A stretch of 64,000 bases of DNA from contig CP158635.1 in assembly GCA_050273025.1 (NCBI GenBank), forward strand, positions 1 through 64,000, given 5' to 3'. Position numbers and translations under genes: made by a program. The notes beneath the pieces were generated by a model. The model searched no databases and was not told where the DNA came from. It saw only the letters and a program-made list of their open reading frames with translations. This DNA comes from Cenococcum geophilum. Lineage: Eukaryota. Every line of letters starts with the position of its first letter. Within the stretch, counting starts at the first letter, position 1. Of this stretch, positions 1 through 64,000 are shown in pieces.

Positions 1-5
1 ACCTA

Positions 6-185
6 CCCTAACCCTAACCCTAACCCTAACCCTAACCCTAACCCTAACCCTAACCCTAACCCTAACCCTAACCCTAACCCTAACCCTAACCCTAACCCTA
101 ACCCTAACCCTAACCCTAACCCTAACCCTAACCCTAACCCTAACCCTAACCCTAACCCTAACCCTAACCCTAACCCTAACCCTAA
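6..185 (+). repeat. Telomeric repeat (CCCTAA)30, left chromosome end
   Basis: 30 perfect CCCTAA units at the start of the window; TTAGGG-type telomere typical of filamentous ascomycetes. Confidence 0.99.
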
Positions 186-320
186 CCCCGCTGCAATCCC
201 CTACCCTCCTTTACCCTTATTACTATCCCCATTACCCCCCTATCCTATACCTTTAATTCTTATCCCTATCACTACCTAATTTACTACTTTTTCCCTCTTT
301 CTCCCTTCTTACTCTCCTTG

Positions 321-472
321 TCCCGGTTACTACTACCGTCTTAGTTACCTGTCCCAATTACCCCGTCCTAATTACCCCGTCCTAATTACCTCGTCCTGGT
401 TACCCTATCTTGGTTACCTCGTCCTAGTTACCCCGTCCTAGTTACCCTGTCCCGGTTACCCCGTCCTAGTTA
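321..472 (+). repeat. 14-bp minisatellite (GTTACCCCGTCCYR), about 10 degenerate units
   Basis: Units such as ttaccccgtcctaa, gttaccccgtccta and gttaccctgtcccg repeat with 14-nt period. Confidence 0.9.
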
Positions 473-1074
473 ATATTATTTTACTTACTATTACTATTAT
501 TTAAATTACTACTAAATACTACTATCCTATAAATATATACCTATAATGCCCATTTTTCGGAAGCCTTCCGTAAATATCCCCTATTATCCTATAGCCGTTT
601 CCTTATAACTGCTAATATATAATATAATTATTAACCTAACTTATATTATCTTACTACTTAACTTACTTACTAACTCCCTATTATATACTCCTCCCTCTTC
701 TTTCCCTAACTAATACCTATATATATATATATTCTCTTTTCTTTATAACTTCTCCTTTTCTAACCTACTTTTTATAATTAACAGTAATCCTAATAAACTT
801 ATAAAACTTCTACATCTATAGAAAATATAATTATTAAATATTAAAAATATTAAGAAACTTTATCTTAACCGAATATACCTAAGCCTAAATTTAAAACATA
901 TTATAATATAATATATATAACTAATATACATAACATTATAAACGCCCTAGCAAAACCTAATCCGATACTATAACTTACTAATATAATCTAACCCCACCAA
1001 AAATTCTCTTTTTTTCGCCCCTATACTATAAAAACTAACTCTACTTCTACTCCACTTACTTAACACTTAGTAGA

Positions 1075-1620
1075 ATGCCTCCTTATACTTCCCATATTAG
1101 AAAACCTCAATATTTAACCTGTCGTAAGTCTTGGAATACTAGAAGAGACCCTATAAACCTCTATAACCTTGCAAAATCAATACCTGCTAATATATGGAAA
1201 CAATCTCTTACAGTTTAAGAAGAGCCCCTTGCTGCTAGCCTTCTACCTTCTGAAATCCATTATCTAGTTTCTGTAAAGGAGAAGAACGGAAGACCTTTAG
1301 TTTTATTAGCTAATGACCTTATAGATATCTTTAAGACTTGCACACTTAATAAGGAGAATTGTAAGAAATAGTAATATTACGTTGCTGTAGAGGAAGCCTT
1401 TAAACCTTGTAGAAGAATAATAAAGACCTAACTTTAAGCACGAAACTTTTTATACTGTAATTAGTACTAGAGTTAGAGTCAATTTAATGCTAGAATTGAT
1501 CGTTTCTTAATACCGTTATATTTTTTGCCTAAAGCATTAGTGTCCGATTACTTTTTGCCGCCACCCCTTCCCCTACTAATGTCCTATAACACTTAGACTA
1601 TGCGCGAACACCAGAATTAA
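1075..1620 (+). pseudogene. Possible RIP-degraded intron-containing gene, unknown product (copy 2 at about 29272-29817)
   Basis: ATG at 1075, GTAAGT at 1124, GCTAAT branch-like motif, CAG at 1211-1213; locally higher GC. No recognisable domain. Confidence 0.3.
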
Positions 1621-1899
1621 AATTATCTATATAGCTATGGAGCCTTAATCCCATTAATTCTATTACCTAGCTCTTATTAATAATACTAGGACGAAATCCA
1701 CTAGGGGAAGGGGTACTATAAGGGGCCATTTTTCGGAAGCCTTTCTAGAAATCCTCTACTTATAACCTTCTCTTCTGTAATAACCCCTTTATTACACTAT
1801 AGAATCTACTATCCTATAATTCCATCTTATATAGAGTATGCTACCTACCCTATTTCTACCTCTTATCAAAATCTACCACTAGTTGCCTTTAATCTTTGT

Positions 1900-2582
1900 T
1901 AATGCTTCCTAAATACCCTTGCTAATACTAATAGCTTCCTCCGAGTCTTTATTAGCTAGTAATGTCTGTACTCCTTTACTAATTGCTAATAACAGATCTA
2001 ATTGCTGACCTCCTATACCCTTATAGTATTGGTTCTTCTTACTTATCTATTATAATTTAGCACTTATAAATCTGATTTACTGGAACTTAATATAAACCCT
2101 AATATATACTTCTTGTCCTATATGCCATAGGACGTTAAACGGAGTTTTGTACATCCCTATTAAGATCCTATATTACTTAGTACACTACTATTATATTGTA
2201 ACCCTATACTAATAACGGAATTACCCGCTTCTGCAGCTCCTCAACTTCGCTAACCTATGCTTTATCTTTGGCGAGTTCCTCCAGTATCCGGCTCTTAGCT
2301 TTAAGAAGTACTCTATTAACTATAAATCGATTTATAATACTCTTTGTCATCGGTACTAGCGATTCGGGCATCTATATATATTAGTATATATTGGAACCAT
2401 ATAATATAGCTATCTTATACCTAAAAGCATTCATTTTTGTCTTAAAGGTATAAGCAACATAGTTAAGCGCTATTGGTAAGATTAAGGTCGAAGTATTTAT
2501 AGCTTTCTACGCTGACAAATGTGCACTAGTTAGGAATACGATCGACCTAGAACGCTTTAAATGCTATTATTAAGCATGCCAT
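1900..2582 (-). pseudogene. Possible RIP-degraded multi-exon gene, unknown product
   Basis: Minus-strand GTAAG donor-like and CTAAT branch-like motifs with higher-GC exon-like blocks; boundaries approximate. Confidence 0.25.
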
Positions 2583-2963
2583 GCATATATTAGCGTTTGG
2601 CTTTGCCTTTAAGATTGCATCATTACGTCGTTGTTTAAGGATGTTAAGGAATGCCGGGTCGGGCCTTTGAGCGAGTAGGGCTGAGAGCAGTATCTATGGC
2701 ATCCCGAAATTGAAATTAATAAAGGATGCTTAGAATAGAGTTAAATTTAATATTTGGGTTCTATTCCGTGACAAGCTTTTAGAAGTTTAGGATTTTGATT
2801 AAAAAAAAAAAATTTTATATACTTTAGATTATATAAGCGATCCATTACATAATTTAAATCTAATTATTATCCTTTAAAACTACCTTACTGCTAATAATAC
2901 TATATCGCTATATTTTATATTACACTTCTCTAAACTATATCCCCTTTTTTAAAATCCCTAAAT

Positions 2964-4932
2964 AAAAATATATATATTATAGAACTTATCCATAATACCT
3001 CTTTTTCTACTACTTTATACCTATTAATCTATTTTCTACTATTTTCTAAACTATATTGTACTAACCTACTATTAGAACTTACCTATTACATATTTTAAAT
3101 ATAACCACCCTTTTTAGAATACTTTGGTCCAATATATACTATATTTTATTTCCTAGTATACTACCTATAGACATTTTTAGGAAGCCTTTCTAAAAACTCC
3201 CTTTAATCTATGTTATATAATATATTAATCCATTATAATATACTACCATTTATTTCCACTTTATAGAGACATCTTTATTATAATACGATATATCCAATTA
3301 CTCTATAAACCCGATCACCAATTTTGAATTGATATTGGATATCTCTAATACCTAACTTAAGAAGTCCTCTATATACAATTTGAAACCATTAACCCTATAT
3401 CTAAAGAAGTAAACTTAGAGTTACTCTAACTTAAACCTATCTACCGCAGCCTCCAGCTCTGCACTAGCCGCTTTATACTGTTTAGACTTATGCCTAGAAA
3501 GTAATGTCCTAACCCCTTCTATAAGTGCAACTATTAGCGCCGCTTTATTAACTGCTGTAGTATTAGGGTAACTATCGCCAAACTCCTTATAGATATCCTA
3601 ATAAATATTAGTTTACTAAGCCAGTATAGCTTAGGATTAATAACCGACCATAGTAGCATTTATATAAGGTTTGGTCTCAGCTTTATTATTAATAAAGGAC
3701 GTAGCGCTAGAGTGCAACATAATTTGAGAACCGGGTCCATATTTTTTAATAGACATACTATATTAGTTATTATAATGTTAGGGTTATAATATATGGTGGA
3801 CTTACGTTCGCATTAGAGCTAGTGCTAGTTCTTTAGTCTTATAGCGCCACTCATTATTAGCCCATAGTTTAGGGTGTATATTGGCTCTAGCTAAGGGTAG
3901 CTTCCTATTAATAAGTAATCTGCCTATTACGGCCTTTACGGTATTGGCATGCTTTTTAGGGACCTATTTATTATAAGTTAGAGTAGTAAAGTGTATATTA
4001 GTATAAACTTACTTAATAGTAGTTGTTGTCTAGAATAAAGCAATTGATGTATTGTCGATAGGGATAGTTGGGGTCAGTAAAGAAACGGACTTAATCCTTA
4101 TGTATAAAGTTGCACCATATAGGATTAAGGCCATATACAACCTTTTCCAGTGCACGAATTGTGCAGCCTAGACATAGATTAGAATTAGGCTTAGTATAAT
4201 TAATAGTATAGACGCGTACATGTGCAAGTGTTAGATCACAATTCTATAGGTAGTTCATTTTCGCAAGATTTTCAATAGCTGGTAGATAGAAATTTAGAAG
4301 GTAGAATTTGGAAAATGGAAATTAAATTAAGTTGTTAAGGGAATAGAAGTTTAGCTTTAAATCTAGAAAAACAAATATTAATATAGTATGATTATATAAG
4401 CTCTGACTAACTATTTTTTATAATTTTTATAATTTAAATTTTATATCTATTCTTCTAAGTCCATTTTACTTTAGGAAAGAATAAATTATTTTTACTAATA
4501 AAGGATCTAACTAAGTAAGGCATATAGTTAATCATTAGTTTATAAAACAATAGTATAGGTAAGAAAGGTATGGCCTATAACTAAGGTACTAAAAACACTT
4601 CTAGAAAGCCTTTAGATAAATATCTAAGTAGTAGCTATAGTAAAATAAAAGAAAGACGAACTACATATAATATAGGTATAATACTTAATTTTATAGATAG
4701 CTAGGTATAAGTAGTAAAGGATAAGTTAAGGAAGAAAGAGGTAGTTAGAGTAGTAATTAGGTTTGATAATATAAGATAATATTTAGGGAGAGATCCTTTA
4801 ATAGATATTAAATTTAAAATATGCAATAGGTAAGTTCTAATAGTAGGGAGGTAGAATATAGTTAAAATAGAAAATAGATAGAAAGTAGTGGAAATAGGTA
4901 TTATAGGTAAGTTCTACAATATAGATATTTTT
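2964..4932. repeat. Segment bounded by ~125-135 bp imperfect inverted repeats (2964-3100 and 4812-4932)
   Basis: cctactattagaacttacctattacatattttaaat in the left arm pairs with atttaaaatatgcaataggtaagttctaatagtagg in the right arm. Also present in copy 2 (about 31160-32823). Confidence 0.8.
3280..4258 (-). pseudogene. RIP-degraded multi-exon gene of unknown function
   Basis: ATG at 4258; canonical introns 4219-4168 (GTACGC..CTAAT..TAG) and 4012-3964 (GTAAGT..CTAAC..TAG), third donor near 3805; 3' end approximate. The 5' part is deleted in copy 2. Confidence 0.55.
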
Positions 4933-5039
4933 AGAAAGGCTTCCTAAAAAGTATATATAGTAAAGGGAACTTTAGAAAGGTTAACAGTATTACGTAGCTA
5001 ATAAAATTCTAGTAAGGATCTAAATATAGAGTAACTATA

Positions 5040-5830
5040 ATATATTAATATATTTAGTGTCAATAATAGCACGTAGGCTGTTAGCATTAACGTTCCTTAT
5101 TATAATAATGCAGTGACCTTTAGGGATAATAGCTGTGCGGTCTATAATTAGCTGACCTAAAGTGGCGTTATATAGGCTAATATGTAGTAGGTTTCTAAAG
5201 ACCTTACTAGGCGTATAAAGTTAAAGGAAGCTACTTTACTGCGTACCGTCGTCGAGGGTATCCAGGCTTTACTTATACAGCGCTAGTCTAGTAAGGCCTA
5301 TACTACCCGCGAGAAGCTTAAGGACGTAATTGTTAACGCTTAAATGAATAAATATGTATAGCCCTAAACAAGTCCTTCTAAGACAAGAACAGTGGCTGGG
5401 ATGTGGAAGATAGTAATGGTCGAGTGTAATAGTAACAAATGGTCGTGGTCCTAGATACTGTAATGTTTGTAGGCTTTACTCTAGGTAATAGGCCAGATTA
5501 GTACAGCATATGCTTATACATCTCTCTATACCCGGTAGTACAGCTAAATGGTTAACATCTGCTTGGATAGCATTGCCGCGATAACGCTAGGGAGCTTTTT
5601 AGAAAGCCTTCCAGAATATGCCTATAAGCGTCAGTTATAAAGTAACGGATATATACTGTAGATACCGACATAGTATAGAAGTACGTAAGTATAATGGCTA
5701 GTTAACGTAAGCTGCTAATAACAGACAAATGTTTTTTATAGTATATTAAGTGCATAAGACGAAATAGGTATTACTTACACAGTTATTAATTAAGGTAGAA
5801 GTCTTCGTATTGCTAACTACCTCTTCTGCA
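5040..5830 (-). pseudogene. Possible RIP-degraded gene, unknown product
   Basis: GC-richer block with a Cys/His-rich minus frame (LDHYYLPHPSHCSCLRRTC) and a GTAAGT donor near 5777; boundaries approximate. Confidence 0.3.
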
Positions 5831-6493
5831 TAGGGGGGCTAGTAGTAGTGATAACTAAAGTCTAAGTAGGGATATACGCTAGTGAATAAGTGCTAGAGCA
5901 CGGATTAGTTGGTGCTTTATTAGGAGCCTTTCGCAAAAGGATCTTAGCCAACGCTACTAGGAGTAAATAGGTCTGTTAGTTAACCGAGCAATTTTGAGGT
6001 CCTAGAGGTATTAGCACTAGATGCCGGAGTAAGAAAGTAGAAAAGCAAGAAAGTAAGATAGGGAAGTGAAAAAGGAAATATTTAGACGGTGCACCGTCAA
6101 AAGGGAATATAAAAGGATGGCCGTTAGAACGACACCTAAGAGATCCAACCGGAGTAAGAAAGAAATGCAAGAAGCCTTTCTAAAAAGCTGACTAGAGGCT
6201 GTTACGGTTATCTATAAGGAGGCAATAAGACTAAAAATCCGGCGCGCCAATGCTAGCGGTTAGTGTAAGAGCGAAGCCAAGAGTGGGCCAACGGGAAATC
6301 AGCGTCTAAGTGGGAAGATAGTAATACCAACCCTATTAAAGAAAGATGCTTAGTGGAAACCTAATCCAGGCAGGGATTCCAGTGGTAGAGAATATAGGAA
6401 ATTGTAAAGACTTATAAAAATACCAATATGGACTTATCTAGGAAGCCTTCCAATAAAAGTCTAACCGGTAATTGCGGTATTGGGCAAGTAGGA

Positions 6494-9400
6494 CTATACG
6501 TACTTATTATTAGGGGCGGTCATTCTACTAATGTTTAGGTCGACCTTGGCGCGCTTCCGTAGGTTTTTGCTAGAGGATACCGTAGTAGTAGCAGAAGCAG
6601 CGGGCCCGGTGTTTTGCTGCTTGGCCCGTAATGTTTTTAGTTTATTAGCTTTAGTCTTAATAACAGGCGCCTTCTTAGCTCGCACCTTAGGGCCGGCAGC
6701 CTTAATAGGTTTTTTGCCTGCTACGCGCGAGCGTGTCTTCCGTGTAGCTGTTACAGGCGCCGCACCGGTATCAGAACCTATATCTTCGTCGTCTTCAACC
6801 TTACTAGGCGTAGCCTTACGCTTGCGTCTTAATGCTCTTAGCTTACGCTTAGGACGTTCATCCTCATCGTCTTCTATTTCCGATTGGACTTCCGGATTAG
6901 ATTCTACGGTTAGATAGAGGTTTTCCTAGAAGGCTTTACTAAAACCTCTATATTAGACAGCCCGGCGGCCGCGTTAAGTTATAAAGAATTGGATTAGAAC
7001 TTCCTTAGGTTTAAGTAAGGGTTTGTCCAGCAGCTCTTATAGGATGTTAGGATTTAATAAATGCTATAGTTTCCCTTCGTCGTCCAGGTGGAAACCTTTT
7101 AGGGATATTAAATTAAGGACGTTCTCTAGCCCGGGCGTTATATAATCATATACATAGGTTTTAGAAACTTAATCTTTATCAATTATAGCCATTAAACCAG
7201 GAAGGGCGCGAAGGATCTAGGTATTTACTACCTTTTTATTAAACGTCCGCCGTACGTAGTATTTGACAACTATAACCTTACGGGGCTATCCCAATCGATA
7301 CGTGCGCCCGATTGCTTGCTTCTACGCGTTTACGCTAGGCGCCAGGTCAAATAGGTAGACATTATAGCAGCTTTGCTACAAGTTTAGACCGGCACCGTTT
7401 GCTATATAGCTAGCAATTAGGACCTAGCAGACGTCCGGCAAGTTGAAATTTTTGATAAGATTGGATTTCTGGCCCTAAGTGAGGTCGGAGGCCAGCACGC
7501 GGGTATTGATGCTAAAAGACATAAATATCTCGCGGATAATCAGCTACTCCAGCGGGTATAGCAACCAGACAATTGCCTTTTCCTTATATTTAACAACCTA
7601 GTCGGCTATATTAGCGACTAGGGCGCTTAACTAGGATAAGTGTTATAGGACAGCCCCGATAAGCGGTAGAATATTAGACGCCAGTAGGACGTTATACGGC
7701 TATATAGCCGCGGGAAGCTCTGGGGACTTCGCTATTTATTTAAGAATGGTATAGATTATATAAGGGTTCTTTAACCAGCCCTTCTTGCTCTTCTTGGGTG
7801 GATTTATAGCCGAGTAAAAGAGCGCCAGTATAGGCTAAGTAGACATCAGCACGAGCGCGTAGTAGCTGTTAGCGTTTATAACAACGCGACTATCCCCCAT
7901 ACAAGTAGTATTCGTCGCTATAAGCTTTTTAAGGAAGGCTTCCGCGAATGTGTTATAGACAGCTTAAGCCGTCGGCGGATTGTTAAGGTTAAGAACGATG
8001 CTTTTATAGCGAGGGAGCGCCTAGCCGATTATATTTTGGGTGGAACTAATAGAATAGGATGACGTGTACCGCCGACATATAAGATATTGCGACCAAATCT
8101 ACTCAAGCCTACGGCCCTGCTTAATGCTATCCTCTAGGCTAAGGACAAACGCAGCGAATAACGCTAAGGTTAGTCGCAGTATAGCTGCCAAGTGATTGTC
8201 CGCCACCTTAAAGGGGTCGTCGTTCTTCTTAAAGACGGCGCCATTAGAAGTTCTAATTAGGAAGTTAAGCTTTAGTCAAAGCTCGATTAGCGCCGCTAGG
8301 CCGAAGTTATCCCTAATACCCGTAAATAGCGGGGTAGCGCTATAGAGCACGGTAAAAGGACAATCTATAAACTTAATAGCAATATGCGCTAGGGAATCGT
8401 TATTCCTTACGTGATAAGCTTTATTAAGTAGAATGCTATGCTATTGACCTAAAAGATCCCTGGGCTATTTCCTGTCTAGTGTCTTAAACTAGTTGACGGG
8501 CTAATGTACCAACCCCCTCGCCTTAAACGTCGCCCTATAGGTTTTCTTACGCCACTTCTTAAGTGCGCTCGGGCCGTGACGTGATGCGATAGTGCTATAC
8601 GTACTGATAACGACAACGCGTGCGTTAGCGCAATCGCCATTAAACAGTTCGTGCTTCTATATAAGGATTTCGTTTCGACACTAGACATTGGCAGCGGCGG
8701 ATTTTTGGGTCGACGATTTATTATAATACACCTGGATATTAAAGACGGGTAAGAATCGCTGCAGCTCTTCAATCCACTGTTTAATAAGCATAAGCGGGAC
8801 GACCACTAGGAATGGCTTTACTGGACCGATTGCTTTAAGCGTAGCGGCGTTACGTTTTTTAGTGGCGTGGCGGAACGCCTTTTTCTACTCATTAATTATC
8901 TAAGAGCCAGTTAGCAAACAAGAACAATTTTAGGAAGCCTTCTAGAAAGTCTCCTTTAGTATAGGTAGTAGTAGCGACTTATATGCAATATGTAGCCAAC
9001 AAGCTAAAAAGTCTTGCCTAGACCGACAATATCCGCTAGTATTATTCCCCATATCTTCCCGTACTCGCGTGCGTCTATGATAGCATTTATCCCAATAAGC
9101 TGCCACTAGCAGAGTGGTATTAATAATGACTGGCGAAGGAGACAGGGTTTGCGTCGATCTTTAATCTAAAGGTTTCGCATAGACTCTTTAATATTGTCCC
9201 ATTAGTATTTAGCGTTATTTATTAGCTTACTTAGCTCGGCCAGGTTTTTAAGATCCTTTACCGTAGGCTGGCCCATACAAACTATATCGTCGGCCCTATT
9301 AAGGTCTTTATTGTCGTTGTCTTCCTTAGTGGCGTCGTCCTCTACAACCTATGCCCAGCCGTCTACTATACCCAACCCATCCATCCTTGCGGCCGCGGCG

Positions 9401-10683
9401 TTGTCAAGTCCTGACTGCATCCGCTTAGTAATAGCTATTACTTTGTAATACGTCTTCGTAAGCTGGCATATATAGGCATATTACTAGTATCGGTATTTAT
9501 AGTTTACTATTTAGCGAAACTTAGGGGGTAGCTTAAGCTTTATTAACCCGCGGACGTAGTCATCATTATTATCGCCTATATTGAATATTGCCGGACTAAC
9601 GGCTATATCCTTAATTATCAATTACGGGTCTACCATGTCCAGTTCTTCTTTATTATAGTTATCGTTACTGTCCGCCAGCAAGGCATTACTAAAGGTACCG
9701 CTTAGGTTTTTGTTGGAAGGCTTCCTAGAAGTCTTCTTCCCGGCGCGCGATCGCCTCTTACCTAGGGTATTGTTTTCTAAACCCTTAAGCTTGCGCTTAT
9801 TTGCTTTATGCTTGCGTTTTACAACCCTAGAAGGAGCATTATATATATTGGCGCGCTTAAGAATTAACCAGATGCGCTAGTTGGCCATATCCTCGGTTAG
9901 GCCTTTACCAAAGAGAAATCCTCCTTTCCTAAAGTAGAAGGTTTGTCTTATTTTGTATAGAAAATTGGCGTAGTAGTCGATAGAGCTCTATTTGTCCTAT
10001 TCTCTTAACTAGGGATTGGAGAACTTCTAGTTGCCGTGACACTCTCCTATAGACAGTGTATGGACGACCGTTTTTAGGTCAAATATACGGGGCCGAGGTT
10101 TCTGCGTGCGTATAGATACCTTATAAGCTAGCTAGAAGACGGCTTTGTCGATAGCCTTAAATATAGACATAAATGGTTTGTTCTCCATAATATAGCTTAG
10201 TTCTTAGGCGGAGAGATCGCAGAAGTTAGCCAGTTTGGGTAAGCTTCTAGCGATATTAGCGTCCTTACCCTCTTTAGTGTCTAGTGCTTTTACTACGGTT
10301 TTAATATCCTTTGGGTTAAAATCCCAAAGGGAGTCTGCGCTGTCCGCATCCAAATCAGTAGGGTTAGTAGCCGCCGCGTCACCGCCTACAGTGATTGCTC
10401 TAGCAGCATCTATTGTTGAATTGTTGATGCCGCCGAGTGCCTTGTTAAAATCCCGCTGTAGGTCTGACGGCGGCGCGAAAAGAGAGCGTGCTAGTAATAG
10501 TAATGACGTTGCGGTTTTAGGTAGAGGACTATTTGCGGAAGGTTTTTGTAAATGTTCCTCTGGCGGTAACGTGCTTAACGCTATTAAGGGAGCCACCAGG
10601 CTTACGTATTTATTCTTGGTAGTAGGCATAGCCGTATTGGGATTACGGGGCGAGTTAACACCGTCCGCTGGGTTATTATCCAT
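6494..10683 (-). pseudogene. SNF2-family (SF2) ATPase/helicase, RIP-inactivated, copy 1
   Basis: Motifs read by eye: GIILADIVGLGKT (about 9010-9050), KPFLVVVPLMLIKQWIEE, ILLNKAYHVRN (RIP form of DEAH), SATP, GAGLNL, QAIGRTYRLG. Intron 8982-8900. ORFs 10204-10683 and 6494-6685 are the in-frame N- and C-terminal parts; true 3' end uncertain. Confidence 0.9.
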
Positions 10684-11593
10684 CTTAATTAACTAAGTAT
10701 AATTTAACTAACTTTACGGCTTAATCTGTCCACGGTTAGTATTGCGCGCAGCCTTAATAATAAAAAAAAAGGCAAGGGTTTAGTGAGACTTATAAGAGGA
10801 AATCTGGAAAGGCTTCTAAAAAAGACCAAAGTGGCTAGAGCAGATGCGGCACAAAGCTGCCTAGACGCGTATTAGGCTAAAAGTATAGTATTAGCAGTAT
10901 AAACGGTTACTTAAATAATAGAATCTAAAATCTAAAATCTAAAATCCAAAATGCTGGGTTGGGAATAGCTAAATTGGTTAACTTAAAGAATGCGAATTTA
11001 AGTTGAAAGTGGTTAAAGATTTAGAAGTTTAGGTTTGTGGACCTCTTAAGATTCTAATTTAGACTAGCGAGCTTATATAATCGCCAAGCCTTTAACTTTT
11101 TTATTTATTTAAGTTGTAAATTTTTACAAATATACCGTGTAAATTAGGCGTGGGATTGCGATGTTTATATATAAATGTTGCGCTATACGCTCATAAAGTA
11201 GTTTAGCGAAAATCCTGGGGTTACGCGCTAGCCTATTCGCGTAACACGCAACACTTAGGCCTGCGCGCCTTATAGACTTTTAGGAACTTCACTTTATATA
11301 CGCCTTTATTGGATGACGTTATATACTAGGACTATTTCTTAGAAGGCTTTCTAAATATTGCCTTATATATTGCTACCTAGTAAGTGCTTAGTTAAGGTTT
11401 ATAAAAGCATCCGTATTTTCTATAAGTTGCGCTATAGTAAGGAATAGTAGAACGGATTCCTCTTAAGCATTACCACCGCCTAGATCTCCTATTGGTTGCT
11501 GCTTGGCTGGGCTATAATAGCGTACGTGGCCGAAGCTTATAATAGCCGAGCAATTTCCCCACACTCTAACCCCTAAAATCCTTAGACCGCATA

Positions 11594-12073
11594 ATGTTAA
11601 ACACCCCTAGTGCTAAACCCCCTAGTGCTAAACACTAGCCAAAACGTATAATTCTCAGACTTCGAGTAAACGAATTTACCGGTCGGGACTATTCCGAGTA
11701 CATCGATGCTATTAAGGCATATCTCGCCTTTACAGGACGTTTAACCAATAATTTAGAATTCTGGAAACACCACACCTATATTAAGCCGTTTTAAGCCCTA
11801 GATATAAACTAGATCTCATTCCATATTACTATAAATATGGAAAAAGACACGCCTAACCCCCTAACTATCTAGGAGCTACTACATAAGATATATCGCGTCC
11901 GTCGTAATAAGGAGGGAAAGTTATAAGGCCAGTATTCCCTCTTCTATAAATTAGCTAACTTAGTATATAGCCAAGTAAAACGAATTCAGAACGTTATTAA
12001 GGAAATGAATTACCTAACTCGGATACGCAAGTATAGTGATGTTTTATACCCTTAGGCAAAGCAACCATATTAA
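11594..12073 (+). pseudogene. Small (~140 aa) one-intron hypothetical gene, paralogue 1
   Basis: MLNTPSAK..PKRIILRLRVNEFTGRDYSEYIDAIKAYLAF..ELLHKIYRVRRNKEGK [intron with GCTAAC..TAG] QVKRIQN..RIRKYSDVLYP(W)AKQPY*. All internal stops are TAG/TAA. Confidence 0.75.
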
Positions 12074-12689
12074 AGGTTAAATTCGGATTTTAGACCAGTT
12101 TTGGCCTTATTCTAGAACCTATCTAAACCACTTATATTATTAGGGCAAAGTAATAGATTAATATTGTACTACGGTTGGGCCGCTAGCTAGGGGGACTTTT
12201 AGAAAGGCTTCTAAAAAACTGCCTTAATTTGCTATCTACTCTCTATATTACTGTTTACCTTTACCATCTATAATACCATTTCAGACCTTTATTAAGGTAG
12301 CAATCCCTCAGCTTAGCTAACGCCTTAATGGCTAGCCTATGTTTTTTTAAAATAAGTAGTACTTCCTTACCCCTAATGCCATATGGTCCAGTGTCGTATA
12401 ATGCTACTAAGGTAGCGCCTTATCGGGCAGCAGTGATACAAACTGTTTATATAGTGCGGCCTTAGTCCTTATAAGCACCCTACTAAGGCCATACTATCCT
12501 TCTTAATGCCGCCTAAATCTCACTCTAATTTGTTCTCTTTAAAATGTATAAGCAACGTTGCTATTATTACTAGGATTATGGTTATCTCTATCCCTATTAT
12601 TACATTAGATGTTTAGTGGCTCTCACACGCCCTAACTAAGAAGTTTGTGTGCCTGTAAGTGGATTATATATTAACCTTCTTATTATATG

Positions 12690-13640
12690 CTTAATTAATT
12701 AAGCGTTATGCTAAATTCTTTACTAAATAATAAGACTTTTGATTAGTTTATTCATTCCCACCTACACTACCTCTAAATACTTGCCCTTTAATGGTGTCTA
12801 GGGGAAGTAGATATAGCATATATATCAAACCTATATCTAATGTCATTAAAGATTAACTTTTATCTAACGTCTATTTGCATATTTTACCTTAGGGTGGAAA
12901 TTTTATAAGCCAACACGTGTTTTTTAGGGAAAGGGCTGTTTTAGTCATTGTAAACTTCCTTATTTAGTAGTCCTACGGAGTGTTTATAAACGCCTCTATA
13001 TCTTAAAAATAATTTATAAAATTGTTTAAGAAAGATTTACCCAGTCCTAAAAATCATATGTGAGTTCCTCTTTGTTAATCATTTTTAGGCCCTTATAAGT
13101 CTGTCCAAATAAAAGGCCCTTCTCTGTATAATCCCACTAATAATGCCGTAGATGTCCTGGCCCGGCACCCGCGCAATAGGCGCCCGCCCCCCTATACTAA
13201 GACTAATCCTTACCAATCTTTAAATTAGTTAAAGGACCTATCTACTCTTTATCCATTAGCCCATCATCCTTTTAGGCTAACTTATCAATAATAGGTAACG
13301 ATGGATCTTGCGTGGGAGCTTCTAGCTCCCCATCTATGTCCAATTTCCTACATTTGGATTTTGTATTGTTCTTTTTATATTTTCCCTTTCTCTTATCAGC
13401 ATTATATTCTGACTCCGCCTTATATAGACGTGCCTTTAGCATAAGTCTGTTATCCTCTACTTAAAATCTGTATCGGGGTTCTATTCTAATTCCGTGTTTA
13501 ATGACATTATTAGGGATTATCTGCACGCCTAGGGCAGTACAAGAATCGCGAATAAGATCTAGATATTACGATACCTTAGGAAGATTGTTGGCAATGTATA
13601 TAAATGCCAGAAAGAGAAATTCTTAAATATCTTAAGCTGT
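12690..13640 (-). pseudogene. Possible degraded gene relic, unknown product
   Basis: Single-copy-per-unit block with an intron-like GTAAGG...TACAG (about 13213-13125) and exon-like flanks. Confidence 0.25.
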
Positions 13641-14887
13641 CTCCAATATTAATTAAAAAAATAGTAGTAGTATTATAGGTCCTAAAGTATAAGAAGGCAA
13701 TAATTAATATACCTCCTATATTATAATACCTTAGGAAATAGGCTTAAAAGGTAAAATAATAGTATATAATATTTACAAAAAAAAAACTATTTAAAAAGAT
13801 TTATTACTTAGTCTATAAGTATAAAAGTAAATATACTATATTTTATATTAATTTTCTATTTTAATTTATTAGCTTATTTTATTAAGTTCTAATAACCTTA
13901 ACTAGAGTTATAAATAACTTTTATAATAGCACTAAATATATAAAATATTAGGTATTTTATATAAACTTTAATCTAAGTTTAAAAGCTTTAACTTAGAGCC
14001 TTATATATAAAGTTTAATTAATATATTAATATATATATATAAGGTTTTTTAAAAGAAACCCCTTAAAACCCCTCTTTATAGAGCTTTTACTTTATTTATT
14101 ATTAAGTAATATTATTTTATTAAAAAGATCTATTATAGTAACTAAAGTACCCTATTTAAGTTAGGCTTAATTTAAAAGTAATATAAAATCTAATTAATAT
14201 TATTATATATATAAGGCTTTCTAAAAAAAGACTTTTTAAACCCCTTTATAAAGCTTTTAAAAGTAATAATAAAGCTAAAGTGCCTTAATTACTACTAGAT
14301 AGTATTATTTTATTAAAATATACTTTTATTATATTATACTATAAGGGCTATTTTATAATAAAGGGTAAGCTTTAGGTAAAGGCTTATATAAAGCTTTAAT
14401 AGAGCTTTATATAGAGCTTTTATAGGGCTTTATTAAAGCTTAATATATAGCATTTTAAAAGTATAGACTACTTATACTTTATAATATTTTAATATTTATT
14501 ATATAGATTCTGCTATAACTTATTATATATAAGTTTTTTTTTAACTAATTAAAAGCTAACTTAGTAGGGGTTTAAATTCTAGTATCTAAATATATAGATT
14601 ATTTATACCTTAAATTAATAAAGGGGTTATATAACCTATGCTAATAGTTAGTTTATTTAAACTTATATAGATATCCTATTATTAGTTTATAATAAGTATC
14701 TATTAGTTCTATAGACAAACTAATCTTATTACCACCTATATCTCCTATTAATTGCTATTTAGCTTAGCTATAATAATATATATAAGATAGCTAACGCTTT
14801 TAACGGCTAAGTAATTTCCCTATACTTCTAACTACTTAAAATCCTAAATAACTAGAGGCCAGTACCTCCTAATCTATATATTATATA

Positions 14888-15299
14888 ATATTAAATCTCC
14901 TTAGTGCTAAACGCTAGCCAAAACGTATAATTCTTAAACTTTAAGTAAATGATTTTACTGGTTGGGACCCTTCTAAGCACACTAACGCTATTAAGGCATA
15001 TATCGCTTTTATAGGACGTTTAACCAATAGTTTAGAATTTAGGAAACACTACGCCTATATTAAGCCGTTTTAAGCCATAGAGCTAAATTAGATCTTATTT
15101 TATATCACTATAGATATAAAGAAAGACTTACCTAATCCCCTAGCTATCTAGGAGCTACCATATAATATATATCGCGTCCGTTATAATAAGGAGGTATAGC
15201 CAAGTAAAACGAACTGAGAATGTTAAGGAAAAGAATTACCTAACTCGGATACGTAAGTATAGTAATATTCTATACCTTTAGGCAAAGCAACCATATTAA
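14888..15299 (+). pseudogene. Small hypothetical gene, paralogue 2 (most of the intron imprecisely deleted, frameshifted)
   Basis: Aligns with 11594-12073; aaggagg|tatagccaag at about 15195 lacks the donor region. Confidence 0.72.
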
Positions 15300-16902
15300 A
15301 GGTTTAATTTAGATTTTAGACTTTAGAATTGATCTAAACCGCTTGCATTACTGGGGCAAAGTAATATTAATATTATACTACGATTGGGCCGTCGGCTAGG
15401 GGAACTTTTAGGAAGGCTTCTAAAAAACTGCCTTAACTATTACTACCTTAACCATCTAAACTAACGTAGTGGCAAATATTGTTATTTCAAATACCGTTTA
15501 AAAAAAACTTTGTTAAGGTAGTGAATCCTTCGGCTAATTTATACAGACCTATTATGCAGGACCTACCCAGCGTTGCTTAATTATTTTGGTAAACTAAATT
15601 AACTTAAGTAATAATCTGAGAACCTCTAATTGATCGGCGTTCGCTTTTACTGCCCGCTTGGTCCTACGCCCTCGTAGACTTTTAGGAACTTCACTTTATA
15701 TATACCCTTCTATCGGTCGTAGGCATTACGTCGTATACGAAGACTATTTCTTAGAAGGGTCTATTAATGAAGATCCAAAGTTAAGGAAAAGGAAAGGAGA
15801 GGACAAGTAGTACCGCTTAAAGATTTATACAATCTTCGAGTCACGTAACCGCAACCTACGGCAATCTGCCATAATCTACTACAATTTGCCAATACCGTAA
15901 CACCTAGAGGTTGCGCTATAGTAGAAATTAGTAGAACGAGTTTCTCTTAAGTACTAAATATCGCCTTTATCACCTCTATTATGTACATTTTTTTTAAGCG
16001 AGTAGTACTCCCCTACCCCCAATGCTATGTGGCCCAGTGTCGTACAATACTACTAAGGTAGCGCCTTATCGGGTAGTAACGATGCCTAACTCTATAACCC
16101 CTTTATATAGTGCGGCGTCAGTCCTTATAAACACCTTACTATTCTTTTCAATACCCCCTAAATCTCACCCTAATTTATTTTCTTTAAAATGTACAAGCAA
16201 CGTTGCCATTATTATTAAGGGTGTGACCATCTAAATGCCTATAATTACGTTAGATATTCAGTGGCTCTTACACGCCCTAACCGAACCCTTTGTATGCCTA
16301 TAAGTGGATTTATTTAAGATCTTCTACAAGCCCTTAATATACAAGACCAAGACTTAGCTAGTTTATATCCACCTTATTCCGGCCTAACTCCTCTAAGCTC
16401 TTAGGGTTCGCAGTAATCATATCTAAATACGTACTTAGTAATAGGTATAACTAAGGATTGGGTGTAACGTATATAACTTTAGCGCTAAGGACTTAATAGA
16501 TAGCTGGCCCGGTTCGGGTAAGGGTTACAATAGTGGCAGTATTATGGGTTTATGAGGCCCGGAGTATACGATTGTAATAATTAATACACCTCCTACCTTA
16601 TAACACCTTAGGAGATGGGCTTAAAGGGTAAAGTAGGATGCGATAATTGCTGGGGAACTATCTAAGAAGAATCGTTACTTGCACTTATACAGACACCCTA
16701 TTATTAATTTATAATAGGTGTCTATTAGTCCTATAAGTAAACTAATCCTACCACTACCTGAGTCTCCTATTAGTTGCTATTCGGCTGGGCCATTATAGAG
16801 TGTACGTGCGTAAGGTGGCCGAAGCTTCTAATAGCCAAGCAATTTCCCTACGCTTAAAATCCCAAACAACTAGAGGCCAACCCCCAATCCATACACCACA
16901 CA

Positions 16903-17367
16903 ATGTTAAACCCCCCTAGTGCTAAACACTAGCCAAAATGTGTAATTCTCAGACTTTAAGTAAATGAATTTACTGGTTGGGACCCTTCCGAGTACACCGA
17001 CGCCATTAAGGCATATCTCGCCTTTACAGGACGTTTAACCGATAATTTAGAATTTAGGAAATACTACTCCTATATTAAGCCGTTTTAAGCCCCAAAGGTA
17101 AACCAAACCTCATTTTATATTACTATGGATATGGAGACAGACTTAGCCAACTCCCTAAATATCTAGGAGCTACCATATAAGATATATCGCGTCCGTCGTA
17201 ATAAGGAGGGGAAGTTATAAGGCTAGTACTCCCTCTTTTATAAATTAGCTAACTTAGTATATAGCTAAGTAAAGCGAATTCAGAACGTTATTAAGGAAAA
17301 TAATTACTTAACTCGGATACGCAAGTACACTAATGTTTTATTACCTTGGGCAAAGTAGTGATATTAA
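16903..17367 (+). pseudogene. Small hypothetical gene, paralogue 3
   Basis: Aligns with paralogue 1; ATG intact and the TGG codon in P-W-A-K retained. Confidence 0.75.
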
Positions 17368-18149
17368 AGGTTCGATTCGAATTCTGGACTGGTTTTGGCC
17401 TTATTTTTATAACCAATCTAAACCGCTTATATTACTGGGGCAAAGTAATATATTAATATTGTACTACGGTTGGGCCGTTAGCTAGGGGAACTTTTAGGAA
17501 GGCTTCTAAAAAACTACCTTAACTATCTAAAGTGACGTAGTAGCGAATATTGTTGTTGTTTGCGGTCCGTAATACTATTTGCTAGCCTGTTCTTATAACA
17601 CTTAACGCTTAAGCCCCCACGTCTTATAGACTTTTGGGGAACTTCACTTTATAGGTCGTATACCAGGACCATTTCTTGGAAGGCTTTTCAAATATTGCTT
17701 TGTATATTGCCACCTAGCGAGTGCTCGGCATGGTCTATATAATGCGTATATAAGTAGGTTTTAAGGTAAGTTAGCAGCACCCCCGATCTGTAAGATATGT
17801 AAATAAATACGCCGGAATTAGGGAGATGGTTAAAAAGATCCGTAAGTAGGGATAAAAGACAATGTAGTATGGCTGGGGGGGGAGAGAAGAGAGGTTATAT
17901 ATAAATGGATTTATATCGCGTTCTTAAAGCGTCTTACGATGCCTTCTATATTGCAATTTTATTCTTTTCTATTTTTTTTTCCTTTTCGTTCCCTATTTTA
18001 GGGGGCTAGAGTATATAAGCTAGAGAGAAGAGAGAGGCTAAGAGTTAGTGCGTTAGGTTATGGCCGAAATTAGACATTCGGCGCTGCTAAATTCCGGCAT
18101 ATTAATACTTTTGGCAGAAAGGCGATATTCCTCTAACCGCCCGGCTAGA

Positions 18150-19550
18150 TGCCCGGTAGGATGAATTTAAGGGTAAAAATATTTTTAGTATATTCCTAGG
18201 CCAACCTTATATAAATGATTTGTAAATTCTAGCATTCCAAATCCTCCGAAGTAAGAATAGTAGTTCTCCAATAACTTAAATTTTGCTAGAATTATACAGT
18301 ATGTGTTAAGACGTTATCGCTTAATTTCGCTGCGCAGCTATCTACAAACAAAGGGGAGAAGATCCGCTTTAATTTAAGCATTATATAAGATGCACGAATG
18401 TCCCACTAGGCGGTCCTCTTTGTCCTCCGCCACGAGACCGCGAATATATCCTTTAAGAAGACGACGACAGCATTAACTATCCCGAATGCCGAGGGGAGAC
18501 GCCACCTGAAACTCCCTAGGAGTATATAACTTCTAGCTTAGGGCAACGGTAAGAATTATAGAGACACGGATAAACACGTCCTGTGTTAACATTAGATATC
18601 AACGCACTTTATAGTGTTTACGTTAATAGAGTTAAGAGCTGTTCCAATCTCCCTTACTGCTAGCTACTTATCTGTTTATGCCCGAGAACTTTTAAGCTTA
18701 TCTTCGTTATTATAATGTATCAAGTTTTAGTTTCGCCACTAATTCTTACTCCTGTCTCCCTCCCTAATAGAAAGTATAGCAGTACGCTTTTGCTTTCTCA
18801 ATATAACGTTCTCGAGGGATAAACAGCCTGTTGTGATATATTAGCCCATTATAGATGAATGTAATGACCGGTTAATATACCATTGGTTTTCTTGCTAAGA
18901 CACTAAGTATACTGCATATAGAAGAGAAAGCACTTCGTCTCTGCTTAGGCGGCTTTGAACGTTAAGGTCTAAAACGAACCACTTCTATATAGGTTTATCC
19001 GTGTCAAAATACGGAGGTATATATATGTAGTTGTAAGCTAAAAGCTGCGGTTTATAACAGTATTACCGGTTAAGGAATTGACGATAGAATATGTCTGCAA
19101 GAGTATTATAACGGTTTTAAGGGTATTTGGGCAGGTCCGTTATACAAATCTAAAGTATTACCCAAGCTAGATTAGTGCTAAAGTCATCCATTTATATCTT
19201 ATTAAAGAGTAGTTGCGTAAGAGGAGACATCTCAATACAGTATATACGACAGAATAGTGTAACTTAAACGGGAAAGTAACTAAAATTTAAGGAAGTTGAT
19301 TTTGTTGCATTCTATCGCGGCAGTTGGCCTATGCGAGGATATTAGTAGGGTAAAACTGCGCCGACCAAGGTCTAAAAACCTAGTTATCCGCGCCGACGCT
19401 ATAAAGGTGATTTTAATAGCAGTGCACACATAAAGGGCCTTTTCTCCTATACTCGCCATATGGCGGTATAGAATCGCCGGCATATTGTATTAATCCTGAC
19501 TAATTCTAGACACCTTATTTAACCAATTCAGCCTCTTTACGCAATACTTT
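18150..19550 (-). pseudogene. Possible degraded gene relic, unknown product
   Basis: Single-copy-per-unit, GC-richer block containing ORF 19280-19483; no domain recognised; strand and limits tentative. Confidence 0.25.
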
Positions 19551-21176
19551 TCTCGTTACCGACCTCCTTACTTTAGCTACGCGCGCTACGCTGCTACTAA
19601 TATAAGGACTTTTAGGAAGGCTTCTAAAAAACTACCTTAATTTGCTATCTACTATCTAGGTAACAATCCCTCGGCTTAGCTAGCGCCTTAGTAACTAGCC
19701 TATATATTTCTTTATATCTTTCCTTCTCCTTAGCTTAGTATTTTCGTAATACAGCATTCGTTTAAGCTTCGATTTAGAAGCATTTATTCGAGCTATAACA
19801 CTTAGTAAAGGTTTATAAAAGTATTTATATTTCTCGCCCTAGAGGTTACGCTATCCCTTCCGCTGGTATATCCCGTCCTACTATTATCAATAAGAGCTGG
19901 CTAATAGAATCAATACGATCGAGACCCCGCGACTATACGTGTACTTTTAATTCTATTGTTCGCGTATAGTCCGCCTCTCATAAGACCAGCGGAAGGGATA
20001 GTAGAGATTAGTGAAACGAATTTCTCTTCAGTACTAAATATCGCCTTTATCACCCCCGTTATGTGCATTTTTTTATATAAGTAGTACTCCCCCACCCCTA
20101 ATGCCATGTGGCCTAGTATCGTACAATGCTACTAAGGTAGCGCCTCGTCGGGTAGCAGTGATGCCTAACTCTGCAAACCTTTTATATAGTGCGGAGTCAG
20201 TCCTTATAAATACCCTACTAAGGCCACACTATCCTTCTTAACGCCGCCTAGATCTCACTCTAATTTGTTCTCTTTAAAATGTGCGAGTAATATTGCCATC
20301 ATTACCAGGATTATGGCCATCTCTATCCCTATTATTACGTCAGATATTCGGTAGCTCTTACACGCCCTAACTAAGAAATTTATATGCCTATAAGTGGATC
20401 TATATAAGATCTTCCACGAGCCCTTAATATATAAGACCAAGACTTAGCTGGTTTATGTCTACCTTATTATAGCCTATCTCCTCTAAGCTCTAAGCATTTG
20501 CAGTAATTATGTCTGGATACGTACTTAGCAATAGGTATAACTAAGGATTAGGTGCAACGTATAAAACTTTAGCGCTAAGGACTTAATAAATAGGTAGCCC
20601 GGTTCGGGTTCGGGTTAAAATAATAGTAGTGTTATAGGTCTACAAGGCCTAGGGTATAAGGAGGCAATAATTAATATACTTCCTACCTTATAATACCTTA
20701 AGAGATAGGCTTAAAGGGCGAAGTAAGATGCGATATTTGCTAAAAAACCGTCTAAGAAGAATTGTTACTCTATAAGTGTAATAATAGTCGTGCCATATTC
20801 TATATTGTTCCTCTATTATAATCCGTTAGCTTACTTCGCTAAGTCCTAACGACCTTAACTAGAGTCGCGGACTACTTCTATAATAGTACTAATAAATAGG
20901 TCACGTGACCCGTGCTAACGGTTAGTTTATTTACACTTATATAGATACCCTATTATTAATTCGTGATAAGTATCTATTAGTCCCGTAGGTAAACTAATCC
21001 TACCACCACCTAGGTCTCCTATTAGTTGCTGTTCCGCTAGGCCGTAATAACATACACAAGGCGGCTGCGTGTATATAGTAGCCGACGCTTCTAGTAGCCG
21101 AGCAATTTCCCTACACTTTTAACCACCTAAAAATCCTAAACAACTAAAGGCCAACACCCCTTATCTATATATTACA

Positions 21177-21641
21177 ATGTTAAACCCCTCTAGTGCTAAA
21201 TACTAGCCGAAACATGTAATTCTTAGACTTTAAGTAAACGAATTTACCAGTCGGGACCCTTCTGAGTACACCGACGCCATTAAGGCATATCTCGCTTTTA
21301 TAGGACGTTTAACCAATAGTTTAGAATTTAGGAAACACTACGCCTATATTAAGCCGTTTCAAGCCTTAAAGCTAAACCAAATCTCATTCCATATTACTAT
21401 GGACATGGAAAAAGACTTAGCTAACCCCCTAACTATCTAGAAGCTACCGCATAAGATATATCGCGTCCGTCGTAATAAGGAGGGAAAGTTATAAGGCTAG
21501 TATTCCCTCCTTTATAAATTAGCTAACTTAGTATATAGCCAAGTAAAACAAATTCAGAACGTTATTAAGGAAAAGAATTACCTAACTTGGATACGCAAGC
21601 ATAGTAATATTTTATACCCTTAGGCAAAGCAGCCATATTAA
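21177..21641 (+). pseudogene. Small hypothetical gene, paralogue 4 (convergent with the TLH 3' end)
   Basis: Aligns with paralogue 1; ATG intact. Confidence 0.75.
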
Positions 21642-21876
21642 AGTTTCGATTCAAATTTTGGACTGGTTTTGGCCTTATTTTTAGAACCGATCTATACCAC
21701 TTACATCACTAGGGCAAATATATTAATATTATACTATAGTTAAGCCGTTGGCTAAGGTAACTTTTAGGAAGGCTTTTAAAAAACTGCCTTAATTACCATC
21801 TACTATCTATATTACTATTTACCTCTACCGTCTATAATACTATTTAAGACCCTTATTAAGGTAGCAATCCCTCAAC

Positions 21877-24800
21877 TTAGCGTTGCTTCACTACTTAGGT
21901 TAACCACACTAACTTAAGCGATAATCTAAGAACCTCTAATCGATTAGCGTCTACTTTTACCAATAAGAACGCTGCTATGCTTTCTATGTCCTTAGAGTTA
22001 GTACTATATCGCCGTAAGCGCTTTACCTAGGCCTATTTAACATCCCCTATAGCCGCTGTTATGCCTAAAATGACGCTTAACACGAGCTCGCTATATTAGC
22101 ACTGGTCAACTCCACTCCGTTTCTAGCCCTAGGTAGGATCCTTTGTCCACCAGTTGTATAGCTCTTAAGGCACTATATAGTGATAACACCCGCTAAACTT
22201 GGCAAAGCGTAACATTAATTATAACCTCCTAGCGGCATCCCGAACGGTGCCCGCTAAGGGCGTAGTATAGGTGCGTATATTATATAAGGCTTCGCTAGCC
22301 TGGGCTATGCATATTAGGCAGTATGTCGTCTACCAGATAAGATAGTATCTTAGCTGCTCTAGCATAAGCTGTTCCGCCCTTACCGAGGCGGTTACTTTCA
22401 ATTACTAAACGCTTATCCGCGCTTCCTGTATCGCAAACTCGGCCTTATCAGCGTTTAAAAAAACAGGCACGTCCAACTCTTAACCGTCCAGCCGTTCGGC
22501 AGCGCAGACGTCATATAGCTCCTCACCATCAGTGCAACCGTTCCAGACCGGTATCCCGTCTATTTTCCCGTCTAGGTATTTATTAAGTACCACCCTACGG
22601 CAGGTTTTAACGTCTGCTTCTCTTTGGAGATAGTCTAGCAGAGCTGCCCTGCGGCCTTAATCGCTATCCATAGGCGTATCAAGCCTATTACCAAGAAAAA
22701 TAACAGCCTAGCTTACCCTTCCATCGCGGCCTACTCTTTCGCTCTCTTAGGCGTAGTCTTCGACCGACCTTAAAGCTCCTAGGTGCAGCACTACATCTAT
22801 ACCAGGTACGTCAACGCCTAAACCTAGCGAGCTCGTGGCGATAACGGTCCCGTTATTACTAGAAATAAAGCGCTTAAGCATATCCTCTTAGTTAATTAAT
22901 TCGGAATGGTAGGCTGTATAGTAGAGGCTTTTACTAAGACTATCGGTTATCTATCTCGCGTAGTAGTATATAATTGCTTTCCCCCACGGCTCTAGTAGAC
23001 CTATAATGTAGCGGCCGATAACTTAAGCGGCTTGGTCAATGGCGGCTATAGTCAGGCTCCATACCGGCTCCTTATCTATATTAATAATAGCATAGCGTAT
23101 ATTACGTCTGGTGGTAGGCGCCCTAATTAACTTAACACTCTTAGCGGTAAAGTACATCTTACGCTAAAGCCGCTGCTCTTCTGTCGGGGGAAGAGTAGCT
23201 ATTAGGAGCACCATCTATGTTCATATAGCTACTAGACGACCCAGGCGTTATAAAGGCGCGCGGAACTTACTACTCCTATCTAGTACGGTGTGGTATTTAT
23301 CGATTATAATTTATGCTAGGCGGCCTGTAACTTACATTCTATTTATAAATATCTGAAAGCTGTCTGCTTTAACCGCCTTAGGCGTTACAAATACTATTGA
23401 TACTGCGTTAATAGGGCTACGCCCATTTTATGCTACGGCCTATAGCCTAGCCAACTCGCATCTTTATAGAAGATCCTATCGGAGAGAGAGCAGCGGAATA
23501 ATAATAATGGTAAGGCCTGCATTGTTATAAGCGGCCGGCAATATAAATATCAGACTCTTGCCACCGCCTATTAGTATAATAATAACCACCAGACTTTCCC
23601 CACGTAAGATTGCGTAGATACCGATCTGTTGCGCACCCTAAAATTTAGCTTACTCTCCACATATAGCTTTTAACTGTATTATGGCGTTAACGGTTCTTAG
23701 GCCGCGCCATCTTATCCGCTTAGCGTTGCCGGTTGGATTTATAGGTATAACGTGCTTTTAGGATTCAGAGGAAGTGTTTATAGCGCCACGTGGGAGAAAG
23801 GCTAGGAAGGCGTACCACTTGGTACTTAATCTTTAGAATTGTTACCTTTTGCTTATAGTAGTTCTAACTAACTCTCCTATAAGACGCGCATATACGGTCT
23901 CGCCTATTTAGGCTATATGGCCTGCCTGCTCTTTATATATTATATTAAAAGATCCTAGCTTATCCTTTTTTGAGCCACTATTATTACCACTCTTAATAAA
24001 GGCAGACTAAGTCTTTAGGTACTTTTAACCGATGGCAATCGCAACCTGGCGGTATGTTTAGATATTAAGCCTACATCCTAGGCCAGCCTCCGTTTCTTAC
24101 TAAAGGGTATAGGTAAAGCGGCCGGAGTTCTATTTAGTGCCTTACGCGTTAGGCGGCCACATTTTATACAATATAGTATTCTCCGGCTAGAGCATCTGCT
24201 CTAGCGCGCGCTGAAATGGTAATATAAGCCAGAGGTATAGAACAACTAATCTCCTAACCTCGCTAGGTATAAATCGGTAAATGACCTTGGACCGTCCGGC
24301 ATGGCAAGAGCCCTTAGAGTATTAAGGTACAAATGCGACTATACCGTAGATAATGAAAATGTTTTAATATTTACCTGCAACGGTGTTGCTATAGCGTATA
24401 CTTAATATCTCGGTGCCTCTCGCGGGCTGGCCCCCTATAACGTGTATAAGCACTAGAAGCTTATATAAAAGCGCTTTAACTTAGTTAAGGTAGGTTTTAA
24501 TACCGGACTTATTCGGTCTACCTTTTAGGCCTTAGAGTTTAAACATAACCTAGCGCTATTTATCTAGCACAATATAGTTTATAAGCCAGTCCTAGGTATA
24601 GAAAATATGCTTATTGCGGGGGTTTTAAAGAAAGTTCTAGCCAGGAACGGAGTTACTGGGGTTGTCCTAAAGGGCTTTAATCCGCACGGTTGGGGTACTG
24701 GTACGTTATTTGTTAAATAGCAGGTCTTAGTAGACTAAACGTTCCATATCTTTAATAAGGCTATGGACAAAACTGCGAAACTCGGGCATTGTAAAACGAA

Positions 24801-26378
24801 TGGTTTTGTAGAGTAGCTTGTCGTTAACCCATTCTACCTCGCCCTCGATTATTGCTTTGAAGTGCACCTTTAGGCTGTAGGTTTGAAGGTCTAGCATCCA
24901 CTGCATTGGTCCCTTAGTCCCTCGCACTATGAACTTGTTTATTATCTTAGTTAACGACTTTAGGCATCTTCCCTCCGGTATATCTTAGTGGGCATTGCTA
25001 CGGACGGCGTCTGCGTCGGCAATTAGGGCAGCTTGCACGACTATAAACTGACTAAGCTTTATTATAGCTGATAGTGTCTTAATATATACGCCGCACTCCT
25101 TCTACCCTGCTGCTGTTATACCCTATAGGGCTAATGCACATACCAAGGGACTCTTGTACTCGGTACTGCGTACTCTCTAGTCTAGAAGTGAAAGACAAAA
25201 CACTAGGCAAGCCTTAGCTAAGGGGCTGAGTATATTGCCCTTATATAACCCGGTAGGGGTATTAGTACTACGCTTTGCGGTACGTAGTAGCGCTGACTAG
25301 GTACGCTTTTGTTGGTTGTTAAGTGTGTATCTAGGGCTAACTCTATCTACTACGGGCCATGTCCGTCTAAAGAATATAAGCACTATCTGCTACGGTCTGT
25401 AGTAGTCGTTAGGGGGCTTCTTGCCTTGGTACGATTGGAGGGGTCGGTATTGGTCCTAGTGTACCTGGTCCCGGATAGCTTCGGTCCGTAGAAAGATGCC
25501 GGCCTTTAAGGCTATGGTTTCGTTGTAGGTCTAGTAGAGCTCGGCTATGGCGTTCTATATCGCAGTAAGGGTTAACTCGTTGTCTAGGTTGGGTTTGTTA
25601 ATTAAGGCTAGGAGTGATTCCAACTTGGCGGTGTTAAGGTAGTTATACTACCCGGTATATTTTACCCAGGGGTCTATCTTAAAGACATTTCGGCAGTCTA
25701 TATAGGTGTTCGTCACTTATTCCTTCTCGTTACAGGCGACGAGACTGTCGTGTATAAATGCTAGGAAATTATGGTTGCTGGCTTTAGCAACGTTGTCCGC
25801 CTCCATATCGGTTACGGCTATATTAACGGCAAAGAAGCTTAAGCCGTGTCGGCTTAGGAATAGCCTTTAATAGGCGGTTTGCTTCTAGGGATTAGGTATA
25901 GTCCGTTCGGTCAGTTATCTGGTAGTATTAGTTAGGCGGCCCTTACACGCGTATTTCTTCCACGAGTGTTAATCTCAGCAGTGTGTAGCCATTTTCTTCG
26001 TACTTCTATATATATATCGGTAGATTTCCGGTGTAAGCTAGTAGAGGAGCCCGTTGTAATATATATTTAGGTAAGGGATAGGTTGCTTAAGGGTCCGGAG
26101 ATTCGGTAATTTGTTAGGTTTATAGACAAGTTAGTTTAGGGCTTAGACAAGGCGTGCCAGTTCTTAGAGTTCGACTTTATTCAGCCGGTGGTAGATGCCG
26201 CTAAAATGTTAGCGGACTTCGGAAGGCCATACCGCATATTAACAATTGGGAGCGGTGTAGACGATAATTTAGTATTCCGGTAGATGGATTAGATTCTCTA
26301 TATATTTAATAAATGCTGTTTCCCTATATATAGCTATTTGGTGTACTTACTGTGGATTATAACTTTAGCCAAGGGCAT
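21877..26378 (-). pseudogene. Telomere-linked RecQ-like helicase (TLH family): DUF3505-like Zn-binding N-terminus, central YR-like region, RecQ core, Cys-rich C-terminus; RIP-inactivated, copy 1
   Basis: ATG at 26378, intron 26350-26298, NC(Q)YAVWPSEVR(Q)HFSGIYH; GGQPARGTEILSIR; IGGGKSLIFILPA (motif I, about 23535-23575); IIIDKYH (RIP form of DECH); LLIATLPP; IATSSLGLGVDVPGI; CRRVVLNKYLDG..C..YDVC. Confidence 0.93.
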
Positions 26379-26540
26379 TTTTAGGAAGGCTTCCGGAAAT
26401 ACTCCCTGGTAAGTTTTATATTGCTATTTATAGTGTTCTAGTTTCGGTTCTTAGGGGGAAGGTATAAAAGCGCGTAGCCGAAGCTTGGCCTTAATGCGAT
26501 TCCTTGACGCGATTTCCTACTTTAATAATATCCCACCGCT

Positions 26541-28046
26541 ATGGCTGCATCAATTTTAGCCCTAGGCGTGACGCCTTAAGAGACACGGACGTTCCTTCTA
26601 CGTTCACTTCCGGCATTGTTTATCGGCACCGATATGCCTATAGTATAGGTGCGCGACAGTACTAACCCTAGCCTCTCGTTCTTCGTTACAAAGTCACCGG
26701 AAGATACGTTATAGTAAATCCGCCGGTCCTATAGGCCTAAAGTGCTTTTATAACTTAAACCCGAACCAGTTAATGCAGATAACGCCAGTCTAGACTCTCG
26801 GCCGTAAAGTAAGGACGACAGCAACTATAGTAGCCCGGTATGGTTTCGGTCTACAGCTAGTATTATAGACAACGGTCCACGGGACATAAGCGATAAGAGT
26901 GCCTGCCGTAGGGGCAAAAGGCTAAGGCTAATATCTAATGCTTCTCTATCTTAACCGCCTGCTAGGCGTGCTTGGGACCATATAACTACACCGGGCCCGG
27001 AGTATATTATAACGGTCGGTAATATAAACAGGCGTAAGGAAAGGGATAGGCGTAGGAGGTTAGAAAATAAGCTCTCGGAGGTGTTCGTAACTAAGGAAGA
27101 GGATAGCATATAGAATGTATATATGCAGGAGAACGGAAGGAAGCTTAGCTGGTTAGCTAAACAGGCTAACTGTATAGGAATAGGTAGATAAGAGGCGTCG
27201 GCGTTAGTCTATAGGGCAAGCGCTATCGGCAGCGGCGAAGCTGTTAAAAACATTAAGGCTGTACTTACCTACTGGCGAAAAAATAGCACTATAGATTTGA
27301 ACTGGCAGACTGGTCCCCAGTCATCCTCGCATCCTCCCCAATCGTCGTCGTAGTCCTTAGTTGCTTCTACGTCCGGCAGCCAGAATATAAACGCGGCGCT
27401 GTCGGGCTTCCGAAAGGCTTTCTTTAACGTTGCTAGTATTAAAGCAACCAGAATACTTTAGGAGATTCTCTATCGTCATCATCTCGCACACCTCTACAAT
27501 TGCTATTGAAATGCGGAAGCACTCCTGGATTGTACGCGATTAAGTGCACAGGGTAGAGGTGTTGGCGACGCGTCTTTGGTTAAGTAGTAGCTCTTTAAGG
27601 CACTCTACCCATCCACGGATACGCCTTCTTTATCGCTGGCCAACTCCTCTGCTCTATCTAATAAGCAATAGCGGTACTTTACAAAGTGTCTTTATAAGGG
27701 CTATCGATGGTATTGTATATAGGAGGCACTTGGTTCTAGCATTTTTGCTCTTATTCCTACATCTAAAATACCTTATTCTTTTATGGAGCGGCTCTTATTA
27801 GGTATATTCGACGTATTTCTTAACCTTATCTAGCGGTTTTACCTAGACGCCGTTAAGTTTGGTCGACTAATAGAAGACTTTATACAAAATGCATTAGCGG
27901 GCCGGCAGCCACCTCATGGTTATCTTCCTATTAAAGATATAAGTGATAATCAACTGTAGGAAATGGATCTTTCCGACGTACTCTAGCTATTTAACCGTTA
28001 TCCTGCGCTAGCTATTGAGGATATTTCTTTCTCACCTATTCCTTAA
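26541..28046 (+). pseudogene. Hypothetical gene divergent from TLH, RIP-inactivated, copy 1
   Basis: ATG at 26541, probable intron about 27117-27177 (GTATAT..GCTAAC..TAG); long protein-like frame ASAIGSGEAVKNIKAVLTYWRKN..EILYRHHLAHLY..KGYRWYCI(Q)EALGSSIFALIP broken almost only by TAG/TAA. 3' end uncertain. Confidence 0.65.
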
Positions 28047-28541
28047 GTTGGTGGGATTAATTTCTTTCATTATAGTAGTATTATTGGGTATATATAGTAA
28101 ATATAGACATTTTATAAAAGCCTTTCTAAAAATCTGCAGATTAAGGCTTGGTACGTAGCTTGAATTAGGCGGTCGGCGCTATTTAACGCACTTAGGGCGT
28201 ACGGCGAATCGCAGCCTTATCTCTTATCGGCACTACAATTTTAGCGCACGCGAGTTAGATCGGTGTAACCGTCCCCTAATCCCCCCTTTATCTAAACCAA
28301 ATCGACTACTCCACTATATCGCGACCGTATATGCATATTGGTGGGATTTTGGAATTTTTAGATGGGTAGGATCGTAGCCAAGGTATAGCTATAGGCCCTA
28401 CTAAAATTGCATCCGGATTGGAGCTCGTTTAGGGTACAGTTCCCTTATAGTTTTGTAAATAGTTCCACCCTACCTTTAGTTAGAAACCTTAGCCGGTAAA
28501 AATTAGTTCTACCCATAGTACGGTACCGAAAAGGCTTATAA

Positions 28542-28672
28542 TAGTTACCTATCCTAATTACCCCGTTCTAATTACCCCGTCCTAATTACCTTATCCTAGT
28601 TACCCTGTTTTAGTTACCTTGTTCTAGTTACCCCGTTCTAGTTACCCTATCCTAGTTACCCCGTCCTAGTTA
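28542..28672 (+). repeat. 14-bp minisatellite, copy 2, at the tandem junction
   Basis: Same array as 342-472 at offset 28200. Confidence 0.9.
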
Positions 28673-31600
28673 ATATTATTTTACTTACTATTACTATTTA
28701 AATTATTACTAAATACTACTATCCTATAAATATATACCTATAATGCCTATTTTTCGGAAGCCTTTTAAAAATATCCCCTATTATCCTATAGCCGTTTCCT
28801 TATAACTGCTAATATATATAATATAATTATTAACCTAACTTATATTATTAACCTACTTAACTTACTTACTAACTCCCTATTATATACTCCTCTTTCTCCT
28901 TTCCCTAACTAATACCTATATATATATATTCTCTTTTCTTTATAACTTCTCCTTTTCTAACCTACTTTTTATAATTAATAGTAATCTTAATAAACTTATA
29001 AAACTTCTATATCTATAGAAAATATAATTATTAAATATTAAAAATATTAAGAAACTCTATCTTAACCAAATATACCTAAGCCTAAATTTAAAATATATTA
29101 TAATATAATATATATAACTAATATATATAACATTATAAACGCCCTAGTAAAACCTAATCTAATACTATAACTTACTAATATAATCTAACTCTACCAAAAA
29201 TTCTCTTTTTTTTGCCCCTATACTATAAAAACTAACTCTACTTCTACTCTACTTACTTAATACTTAGTAGAATGCCTCCTTATACTTCCTATATTAGAAA
29301 ACCTTAATATTTAACCTGTTATAAGTTTTGGAATACTAGAAAAGACCCTATAAACCTCTATAACCTTATAAAATCAATACCTGCTAATATATGGAAATAA
29401 TCTCTTATAGTTTAAGAAGAGCCCCTTACTACTAGCCTTCTACCTTCTAAAATCTATTATTTAGTTTTTGTAAAGGAGAAGAACGGAAGACCTTTAGTTT
29501 TATTAGCTAATAACCTTATAGATATCTTTAAGACTTATACACTTAATAAGGAGAATTATAAGAAATAGTAATATTATGTCACTATAGAGGAAGCTTTTAA
29601 ACCTTATAGAAGAATAATAAAGACCTAACTTTAAGTACGAAACTTTTTATACTGTAATTAGTACTAGAGTTAGAGTTAATTTAATACTAGAATTGATTAT
29701 TTCTTAATGCCGTTATATTTTTTGCCTAAAGCATTAGTATCCGATTACTTTTTACCACCGCCCCTTTTCCTACTAATATCCTATAACACTTAGACTATAC
29801 GTAAACACCAGAATTAAAATTATCTATATAGCTATAGAGTTTTAATCCCATTAATTCTATTGCCTAGCTTTTATTAATAATACTAAAACAAAATCTATTA
29901 GGGGAAGGGGTACTATAAGGGGGGATTTTTCGGAAGCCTTTCTAGAAATCCTCTACTTATAACCTTCTCTTTTATAATAACCCCTTTATTATACTATAGA
30001 ATCTATTATCCTATAATTCTATCTTATATAGAGTATGCTACCTACCCTATTTCTACCTCTTATTAAAATCTACCACTAGTTGCCTTTAATCTTCGTTAAT
30101 ACTTCCTAAATACCCTTACTAATACTAATAGCTTCCTTTAAGTCTTTATTAGCTAGTAATATTTATACTCCTTTACTAATTGCTAATAATAGATCTAATT
30201 ACTAACCTCCTATACCCTTATAGTGTTAGTTCTTTTTACTTATCTATTATAATTTAGCACTTATAAATCTGATTTACTAGAACTTAATATAAACCCTAAT
30301 ATATACTTCTTGTCCTATATACCGTAGGACGTTAAACGGAGTTTTATACATCCCTATTAAGATCCTATATTACTTAGTATACTGCTATTATATTGTAACC
30401 CTATACTAATAACGGAATTACCCGCTTTTACAGCTCCTTAACTTTACTAACCTATACTTTATCTTTGGCGAGTTCCTCTAGTATCTAGCTCTTAGCTTTA
30501 AGAAGTACTCTATTAACTATAAATCGACTTATAATACTCTTTATTATCGGTACTAGCGATTTAAGCATCTATATATATTAGTATATATTGGAACCATATA
30601 ATATAGCTATCTTATACCTAAAAGCATTTATTTTTATCTTAAAGGCATAAGCAATATGGTTAAGCGCTATTGGTAAAATTAAGGTTAAAGTATTTATAGC
30701 TTTCTATGCTAATAAATATGTACTAGTTAGGAACACAATCGACCTAAAACGCTTTAAATGCCGTTATTAAGCATACTATGCACATATTAGCGTTTGGCTT
30801 TACCTTTAAGATTATATTATTATATTATTATTTAAGGATATTAAGGAATGCTGGGTCGGGCCTTTAAGCAAGTAGGGTTAAGAGTAGTATCTATGGCATC
30901 CTAAAATTAAAATTAATAAAGGATGCTTAGAATAGAGTTAAATTTAATATTTAGGTTCTATTCCGTGATAAGCTTTTAAAAGTTTAGGATTTTAATTAGA
31001 AAAAAAAAATTTATATACTTTAGATTATGTAAGCGATCTATTATATAATTTAAATCCAATTATTATCCTTTAAAACTACCTTACTGCTAATAATACTATA
31101 TCACTATATTTTATATTATACTTCTCTAAACTGTATACCCTTTTTTAAAATCCCTAAATAAAAATATATATATTATAGAACTTATCTATAATACCTCTTT
31201 TTCTACTACTTTATATCTATTAATCTATTTTCTACTATTTTCTAAACTATATTGTACTAACCTACTATTAAAACTTACCTATTATATATTTTAAATATAA
31301 TTACCCTTTTTAGAATACTTTGGTCCAATATATACTATATTTTATTTCCTAGTATACTACCTATAGACATTTTTAGGAAGCCTTTCTAAAAACTCCCTTT
31401 AATCTATGTTATATAATATATTAATCTATTATAATATACTACTATTTATTTCCACTTTATAGAGATATTTTTATTATAATACGATATATTTAATTACTCT
31501 ATAAACCCGATCACTAATTTTAAATTAATATTAGATATCTCTAATACCCAACTTAAGAAGTCCTCTATATATAATTTAAAACCATTAGCCCTATATCTAA

Positions 31601-34384
31601 AGAAGTAAACTTAAAGTTACTCTAACTTAAACCTATCTACCGCAGCCTCTAGCTCTGTACTAGCCGCTTTATACTATTTAGACTTATGCCTAAAAAGTAA
31701 TGTCCTAACCCCTTCCGCAAGTACAACTATTAGCGCCGCTTTATTAACTGCTATAGTATTAGGGTAACTATTGCCAAACTCCTTATAGATATCCTAATAA
31801 ATATTAGTTTACTAAGCTAGTATAGCTTAGGATTAATAACCGACTATAGTAGCATTTATATAAGGTTTGGTTTTAGCTTTATTATTAATAAAGGACGTAG
31901 CGCTAGAGTGCAACATAATTTAAGAACTGGGTCCATATTTTTCAATAGATATACTATATTAGTTATTATAATGTTAGGGTTATAATATATAGTGGACTTA
32001 CGTTCGCATTAGAGCTAGTGCTAGTTCTTTAGTCTTATAGCGCTACTTGTTATTAGCCTATAGTCTAGGGTATATATTAACTCTAGCTAAGGGTGGCTTC
32101 CCATTAATAAGTAATCTGCCTATTATGGCCTTTATAGTATTAGCATGCTTTTTAAGGACCTATTTATTATAAGTTAGAGTAGTAAAGTGTATATTAGTAT
32201 AAACTTACTTAATAGCAGTTGTTGTCTAGAATAAAGCAATTAATGCATTATTAATAGGGATAGTTAGGGTTAGTAAAGAAACGGACTTAATCCTTATATA
32301 CATATTTTTTATAATTTTTATAATTTAAATTTTATATCTATTTTTCTAAGTCCATTTTACTTTAGGAAAGAATAAATTATTTTTACTAATAAAGGATCTA
32401 ACTAAGTAAGGCATATAGTTAATCATTAGTTTATAAAACAATAGTATAGGTAAGAAAGGTATGGCCTATAACTAAGGTACTAAAAACACTTTTAGAAAGC
32501 CTTTAGATAAATATCTAAGTAGTAGCTATAGTAAAATAAAAGAAAGACGAACTATATATAATATAGGTATAATACTTAATTTTATAAATGGCTAGGTATA
32601 AGTAGTAAAGGATAAGTTAAGGAAGGAAGAGGTAGTTAGAGTAGTAATTAGGTTTAATAATATAAGATAATATTTAGGGAGAGATCCTTTAATAGATATT
32701 AAATTTAAAATATATAATAGGTAAGTTCTAATAGTAGGGAAGTAGAATATAGTTAAAATAGAAAATAGATAGAAAGTAGTGGAAATAGGTATTATAGGTA
32801 AGTTCTATAATATAGATATTTTTAGAAAGGCTTCCTAAAAAGTATATATAGTAAAGGGAACTTTAGAAAGGTTAATAGTATTATATAGCTAATAAAATTC
32901 TAGTAAGGACCTAAATATAGAGTAACTATAATATATTAATATACTTAGTATCAACAATAGCACGTAGGCTGTTAGTATTGACGTTCCTTATTATAATAAT
33001 GCAGCGACCTTTAGGGATAATAGCTATGCGGTCTATAATTAGCTAACCTAAAGTGGTGTTATATAGGCTAATATATAGCAGGTTTCTAAAGACCTTACTA
33101 GGCGTATAAAGTTAAAGGAAGCTACTTTACTATATACTATCGTTAAGGGTATCTAGGCTTTACTTATATAGCGCTGGTCTAGTAAGGCCTATACTGCCCG
33201 CGAGAAGCTTAAAGACGTAATTATTAACGCTTAAATAAATAAATATGTATAGCCCTAAATAAGTCCTTCTAAGACGAGAACAGTGGTTAGGATACGGAAG
33301 ATAGTAATAGTCGAGTATAATGGTAATAAATGGTCGTAATCCTAGATACTATAATATTTGTAGGCTTTACTCTAGGTAATAGGCCAGATTAGTACAGTAT
33401 ATACTTATATATCTCTCCATACCCAGTAGTATAGCTAAATGGTTAATATCTGCTTAAATAGCATTACCGCAATAACGCCAAAGAGCTTTTTAGAAAGCCT
33501 TCTAGAATATACCTATAAGCGTTAGTTATAAAGCAACGGATATATACTATAGATACTAATATAGTATAGAAGTATATAAGTATAATGGCTAGTTAACGCA
33601 AGCTACTAATAACGGATAAATGTTTTTTATAGTATATTAAGTGTATAAAACAAAATGGGTATTACTTATATAGTTATTAATTAAGGTAGAAGTCTTCGTA
33701 TTGCTAACTACCTCTTCTATATAGGGGGGCTGGTGGTAGTAATAACTAAAGTCTAAGTAGGGATATACGCTAGTAAATAAGTACTAGAGCACGGATTAGT
33801 TGGTGCTTTATTAGGAGCCTTTTATAAAAGGATTTTAGCCAACGCCACTAGGAGTAAATAGGTCTGTTAGTTAACTAAGCAATTTTAAGGTCCTAAAGGT
33901 ATTAGCACTAAATACTAAAGTAAGAAAGTAGAAAAGCAAGAAAGTAAGATAGGGAAGTAAAAAAGAAAATATTTAGACGGTATACCGTTAAAAGGGAATA
34001 TAAAAGGATGGCCGTTAAAATAACGCCTAAAAGATTTAACTAGAGTAAGAAAGAAATATAGAAAGCCTTTTTAAAAAGCTAACTGGAGGCTGTTATGGTT
34101 ATTTATAAGGAGGTAATAAGACCAAAAATCTGGCGCGCTAATGCTAGTGGTTAGTATAAGAGCGAAGCTAAGAGTAGGCTAATAGGAAATCAGCGTCTAA
34201 GTGGGAAGATAGTAATACTAACCCTATTAAAGAAAGATGCTTAGTAGAAACCTAATCTAGGTAAAAATTCCAGTAGTAAAGAATGTAGGAAATTGTAAAG
34301 ACTTATAAAAATACTAATATGGACTTATCTAGGAAGCCTTCCAATAAAAGTCTAACTGGTAATTGCGGTATTGGGTAAGTAGGA

Positions 34385-37300
34385 CTATATATACTTATTA
34401 TTAGGGGCGGTTATTCTACTAATGTTTAGGTCGACCTTAGCGCGCTTCTATAGGTTTTTGCTAAAGGATACTATAGTAGTAGTAGAAGTAGCGGGCCTGG
34501 TGTTTTACTGCTTAGCCCGTAATATTTTTAGTTTACTAGCTTTAGTCTTAATAATAGGCGCCTTTTTAGCTCGCACCTTAGGGCTAGCAGCCTTAATAGG
34601 TTTTTTACCTGCTATACGCGAGCGTATTTTCCGTGTAGCTATTACAGGCGCTATACCGGTATTAGAACCTACATCTTCATTATCTTTAACCTTACTAGGC
34701 GTAGCCTTACGCTTATATCTTAATGCTCTTAGCTTACGCTTAGGACCTTTATCCTTATTGTCTTCTATTTCCAATTAGACTTCTAAATTAAATTCTACGG
34801 TTAGATAGAGGTTTTTCTGGAAGGCTTTACTAAAACCTCTATATTAGACAGCCCGGCGGCCGCGTTAAGTTATAAAAAACTAGATTAGAACTTCTTTGGG
34901 TTTAAGTAGGGGTTTGTCTAGCAGCTCTTATAGGATGTTAGGATTTAATAAATGCTATAGTTTTCCTTTATCGTCTAGGTGGAAACCTTTTAGGGACGTT
35001 AAATTAAAGACGTTCTCTAGCCCGAGCGTTATATAATCATATATATAGGTTTTAGAAACTTAATCTTTATTAATTATAGCTATTAGATTAGGAAGGGCGC
35101 GAAGGATCTAGGTATTTACTACCTTTTTATTAAATATCTACCGCACGTAGTATTTAATAACTATAACCTTATAGGGCTGTCCTAATTAATATATACGCCT
35201 AATTGCTTGCTTTTACGCGTTTACGCTAGGCGCCGGGTTAAATAGGTGGATATTATAGCAGCTTTACTGCAAGTTTAGACCGGCACTATTTACTATATAG
35301 TTGGCGATTAGGACCTAGCAGACGTTTAATAAGTTAAAATTTTTAATAAGATTAGATTTCTGGCCCTAAGTAAGGTCGGAGGCTAGTACGCGGGTATTAA
35401 TGCTAAAAGATATAAATATCTCGCGGATAATTAGCTGCTTTAGCGGGTATAGTAACTAGATAATTACTTTTTTCTTACGTTTAACAACCTAGTCGGCTAT
35501 ATTAGTGACTAGGGCGCTTAACCGGGATAAGTATTATAGGACAGCCCTAATAAGCAGTAGAATATTAGACGCCGGCGGGATGTTATACGGCTATATAGCC
35601 GCGGGAAGCTCTAGGGACTTTACTATTTGTTTAAGAATGGTATAGATTATATAAGGGTTCTTTAACTAGCCCTTCTTACTCTTCTTAGGTGGATTTATAG
35701 CTAAGTAAGAGAGCGCTAGTATAGGCTAAGTAGATATTAGCACGAGCGCGTAGTAGCTATTAGTGTTTATAATAACGCGACTGTCCTCTATACGAGTAGT
35801 ATCCGTCGCTATAAGCTTTTTAAGGAAGGCTTCCGCGAATATATTATAGATAGCTTAAGCTATCGGCGGATTGTTAAGGTTAAGAACGATACTTTTATAG
35901 CGAGGGAGCGCCTAGCCGATTATATTTTAGGTGGAACTAATAGGACAGGACGATGTGTACCGCTAATATATAAGATATTACAACCAAATCTGCTTAAGCC
36001 TACGGCCCTACTTAACGCTATCCTCTAGGCTAAGGACGAACGCAGTAAATAACGCCGAGGTTAGTCGTAGTATAGCCGCTGGGTAATTGTCTGCCACCTT
36101 AAAGGGGTCATCGTTCTTCTTAAAGACGGCGCTATTAGGAGTTCTAATTGGGAAGTTAAGCTTTAGTTAAGGCTTAATTAGCGCCGCTAGGCTAAAGTTG
36201 TCCCTAATACCTATAAATAGCGGGGTGGCGCTGCAGAGTATGGTAAAAGGACAATCTATAAACTTAATGGCAATGTGCGCTAGGGAATTGTTATTCCTTA
36301 TATAATAAGCTTTATTAAGCAGAATACTATACTATTAACCTAAAAAATCCCTAGGCTATTTCCTGTCTAGTATCTTAAACTAGTTAATAGGCTAATATAC
36401 TAACCCCCTCGCCTTAAACGTTATTCTATAGGTTTTCTTACGCCACTTCTTAAGTGCGCTCGGGCTGTAACGCGATACGATAGTGCCGTACGTACTGATA
36501 ATAACAACGCGTGCGTTAGCGCGATTACCGTTAAATAGTTTATGCTTCTGCGTAAGGATTTTATTTTAACGCTAAACATCAGCAGCGGCGGATTTTTAGG
36601 TTAATAATTTATTATAGTATACCTAGATATTAAAGACGGGTAAGAATTGCTGTAGCTCTTTAATCTACTGTTTAATAAGTATAAGCGGGATAACTACTAG
36701 GAATGGCTTTGCTAGACCAATTACTTTAAGCGCAGCGGCGTTATATTTTTTAGTAGTGTGGCGGAACGCCTTTTCCTACTTATTAATTATTTAAGAGCTA
36801 GTTAGTAAATAAGAACAATTTTAGGAAGCCTTCTGGAAAGTCTCCTTTAGTATAGGTGGTAGTAGCGACTTATATATAATATATAGCCGGCGAGCTAAAA
36901 AGTCTTACCTAGACCGATAATATCCGCTAGTATTATTCCCCGCATCTTCCCGTGCTTACGTACGTCTATAATAGCATTTATCCTAATAAGCTGCCACCAG
37001 CGGAGCGGCGTCAATAACGACTGGTAAAGGAGATGGGGTTTACGTTAATTTTTAATCCAAAGGTTTTACATGGACTCTTTAATATTGTCCTATTAGTATT
37101 TAGCATTATTTATTAGCTTACTTAGCTTAGCCAGGTTTTTAAAATCCTTTACTATAAGCTAGCCTATATAAACTATATTGTTAGCCCTATTAAGGTCTTT
37201 ATTATCATTATCTTTCTTAGTAGTATTATCCTCTATAACCTATGCCTAGCCGTCTACTATACCTAACCCATCTATCCTTGCGGCTGCGGCGTTATTAAGT

Positions 37301-38574
37301 CCTAACTGCATCCGCTTAGTAACGGCTATTGCTTTATAATATGTCTTTATAAGCTAGCGCATATAGGCATATTATTAGTATTAGTATTTATAGTTTGCTA
37401 CTTAATAAAACTTAGGGGGTAGCTTAAGCTTCATTAACCCGTGGACGTGGTTATCGTCATTATCGCCTATATTAAATATTGCCGGACTAACGGCTATATT
37501 CTTAATTATTAATTACGGGTCTACTATATCTAGTTCTTCTTTATTATAGTTATCGTTGCTATCCGCCGGTAAGGTATCACTAAAGGTACCGCTTAGGTTT
37601 TTATTAGAAGGCTTCCTAAAAGTCTTCTTTCTGGCACATAATTACCTCTTACTTAGGGTATTATTTTCTAAACCCTTAAGCTTACGCTTATTTACTTTAT
37701 ACTTACGTTTTACGACCCTAAAAGGAGCATTATATATATTGGCGCGCTTAAGAATCAACTAGATGCGCTAGTTAGCTATATTTTTAGTTAGGCCTTTACT
37801 AAAGAGAAATCCTTTTTTCCTAAAGTAGAAGGTTTGTCTTATTTTATATAGAAAATTGGCGTAGTAGTTAATAGAGCTCCATCTGTCCTGTTCTCCTAAC
37901 TAGGGATTAAAGAACTTCTAGTTACCGTAATACTCTCCTATAGATAGTGTGTAGACGACCATTTTTAGGTCAAATATACGGGGCTGAGGTTTTTGCGTAT
38001 ATATAGATACCTTATAAGCTGGCTAAAAGACGGCTTTATTAATAGCCTTAAATATAGATATAAATGGTTCGTTCTCTATAATATAGCTTAATTCTTAGGT
38101 GGAGAGATTACAGAAGTTAGCTAGTTTAGGTAAGCTTCTGGCGATATTAGCGTCCTTACCCTCTTTAGTGTCTAGTACTTCTACTACGGTTTTAATATCC
38201 TTTAGGTTAAAATCCTAAAGGAAGTCTGCGCTATCCGCATCTAAATCGGCAGGGTTAGTAGCTACTGCATTACCGCCTATAGTAATTGCTCCAGCAGCAT
38301 CCGTTATTAAATTATCGATACCGCTAAGTACCTTATTAAAATCCTATTATAGGTCTAACGGCGGCGCAAAAAGAGAGCGTGCTGGTAATAGTAATGACGT
38401 TACAGTTTTAGGTGGAGGACTATTTATAGAAGGCTTTTGTAAATATTTCTCTGGTAGTAACGTGCTTAACACTATTAAGGGAGCCACTAGGCTTACGTGT
38501 TTATTCTTAGTAGTAGGTATAGCCGTATTAGGATTGCGGGGCAAGTTAATACTATCCGCTGGGTTATTATCTAT
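34385..38574 (-). pseudogene. SNF2-family ATPase/helicase, RIP-inactivated, copy 2
   Basis: Duplicate of 6494-10683 at offset 27891; includes ORFs 34505-34774 and 38347-38544. Confidence 0.9.
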
Positions 38575-39484
38575 CTTAATTAACTAAGTATAATTTAACT
38601 AACTTTACGGCTTAATCTGTCCATAGTTAGTATTACGCGCAGCCTTAATAATAAAAAAAAAGGTAAGGGTCTAGTAAGACTTATAAGAGGAAATCTGGAA
38701 AGGCTTTTAAAAAAGACTAAAGTAGCTAGAGTAGATACGGCATAAAGCCGCCTAGACGTGTGTTAGGCTAAAAGTATAGTATTAGTAGTATAAACGGTTG
38801 CTTAAATAATAGAATTTAAAATCCAAAATCTAAAATTTAAAATACTAGGTTGGGAATGGCTAAATTAGTTAACTTAAAGAATACGAATTTAAGTTAAAAG
38901 TAGTTAAAGATTTAGAAGTTTAGGTTTATAAACCTCTTAAGATTTTAATTTAGACTAGCGAGCTTATATAATCGCTAAGCCTTTAACTTTTTTATTTATT
39001 TAAGTTGCAAATTTCTATAAATATACCGTATAAATTGGGTATAGGATTACGATATTTATATATAAATATTGCGCTATACGCTTATAAAGTAGTTTAGCGA
39101 AAATCCTAGGGTTACGCGCTAGCCTATTTATATAATACGTAACGCTTAGGCCTACGCGCTTTATAGACTTTTAGGAACTTCACTTTATATACGCCTTTAT
39201 CGGATAACGTTATATACTAGGACTATTTTTTAAAAGGCTTTCTAAATATTGCCTTATATATTACCACCTAGTAAATACTTAGTTAAGGTTTATAAAAGCA
39301 TCCGTATTTTCTATAAGTTGCGCTATAGTAAGGAATAGTAGAACGGATTCCTTTTAAGTATTACCACCGCCCAGATCTCCTATTGGTTGCTGCTTAGCTG
39401 GGCTATAGTAGCATATATAGCCGAAGCTTATAATAGCTAAGCAATTTCCCTATACTCTAACCCCTAAAATCCTTAGACCGTATA

Positions 39485-39964
39485 ATATTAAACGCCCCTA
39501 GTGCTAAACCCCCTAGTGCTAAACGCTAGCCAAAACGTATAATTTTTAGACTTTAAGTAAACGAATTTACTAATTGGGACTATTCTAAGTATATCGATGC
39601 CATTAAGGCATATCTTGCCTTTGCAGGACGTTTAACTAATGATTTAGAATTCTGGAAACACCACGCCTATATTAAGCCGTTTTAAGCCTTAGATATAAAC
39701 CAGATCTTATTCCATATTACTATAGATATAGAAAAAGATATGCCTAACCCCCTAACTATCTAGGAGCTACTATATAAGATATATCGCGTCCGTTATAATA
39801 AGGAGGGAAAGTTATAAGGCTAGTATTCCCTCTTTTATAAATTAGCTAACTTAGTATATAGCTAAGTAAAACAAATTCAGAACGTTATTAAGGAAATAAA
39901 TTACCTAACTCGGATACGTAAGTATAGTAATATTTTATACCCTTAGGCAAAGCAGCTATATTAA
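39485..39964 (+). pseudogene. Small hypothetical gene, paralogue 1 in unit copy 2
   Basis: Duplicate of 11594-12073. Confidence 0.72.
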
Positions 39965-42775
39965 AGGTTGGATTCGGATTTTAGACCAGTTTTAGCCTTA
40001 TTTTAGAACCTATTTAAACCACTTATATTACTGGGGCAAAGTAATAAATTAATGTTGTATTATAGTTAGGCCGCTAGCTAGGGGGACTTTTAGAAAGGCT
40101 TCTAAAAAACTGCCTTAATTTGCTATCTACTCTCTATATTACTGTTTACCTTTACCGTCTATAATACCATTTTAGACCTTTATTAAGGTAGCAATCCCTT
40201 AGCTTAGCTAACGCCTTAGTAGCTGGCCTATGTTTTTTTAAAATAAGTAGTACTTCTCTACCCCTAATGCTATATAGTCCAGTGTCATATAATACTACTA
40301 AGGTAGCGCCTTATTAGGCAGTAGTGATATAAACTGTTTATATAGTGCGGCCTTAGTCCTTATAAGCACCCTACTAAGGCCATACTATCCTTTTTAACGC
40401 CGCCTAGATCTTACTCTAATTTGTTCTCTTTAAAATATATAAGCAACGTTGCCATTATTACTAGGATTATAGTTATCTCTATCCCTATTATTATATTAGA
40501 TATTTAGTGGCTCTTATATGCCCTAACTAAGAAGTTTATATGCCTATAAGTGGATTATATATTAACCTTCTTATTATACGCTTAATTAATTAAGCGTTAT
40601 GCTAAATTCTTCACTAAATAATAAGATTTTTAATTAGTTTATTTATTCCCACCTATACCACCTCTAAATACTTGCCCTTTAATGGTGTTTAGGGGAAGTA
40701 GATATAGTATGTATATTAAACCTATATCTAATGTCATTAAAGATTAACTTTTATCTAACGTCTATTTGCATATTTTGCCTTAGGGTGGAAATTTTATAAG
40801 CCAATATATGTTTTTTGGGGAAAGGGCTGTTTTAGTTATTGCGAACTTCCTTATTTAGTAGTCCTATAGAGTGTTTATAAACGCCTCTATATCTTAAAAA
40901 TAATTTATAAAATTGTTTAAGAAAGATTCACCCAGTCCTAAAAATTATATGTGAGTTCCTCTTTATTAATCATTTTTAGGCCCTTATAAGTCTGTCTAAA
41001 TAAAAGGCCCTTCTTTATATAATCCCACTAATAATGCTGTAGATGTCCTGGCCCGGCACCCGCGTAATAGGCGCCCGCCCTCCTATACTAAGACTAATTT
41101 TTACTAATCTCTAAATTAGTTAAAGGACCCATCTACTCTTTATCTATTAGCCTATTATCCTTTTGGGCCAACTTATTAATAATAGGTAATGACGGATCTT
41201 ACGTAGGAGCTTCTAGCTTCCTATCTATATCTAATTTCCTATGTTTAGATTTTGTATTGTTCTTTTCGTGTTTTCCCTTTCTCTTATTAGTATTATATTC
41301 TGACTCCGCCTTATATAGACGTGCCTTTGGTATAAGTCTATTATCCTCTACTTAAAATCTGTGTCGGGGTTTTATTCTAATTCCGTGTTTAACGATATTA
41401 TTAGGGATTATCTGTACGCCTAGGGCAGTATAAGAATCGCGAATAAGATCTAGATATTGCGATACCTTAGGAAGATTGTTGGCAATATATATAAATACCA
41501 GGAAGAGAAATTCTTAAATATCTTAAGCTGTCTCCAATATTAATTAAAAAAATAGTAGTAGTATTATAGGTCCTAAAGTATAAGAAGGTAATAATTAATA
41601 TACCTCCTATATTATAATACCTTAGGAAATAGGCTTAAAAGGTAAAATAATATATAATATTTACAAAAAAAAAACTATTTAAAAAGATTTATTACTTAGT
41701 TTATAAGTATAAAAGTAAATATACTATATTTTATATTAATTTTCTATTTTAATTTATTAGCTTATTTTATTAAGTTCTAATAACCTTAACTAGAGTTATA
41801 AATAACTTTTATAATAGCACTAAATATATAAAATATTAGGTATTTTATATAAACTTTAATCTAAGTTTAAAAGCTTTAACTTAGAGCCTTATATATAAAG
41901 TTTAATTAATATATTAATATATATATATAAGGTTTTTTAAAAGAAACCCCTTAAAACCCCTCTTTATAGAGCTTTTACTTTATTTATTATTAAGTAATAT
42001 TATTTTATTAAAAAGATCTATTATAGTAACTAAAGTACCCTATTTAAGTTAGGCTTAATTTAAAAGTAATATAAAATCTAATTAATATTATTATATATAT
42101 AAGGCTTTCTAAAAAAAGACTTTTTAAACCCCTTTATAAAGCTTTTAAAAGTAATAATAAAGCTAAAGTGCCTTAATTACTACTAGATAGTATTATTTTA
42201 TTAAAATATACTTTTATTATATTATACTATAAGGGCTATTTTATAATAAAGGGTAAGCTTTAGGTAAAGGCTTATATAGAGCTTTAATAGAGCTTTATAT
42301 AGAGCTTTTATAGGGCTTTATTAAAGCTTAATATATAGCATTTTAAAAGTATAGACTACTTATACTTTATAATATTTTAATATTTATTATATAGATTCTG
42401 CTATAACTTATTATATATAAGTTTTTTTTTAACTAATTAAAAGCTAACTTAGTAGGGGTTTAAATTCTAGTATCTAAATATATAGATTATTTATACCTTA
42501 AATTAATAAAGGGGTTATATAACCTATGCTAATAGTTAGTTTATTTAAACTTATATAGATATTCTATTATTAGTTTATAATAAGTATCTATTAGTTTTAT
42601 AGGCAAACTAATCTTATTACCACCTATATCTTCTATTAATTGCTATTTAGCTTAGCTATAATAATATATATAAGATAGCTAACGCTTTTAACAGCTAAGC
42701 AATTTCCCTATACTTCTAACTACTTAAAATCCTAAATAACTAGAGGCCAGTACCTCCTAATCTATATATTATATA

Positions 42776-43187
42776 ATATTAAATCTCCTTAGTACTAAAC
42801 GCTAGCCAAAACGTATAATTCTTAGACTTTAAGTAAATGATTTTACTAGTTGGGACCCTTTTAAGCACACTAACGCTATTAAGGTATATATCGCTTTTAC
42901 AGGACGTTTAACCAATAGTTTAGAATTTAGGAAACACTACGCCTATATTAAGCCGTTTTAAGCTATAGAGCTAAATTAGATCTTATTTTATATTACTATA
43001 GATATAAAGAAAGACTTACTTAATTCCCTAGCTATCTAGGAGCTACCATATAATATATATCGCGTCCGTCGTAATAAGGAGGTATAGCTAAGTAAAACGA
43101 ACTAAAAACGTTAAGGAAAAGAATTACCTAACTCGGATACGTAAGTATAGTGATATTTTATACCTTTAGGCAAAGCAACCATATTAA
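42776..43187 (+). pseudogene. Small hypothetical gene, paralogue 2 in unit copy 2
   Basis: Duplicate of 14888-15299, with the same intron deletion. Confidence 0.7.
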
Positions 43188-44790
43188 AGGTTTAATTTAG
43201 ATTTTAGACTTTAGAATTAATTTAAACCGCTTGCATTACTGGGGCAAAGTAATATTAATATTATACTATGATTGGGCCGTCGGCTAGGGGAACTTTTAAG
43301 AAGGCTTCTAAAAAACTGCCTTAACTATTACTACCTTAACCATTTAAACTAATGTAGTGGCAAATATTGTTGTTTCAAATACCGTTTAAAAAAAACTTTA
43401 TTAAGGTAGTGAATCCTTTAGCTAATCTATATAGACCTATTATATAAGACCTACCTAGCGTTGCTTAATTATTTTGGTAAACTAAATTAACTTAAGTAAT
43501 AATCTGAGAACCTTTAATTAATTGGCGTTCGCTTTTACTGCCCACTTAGTCCTACGCCCTTATAGACTTTTAGGAACTTTACTTTATATACACCCTTTTA
43601 TTAGTTGTAGGCATTACGTTATATATAAAGACTATTTCTTAGAAGGGTCTATTAACAAAGATCCGAAGTTAAGGAAAAGGAAAGGAGAGGACAAGCAGCA
43701 CCGCTTAAAGATTTATACAATCTTTAAGTTATATAACCGCAACCTACGGTAATCTGCCGTAATTTACCGCAATTTACTAATACCGTAACACCTAGAGGTT
43801 GCGCTATAGTAGAAATTAATAGAACGAGTTTCTCTTAAGTACTAAATATCGCCTTTATTACCTCCATTATGTACATTTTTTTTAAGCGAGTAGTACTCCC
43901 CTACCCCCAATGCTATATAGCCTAGTGTTGTACAATACTACTAAGATAGCGCCTTGTTGGGCAGTAATGATGCCTAACTCTATAACCCCTTTATATAGTG
44001 CGGCGTTAGTCCTTATAAATACCTTACTATTCTTCTTAATACCCCCTAAATCTTACCCTAATTTATTCTCTTTAAAATATGCGAGCAACGTTGCTATTAT
44101 TATTAAGGGTGTGACTATCTGAATGCCTATAATTACGTTAAATGTTCGGTGGCTCTTATACGCCCTAACCGAACCCTTTATATGCCTGTAAGTGGATCTA
44201 TTTAAGATCTTCTATAAGCCCTTAATATATAAGACTAAGACTTGGCCGGTTTATGTCTACTTTGTTCTAGCCTGACTCCTCTAAGCTCTTAGGGTTTGCA
44301 GTAATTATATCTAAATACGTACTTAGTAATAGGTATAACTAAAAATTAGGTGTAACGTATATAACTTTAGCGCTAAGGACTTAATAGATAGCTAGCCCGG
44401 TTTGGGTAAGGGTTATAATAGTAGCAGTATTATGGGTTTATAAGGCCTGGAGTATATAATTATAATAATTAATGTACCTCCTACCTTATAATACCTTAGA
44501 AGATGGGCTTAAAGGGTAAAGTAGGATGCGATAATTGCTGGGGAACTGTCTAAGAAGAATCGTTACTTGCACTTATGCAGATACTCTATTATTAATTTGT
44601 AATAGGTGTCTATTAGTCCTATAAGTAAACTAATCCTACTACCGCCTAAGTCTTCTATTAGTTACTATTTGGCTAGGCCATTATAGAGTGTATATATATA
44701 AGGTGGCCGAAGCTTCTAATAGCTAAGCAATTTCCCTACGCTTAAAATCCTAAACAATTAGAGGCTAACCCCTAATCTATACACTATATA

Positions 44791-45255
44791 ATATTAAACC
44801 CCCCTAGTGCTAAACACCAGCTAAAATGTGTAATTCTTAGATTTTAAGTAAATGAATTTACTGGTCGGGACCCTTCCGAGTATACCGACGCTATTAAGGT
44901 ATATCTCGCCTTTATAGGACGTTTAACCGATAATTTAGAATTTAGGAAATACCACTCCTATATTAAGCCGTTTTAAGCCCTAGAGGTAAACCAAACCTTA
45001 TTTTATATTACTATAGATATAGAGACAGACTCGGCCAACTCCCTAAATATCTAGGAGCTACCGTATAAGATATATCGCGTCCGTCGTGATAAGGAGGGGA
45101 AGTTGTAAGGCTAGTACTCCCTCTTCTATAAATTAGCTAACTTAGTATATAGCTAAGTAAAGCAAATTTAGAACGTTATTAAGGAAAATAATTACTTAAC
45201 TCGGATACGTAAGTATACTAATATTTTATTACCTTGGGCAAAGTAGTAATATTAA
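44791..45255 (+). pseudogene. Small hypothetical gene, paralogue 3 in unit copy 2
   Basis: Duplicate of 16903-17367; keeps the ancestral GTAAGG splice donor at 45105. Confidence 0.72.
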
Positions 45256-48200
45256 AGGTTTAATTCGAATTCTGGACTGGTTTTGGCCTTATTTTTATAA
45301 CTAATCTAAACCGCTTATATTACTGGGGCAAAGTAATATATTAATATTATATTACGGTTAGGCCGTTAGCTAAGGGAACTTTTAGAAAGGCTTTTAAAAA
45401 ACTGCCTTAACCATCTAAAGTGACGTAGTGGCGAATATTATTGTTATTTGCGGTCCGTAATACTATTTGCTAGCCTATTCTTATAATACTTAACGCTTAA
45501 GCCCCCACGTCTTATAGACTTTTAGGGAACTTTACTTTATAGGTTGTATACTAGGACTATTTCTTAGAAGGCTTTCTAAATATTGCTTTATATATTGCCA
45601 CCTAGTAAGTACTTGGTATAGTCTATATAATACGTACGCAGGTGGGTTCTAAGGTAAGTTAGTGGCACCCCCAATCTGTAAGATATATAGATAAGTACGC
45701 TAAAATTAGGGAGATAGTTAAAAAGATCCGTAAGTAGGGATAAAAGACAATGTAGTATGGCTGGGGGGGGAGAGGAGAGAGGTTATATATAAATGGATTT
45801 ATATCGCGTTTTTAAAGCGTCTTATAATGCCTTCTATATTGCAATTTTATTCTTCTCTATTCTTTTTTCCTTTTTGTTTTCTATCTTAGGGGGCTAGAGC
45901 ATATAAGCTAGAGAGAAGAGAGAGGCTAAGAGTTAGTGCGTTAGGTTGTGGCCAAAATTAGATATTCAGCGCTGCTAAATTCCGGCGTATTAATACTTTT
46001 GGCAGAAAGGCAATGTTCCTCTAACCGCCCGGCTAAATACCCGGTAGGATAGATTTAAGGGTGGAAATGTTTTTAGTATATTCCTAGGCCAACCTTATAT
46101 AAATAATTTGTAAATTCTAGCATTTTAAATCCTCTAAAGTAAGAATAGTAGTTCTCTGATAACTTAAATTTTGCTAGAATTATATAGTATATATTAAGAT
46201 ATTATTGCTTAATTTCGCTATACAGCCATCCATAAATAAAGGGGAGAAGATTTGCTTTAATTTAAGTATTATATAAGATGTACGAATGTCCTACCAGGCG
46301 GTCCTTTTTATTCTCTACCACAAGACCGCAAATATGTCCTTTAAGAAGACGACGACAGTATTAACTGTCCTAAATGCTAAGGGAAGACACCACCTAAAAC
46401 TCCCTAGGAGTATATAACTTCTAGCTTAGGGTAACGGCAAGAATTATAGAGATACGGATAAACATATCCTATGTTAATATTAGATATTAATACACTTTAT
46501 AGTGTTTATATTAATAGAGTTAAGAGCTGTTTTAATCTCCCTTACTGCTAGCTGCTTATTTATTTGTGCCTAAGAACTTTTAAGCTTATCTTTGTTGTTA
46601 TAATGCATTAAGTTTTAGTTTTGCCACTAATTCTTGCTCCTATCTCCCTCCCTAATAAAAAGTACAGTAGTACGCTTTTGCTTTCTTAATGTAACGTTCT
46701 TAAGGGATAAACAGCCTATTGCGATATATTAGCCCGTTATAGATAAATATAATAACCGGTTAATATACTATTAGTTTTCTTGCTAAGACACTAAGTATAC
46801 TATATATGGAAGAGAAAGCACTTTGTCTTTGCTTAGGCGGCTTTAAACGTTAAGGTTTAAAATAAACTACTTCCGTATAGGTTTGTCCGTGTTAAAATAC
46901 GGAGGTATATATATATAGTTGTAAGCTAGAAGCTATAGTTTATAATAGTATTGCTAGTTAAGGAATTAACGACAGAATATGTCTATAAGAGTATTGTGAT
47001 GGTTTTAAGGGTATCCGGGCAGGTCCGTTATATAGATCTAAAGTATTACCCAAGCTAAATTAGTGCTAAAGTTATCCATTTATATCTTATTAAAGAGTAG
47101 TTACGTAAAAGGAGATATTTTAATATAGTATATGTGATAGAATAGTGCAACTTAAACGGGAAAGTAACTAAAATTTAAGGAAGTTAATTTTATTATATTC
47201 TATTATAGTAGTTGGCCTATACGAGGATATTAGCGGGGTAAGACTGCGCTAACTAAGGTCTAAAAACCTAGTTATCCGCGCTAACGCTATAAAAGTGATT
47301 TTAATAGCAGTATATATATAAAGGGCCTTTTCTCCTATACTCGCCATATGGCGGTATAGAATCGCTAGTATATTATATTAATCCTGACTAATTCTGGACA
47401 CCTTATTTAACTAATTTGGCTTTTTTACGCAATACTTTTCTTATTACCGACCTCCTTACTTTAGCTACGCGTGTTACGCTGCTACTAATATAAGGACTTT
47501 TAGGAAGGCTTCTAAAAAACTACCTTAATTTGCCATCTACTATCTAGGTAATAATCCCTCGGCTTAGCTAGCGCCTTAGTAACTAGCCTATATATTTCTT
47601 TATATCTTTCCTTCTCCTTAGCTTAGTATTTTTATAATATAGCATTTATTTAAGCTTTAATTTAGAAGCATTTATTTAAGCTATAATACTTAGTAAAGGT
47701 TTATAAAAGCATTTATATTTCTTACCCTAGAGGTTACACTATCCCTTCTGCTAATATATCCCGTCTTACTGTTATTAATAAGAGCTAGCTAATAGAATTA
47801 ATACGATTAAGACCCTGCGACTATACGTATACTTTTGATTCTATTATTTGCGTATAGTCCACCTCTCATAGAACCAGCGGAAGGGATAGTAGAGATTAGT
47901 AAAATGAATTTCTCTTCAGCACTAAATATTGCCTTTATTACCCCCGTTATGTGCATTTTTTTATATAAGTAGTACTTCCCCACCCCTAATGCTATGTGGC
48001 CCAGTATTATATAATGCTACTAAGGTAGCGCCTTATTAGGTAGTAGTGATGCCTAACTCTATAAACCTTTTATATAGTACGGAGTTAGTCCTTATAAATA
48101 CCCTATTAAGGCCATACTATTCTTTTTAACGCCGCCTAGATCTTACTCTAATTTGTTCTCTTTAAAATATATAAGTAATATTGCCATTATTACTAGGATT

Positions 48201-49064
48201 ATAGCCATCTCTATCCCTATTATTACGTTAGATATTTAGTGGCTCTTATACGCCCTAACTAAGAAATTTATATGCCTATAAGTGGATCTATATAAGATCT
48301 TTTATAAGCCCTTAATATATAAGACTAAGACTTAGCTAGTTTATATCCACCTTATTATAGCCTGTCTCCTCTAAGCTCTAAGTATTTATAGTAATTATGT
48401 CTAGATATATACTTAGCAATAGGTATAACTAAGGATTAGGTATAATGTATAAAACTTTAGCGCTAAGGACTTAATAAATAGGTAGCCCGGTTTGGGTTTA
48501 GGTTAAAATAGTAGTAGTATTATAGGTCTACAAGGCCTAGGGTATAAGGAGGCAATAATTAATATACTTCCTACCTTATAATACTTTAGGAGATGGGCTT
48601 AAAGGGTGAAGTAAAATACAATATTTGCTAAAAAACCGTTTAAGAAGAATTATTACTCTATAAGCGTAATAGTAGTTATACTATATTCTATATTGTTCCT
48701 CTATTATAATCTATTAGCTTACCTTACTAAGTCCTAATGACCTTAACTAGAGTCGCGGACTACTTCTACAATAGTACTAATAAATAGGTTACGTAACCCG
48801 TGCCAACGGTTAGTTTATTTACACTTATGCAGATACCCTATTATTAATTTATAATAAGTATCTATTAGTCCCGTAGGTAAACTAATCCTACCACTACCTA
48901 GGTCTTTTATTAGTTGCTATTCCGCTAGGCCGTAATAACGTATATAAGGTGGCTGCGTATATATAGTGGCTAACGCTTCTAGTAGCTAAGTAATTTCCCT
49001 ATACTTCTAACTACCTAAAAATCCTAAACAACTAAAGGCCAACACCCCTTATCTATATATTATA

Positions 49065-49529
49065 ATATTAAACCCCTCTAGTGCTAAACACTAGCTAAAA
49101 CGTGTAATTTTTAGACTTTAAGTAAATGAATTTACCGGTTAGGATCCTTCTAAGTATACCGACGCCATTAAGGCATATTTCGCTTTTGCAGGACGTTTAA
49201 CTAATAGTTTAAAATTTAGGAAATACTATACCTATATTAAGCCGTTTTAAGCCCTAGAGCTAAACTAAATCTTATTCTATATTACTATAGATATGGAAAA
49301 AGACTTAGCTAACCCCCTAACTATTTAGGAGCTACTATATAAGATATATCACGTCTATTATAATAAGGAGGGAAAGTTATAAGGCTAGTATTCCCTCCTC
49401 TATAAATTAGCTAACTTAGTATATAGCTAAGTAAAACAAATTTAGAACGTTATTAAGGAAAAGAATTACCTAACTTAGATACGTAAGCATAGTAATATTT
49501 TATACCCTTAGGCAAAGTAGCCATATTAA
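49065..49529 (+). pseudogene. Small hypothetical gene, paralogue 4 in unit copy 2
   Basis: Duplicate of 21177-21641. Confidence 0.72.
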
Positions 49530-49764
49530 AGGTTCGATTTAAATTTTAGACTAGTTTTAGCCTTATTTTTAGAACCGATTTATACTACTTATATTACTGG
49601 GGCAAATATATTAATATTGTACTATAGTTAGGCTATTAGCTAGGGTAACTTTTAGGAAGGCTTCTAAAAAACTGCCTTAATTACTATCTACTATCTATAT
49701 TACTATTTACCTCTGCCGTCTATAATACTATTTAAGACCCTTATTAAGGTAGCAATCCCTTAAC

Positions 49765-52700
49765 TTAGCGTTGCTTTACTACTTAGGTTAACTATACTAA
49801 CTTAAGCAATAATCTAAGAACCTCTAATTAATTGGCGTCCACTTTTGCTAATAAGAACGCTGCTATACTCTCTATATTCTTAGAGTTAGTACTATATTAC
49901 CGTAAGCGCTCTACCTAGGCCTATTTAATATCCCCTATAGCCGCTGTTATACCTAAAATAACGCTTAATATAAGCTTGCTGTATTAGTACTGGTTAACTC
50001 CACTTTGTTTTTAGCCCTAGGTGGGATCCTTTATCTACTAGTTATATAGCTCTTAAGGTACTATATAGTAATAACACCCGCTAAACTTAGTAAAGCGTAA
50101 TATTAATTATAACCTTCTAGCGGTATCCTAAATAGTACCCACTAAGGGCGTAATACAGGTGCGTATATTATATAAGGCTTCGCTGGCCTAGGCCATATAT
50201 ATTAGGCAGTGTGTCGTCTACTAGATAAGATAGTATCTTAGCTACTCTAGCGTAAGCTGTTCCGCCCTTACTAAGGCAGTTACTTTTAATTACTAAACGC
50301 TTATCCGCGCTTCCTGTATTGTAAACTCGGCCTTGTTAGCGTCTAAAAGAATAGGTATATCTAACTCTTAACCGTCCAGTCGTTTGGCAGCGTAAATATT
50401 ATATAGCTTCTTACCGTTAGTATAACCGTTCCAGACCGGTATTCTATCTATTTTCCTATCTAGGTATTTATTAAGTACCACCCTATAGTAGGTTTTAACG
50501 TCTGCTTCCCTTTAGAGATAGTCTAGCAGAGCTGCCCTATGGCCTTAATTGCTGTCCGTAGGCGCATTAAGCCTATTACTAAGAAAAATAACAGCCTGGC
50601 TTACCCTTTTATTACGGCCTACTCTCCTACTCTTTTGGGCGTAGTCTTTAACTAACCTTAAAGCTCCTAGGTGTAGCACTGCGTCTATACTAGGTATATT
50701 AACGCCTAAACCTAGCGAGCTTATGGTAATAATGGTCCTATTATTACTAGAAATAAAGCGCTTAAGCATATCCTTTTAGTTAATTAATTCGGAATAGTAG
50801 GCTATATAGTAGAGGCTTTTACTAAAACTGTTGGTTATTTATCTCGCGTAGCAGTATATAATCGCTTTCCCCTACGGCTCTAGTAGACCCGTAATATAGC
50901 GGCCGATAACTTAAGCGGCTTAGTCAATAGCGGCTATAGTTAGGCTCCGTACCAGCTCCTTATCTATATTAATAATAGCATAGCGTATATTACGTCTGGT
51001 GGTGGGCGCCCTAATTAACTTAATACTCTTAGTAGTAAAGTGCATCTTATACTAAAGCCGCTGCTCTTCTATTAGGGGGAGAGTAGCTATTAGGAGCACT
51101 ATTTATATTTATATAGCTGCTAGATAACTTAGGCGTTGCAGAGGCGCACGGAACTTACTACTTCCGTCCAGTACGGTATAGCATTTATTGATCACAATTC
51201 GTGCTAGGCGGCCTATAACTTATATTCTATTTATAAATGTCTAAAAGCTATCTGCTTTAACCGCCTTAGGCATTATAAATACTATTAATACTACGTTAGT
51301 AGGGCTGCGCCCATTCTATGCCACGGCCTATAGCCTAGCTAACTTATATCTTTATAGAAGATCCTATTAGAGAGAGAGCAGCGGAATAATAATAATGGTA
51401 AGGCCTGTATTATTATAAGCGGCTAGCAATATAAACATTAGACTCTTACTACCGCCTATTAGCATAATAATAACTACTAAACTTTCCCCACGCAAGATTA
51501 CGTAGATACCGATCTGTTACACACCCTAAAATTTAGCTTACTCTCCGTATATAGCTTTTAACTATATTATAGCATTAACAGTTCTTAGGCTGCGCCATCT
51601 TATCTGCTTAGCGTTACCGGTTAGATCTATAGGTATAATGTGCTTTTAGGATTTAGAGGAAGTGTTTATAGCGCTATATAAGAGAAAGGCTAGGAAGGCG
51701 TACCACTTAGTACTTAATCTTTAGAATTATTGCCTTTTGCTTATAGTAGTTCTAACCAACTCTCCCATAAGACGCGTATATACAGTCTCGCCTATTTAGG
51801 CTATATAGCCTACCTGCTTTTTATATATTATATTAAAAGATCCTAGCTTATCCTTTTCTAAGCCACTATTGTTACTACTCTTAATAAAGGCAGACTAAGT
51901 CTTTAGGTACTTTTAACTAATAGCAATCACAACCTAGCGGTATATTTGGATATTAAGCCTGCATCCTAAGCCAGTCTCCATTTCTTACTAAAGGGTATAG
52001 GTAAAGCGGCCGAAGTTCTATTTAGTGCCTTACGCGTTAGGCGGCCATATTTTATACAATATAATATTCTCCAGCTAGAGCATCTACTCTAGCGCGCGCT
52101 AAAATAGTAATATAAGCCAGAGGTATAAAATAACTAATCTCCTAACCTTACTAGGTATAAATCGGTAAATAACCTTAGACTGTCCGGTATGGTGGGAGCC
52201 CTTAGAGTATTAAGGTATGAATGTAACCATACCATAGATAATAAAAATGTTTTAATGTTTGCCTGTAATAGTGTTGCTATAGCGTATACTTAATATCTTA
52301 GTGCCTCTTATAGGCTGGCCCCCTATAATGTATATAAGCACTAAAAGCTTATGCAAAAGCGCTTTGACTTAATTAAGGTAGGTTTTAATACTAAACTTAT
52401 TTGGTCTACCTTCTAGGCCTTAGAGTTTAAATATAGCCTAGCGCTGTTTATTTAGCGTAATATAGTTTATAAGCTAGTCCTAAGTATAAAAAATATACTT
52501 ATTATAAGGGTCTTAAAGAAAGTTCTAGCTAGGAATGGAGTTACTGGGGTTGTCCTAAAGGGCTTTAATTTACATAGTTAGGGTACTGGTACGTCGTTTG
52601 TTAAATAGTAGGTCTTAGTAAACTAAACGTTTTACGTCTTTAATAAGGCTATAGATAAAACTGTAAAACTCGGGCATTATAAAACGAATAATTTTATAGA

Positions 52701-54266
52701 GTAGCTTGTTATTAACCCATTCTACCTCGCCCTTAATTATTGCTTTAAAGTGCACCTTTAGGCCGTAGGTTTAAAGGTCTAGTATTTACTATATTAGTCC
52801 CTTAGTCCCTTACACTATAAACTTATCTATTATCTTAGTTAACGACTCTAGGCATCTTCCCTTCGGTATATCTTAGTGGGCATTGCTATAAACAGCGTCT
52901 GCGTTAGTAATTAGGGTAGCTTATATAACTATAAACTAACTAAGCTTTATTATAGCCGATAGTGTCTTAGTATATACGCCGCACTCCTTTTACTTTACTG
53001 CTATTATACCCTATAGGGCTAATATATATACTAAGGGACTCTTATACTTAGTACTGTGTACTCTCTAGTCTAGAAGTAAAAGATAAAATACTAGGTAAGC
53101 CTTAGCTAAGGGGCTAAGTATATCACCCTCGCATAACCTAGTAGGGGTATTAGTACTATACTCTGCGGTACGCAGTAGTGCTAACTAGGCACGCTTTTGT
53201 TAGTTATTAAGTATATATCTAGGGCTAACTCTATCTATTATAGGCTATATCTGTTTAAAGAACATAAGCACCATCTGCTATAGTCTATAGTAGTTATTAG
53301 GGGGCTTCTTACCTTAGTATAATTAAAGGGGTCGGTATTAGTCCTAGTGTACCTAGTCCCAGATAGCTTTGGTCTATAAAAAGATACCGGCCTTTAAGGC
53401 TATAGTTTTGTTATAAGTCTGGTAGAGCTCAGCTATGGCGTTCTATATCGCAGTAAGGGTTAACTTATTGTCCGGGTTAGGTTTGTTAATTAAGGCTAGA
53501 AGTAATTCCAACTCGGCGGTATTAAGGTAGTTATGCTACCCGGTACATTCTACCTAGGGGTCTATCTTAAAGATATTTCGGCAGTTTATATAGGTATTTA
53601 TTACTTATTCCTTCTCATTACAGGCAACAAGACTACCGTGCATAAATGCTAGGAAATTATAGTTGCTAGCTTTAGTAATATTATCCACCTCTATATTAGT
53701 TATGGCTATATTAACGGCAAAGAAGCTTAAGCCATATTGGCTTAGGAATAGCCTTTAACAGGCGGTTTACTTCTAGGGATTAGGTATAGTCCGTTCGGTC
53801 AGTCATCTAGTAGTATTGGTTAGGCGGCCCTTATACGCGTATTTCTTCTATAAGTATTAATCTCGGCAGTATATAGCCATTTTCTTTATACTTCTGCATA
53901 TATATTAGCAGATTTCCGGTATAAGCTAGTAGAGGAGCCTGTTGTAATATATATTTAGGTAAGGGATAGGTTGCTTAAGGGTCCGGAGATTTAATAACTT
54001 ATTAGGTTTGCGGATAAGTTAGTTTAGGGCTTAAATAAGGCGTACTAGTTCTTAGAGTTTGACTTTATCTAGCCGGTGGTAGATACCACTAAAATATTAG
54101 CGGACTTCGGAAGGCTATACCGTATGTTAATAATTGGGAGCGGTATAGACAATAATTTGGTATTCCGGTAGATAGATTAGATTCTCTATATATTTAATAA
54201 ATGCTATTTCCCTATATATAGCTATTTGGTATACTTATTGTAGATTATAACTTTAGCTAAGGGCAT
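49765..54266 (-). pseudogene. Telomere-linked RecQ-like helicase, copy 2
   Basis: Duplicate at offset 27888; ORF 50545-50769 carries motifs V-VI; motif II reads RIVINKCY, complementary to copy 1. Confidence 0.93.
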
Positions 54267-54428
54267 TTTTAGGAAGGCTTCCGGAAATACTCCCTAGTAA
54301 GTTTTATATTACTATTTATAGTGTTCTAGTTTTAGTTCTTAGGGGGAAGGTATAAAAGTATATAGCTAAAGCTTAGCCTTAATACGATTCCTTAATATAA
54401 TTTCCTACTTTAATAATATCCCACCGCT

Positions 54429-55934
54429 ATAGCTGTATTAATTCTAGCCCCAGGTGTAACGCCTTAAGAGACGCGGATATTCCTTTTACGTTTACTTCCG
54501 GTATTGTTTATTAGCACTAATATGCCTATAGTGTGGGTGCGCGATAGTACTAACCCTAGCCTCTTATTCTTTATTATAAAGTTACCGGAAGATATATTAT
54601 AGTGGATCCGCCGGTCCTGTAGGCCTAAAGTGCTTCTATAACTTAAACCCAAACTAGTTAATGCAGATAACGCCGGTCTAAACTCTTAGCCGTAAAGTAA
54701 GGATAATAGCAACTACGGTAGCCCGGTACGGTTTCGGTTTATAGCTAGTATTATAAATAATAGTCCATGGGATATAAGCAACGAGAGTGCCCACCATAGG
54801 GGTAAAAGGCCAAGGCTAATGTTTAATGCTTCTCTATCTTAACCGCCTGCTAGGCGTACTTAGGACTATATAACTATACTAGGCCCGGAGTATATTATAA
54901 TAGTTAGTAATATAAACAGGCGTAAAGAAAGGGATAGGCGTAGGAGGTTAGAAAATAAGCTTTTAGAGGTGTTCGTAACTAAGGAAGAGGATAGTATATA
55001 GGATATATATATGCGGGAGAACGGAAGGAAGCTTGGCTGGTTAGCCAAATAGGCTAACTATATAGGAATAGGTAGATAAGAGGTGTTGGCGTTAGTCTAT
55101 AGGGCAAGCGCTATTAGTAGCGGCGAAGCTATTAAAAACGTTAAGGCTATACTTACCTACTGGCGAAAAAATAGTACTATAGATTTAAACTAGCAGACTG
55201 GTCCCTAGTTATCCTTATATCCTCCCTAATTATTATTATAGTCTTTGGTTACTTCTACGTCTAGCAGCTAGAATATAAACGCAGTATTATTAGGCTTCTA
55301 AAAGGCTTTTTTTAATGTTGCTAGTATTAAAGTAACCGGAATACTTTAGGAGATTCTCTATCGTCATTATTTTATACACCTCTACAATTGTTATCGAAAT
55401 GCGGAAGCACTTTTGGATTGTACGCGATTAAGTACATAGGGTAAAGGTATTAGCGACGCGTCTTTAGTTAAGCAGTAGCTCTTTAAGGCACTCTACCCAT
55501 CTATGGATACGCCTTCTTTATTACTAGCCAACTCCTCTGCTCTATCTAATAAGCAATAGTAGTACTTTATAAAGTGTCTTTATAAGGGCCATTGATGGTA
55601 TTATATATAGGAGGTACTTAGTTCTGGCATTTTTACTCTTATTCCTATATCTAAAATACCTTATTCTTTTATAGAGCGGCTTTTATTAGGTATATTTAAC
55701 GTATTTCTTAACCTTATCTAACAGTTTTACCCGGACGCCATTAAGTTTAGTTAACTAATAGAAGACTTTATATAAAATATATTGGCGGGCTAGCAGCTAC
55801 CTCATAGTTATCTTCCTATTGAAGATATAAGTGATAATTAACTGTAGGAAATGGATCTTTCCGATATGCTCTAGCTGTTTAACTGTTATCCTGCGCTAGC
55901 TATTAAGGATATTTTTTTCTTACCTATTCCTTAA
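54429..55934 (+). pseudogene. Hypothetical gene divergent from TLH, copy 2
   Basis: Duplicate of 26541-28046 at offset 27888. Confidence 0.65.
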
Positions 55935-56447
55935 GTTGGTGGGATTAATTTCTTTTATTATAGTAGTATTATTAGGTATATATTAGTAAATATAGATATT
56001 TTATAAAAGCCTTTCTAAAAATCTGCTAATTAAGGCTTAGTACATTAAGTCGTGGCTTAAATTGGGCGGTCGGCGCTATTTAACGCACTGGTTAGGGCGT
56101 ATAGTAAATCGCAGCCTTATCTCTTATTGGCACTGTAATTTTAGCACACGCGAGTTGGATCGGTGTAACCGTCCCTTAATTCCCCCTTTTATCCAAACCT
56201 AAATTAACTACTCTACTATATCGCGACCGTACATGCATATTAGTGGGATTTTGGAATTTTAGATAGGTAGGATTGCAGCTAAGGTATAGCCACAGGCCCT
56301 ACTAAAATTGCATCCGGATTGGAGCTCGTTTAGGGTACGATTCCCTTATAGTTTTGTAAATAGTTTCACCCTACCTTTGGTTAGAAACCTTGGCCGGCAA
56401 AAATTAGTTCCACCCATAGTATAATACTAAAAAGGCTTATAATAATT

Positions 56448-56770
56448 GGAATTAATAATAGTATATAATAATATCTAGGTAAGGGCTTAAGGGTATTATT
56501 CTAGGGCATGATAGCTGTAAGGACGTTAAATTGGGCGTTAAGCAATCAATTAAAGGATAGGGTGGAGACGAGGGTATAAGTCTTCTGATAATCTGCCGAC
56601 TACGTAATCTGGTTTAAAATATTATAATAGGGCAAGTTGCTTTACGCCTTAGATATACTTTACGCCTTAAATAACGCGTATTAGCTCTTAAAGTTTAACT
56701 ATATCTAATTATTTCGTATATATACCTATTTAGTGTACTTACTATAGATTATAATTTAAGTAATAGGCAT
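56448..56770 (-). pseudogene. 5' fragment of a diverged TLH paralogue, cut at the unit boundary
   Basis: ATG at 56770, first exon and GTAAGTACAC donor at 56742 match TLH 26378-26341; VKL(Q)ELIRVI(Q) resembles TLH VEL(Q)ELARLV(Q). Confidence 0.6.
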
Positions 56771-56844
56771 TTTTAGGAAGGCTTTGGAAAATACTCCCTA
56801 CGTAAGCTAGGAAGTATGCATTGCTATTTATATACCCTATCGCT

Positions 56845-59526
56845 AATTGCATCTAGCCCTATATATAACTCTTCTAGTTACTAAATTTCCCTCTTCTCTC
56901 TATAGGACGTGGTACGCCTTTGCCTTTTAGCCGCCTTGCCGGCCTAGGCTTCGCTATTATTAACTAACTTGGATACTGGCCGCTTTCTTGCCGCCAAGTA
57001 GACCTAAAACTTAAGAAAGTTATACTACTTGCGACTAATCACTTAATACTCCGCCCTCCTTGCCTTAACCGCGCCTAGAGCCTCCTCTAGCCCTTATGCG
57101 TAAATTATGCTAGCAATCTATAATATATAGCTTACCTAGTTATTTACGCTAGTATTATCTATCCCGTAGTCGCGCTTAAAGCTACTACACTTTAGGTAAG
57201 CGCGGGATATTGTAATCGCGGCATACCGGTAAAAGGTAATATTTATATACGTTTTTAAATGCTTCTCCGCCTCGCGTTTAAGTACTATAGTTAGCTAGGG
57301 ACTATCCTAGCCCTCCTCGCCTTTAGCCTAAAGAAACGGCGATGGGCAATCCTTCTTGTCGAATATAAGCAACTCTAGCTTCTGCTAGAACGGGAGAATC
57401 AACTATAGGTGGTAAACGACTAGCTCGCCTACCTCCCTTAGTAGATAGTAGTAGATAATCTTAGTGTTGCCGACAATGCTATAACCCTTATAGTAAGCCG
57501 TTACCATATTAACCAGCCCATCCTTAATAAAAATGCTCCGGTGGTGCCTATATATGGTATTAAAATGCCATAAGCTTAGGATTTTTATACCGCGAGTAGG
57601 TTGGCCCAAAGTAAGATAGATAAGCAGGAGGAGTTATTTAAGAAAGTTATTAATCTAGGATGCGTACTCCTTTATCGCCGCTAGCTTTTATATTACTTTC
57701 GCGTCCTTCTTCCGCACCTCTAGGAACTCTACCTACAGCCAATCCGTCTTAAGTATGCGATTAAGCATCTACCGTTTACTGTTAGGTAAACTGGCTTTAT
57801 TCCAAGTATCCTTAAGAAAACTCCACCCCTTAGCATTTTAAGTTGGATTATCCTTTAAGTCGCGTAGCTAAAAAGTCGGTATTATATCCTTCCGCTTTTT
57901 ATTATTATATAAAAAAAAAAGTCGTTCTAGTTCTGACTGCGCTAGTTCTACCTACGTGTAAACAAAGTTCTTAAAGTCGGTTATAGTTATTTTGAGCGTC
58001 TTATATATTAGCTTCTCGTAGTTATCCAACTAATAGATATAGCCTAGGCTTGTGGTTGTGTTCCGGATTTTTTTACCATATGCTTATAGTCGTAGCACCT
58101 AGTTAAAGGGCGATCTACTCCCGTGGATTATAAATCACTCTCTTATTTTATCTAAAATATCCGCTAGATGGTTAATATCCCCTTCTTTTGCTATAATTAC
58201 GGCCCGTTATATAACAAGCATCTACGCTATTTTAATAAACGCTAATAGGTAACTTGTGTACAAATACGCGCCCCTAAAAATCTTCTTCTCTAGGTTTATA
58301 CCTAATACGGCTAAAAACCCAACTACGGCGCTCTCAAAAAGATCGCCTTTTAAAGTATAGTCTAGCAGCAAGATGTAAAATAAGAGGTAGGTACAGTCTA
58401 GCTGGGACTCGATGTCCCTAAGGAGTATATTATATCGGTTTCGATCCTTCTTTACCTATTACTTCTCCTCCGCTTTTACGGCTAACAGCTCCTCTCTATG
58501 CCCTATTATTTAGTCTAGATAAGTAAGCTATGCGGCGGTTAACTAGTGTAATAACACGATACGCTAGTCTGGCTGGATGGTGCGAAATACAAAGCATATT
58601 AGTTACTAGAAAACTAGCTTATACCCTCTAAATGTTGCCTTCTTAAGCTTAATTATTAGCGGACGGTTCTAAGCTCTTCTACCCTAGATAAAGCTGTTAA
58701 TTTATGCCTGGTTGAATACATTTACTTTATCGGCGTATATAGAGTGGTGCAATTCCTTAATAATCTGCTTAAGGCTTTGGGAAAACTCCGTAAGTAAAGG
58801 CTCCGTTATAGGGTTAGCTAGAGAGGCTAAGGGAGTAACTTCCTCAAAGCTATAACCCTAGAGGTATTAAGGCTAACGAGTTATCTTAAGCTACGGAGAC
58901 GTCTCCGTCTAGGCGGCGTTGTCCGAAATAATATCCTCTGATATATCAATCTCCTATAGACCATCCTTTAGCAACTTATTAACCTAACTCTTTATAAAGT
59001 CCGCCTCGGGTAAAGCTTACACCATCTCCCGGCGTTGCCGCGTGCCTTCCTCTTCCTCCAGCTAAGCTGGCGAAATAATAGTGAAGAAGTGACTCCCTAC
59101 GCCGCTAATAAAAAGACGTTGGCATATTACCTTCTTCTAACGTGGCGGTGCTGGCGCGAGAGACTTGGGCGGGCGGCCTTTACGGCCTTTGCTCGAAATA
59201 TGCTCCTCTTAGCAATAGTTAGCTATCTTCTTTTCCGCTCGCATAATATACGGACACTATAGGCAAGCAAGGCCATTATAGATTGGAAGAAAAGGTATAG
59301 CATATAGGGCTACGGTAGGGGTTAATATGCGGGTAGTTTGGGGATCGGATAGCGGCTTCTGTGTAAGCTCTGCGATTACAAGCTGCACTTTCTCCTTATA
59401 ACTAAGGTTTGGGTAATTAGAGTGGCGAGTCATTAGGTGGGCTTTATAGTGGTTCGGCTTAACAGCAAACCCGCAGGGATCGTATACCCATACTTAGTAA
59501 TGCTCTAGATATTAAAAGAGATCCAT
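56845..59526 (-). pseudogene. TLH-related gene with DUF3505-like and YR-like regions but no RecQ core; RIP-inactivated
   Basis: ATG at 59526; DPCGFAVKPNHYKAHLMTRH; NGLACL(Q)CPY; VICQRLF; LGQPTRGIKILSL..SIFIKDGLV..YYKG..KIIYYYLLREVGELVVYHL; FYRYAAITISRAYL. No helicase motif I follows. Confidence 0.85.
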
Positions 59527-59809
59527 TTATATAAACGGTAAAGCTATAAATGGCGAAAAGGTCTTAAAAATAAGTAGATAAGGGCTAAGGAAATTAAAAA
59601 GGGCGATATAGGATTAATAGAGGTTTACGTCCATAATAAGTAAATACGTAAAATACGCGAAATTAATAGTGGTTTCGCTAATGTGGTAAAAGGCTTATGG
59701 ATTTAATTTCCTCGAGTTAGTGGCTTAAAAGGATTATCCAGAAAATAAAATTGCAGGGCCTAAGGGGCACGTTTATTTTACATTCCTATTAGAGCTTTAG
59801 ATTTATCCC

Positions 59810-59993
59810 TATTACGGAGTAGGTATAAGTGGATACAATATACTAAACGGAGTAGTAATTAGGAAGACTTCGTATATATTTAAATAAAGAAGAAGACTTT
59901 ATGTACTAGGTGTACATAAATAGGGGTTATAAGGGGACGGGACAAAACGTAAGTATGGGTGAGGAACGTTAAAAACGGGTAAGTCCCGTGACA
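59810..59993 (-). mobile_element. Short LTR (184 bp) with adjacent polypurine tract
   Basis: Minus strand begins TGTCACGG and ends CCGTAATA (RIP form of CCGTGACA); preceded on the minus strand by GGAG14ATT (59994-60013). Confidence 0.7.
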
Positions 59994-60279
59994 AATCCCC
60001 CCCCCCCCCTCCTTTTTACTTGGTTGTTTTTCGGAAGGCTTCTAAAATATCCTCTTACGCGTATAGAGCGCGTCGCCTTTAGTATTGGTCTTAGTGTAAA
60101 TCCGGTCGATTTAATTATTAAAGTAGTTAGTTAATAAAGTCGTTAACACAGATCGATTTGGATCGGTAGGTCGGTAGTAGAGAGGTACTGATGTACCGAT
60201 ACCCCATTAAAACAAGCGAGCGAATAAGAGGGGGAGAAAAGGTATGGAGGGCAGGATGGAATTAACGATAGGGTATAGG

Positions 60280-62151
60280 CAAAACTAAATATAAACCCTT
60301 TAGACGCTAAGATATATCCTATTAACTCTATAGAACTTAACCTTATTAATAAACTATTATAGGCAAACTATACAGCCCCTTCTTTATAGGAGTACCGTAA
60401 AAAGATAAAGGACGCTATAAGCCTATAGTCCCTTAGAAACGGCCTTCTTAAATACTATAAATAGTTAGTGGTAGTAGAGGAATAGAACTTATAGACTTAG
60501 ATTATCACTAAAGCATATACTTAAGTCTCTACGGCCCACTTAGGAAAAAATAAGACTTATAAGATTATTGGCGACCGTTACTACTAGCCTAGAATAGTTA
60601 TAAATATTAACCGCTATATACGGAACTATAATAACTACTATAGGTCTATAATTCTATAAGATAAAACCCTAGGACTATTAAAACCACTCCTAATACTAGA
60701 ACGCCCCTAGTAGTATATCTTTATAGATTTTTATAAGCTACCTATAGACCGTAACGGATATAATATAGTTATAATTCTAGTTAACCGCTTTAGTAAGCGC
60801 CCGTTTTTAATTCCCTATTATAAAAATATTAATGCTAAAGAGGCGGCCTAACTATATATCTACTATATCTACCAAATTTACGGACTACTAGATACTATTA
60901 TATCCGACTATAGGCTATAGTTTATATCGGCCTTCTAGAACGAGTTTACCTAGATCCTAGGTATTAGGCTAAAGCTCTCTATAGTATATTACCCCTAAAT
61001 AAATAGTTAAACAGAGATTATAAATCAATACTTAGACTAAAGACTTTAGCCCTTTATTAATTACTTTTAGAATAACTAGAGCGAACTACTACTTATAATA
61101 GACTACGCCCAGGCTACCTTACCCTATAACTTTATAGGATTTGCACCTATCTAGCTAGAAATAGGGTATTTACCCTATATAAGCTTTGACTGGGAAAAAC
61201 TAGAAGGGCTATAGACTATATACAAAAAACTATCTTATAAGGAAGCACGGCATTACGCTAAATACTTAAAAGAGGCCTAAAAAGTAGCCTATATAAACCT
61301 AAAAAAGGCCTAGAAATTAATAAAATAGTAGGCAAATAAGTATAGGCGTAAGCCTAACTTTACTATAGGCGATAAGGTCTAGGTTATAATAAAGAACTAA
61401 AAGATAGAACGGCCTAGCTATAAGCTAGACTATTAAATAGCAAGACTATATAAGGTCCTTAAGAAGAGAGGTAACTCCTATAAAGTAAAGCTCCCGGATT
61501 TAATTAAGGTTTACCCTATTTTCTTACTAAATAAGCTATAGAAAGCTGTAAACGACCTACTACCTAGATAAAAAAATGAACCGCCCTTACTAATTTAAGT
61601 TAATAGCGACAATAAATAGGAAATTAAAGAAATACTAGCCTATAAACTTATAAGGGGAACGCTAAAGTATTATATTAGTTAAAAAGGATATAACCTAGAC
61701 CTTACTTAGTACCCTATATAGAACTTTATAGGTAGCCCCTATAAGCTTTAGGACTTTTATAGCTATTACCCTAATAAACTTAAACCGCTAAAATACCTAG
61801 ATAAATGGATAGAATATTAGTATAATAAAGACAATAAGCTACTAGAAGAGCATAAAGATAAAAACGCCTTATAAGTATAATACGGACTATAAAGCCTAAG
61901 GGCAGGCTTTTTTGAAGGGGGGGGTAATATTACAGCGCTAGTGGAAAACGGTAGATTATAGTAGACGTTATAGTAGACGTAGAGTTACGTAAGCTTACGT
62001 AACCTAAGGATTGTATAAGACTTTAAGTAACGCTACCCTTCTTCTCCTTTCCTTTCTCTAGCTTTGGATCCTTATTTATAAACAATCTAATTATATAGGC
62101 TTACGCGACCCTCTTACCGTGCTTGTGCCTTAATTAACTAAGTCGCTAATA
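60280..62151 (+). mobile_element. 5'-truncated Ty3/Gypsy chromovirus retrotransposon: integrase, chromodomain, PPT, 3' LTR; RIP-inactivated
   Basis: AHLGKNKT..RYY(W)P (HHCC region); GLLKPL..ERP(WQ)YIFIDF; IISDY..(Q)FISAF(W); YYP(Q)INS(Q)TE; (W)EIKEILA..YYIS(W)KGY. PPT gaagggggggg at 61914-61924; LTR about 61928-62151 (TATTAC...GCTAATA, RIP form of TG...CA). Confidence 0.92.
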
Positions 62152-62351
62152 CTATTTACTAATAGCAAAGATACTATTCTATTTTTATTAACCAAACCCT
62201 ATAAATATACGATTTGAAAATACAATATACTACTATAAATTTATTAGTATATTTCTATTAAGAAAGTGGCTTATAGATTAGTAATATATATAATACCTAT
62301 AAGTTAAAACAAAGTGACCGGAATAGGAAGATATACTATATAAAAGAGGGG

Positions 62352-62512
62352 TAAGATAACGTAGTTAACGGGGTTTTGACTACTCCCCTAGTTATAACCA
62401 TTTAGAACTTTTATTAGTTATTTTCCACTAAATTAATATTTTAGCTTACTTTAATTTTCTAAATAGTTATAACTAGGGGAGCGGTTAAAACCCTATTAGC
62501 TATATTAGCCTA
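62352..62512. repeat. MITE-like hairpin: ~56-bp inverted arms around a ~49-bp spacer
   Basis: 62352-62407 is the reverse complement of 62457-62512 apart from mostly transition mismatches. Confidence 0.75.
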
Positions 62513-62880
62513 TATATTTTCTAGAATATTTTAAGTCCTTTATATCTTTATAAACCTACTAAACTAGTCTAGGTATTTAGGTATTTTTAAACAATTTTTA
62601 AGTTTTGCGAAGCTATTGCGATTACTTAAAAATTATAAGATAACTATATTAGTATAATAAGAGAACTTATATTTTAAAGCTATTAAGAGTAAAGAACTAT
62701 TTTATTAAAGGCCTCTTATTTTTAACTTTTATTTACTAATAAAATACGCTAATACCTAGACTTAGTTTAGTAGGCCTATTAGTTTTTATATAAGTTAGCA
62801 AGAGATAAAGATCTAAGAAAGTATATAATACTTTAAAAGCTATAATAAGCGTAGTTGTTATTAAATTAAAGCAACTATTA

Positions 62881-64000
62881 ATGGTACCGCTTATTACTTA
62901 TCCGTATAGGTCCCTTAAATACTTTAAGTATATAAATCGAATAATAGGGGCCTTTTAACTCGTTAGTGTTAACGCTTTTATTAACCCTCCTCTCTTTATA
63001 CCGCCGTTAATTAAAATATATAAATATCCTATAATTATCTAGGGCAGAAATATAGCGTACCGAAGTCTGCTAAACGGCCTTAACGGGAATAGGTATATAT
63101 AATATATCGCCATCTCCTATATCTAGGACTACGCCGATAAGGTCGATAATAAAATAAATATTATACCTATGCTAGACAAGTTCTATGTTAATATTAATCC
63201 TAATAAAAATAGGAATGATAAGAAGCCGCTAAGCTAGAAGGGCCTTATATAGGTGGCTTATATAGTGAAACTCTGGGGAGTAGACTACTTCTAGCTAGAC
63301 TTTTTATGCCTTGACTAGAAGGAGAAGACGCAGCTGGGCAATAGGAAGGATAAGGAGAAAAAGCTTCTAATCTGTATAATGAGCGACATCTACAAGCTCG
63401 CATGGAATGTCGTGGTCATGATGCACGGCATGGGCCTTGTCTACGATCTCGACACGCCCTCGGCTTAGATGGATCGCGCCTAGACCTTATAGGAGACCGT
63501 CGTTAACTGGAAGTGGACCTTTATCTACGTCCGGTGCCCAAATACCTAGAGGAGGACGGTGACGGACCCGTCGGACCTAATAAAGAGGTACGTGTTTTAA
63601 AAGGTGACGAGGGTGGATCCGGGCCAGCCCGGCACTAGCCTGTTCCTAGTTAGTATAGCTGATCTCCTAGACCTAGTCGATATAAGGCTGAAGCCGCCGG
63701 GTATAAAGTCGTCCAGGGTAGCGGTTCTTAACGGTATAGTTGGTGCGATAAAGACGCCCTACCGGCCTAGCGACTCGCCGCGGCGGGCGCTGCGGGCGGC
63801 TATCGCGGCCAACCTATATATTAAGTACACAGGAGTATGGCGGAGTATGTTTATGCGCGTATCGTCGCAGCTGGTAGACGTAGTGTATAGTATTATGGGT
63901 ATCTTCGGGCTGTAGATTGACCCGTACCGTAAGAGCCGCGAGCTGAAGTTCGTGTTTAACGACCTGGCCCGTAAGACTGCCGCGGTATCCGGCATCGGCC
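62881..64000 (+). pseudogene. HET-domain (heterokaryon incompatibility) gene, RIP-damaged, runs off the window
   Basis: One frame from ATG 62881: YIAISYI(W), YF(W)LDFLCLD(Q), EKKLLICIMSDIYKLAWNVVV, SA(W)MDRA(W)TL(Q)E, then DVVYSIMGIFG in ORF 63604-63915. Confidence 0.88.

Follow-up and report, generated by a model that had tools for sequence, protein, structure and literature searches.

A dispersed 21-bp palindrome in a RIP-mutated telomere-linked helicase repeat: a candidate binding site for a dimeric protein

The 64,000-nt stretch of DNA considered here (the window) contains a dispersed 21-bp palindrome with the consensus TTTNNGGAAGSCTTCCNNAAA, which has 17 specified positions and is a candidate binding site for a homodimeric DNA-binding protein; this is the most likely of the readings considered, held with somewhat less than even confidence. 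The motif is non-random, its contexts are independent, and specific bases within it (the T-run, GGAAG and the central S) are conserved. A dimeric-protein site fits this anatomy better than any rival tested. In particular, it is the base sequence that is conserved and not the pairing, which favors a dimeric protein-binding cis-element of the TLH/SNF2 repeat.

The palindrome occupies a multi-copy TLH/SNF2 chromosome-end (subtelomeric) repeat of 28 kb, mutated by RIP, of which the window holds two copies that are 90–93% identical and carry the same sites (Table 1). Pfam searches of unit 1 in six frames, with X at stops, detect only SNF2-rel_dom, Helicase_C, OrsD and DEAD domains, and find no recombinase, integrase or transposase there, where heavy RIP may mask a gene. 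The closest named homologues come from Dothideomycetes. One RNA run gave 143 reads, mostly partial. Outside the units, the window also includes a divergent, truncated TLH paralogue and, within 60100–64000, an integrase zinc-binding domain near 60.5 kb on the plus strand. No HET domain attained E 0.001 in the Pfam scan, which leaves the HET gene named in the earlier note unconfirmed.

The window has 8 exact copies of the core GGAAGSCTTCC versus 0.02 expected (100 shuffles), and 46 copies at ≤2 mismatches versus 9.8 ± 3.2 (shuffle maximum of 18). For the full 21-mer at ≤2 strict mismatches, controlled by 40 dinucleotide shuffles per region, there are 14 sites in unit 1 and 13 in unit 2, versus 0.03 in the shuffles of each, and 2 sites beyond the units (56448–64000) versus 0; the TLH body (22000–26300) contains none, as the earlier note had remarked of the TLH coding sequence. 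When RIP is tolerated (G>A and C>T changes not counted), unit 1 yields 34 hits at ≤2 mismatches, which become 26 distinct loci once duplicates shifted by ±1 are merged, and the same type of scan yields 1.1 ± 0.9 in first-order Markov simulations; with RIP transitions allowed there are about 25 loci per unit, bearing out the claim of more than 20 copies. Moreover, all 27 positions listed in that note hold the motif within 3 bases of the start it gave. Sixteen of them have ≤2 mismatches at the specified positions, rising to 25 with RIP tolerance, and the other two (4599 and 6434) have 3 RIP-tolerant mismatches, the latter around a perfect 11-base core; the pair that it had ranked best, 554 and 26379, is without mismatch. 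Motif core words also rank top among over-represented G+C-containing words outside the module array. The sites are dispersed singly over 28 kb, not in tandem, with a density of ~0.5 per kb within the units versus 2 per 7.5 kb outside them.

Table 1. Coordinates of the palindrome sites, the repeat units and the helicase genes in the window.
Position	Feature	Strand	Remarks
342..28546	Repeat unit, copy 1		
554..574	Motif site		0 mismatches; CAT adjoins left edge
1730..1750	Motif site		CAT adjoins left edge
3175..3195	Motif site		CAT adjoins left edge
4599..4619	Weak motif site		3 RIP-tolerant mismatches
4929..4949	Motif site		TAT adjoins left edge
5597..5617	Motif site		ATG adjoins right edge
5917..5937	Weak motif site		
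6165..6185	Motif site		Degenerate left arm
6436..6456	Motif site		Perfect core; ~37 nt past SNF2 stop codon
6494..10683	SNF2-family helicase gene, RIP-broken	-	Context of sites
6923..6943	Degenerate site, SNF2 coding		GFGEAFQEN in un-RIPed homologue P0001
7928..7948	SNF2 coding site		Reads FAEAFLKK; identical peptide in P0001; not an insertion
8928..8948	Site within putative SNF2 intron		Intron 8982-8900, minus strand, 83 nt
9710..9730	Site in SNF2 basic linker		Perfect core; reads SRKPSNK
10532..10552	Site in first SNF2 exon		Reads LQKPSAN; ~130 nt past putative ATG
10802..10822	Motif site		~120 nt upstream of putative SNF2 ATG (10683)
11336..11356	Motif site		Paralogue of 17673
12197..12217	Motif site		130 nt past P0187-like module gene, copy A1
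15406..15426	Motif site		Downstream of module gene copy A2
17492..17512	Motif site		Downstream of module gene copy A3
17673..17693	Motif site		Paralogue of 11336; CAT adjoins left edge
19610..19630	Motif site		Right flank alone common to 12197 and 21762; homology from about -14
21762..21782	Motif site		Between convergent 3' ends: ~95 nt past TLH stop, ~130 nt past module gene A4
21877..26378	TLH gene for a telomere-linked RecQ helicase, RIP-broken	-	OrsD, DEAD, Helicase_C; no motif inside
26379..26399	Motif site		0 mismatches; adjoins the initiating ATG of TLH (26378-26376, minus strand)
27407..27427	Weak motif site		Upstream of TLH
28111..28131	RIP-worn site		CAT adjoins left edge
28542..56447	Repeat unit, copy 2		
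28751..56020	Unit 2 sites, 21 bp each		Starts: 28751, 29927, 31371, 32490, 32820, 33488, 33808, 34056, 34327, 34814, 35819, 36819, 37601, 38423, 38693, 39227, 40088, 43294, 45380, 45561, 47498, 49650, 54267, 55295, 56000
56771..56791	Motif site outside units		Centre of ~125-bp fragment homologous to TLH 5' region
57007..59526	TLH paralogue, divergent, truncated	-	Outside units
60028..60048	Motif site outside units		~500 bp upstream of the divergent TLH paralogue

Across 23 sites, several bases are invariant, namely A at -3 and -2, G at -1, T at +2 and +3, T at -9 and A at +9, and the center is G in 15 sites and C in 8. Weak conservation reaches ~41 bp in all, and there is none past about ±20. 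Position ±6 is free, being complementary in 5 of 18 independent sites. The core lacks CpA and TpG and is therefore somewhat shielded from RIP (0.19 versus 0.25 differences per G/C position); such shielding aids the motif's survival and cannot create it.

Most sites were said to sit in non-homologous contexts, and flank similarity agrees: 14 of 23 are singletons with no flank homology to any other site. Using labels equal to the 21-mer start +5 (for example 19615 and 12202), above-background similarity is confined to three groups, comprising 12202, 15411, 17497, 21767 and 19615; 11341 and 17678; and 26384 and 56776. Further, sites are located at the ends of the mapped genes, which are three unrelated genes (TLH, SNF2 and the module gene). 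Homologue P0005 begins with residues, MPIAQVVIYSKYTK, that agree with the frame starting from ATG 26378, immediately beside the 21-mer at 26379; such contact leaves too little distance for a usual upstream activating element. The motif is an oriented feature in that CAT or TAT (ATG on the gene strand) adjoins the left edge in 7 of 18 contexts, whereas only 1 of 18 has an ATG adjoining the right edge; one of the seven ATGs adjoining sites is a confirmed start codon.

The SNF2 gene contains five sites, one in its putative intron and four in coding sequence (~1 per kb), as had been described for its exons and intron, and the coding sites fall in two reading frames. The un-RIPed homologue P0001 aligns over 770 of 770 residues without a gap across coding sites 7928 and 6923, and an alignment of 42 SNF2 proteins has residues under FAEAFLKK in every row. 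P0001 and P0003 are both encoded on one 13.4-kb contig, an un-RIPed copy of the unit. The closest relatives carry related peptides at both positions, and a metagenome relative (L001, 59% identical and RIP-ed) retains site 6923. As judged from these alignments, at least two coding sites (7928 and 6923) are not insertions relative to homologues. The presence of five sites in SNF2 and none in the 4.5-kb TLH coding sequence is unexplained by a simple gene-boundary role.

In the favored mechanism, a protein would bind at the palindrome, with each monomer reading TTTT-n-GGAAG and the half-sites meeting at one central G/C pair. Binding may set or insulate transcription-unit boundaries or, alternatively, may have co-regulated the unit's genes while the copies were active; the SNF2-internal sites would have arisen in place, under selection for the site. 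Gene-boundary control and recombination are the candidate functions. The earlier note had proposed a binding or recombination site for a dimeric protein. Its dimeric part is favored by the conserved specific bases, the free ±6 position, the ordinary hairpins, the lack of consistent target-site duplications and the two coding copies that are not insertions; its recombination part and its likening of some copies to Zn2Cys6 sites are not supported, and its further idea that the site marks this unit is a conjecture.

Recombination or breakage at the palindrome, either by a site-specific recombinase or at a fragile or hot spot, would let copies exchange segments and thereby shuffle and multiply modules at chromosome ends; such a role is unlikely. 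One case is 19615, whose right flank matches 12202 and 21767 (local scores of 37 and 72 versus a 99th percentile of 16) and whose left flank is unrelated, with homology beginning about -14 from the center; however, it is the only clean flank switch, and on their right side 15411 and 17497 show a weak alignment to the other sites. A ~125-bp fragment centered on the motif at 56776 is the sole remnant of a TLH 5′ region beside the truncated paralogue, and module number differs among copies of the repeat. In other copies, DNA contigs connect 17520 with 21796, each lying a short way beyond a motif site, but these joints lie inside paralogous modules, so ordinary homologous exchange explains them. 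Against recombination there also stand the lack of a Pfam-detectable recombinase, integrase or transposase in the unit, a core whose sole asymmetry is the single center base, and the fact that neither unit copy ends at a motif.

An equally improbable explanation is that the motif is an ordinary genome-wide site, such as the target of some general regulatory factor or a widespread element of promoters or terminators; it would then not mark the repeat and would stand out here only through close reading of the window. This would accommodate the two sites outside both units and the presence of sites at the ends of three unrelated genes. However, both outside sites adjoin TLH-related sequence, region 60100–64000 has no motif matches, and four coding copies in one gene would be unusual for a general promoter or terminator element.

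A structural hairpin is slightly less probable still, acting as RNA (in processing, termination or translation control at the ATG) or as a DNA cruciform, and working whichever strand is transcribed. All mapped SNF2 and TLH sites are within or at the edge of likely transcripts, and good RNA folds are predicted for some copies (10537, -18.4 kcal/mol; 26384, -13.3 kcal/mol). In contrast, the DNA folding energies, -0.8 to -6.6 kcal/mol, fall within the spread of random 45-mers of the same unit (-2.4 ± 1.9 kcal/mol), and there is no covariation at variable positions, including the rarely paired ±6, with the stem sequence itself kept across unrelated contexts. With its T-run on the 5′ side of the stem and its A-run on the 3′ side, the motif lacks the layout of a terminator, and sites also occur at 5′ ends and within genes, contrary to a hairpin terminator.

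A more elaborate account, to which only a small probability is given, is that of a selfish, cassette-organized chromosome-end element. Here the palindrome would be the element's own gene-start and gene-end signal, and the dimeric protein reading it, encoded by the element itself, would punctuate transcription and also promote the exchange and copying of segments between chromosome ends. Through a process akin to drive, the motif would then multiply inside the element and enter even those SNF2 frames that tolerate it, in the manner of the uptake sequences of some bacteria.

Least probable of all is a miniature mobile palindromic element (MITE-like or introner-like) that entered the repeat by numerous insertions. 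The abundance of copies in unrelated contexts, one copy in the middle of the putative 83-nt intron and conservation limited to ~41 bp are what it would produce, but there is no consistent target-site duplication, the best choice of boundary and length giving 3 of 17 sites (random mean of 0.34); coding copies 7928 and 6923 are not insertions against 42 aligned homologues, only 1 of ~25 sites is in a putative intron with no splice signals common to sites, and known elements, autonomous and non-autonomous, are far longer than 41 bp. Finally, two known binding sites were rejected by the motif's own bases. The CGG-Nx-CCG form of Zn2Cys6 factors, noted earlier with N7, is not a motif property (of 23 sites, 4 have C at -6 and 5 have G at +6, and 554 alone has both triplets), and the common TTTTAGG form is not derivable from TTTTCGG via RIP transitions; the heat-shock element, nGAAnnTTCn, places GAA and TTC 2 bases apart, whereas GAA-GSC-TTC separates them by 3.

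Telomere-linked helicase repeats are present at the chromosome ends of many fungi, and to our knowledge neither their regulation nor their copying is understood. A discrete, countable 21-bp site offers a concrete handle on both: it can serve as bait for the binding protein, as a marker for tracing the repeat through RIP-blurred genomes, and in testing whether control signals of their own are present in such repeats. New here are the ~41-bp extent, the gene-end placement and the SNF2-internal sites, at least two of which are not insertions. If the motif proved to be genome-wide, it would be merely a common regulatory site of this fungus, of modest interest.

Several known systems resemble parts of this arrangement. 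The subtelomeric X and Y′ elements of budding yeast contain Tbf1/Reb1 sites (STAR insulators); as is proposed for the palindrome, these are protein-binding sites that recur within subtelomeric repeats bearing a helicase, and they are credited with delimiting chromatin or transcription domains. They are telomere-like (TTAGGG) or Reb1 motifs and not palindromic, and we know of none within coding sequence at ~1 per kb, whereas the motif here is palindromic and reaches that density in SNF2 coding sequence. The TTAGG overlap in its arm is not read as telomere-like because it falls on the least conserved position (-6). The integron attC, loxP and FRT sites are recombinase sites with inverted arms, which the palindrome has as well, and the likeness is that of imperfect palindromes at gene-cassette borders; they differ in that Pfam finds no recombinase gene here, the asymmetry of any spacer is limited to one base, some sites are inside a gene, and the setting is eukaryotic. 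The introner-like elements known from Dothideomycetes, the class of the closest named homologues, are similarly short structured intron sequences, but their similarity extends over the whole intron, splice signals included, while ~41 bp is common here and 1 of ~25 sites is in a putative intron. The DNA uptake sequences of Neisseria and Haemophilus, as an analogy only, are also short motifs at ~1 per kb, coding in tolerated frames and forming inverted pairs at gene ends; they are bacterial and driven by uptake bias, a process that we do not know of in fungi.

The nearest parallel in chromosomal setting comes from the TLH subtelomeres of Magnaporthe oryzae, where the 'helicase-associated repeat' HAR-D contains an imperfect palindrome of 23 bp (Rehmeyer et al. 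2006, PMC1635262). As described there, HAR-D likewise offers a short imperfect palindrome linked to telomere-linked helicase regions at fungal chromosome ends; it belongs to a conserved core that is retained despite truncation, is positioned upstream of TLH, and is not known to have a function (PMC1635262). The HAR-D unit as printed there is, by eye, unlike GGAAGSCTTCC, and it belongs to a compound tandem array ending 181 bp from the TLH start (PMC1635262); the sites described here, all of them TLH-linked within the window, are in contrast single, dispersed over 28 kb and also found inside another gene.

The 21-bp palindrome, built on the core GGAAGSCTTCC (S, G or C), is real and lies far beyond chance. 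It is present at all 27 positions listed in the earlier note, and its exact core occurs 8 times where 0.02 occurrences are expected. With at most two mismatches, the 21-mer is found 14 times in unit 1 and 13 times in unit 2, the tandem 28-kb copies of the TLH/SNF2 repeat, as compared with 0.03 in shuffled controls, the comparison which that note had proposed; the 7.5 kb outside the units contain two more. When RIP (repeat-induced point mutation) transitions are tolerated, unit 1 carries 26 distinct loci with about one expected and, outside the internal module array, the top-frequency words with at least four G/C bases are without exception fragments of the core. The whole viral contig collection yielded 18 matching stretches, three on one contig and one on each of the other 15 contigs, with no link to the unit.

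The setting is subtelomeric. The window starts with 30 CCCTAA telomere repeats (5-188), followed inward by a 14-bp minisatellite and the two units. The minisatellite, CCGTCCTAGTTACC, has about 9-10 copies and is found next to the telomere (336-472) and again at the unit junction (28552-28672). There are no telomere repeats between the two units, so each unit opens with the telomere-adjacent array. The units share 90-93% identity with one 307-bp indel (a segment of about 307 bp at 4105-4411 in copy 1, missing in copy 2, is the sole large indel), and they differ by 2594 transitions versus 10 transversions, an excess that is a RIP signature; copy 2 is the more mutated. In three public DNA runs, the summed contig depth over the unit is roughly 800-1500, compared to about 30 for single contigs, which makes the unit a family of many copies, about 30 in the genome by this depth. 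An RNA run yielded 143 reads, mostly partial, with no pile-ups of read beginnings or ends. Separately, a 23-bp tandem repeat at 14384-14445, TTATATAAAGCTTTAATAGAGCT, has a very high summed DNA-contig depth (about 14000 in X1), and is probably a widespread satellite-like sequence because many contigs and RNA reads attach to it only in part. Summed contig depth also rises about five-fold across 19093-20426 (6443 in X1), where the few RNA reads match only partially, as if the module array had taken in part of a repeat that is much more abundant.

Pfam searches of six frames, with X at stops, identify two minus-strand genes: a SNF2-family helicase and TLH, the telomere-linked helicase, which is of the RecQ type and carries an OrsD domain. 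Both have un-RIPed database homologues that align without gaps, P0001 for SNF2 (770 aa, 76% identical over 8806-6497) and P0003 for TLH (1371 aa, 71% over 25992-21880); the longest contig of the P0003 cluster is 13,371 bp, the same as for the P0001 cluster. Longer homologues extend the SNF2 gene to about 10200, and its first in-frame ATG is at 10683. Across 10204-10696 both strands are open, for 162 aa each, and the minus-strand frame is the first SNF2 exon. Judged by frames and signals, a putative 83-nt intron separates helicase motif I (GLGKT) from the exon that follows; its 5′ site is ATAAGT (from GTAAGT by G>A), GCTAAC is its branch-like signal and TTAG stands at its close. Further, four internal modules each encode a small plus-strand protein that is 72% identical to its best named match, P0187, a partial hypothetical protein bearing the database name Cenococcum geophilum; Pfam assigns no family to the module gene or to P0187, and a 16-residue gap in P0187 suggests a 48-nt intron. 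Left of 6.4 kb, no further genes are definable, as stops are too dense even after de-RIPing copy 1 against copy 2.

Units, genes and motif sites in the window
Feature	Position	Strand	Remark
Unit 1	342-28546
Unit 2	28542-56447
TLH gene	21877-26378	-
TLH 5′ site	26379-26399		touches ATG 26378-26376
TLH 3′ site	21762		about 95 nt past TLH stop
SNF2 gene	6494-10683	-
SNF2 5′ site	10802		about 120 nt upstream of putative ATG
SNF2 coding sites	10532, 9710		read ..KPS..; 9710 in basic linker
SNF2 putative intron	8982-8900	-	83 nt
SNF2 intron site	8928		within putative intron
SNF2 coding sites	7928, 6923		read F-x-E-A-F
SNF2 3′ site	6436		about 37 nt past stop
Module gene copies	11618-12067, 14903-15293, 16912-17355, 21186-21635	+	four per unit

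Many of these sites lie at the ends of genes. The ATG that touches the TLH 5′ site opens a frame matching the N-terminus of the homologue P0005 (MPIAQVVIYSKYTK against MPLAKVIIHSKYTK), while the 4.5-kb TLH coding sequence has no sites; the earlier remark that the TLH body lacks the motif is borne out at up to two mismatches. Sites within SNF2 exons and its putative intron, also remarked on earlier, are indeed there, with four in coding sequence and one in the intron. Module genes have one site about 130 nt past each aligned gene end. In 7 of 18 independent contexts, CAT (or TAT) stands directly left of the 21-mer, where CAT is an ATG on the strand of SNF2 and TLH, as compared with a mirror-position ATG in one of 18; the motif-abutting ATG is confirmed as a start codon in the TLH case only. 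Beyond the units, sites at 56771 and 60028 flank a third, divergent TLH-like gene (57007-59526, minus strand), whose protein shares about 30% identity with the unit TLH and is cut off near residue 880-900 of full-length homologues. An Integrase_H2C2 zinc-binding domain at about 60490-60630 (plus strand; E 1.6e-5) belongs to a RIP-ed LTR retrotransposon, and Pfam gives no HET domain at E 0.001 in 60050-64000.

An all-pairs comparison of flanks confines similarity to three groups: the module family (12202, 15411, 17497 and 21767, with 19615 on its right side only; 21-mers at 12197, 15406, 17492, 21762 and 19610), the pair 11341/17678 (21-mers at 11336 and 17673) and the pair 26384/56776 (21-mers at 26379 and 56771). 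The other 14 sites are singletons, in keeping with the mostly non-homologous contexts that had been claimed.

Stacking 23 sites shows seven positions, counted from the centre, that never vary: A at -3, -2 and +9, G at -1, and T at -9, +2 and +3. At +/-4 and +/-5, where the motif has GG/CC, the only changes are G>A and C>T, whereas +/-6 is unconstrained. Fifteen sites have G at the centre and 8 have C. Column composition is biased out to about +/-19 (CTAGGGnCAT ... AyTnCCTTA), forming a loose 41-bp palindrome, with modest complementarity per site beyond +/-11 (5-11 of 18 at +/-14 to 18). A reading of the arms as telomere-like (TTAGG) was rejected, as conservation within the core is lowest at -6.

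Overall, the motif is most likely a site to which a protein binds as a dimer, with its copies concentrated at the ends of genes. The proposal of a dimeric-protein site thus stands in part: the conservation of bases fits it, but the CGG-N7-CCG form, invoked for a resemblance to Zn2Cys6 sites, is not a feature of the motif because the C needed at -6 and the G needed at +6 are infrequent (4 and 5 of 23 sites, respectively). A role as a recombination site has suggestive but few cases in its favor, in particular site 19615, which joins a module-type right flank to an unrelated left flank with homology from about -14, and 56776, where about 125 bp survive with the motif in their middle; however, other apparent flank switches vanish once aligned, and Pfam detects no recombinase in six frames of the unit with X at stops. 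As for a hairpin, single-strand DNA folds of the site 45-mers (-0.8 to -6.6 kcal/mol) are no more stable than those of random unit 45-mers (-2.4 +/- 1.9), and complementarity is not kept at the variable position. The same bases, beyond pairing, recur in unrelated contexts, which is the trace expected of a dimer reading bases and not of a selected hairpin. The testable copies lend no support to a mobile-element origin, and no boundary gives consistent target-site duplications.

The two F-x-E-A-F copies in SNF2 would instead have arisen in place, since homologues have residues there and a RIP-ed relative on a metagenome contig, 59% identical, keeps the second palindrome. P0001 reads FAEAFLKK and GFGEAFQEN at the two sites. 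At the first, residues are present in every row of a 42-protein SNF2 alignment (P0001, P0002 and, from the 43 best representatives P0037-P0079, the 40 that remain once three shorter than 500 aa are excluded), where the nearest relative (43% identical) has YSEAPLKK; at the second, the few relatives reaching so far have GLGAAFHE, GVGARFTA and similar. The sole match in a metagenome scan with P0001 was one RIP-ed 1263-bp contig. After duplication, the sites accumulated 0.19 differences per G/C position versus 0.25 in their flanks; the sites decay like their flanks, and these two unit copies are thus relics.

The motif is a strongly non-random, so far undescribed cis-element of the TLH/SNF2 subtelomeric repeat. 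Among the papers listed on TLH, RIP, palindromes and fungal palindromic motifs, none describes it, and the matches listed for its two 11-mers are, by title and abstract, unrelated animal, medical and microbial work. In the text covered, the Cenococcum geophilum telomere-to-telomere assembly paper (PMC12910237) contains no 'palindrom', 'MITE' or 'inverted repeat', and the Leptosphaeria genome paper (PMC3105345) and a Fusarium TLH preprint do not mention the motif. In the available text of PMC1635262, the TLH subtelomeres of Magnaporthe oryzae contain a helicase-associated repeat, HAR-D, with a 23-bp imperfect palindrome, which is the closest precedent. HAR-D differs from the present motif in sequence and, as described there, is part of a tandem compound array, whereas the present motif is dispersed.
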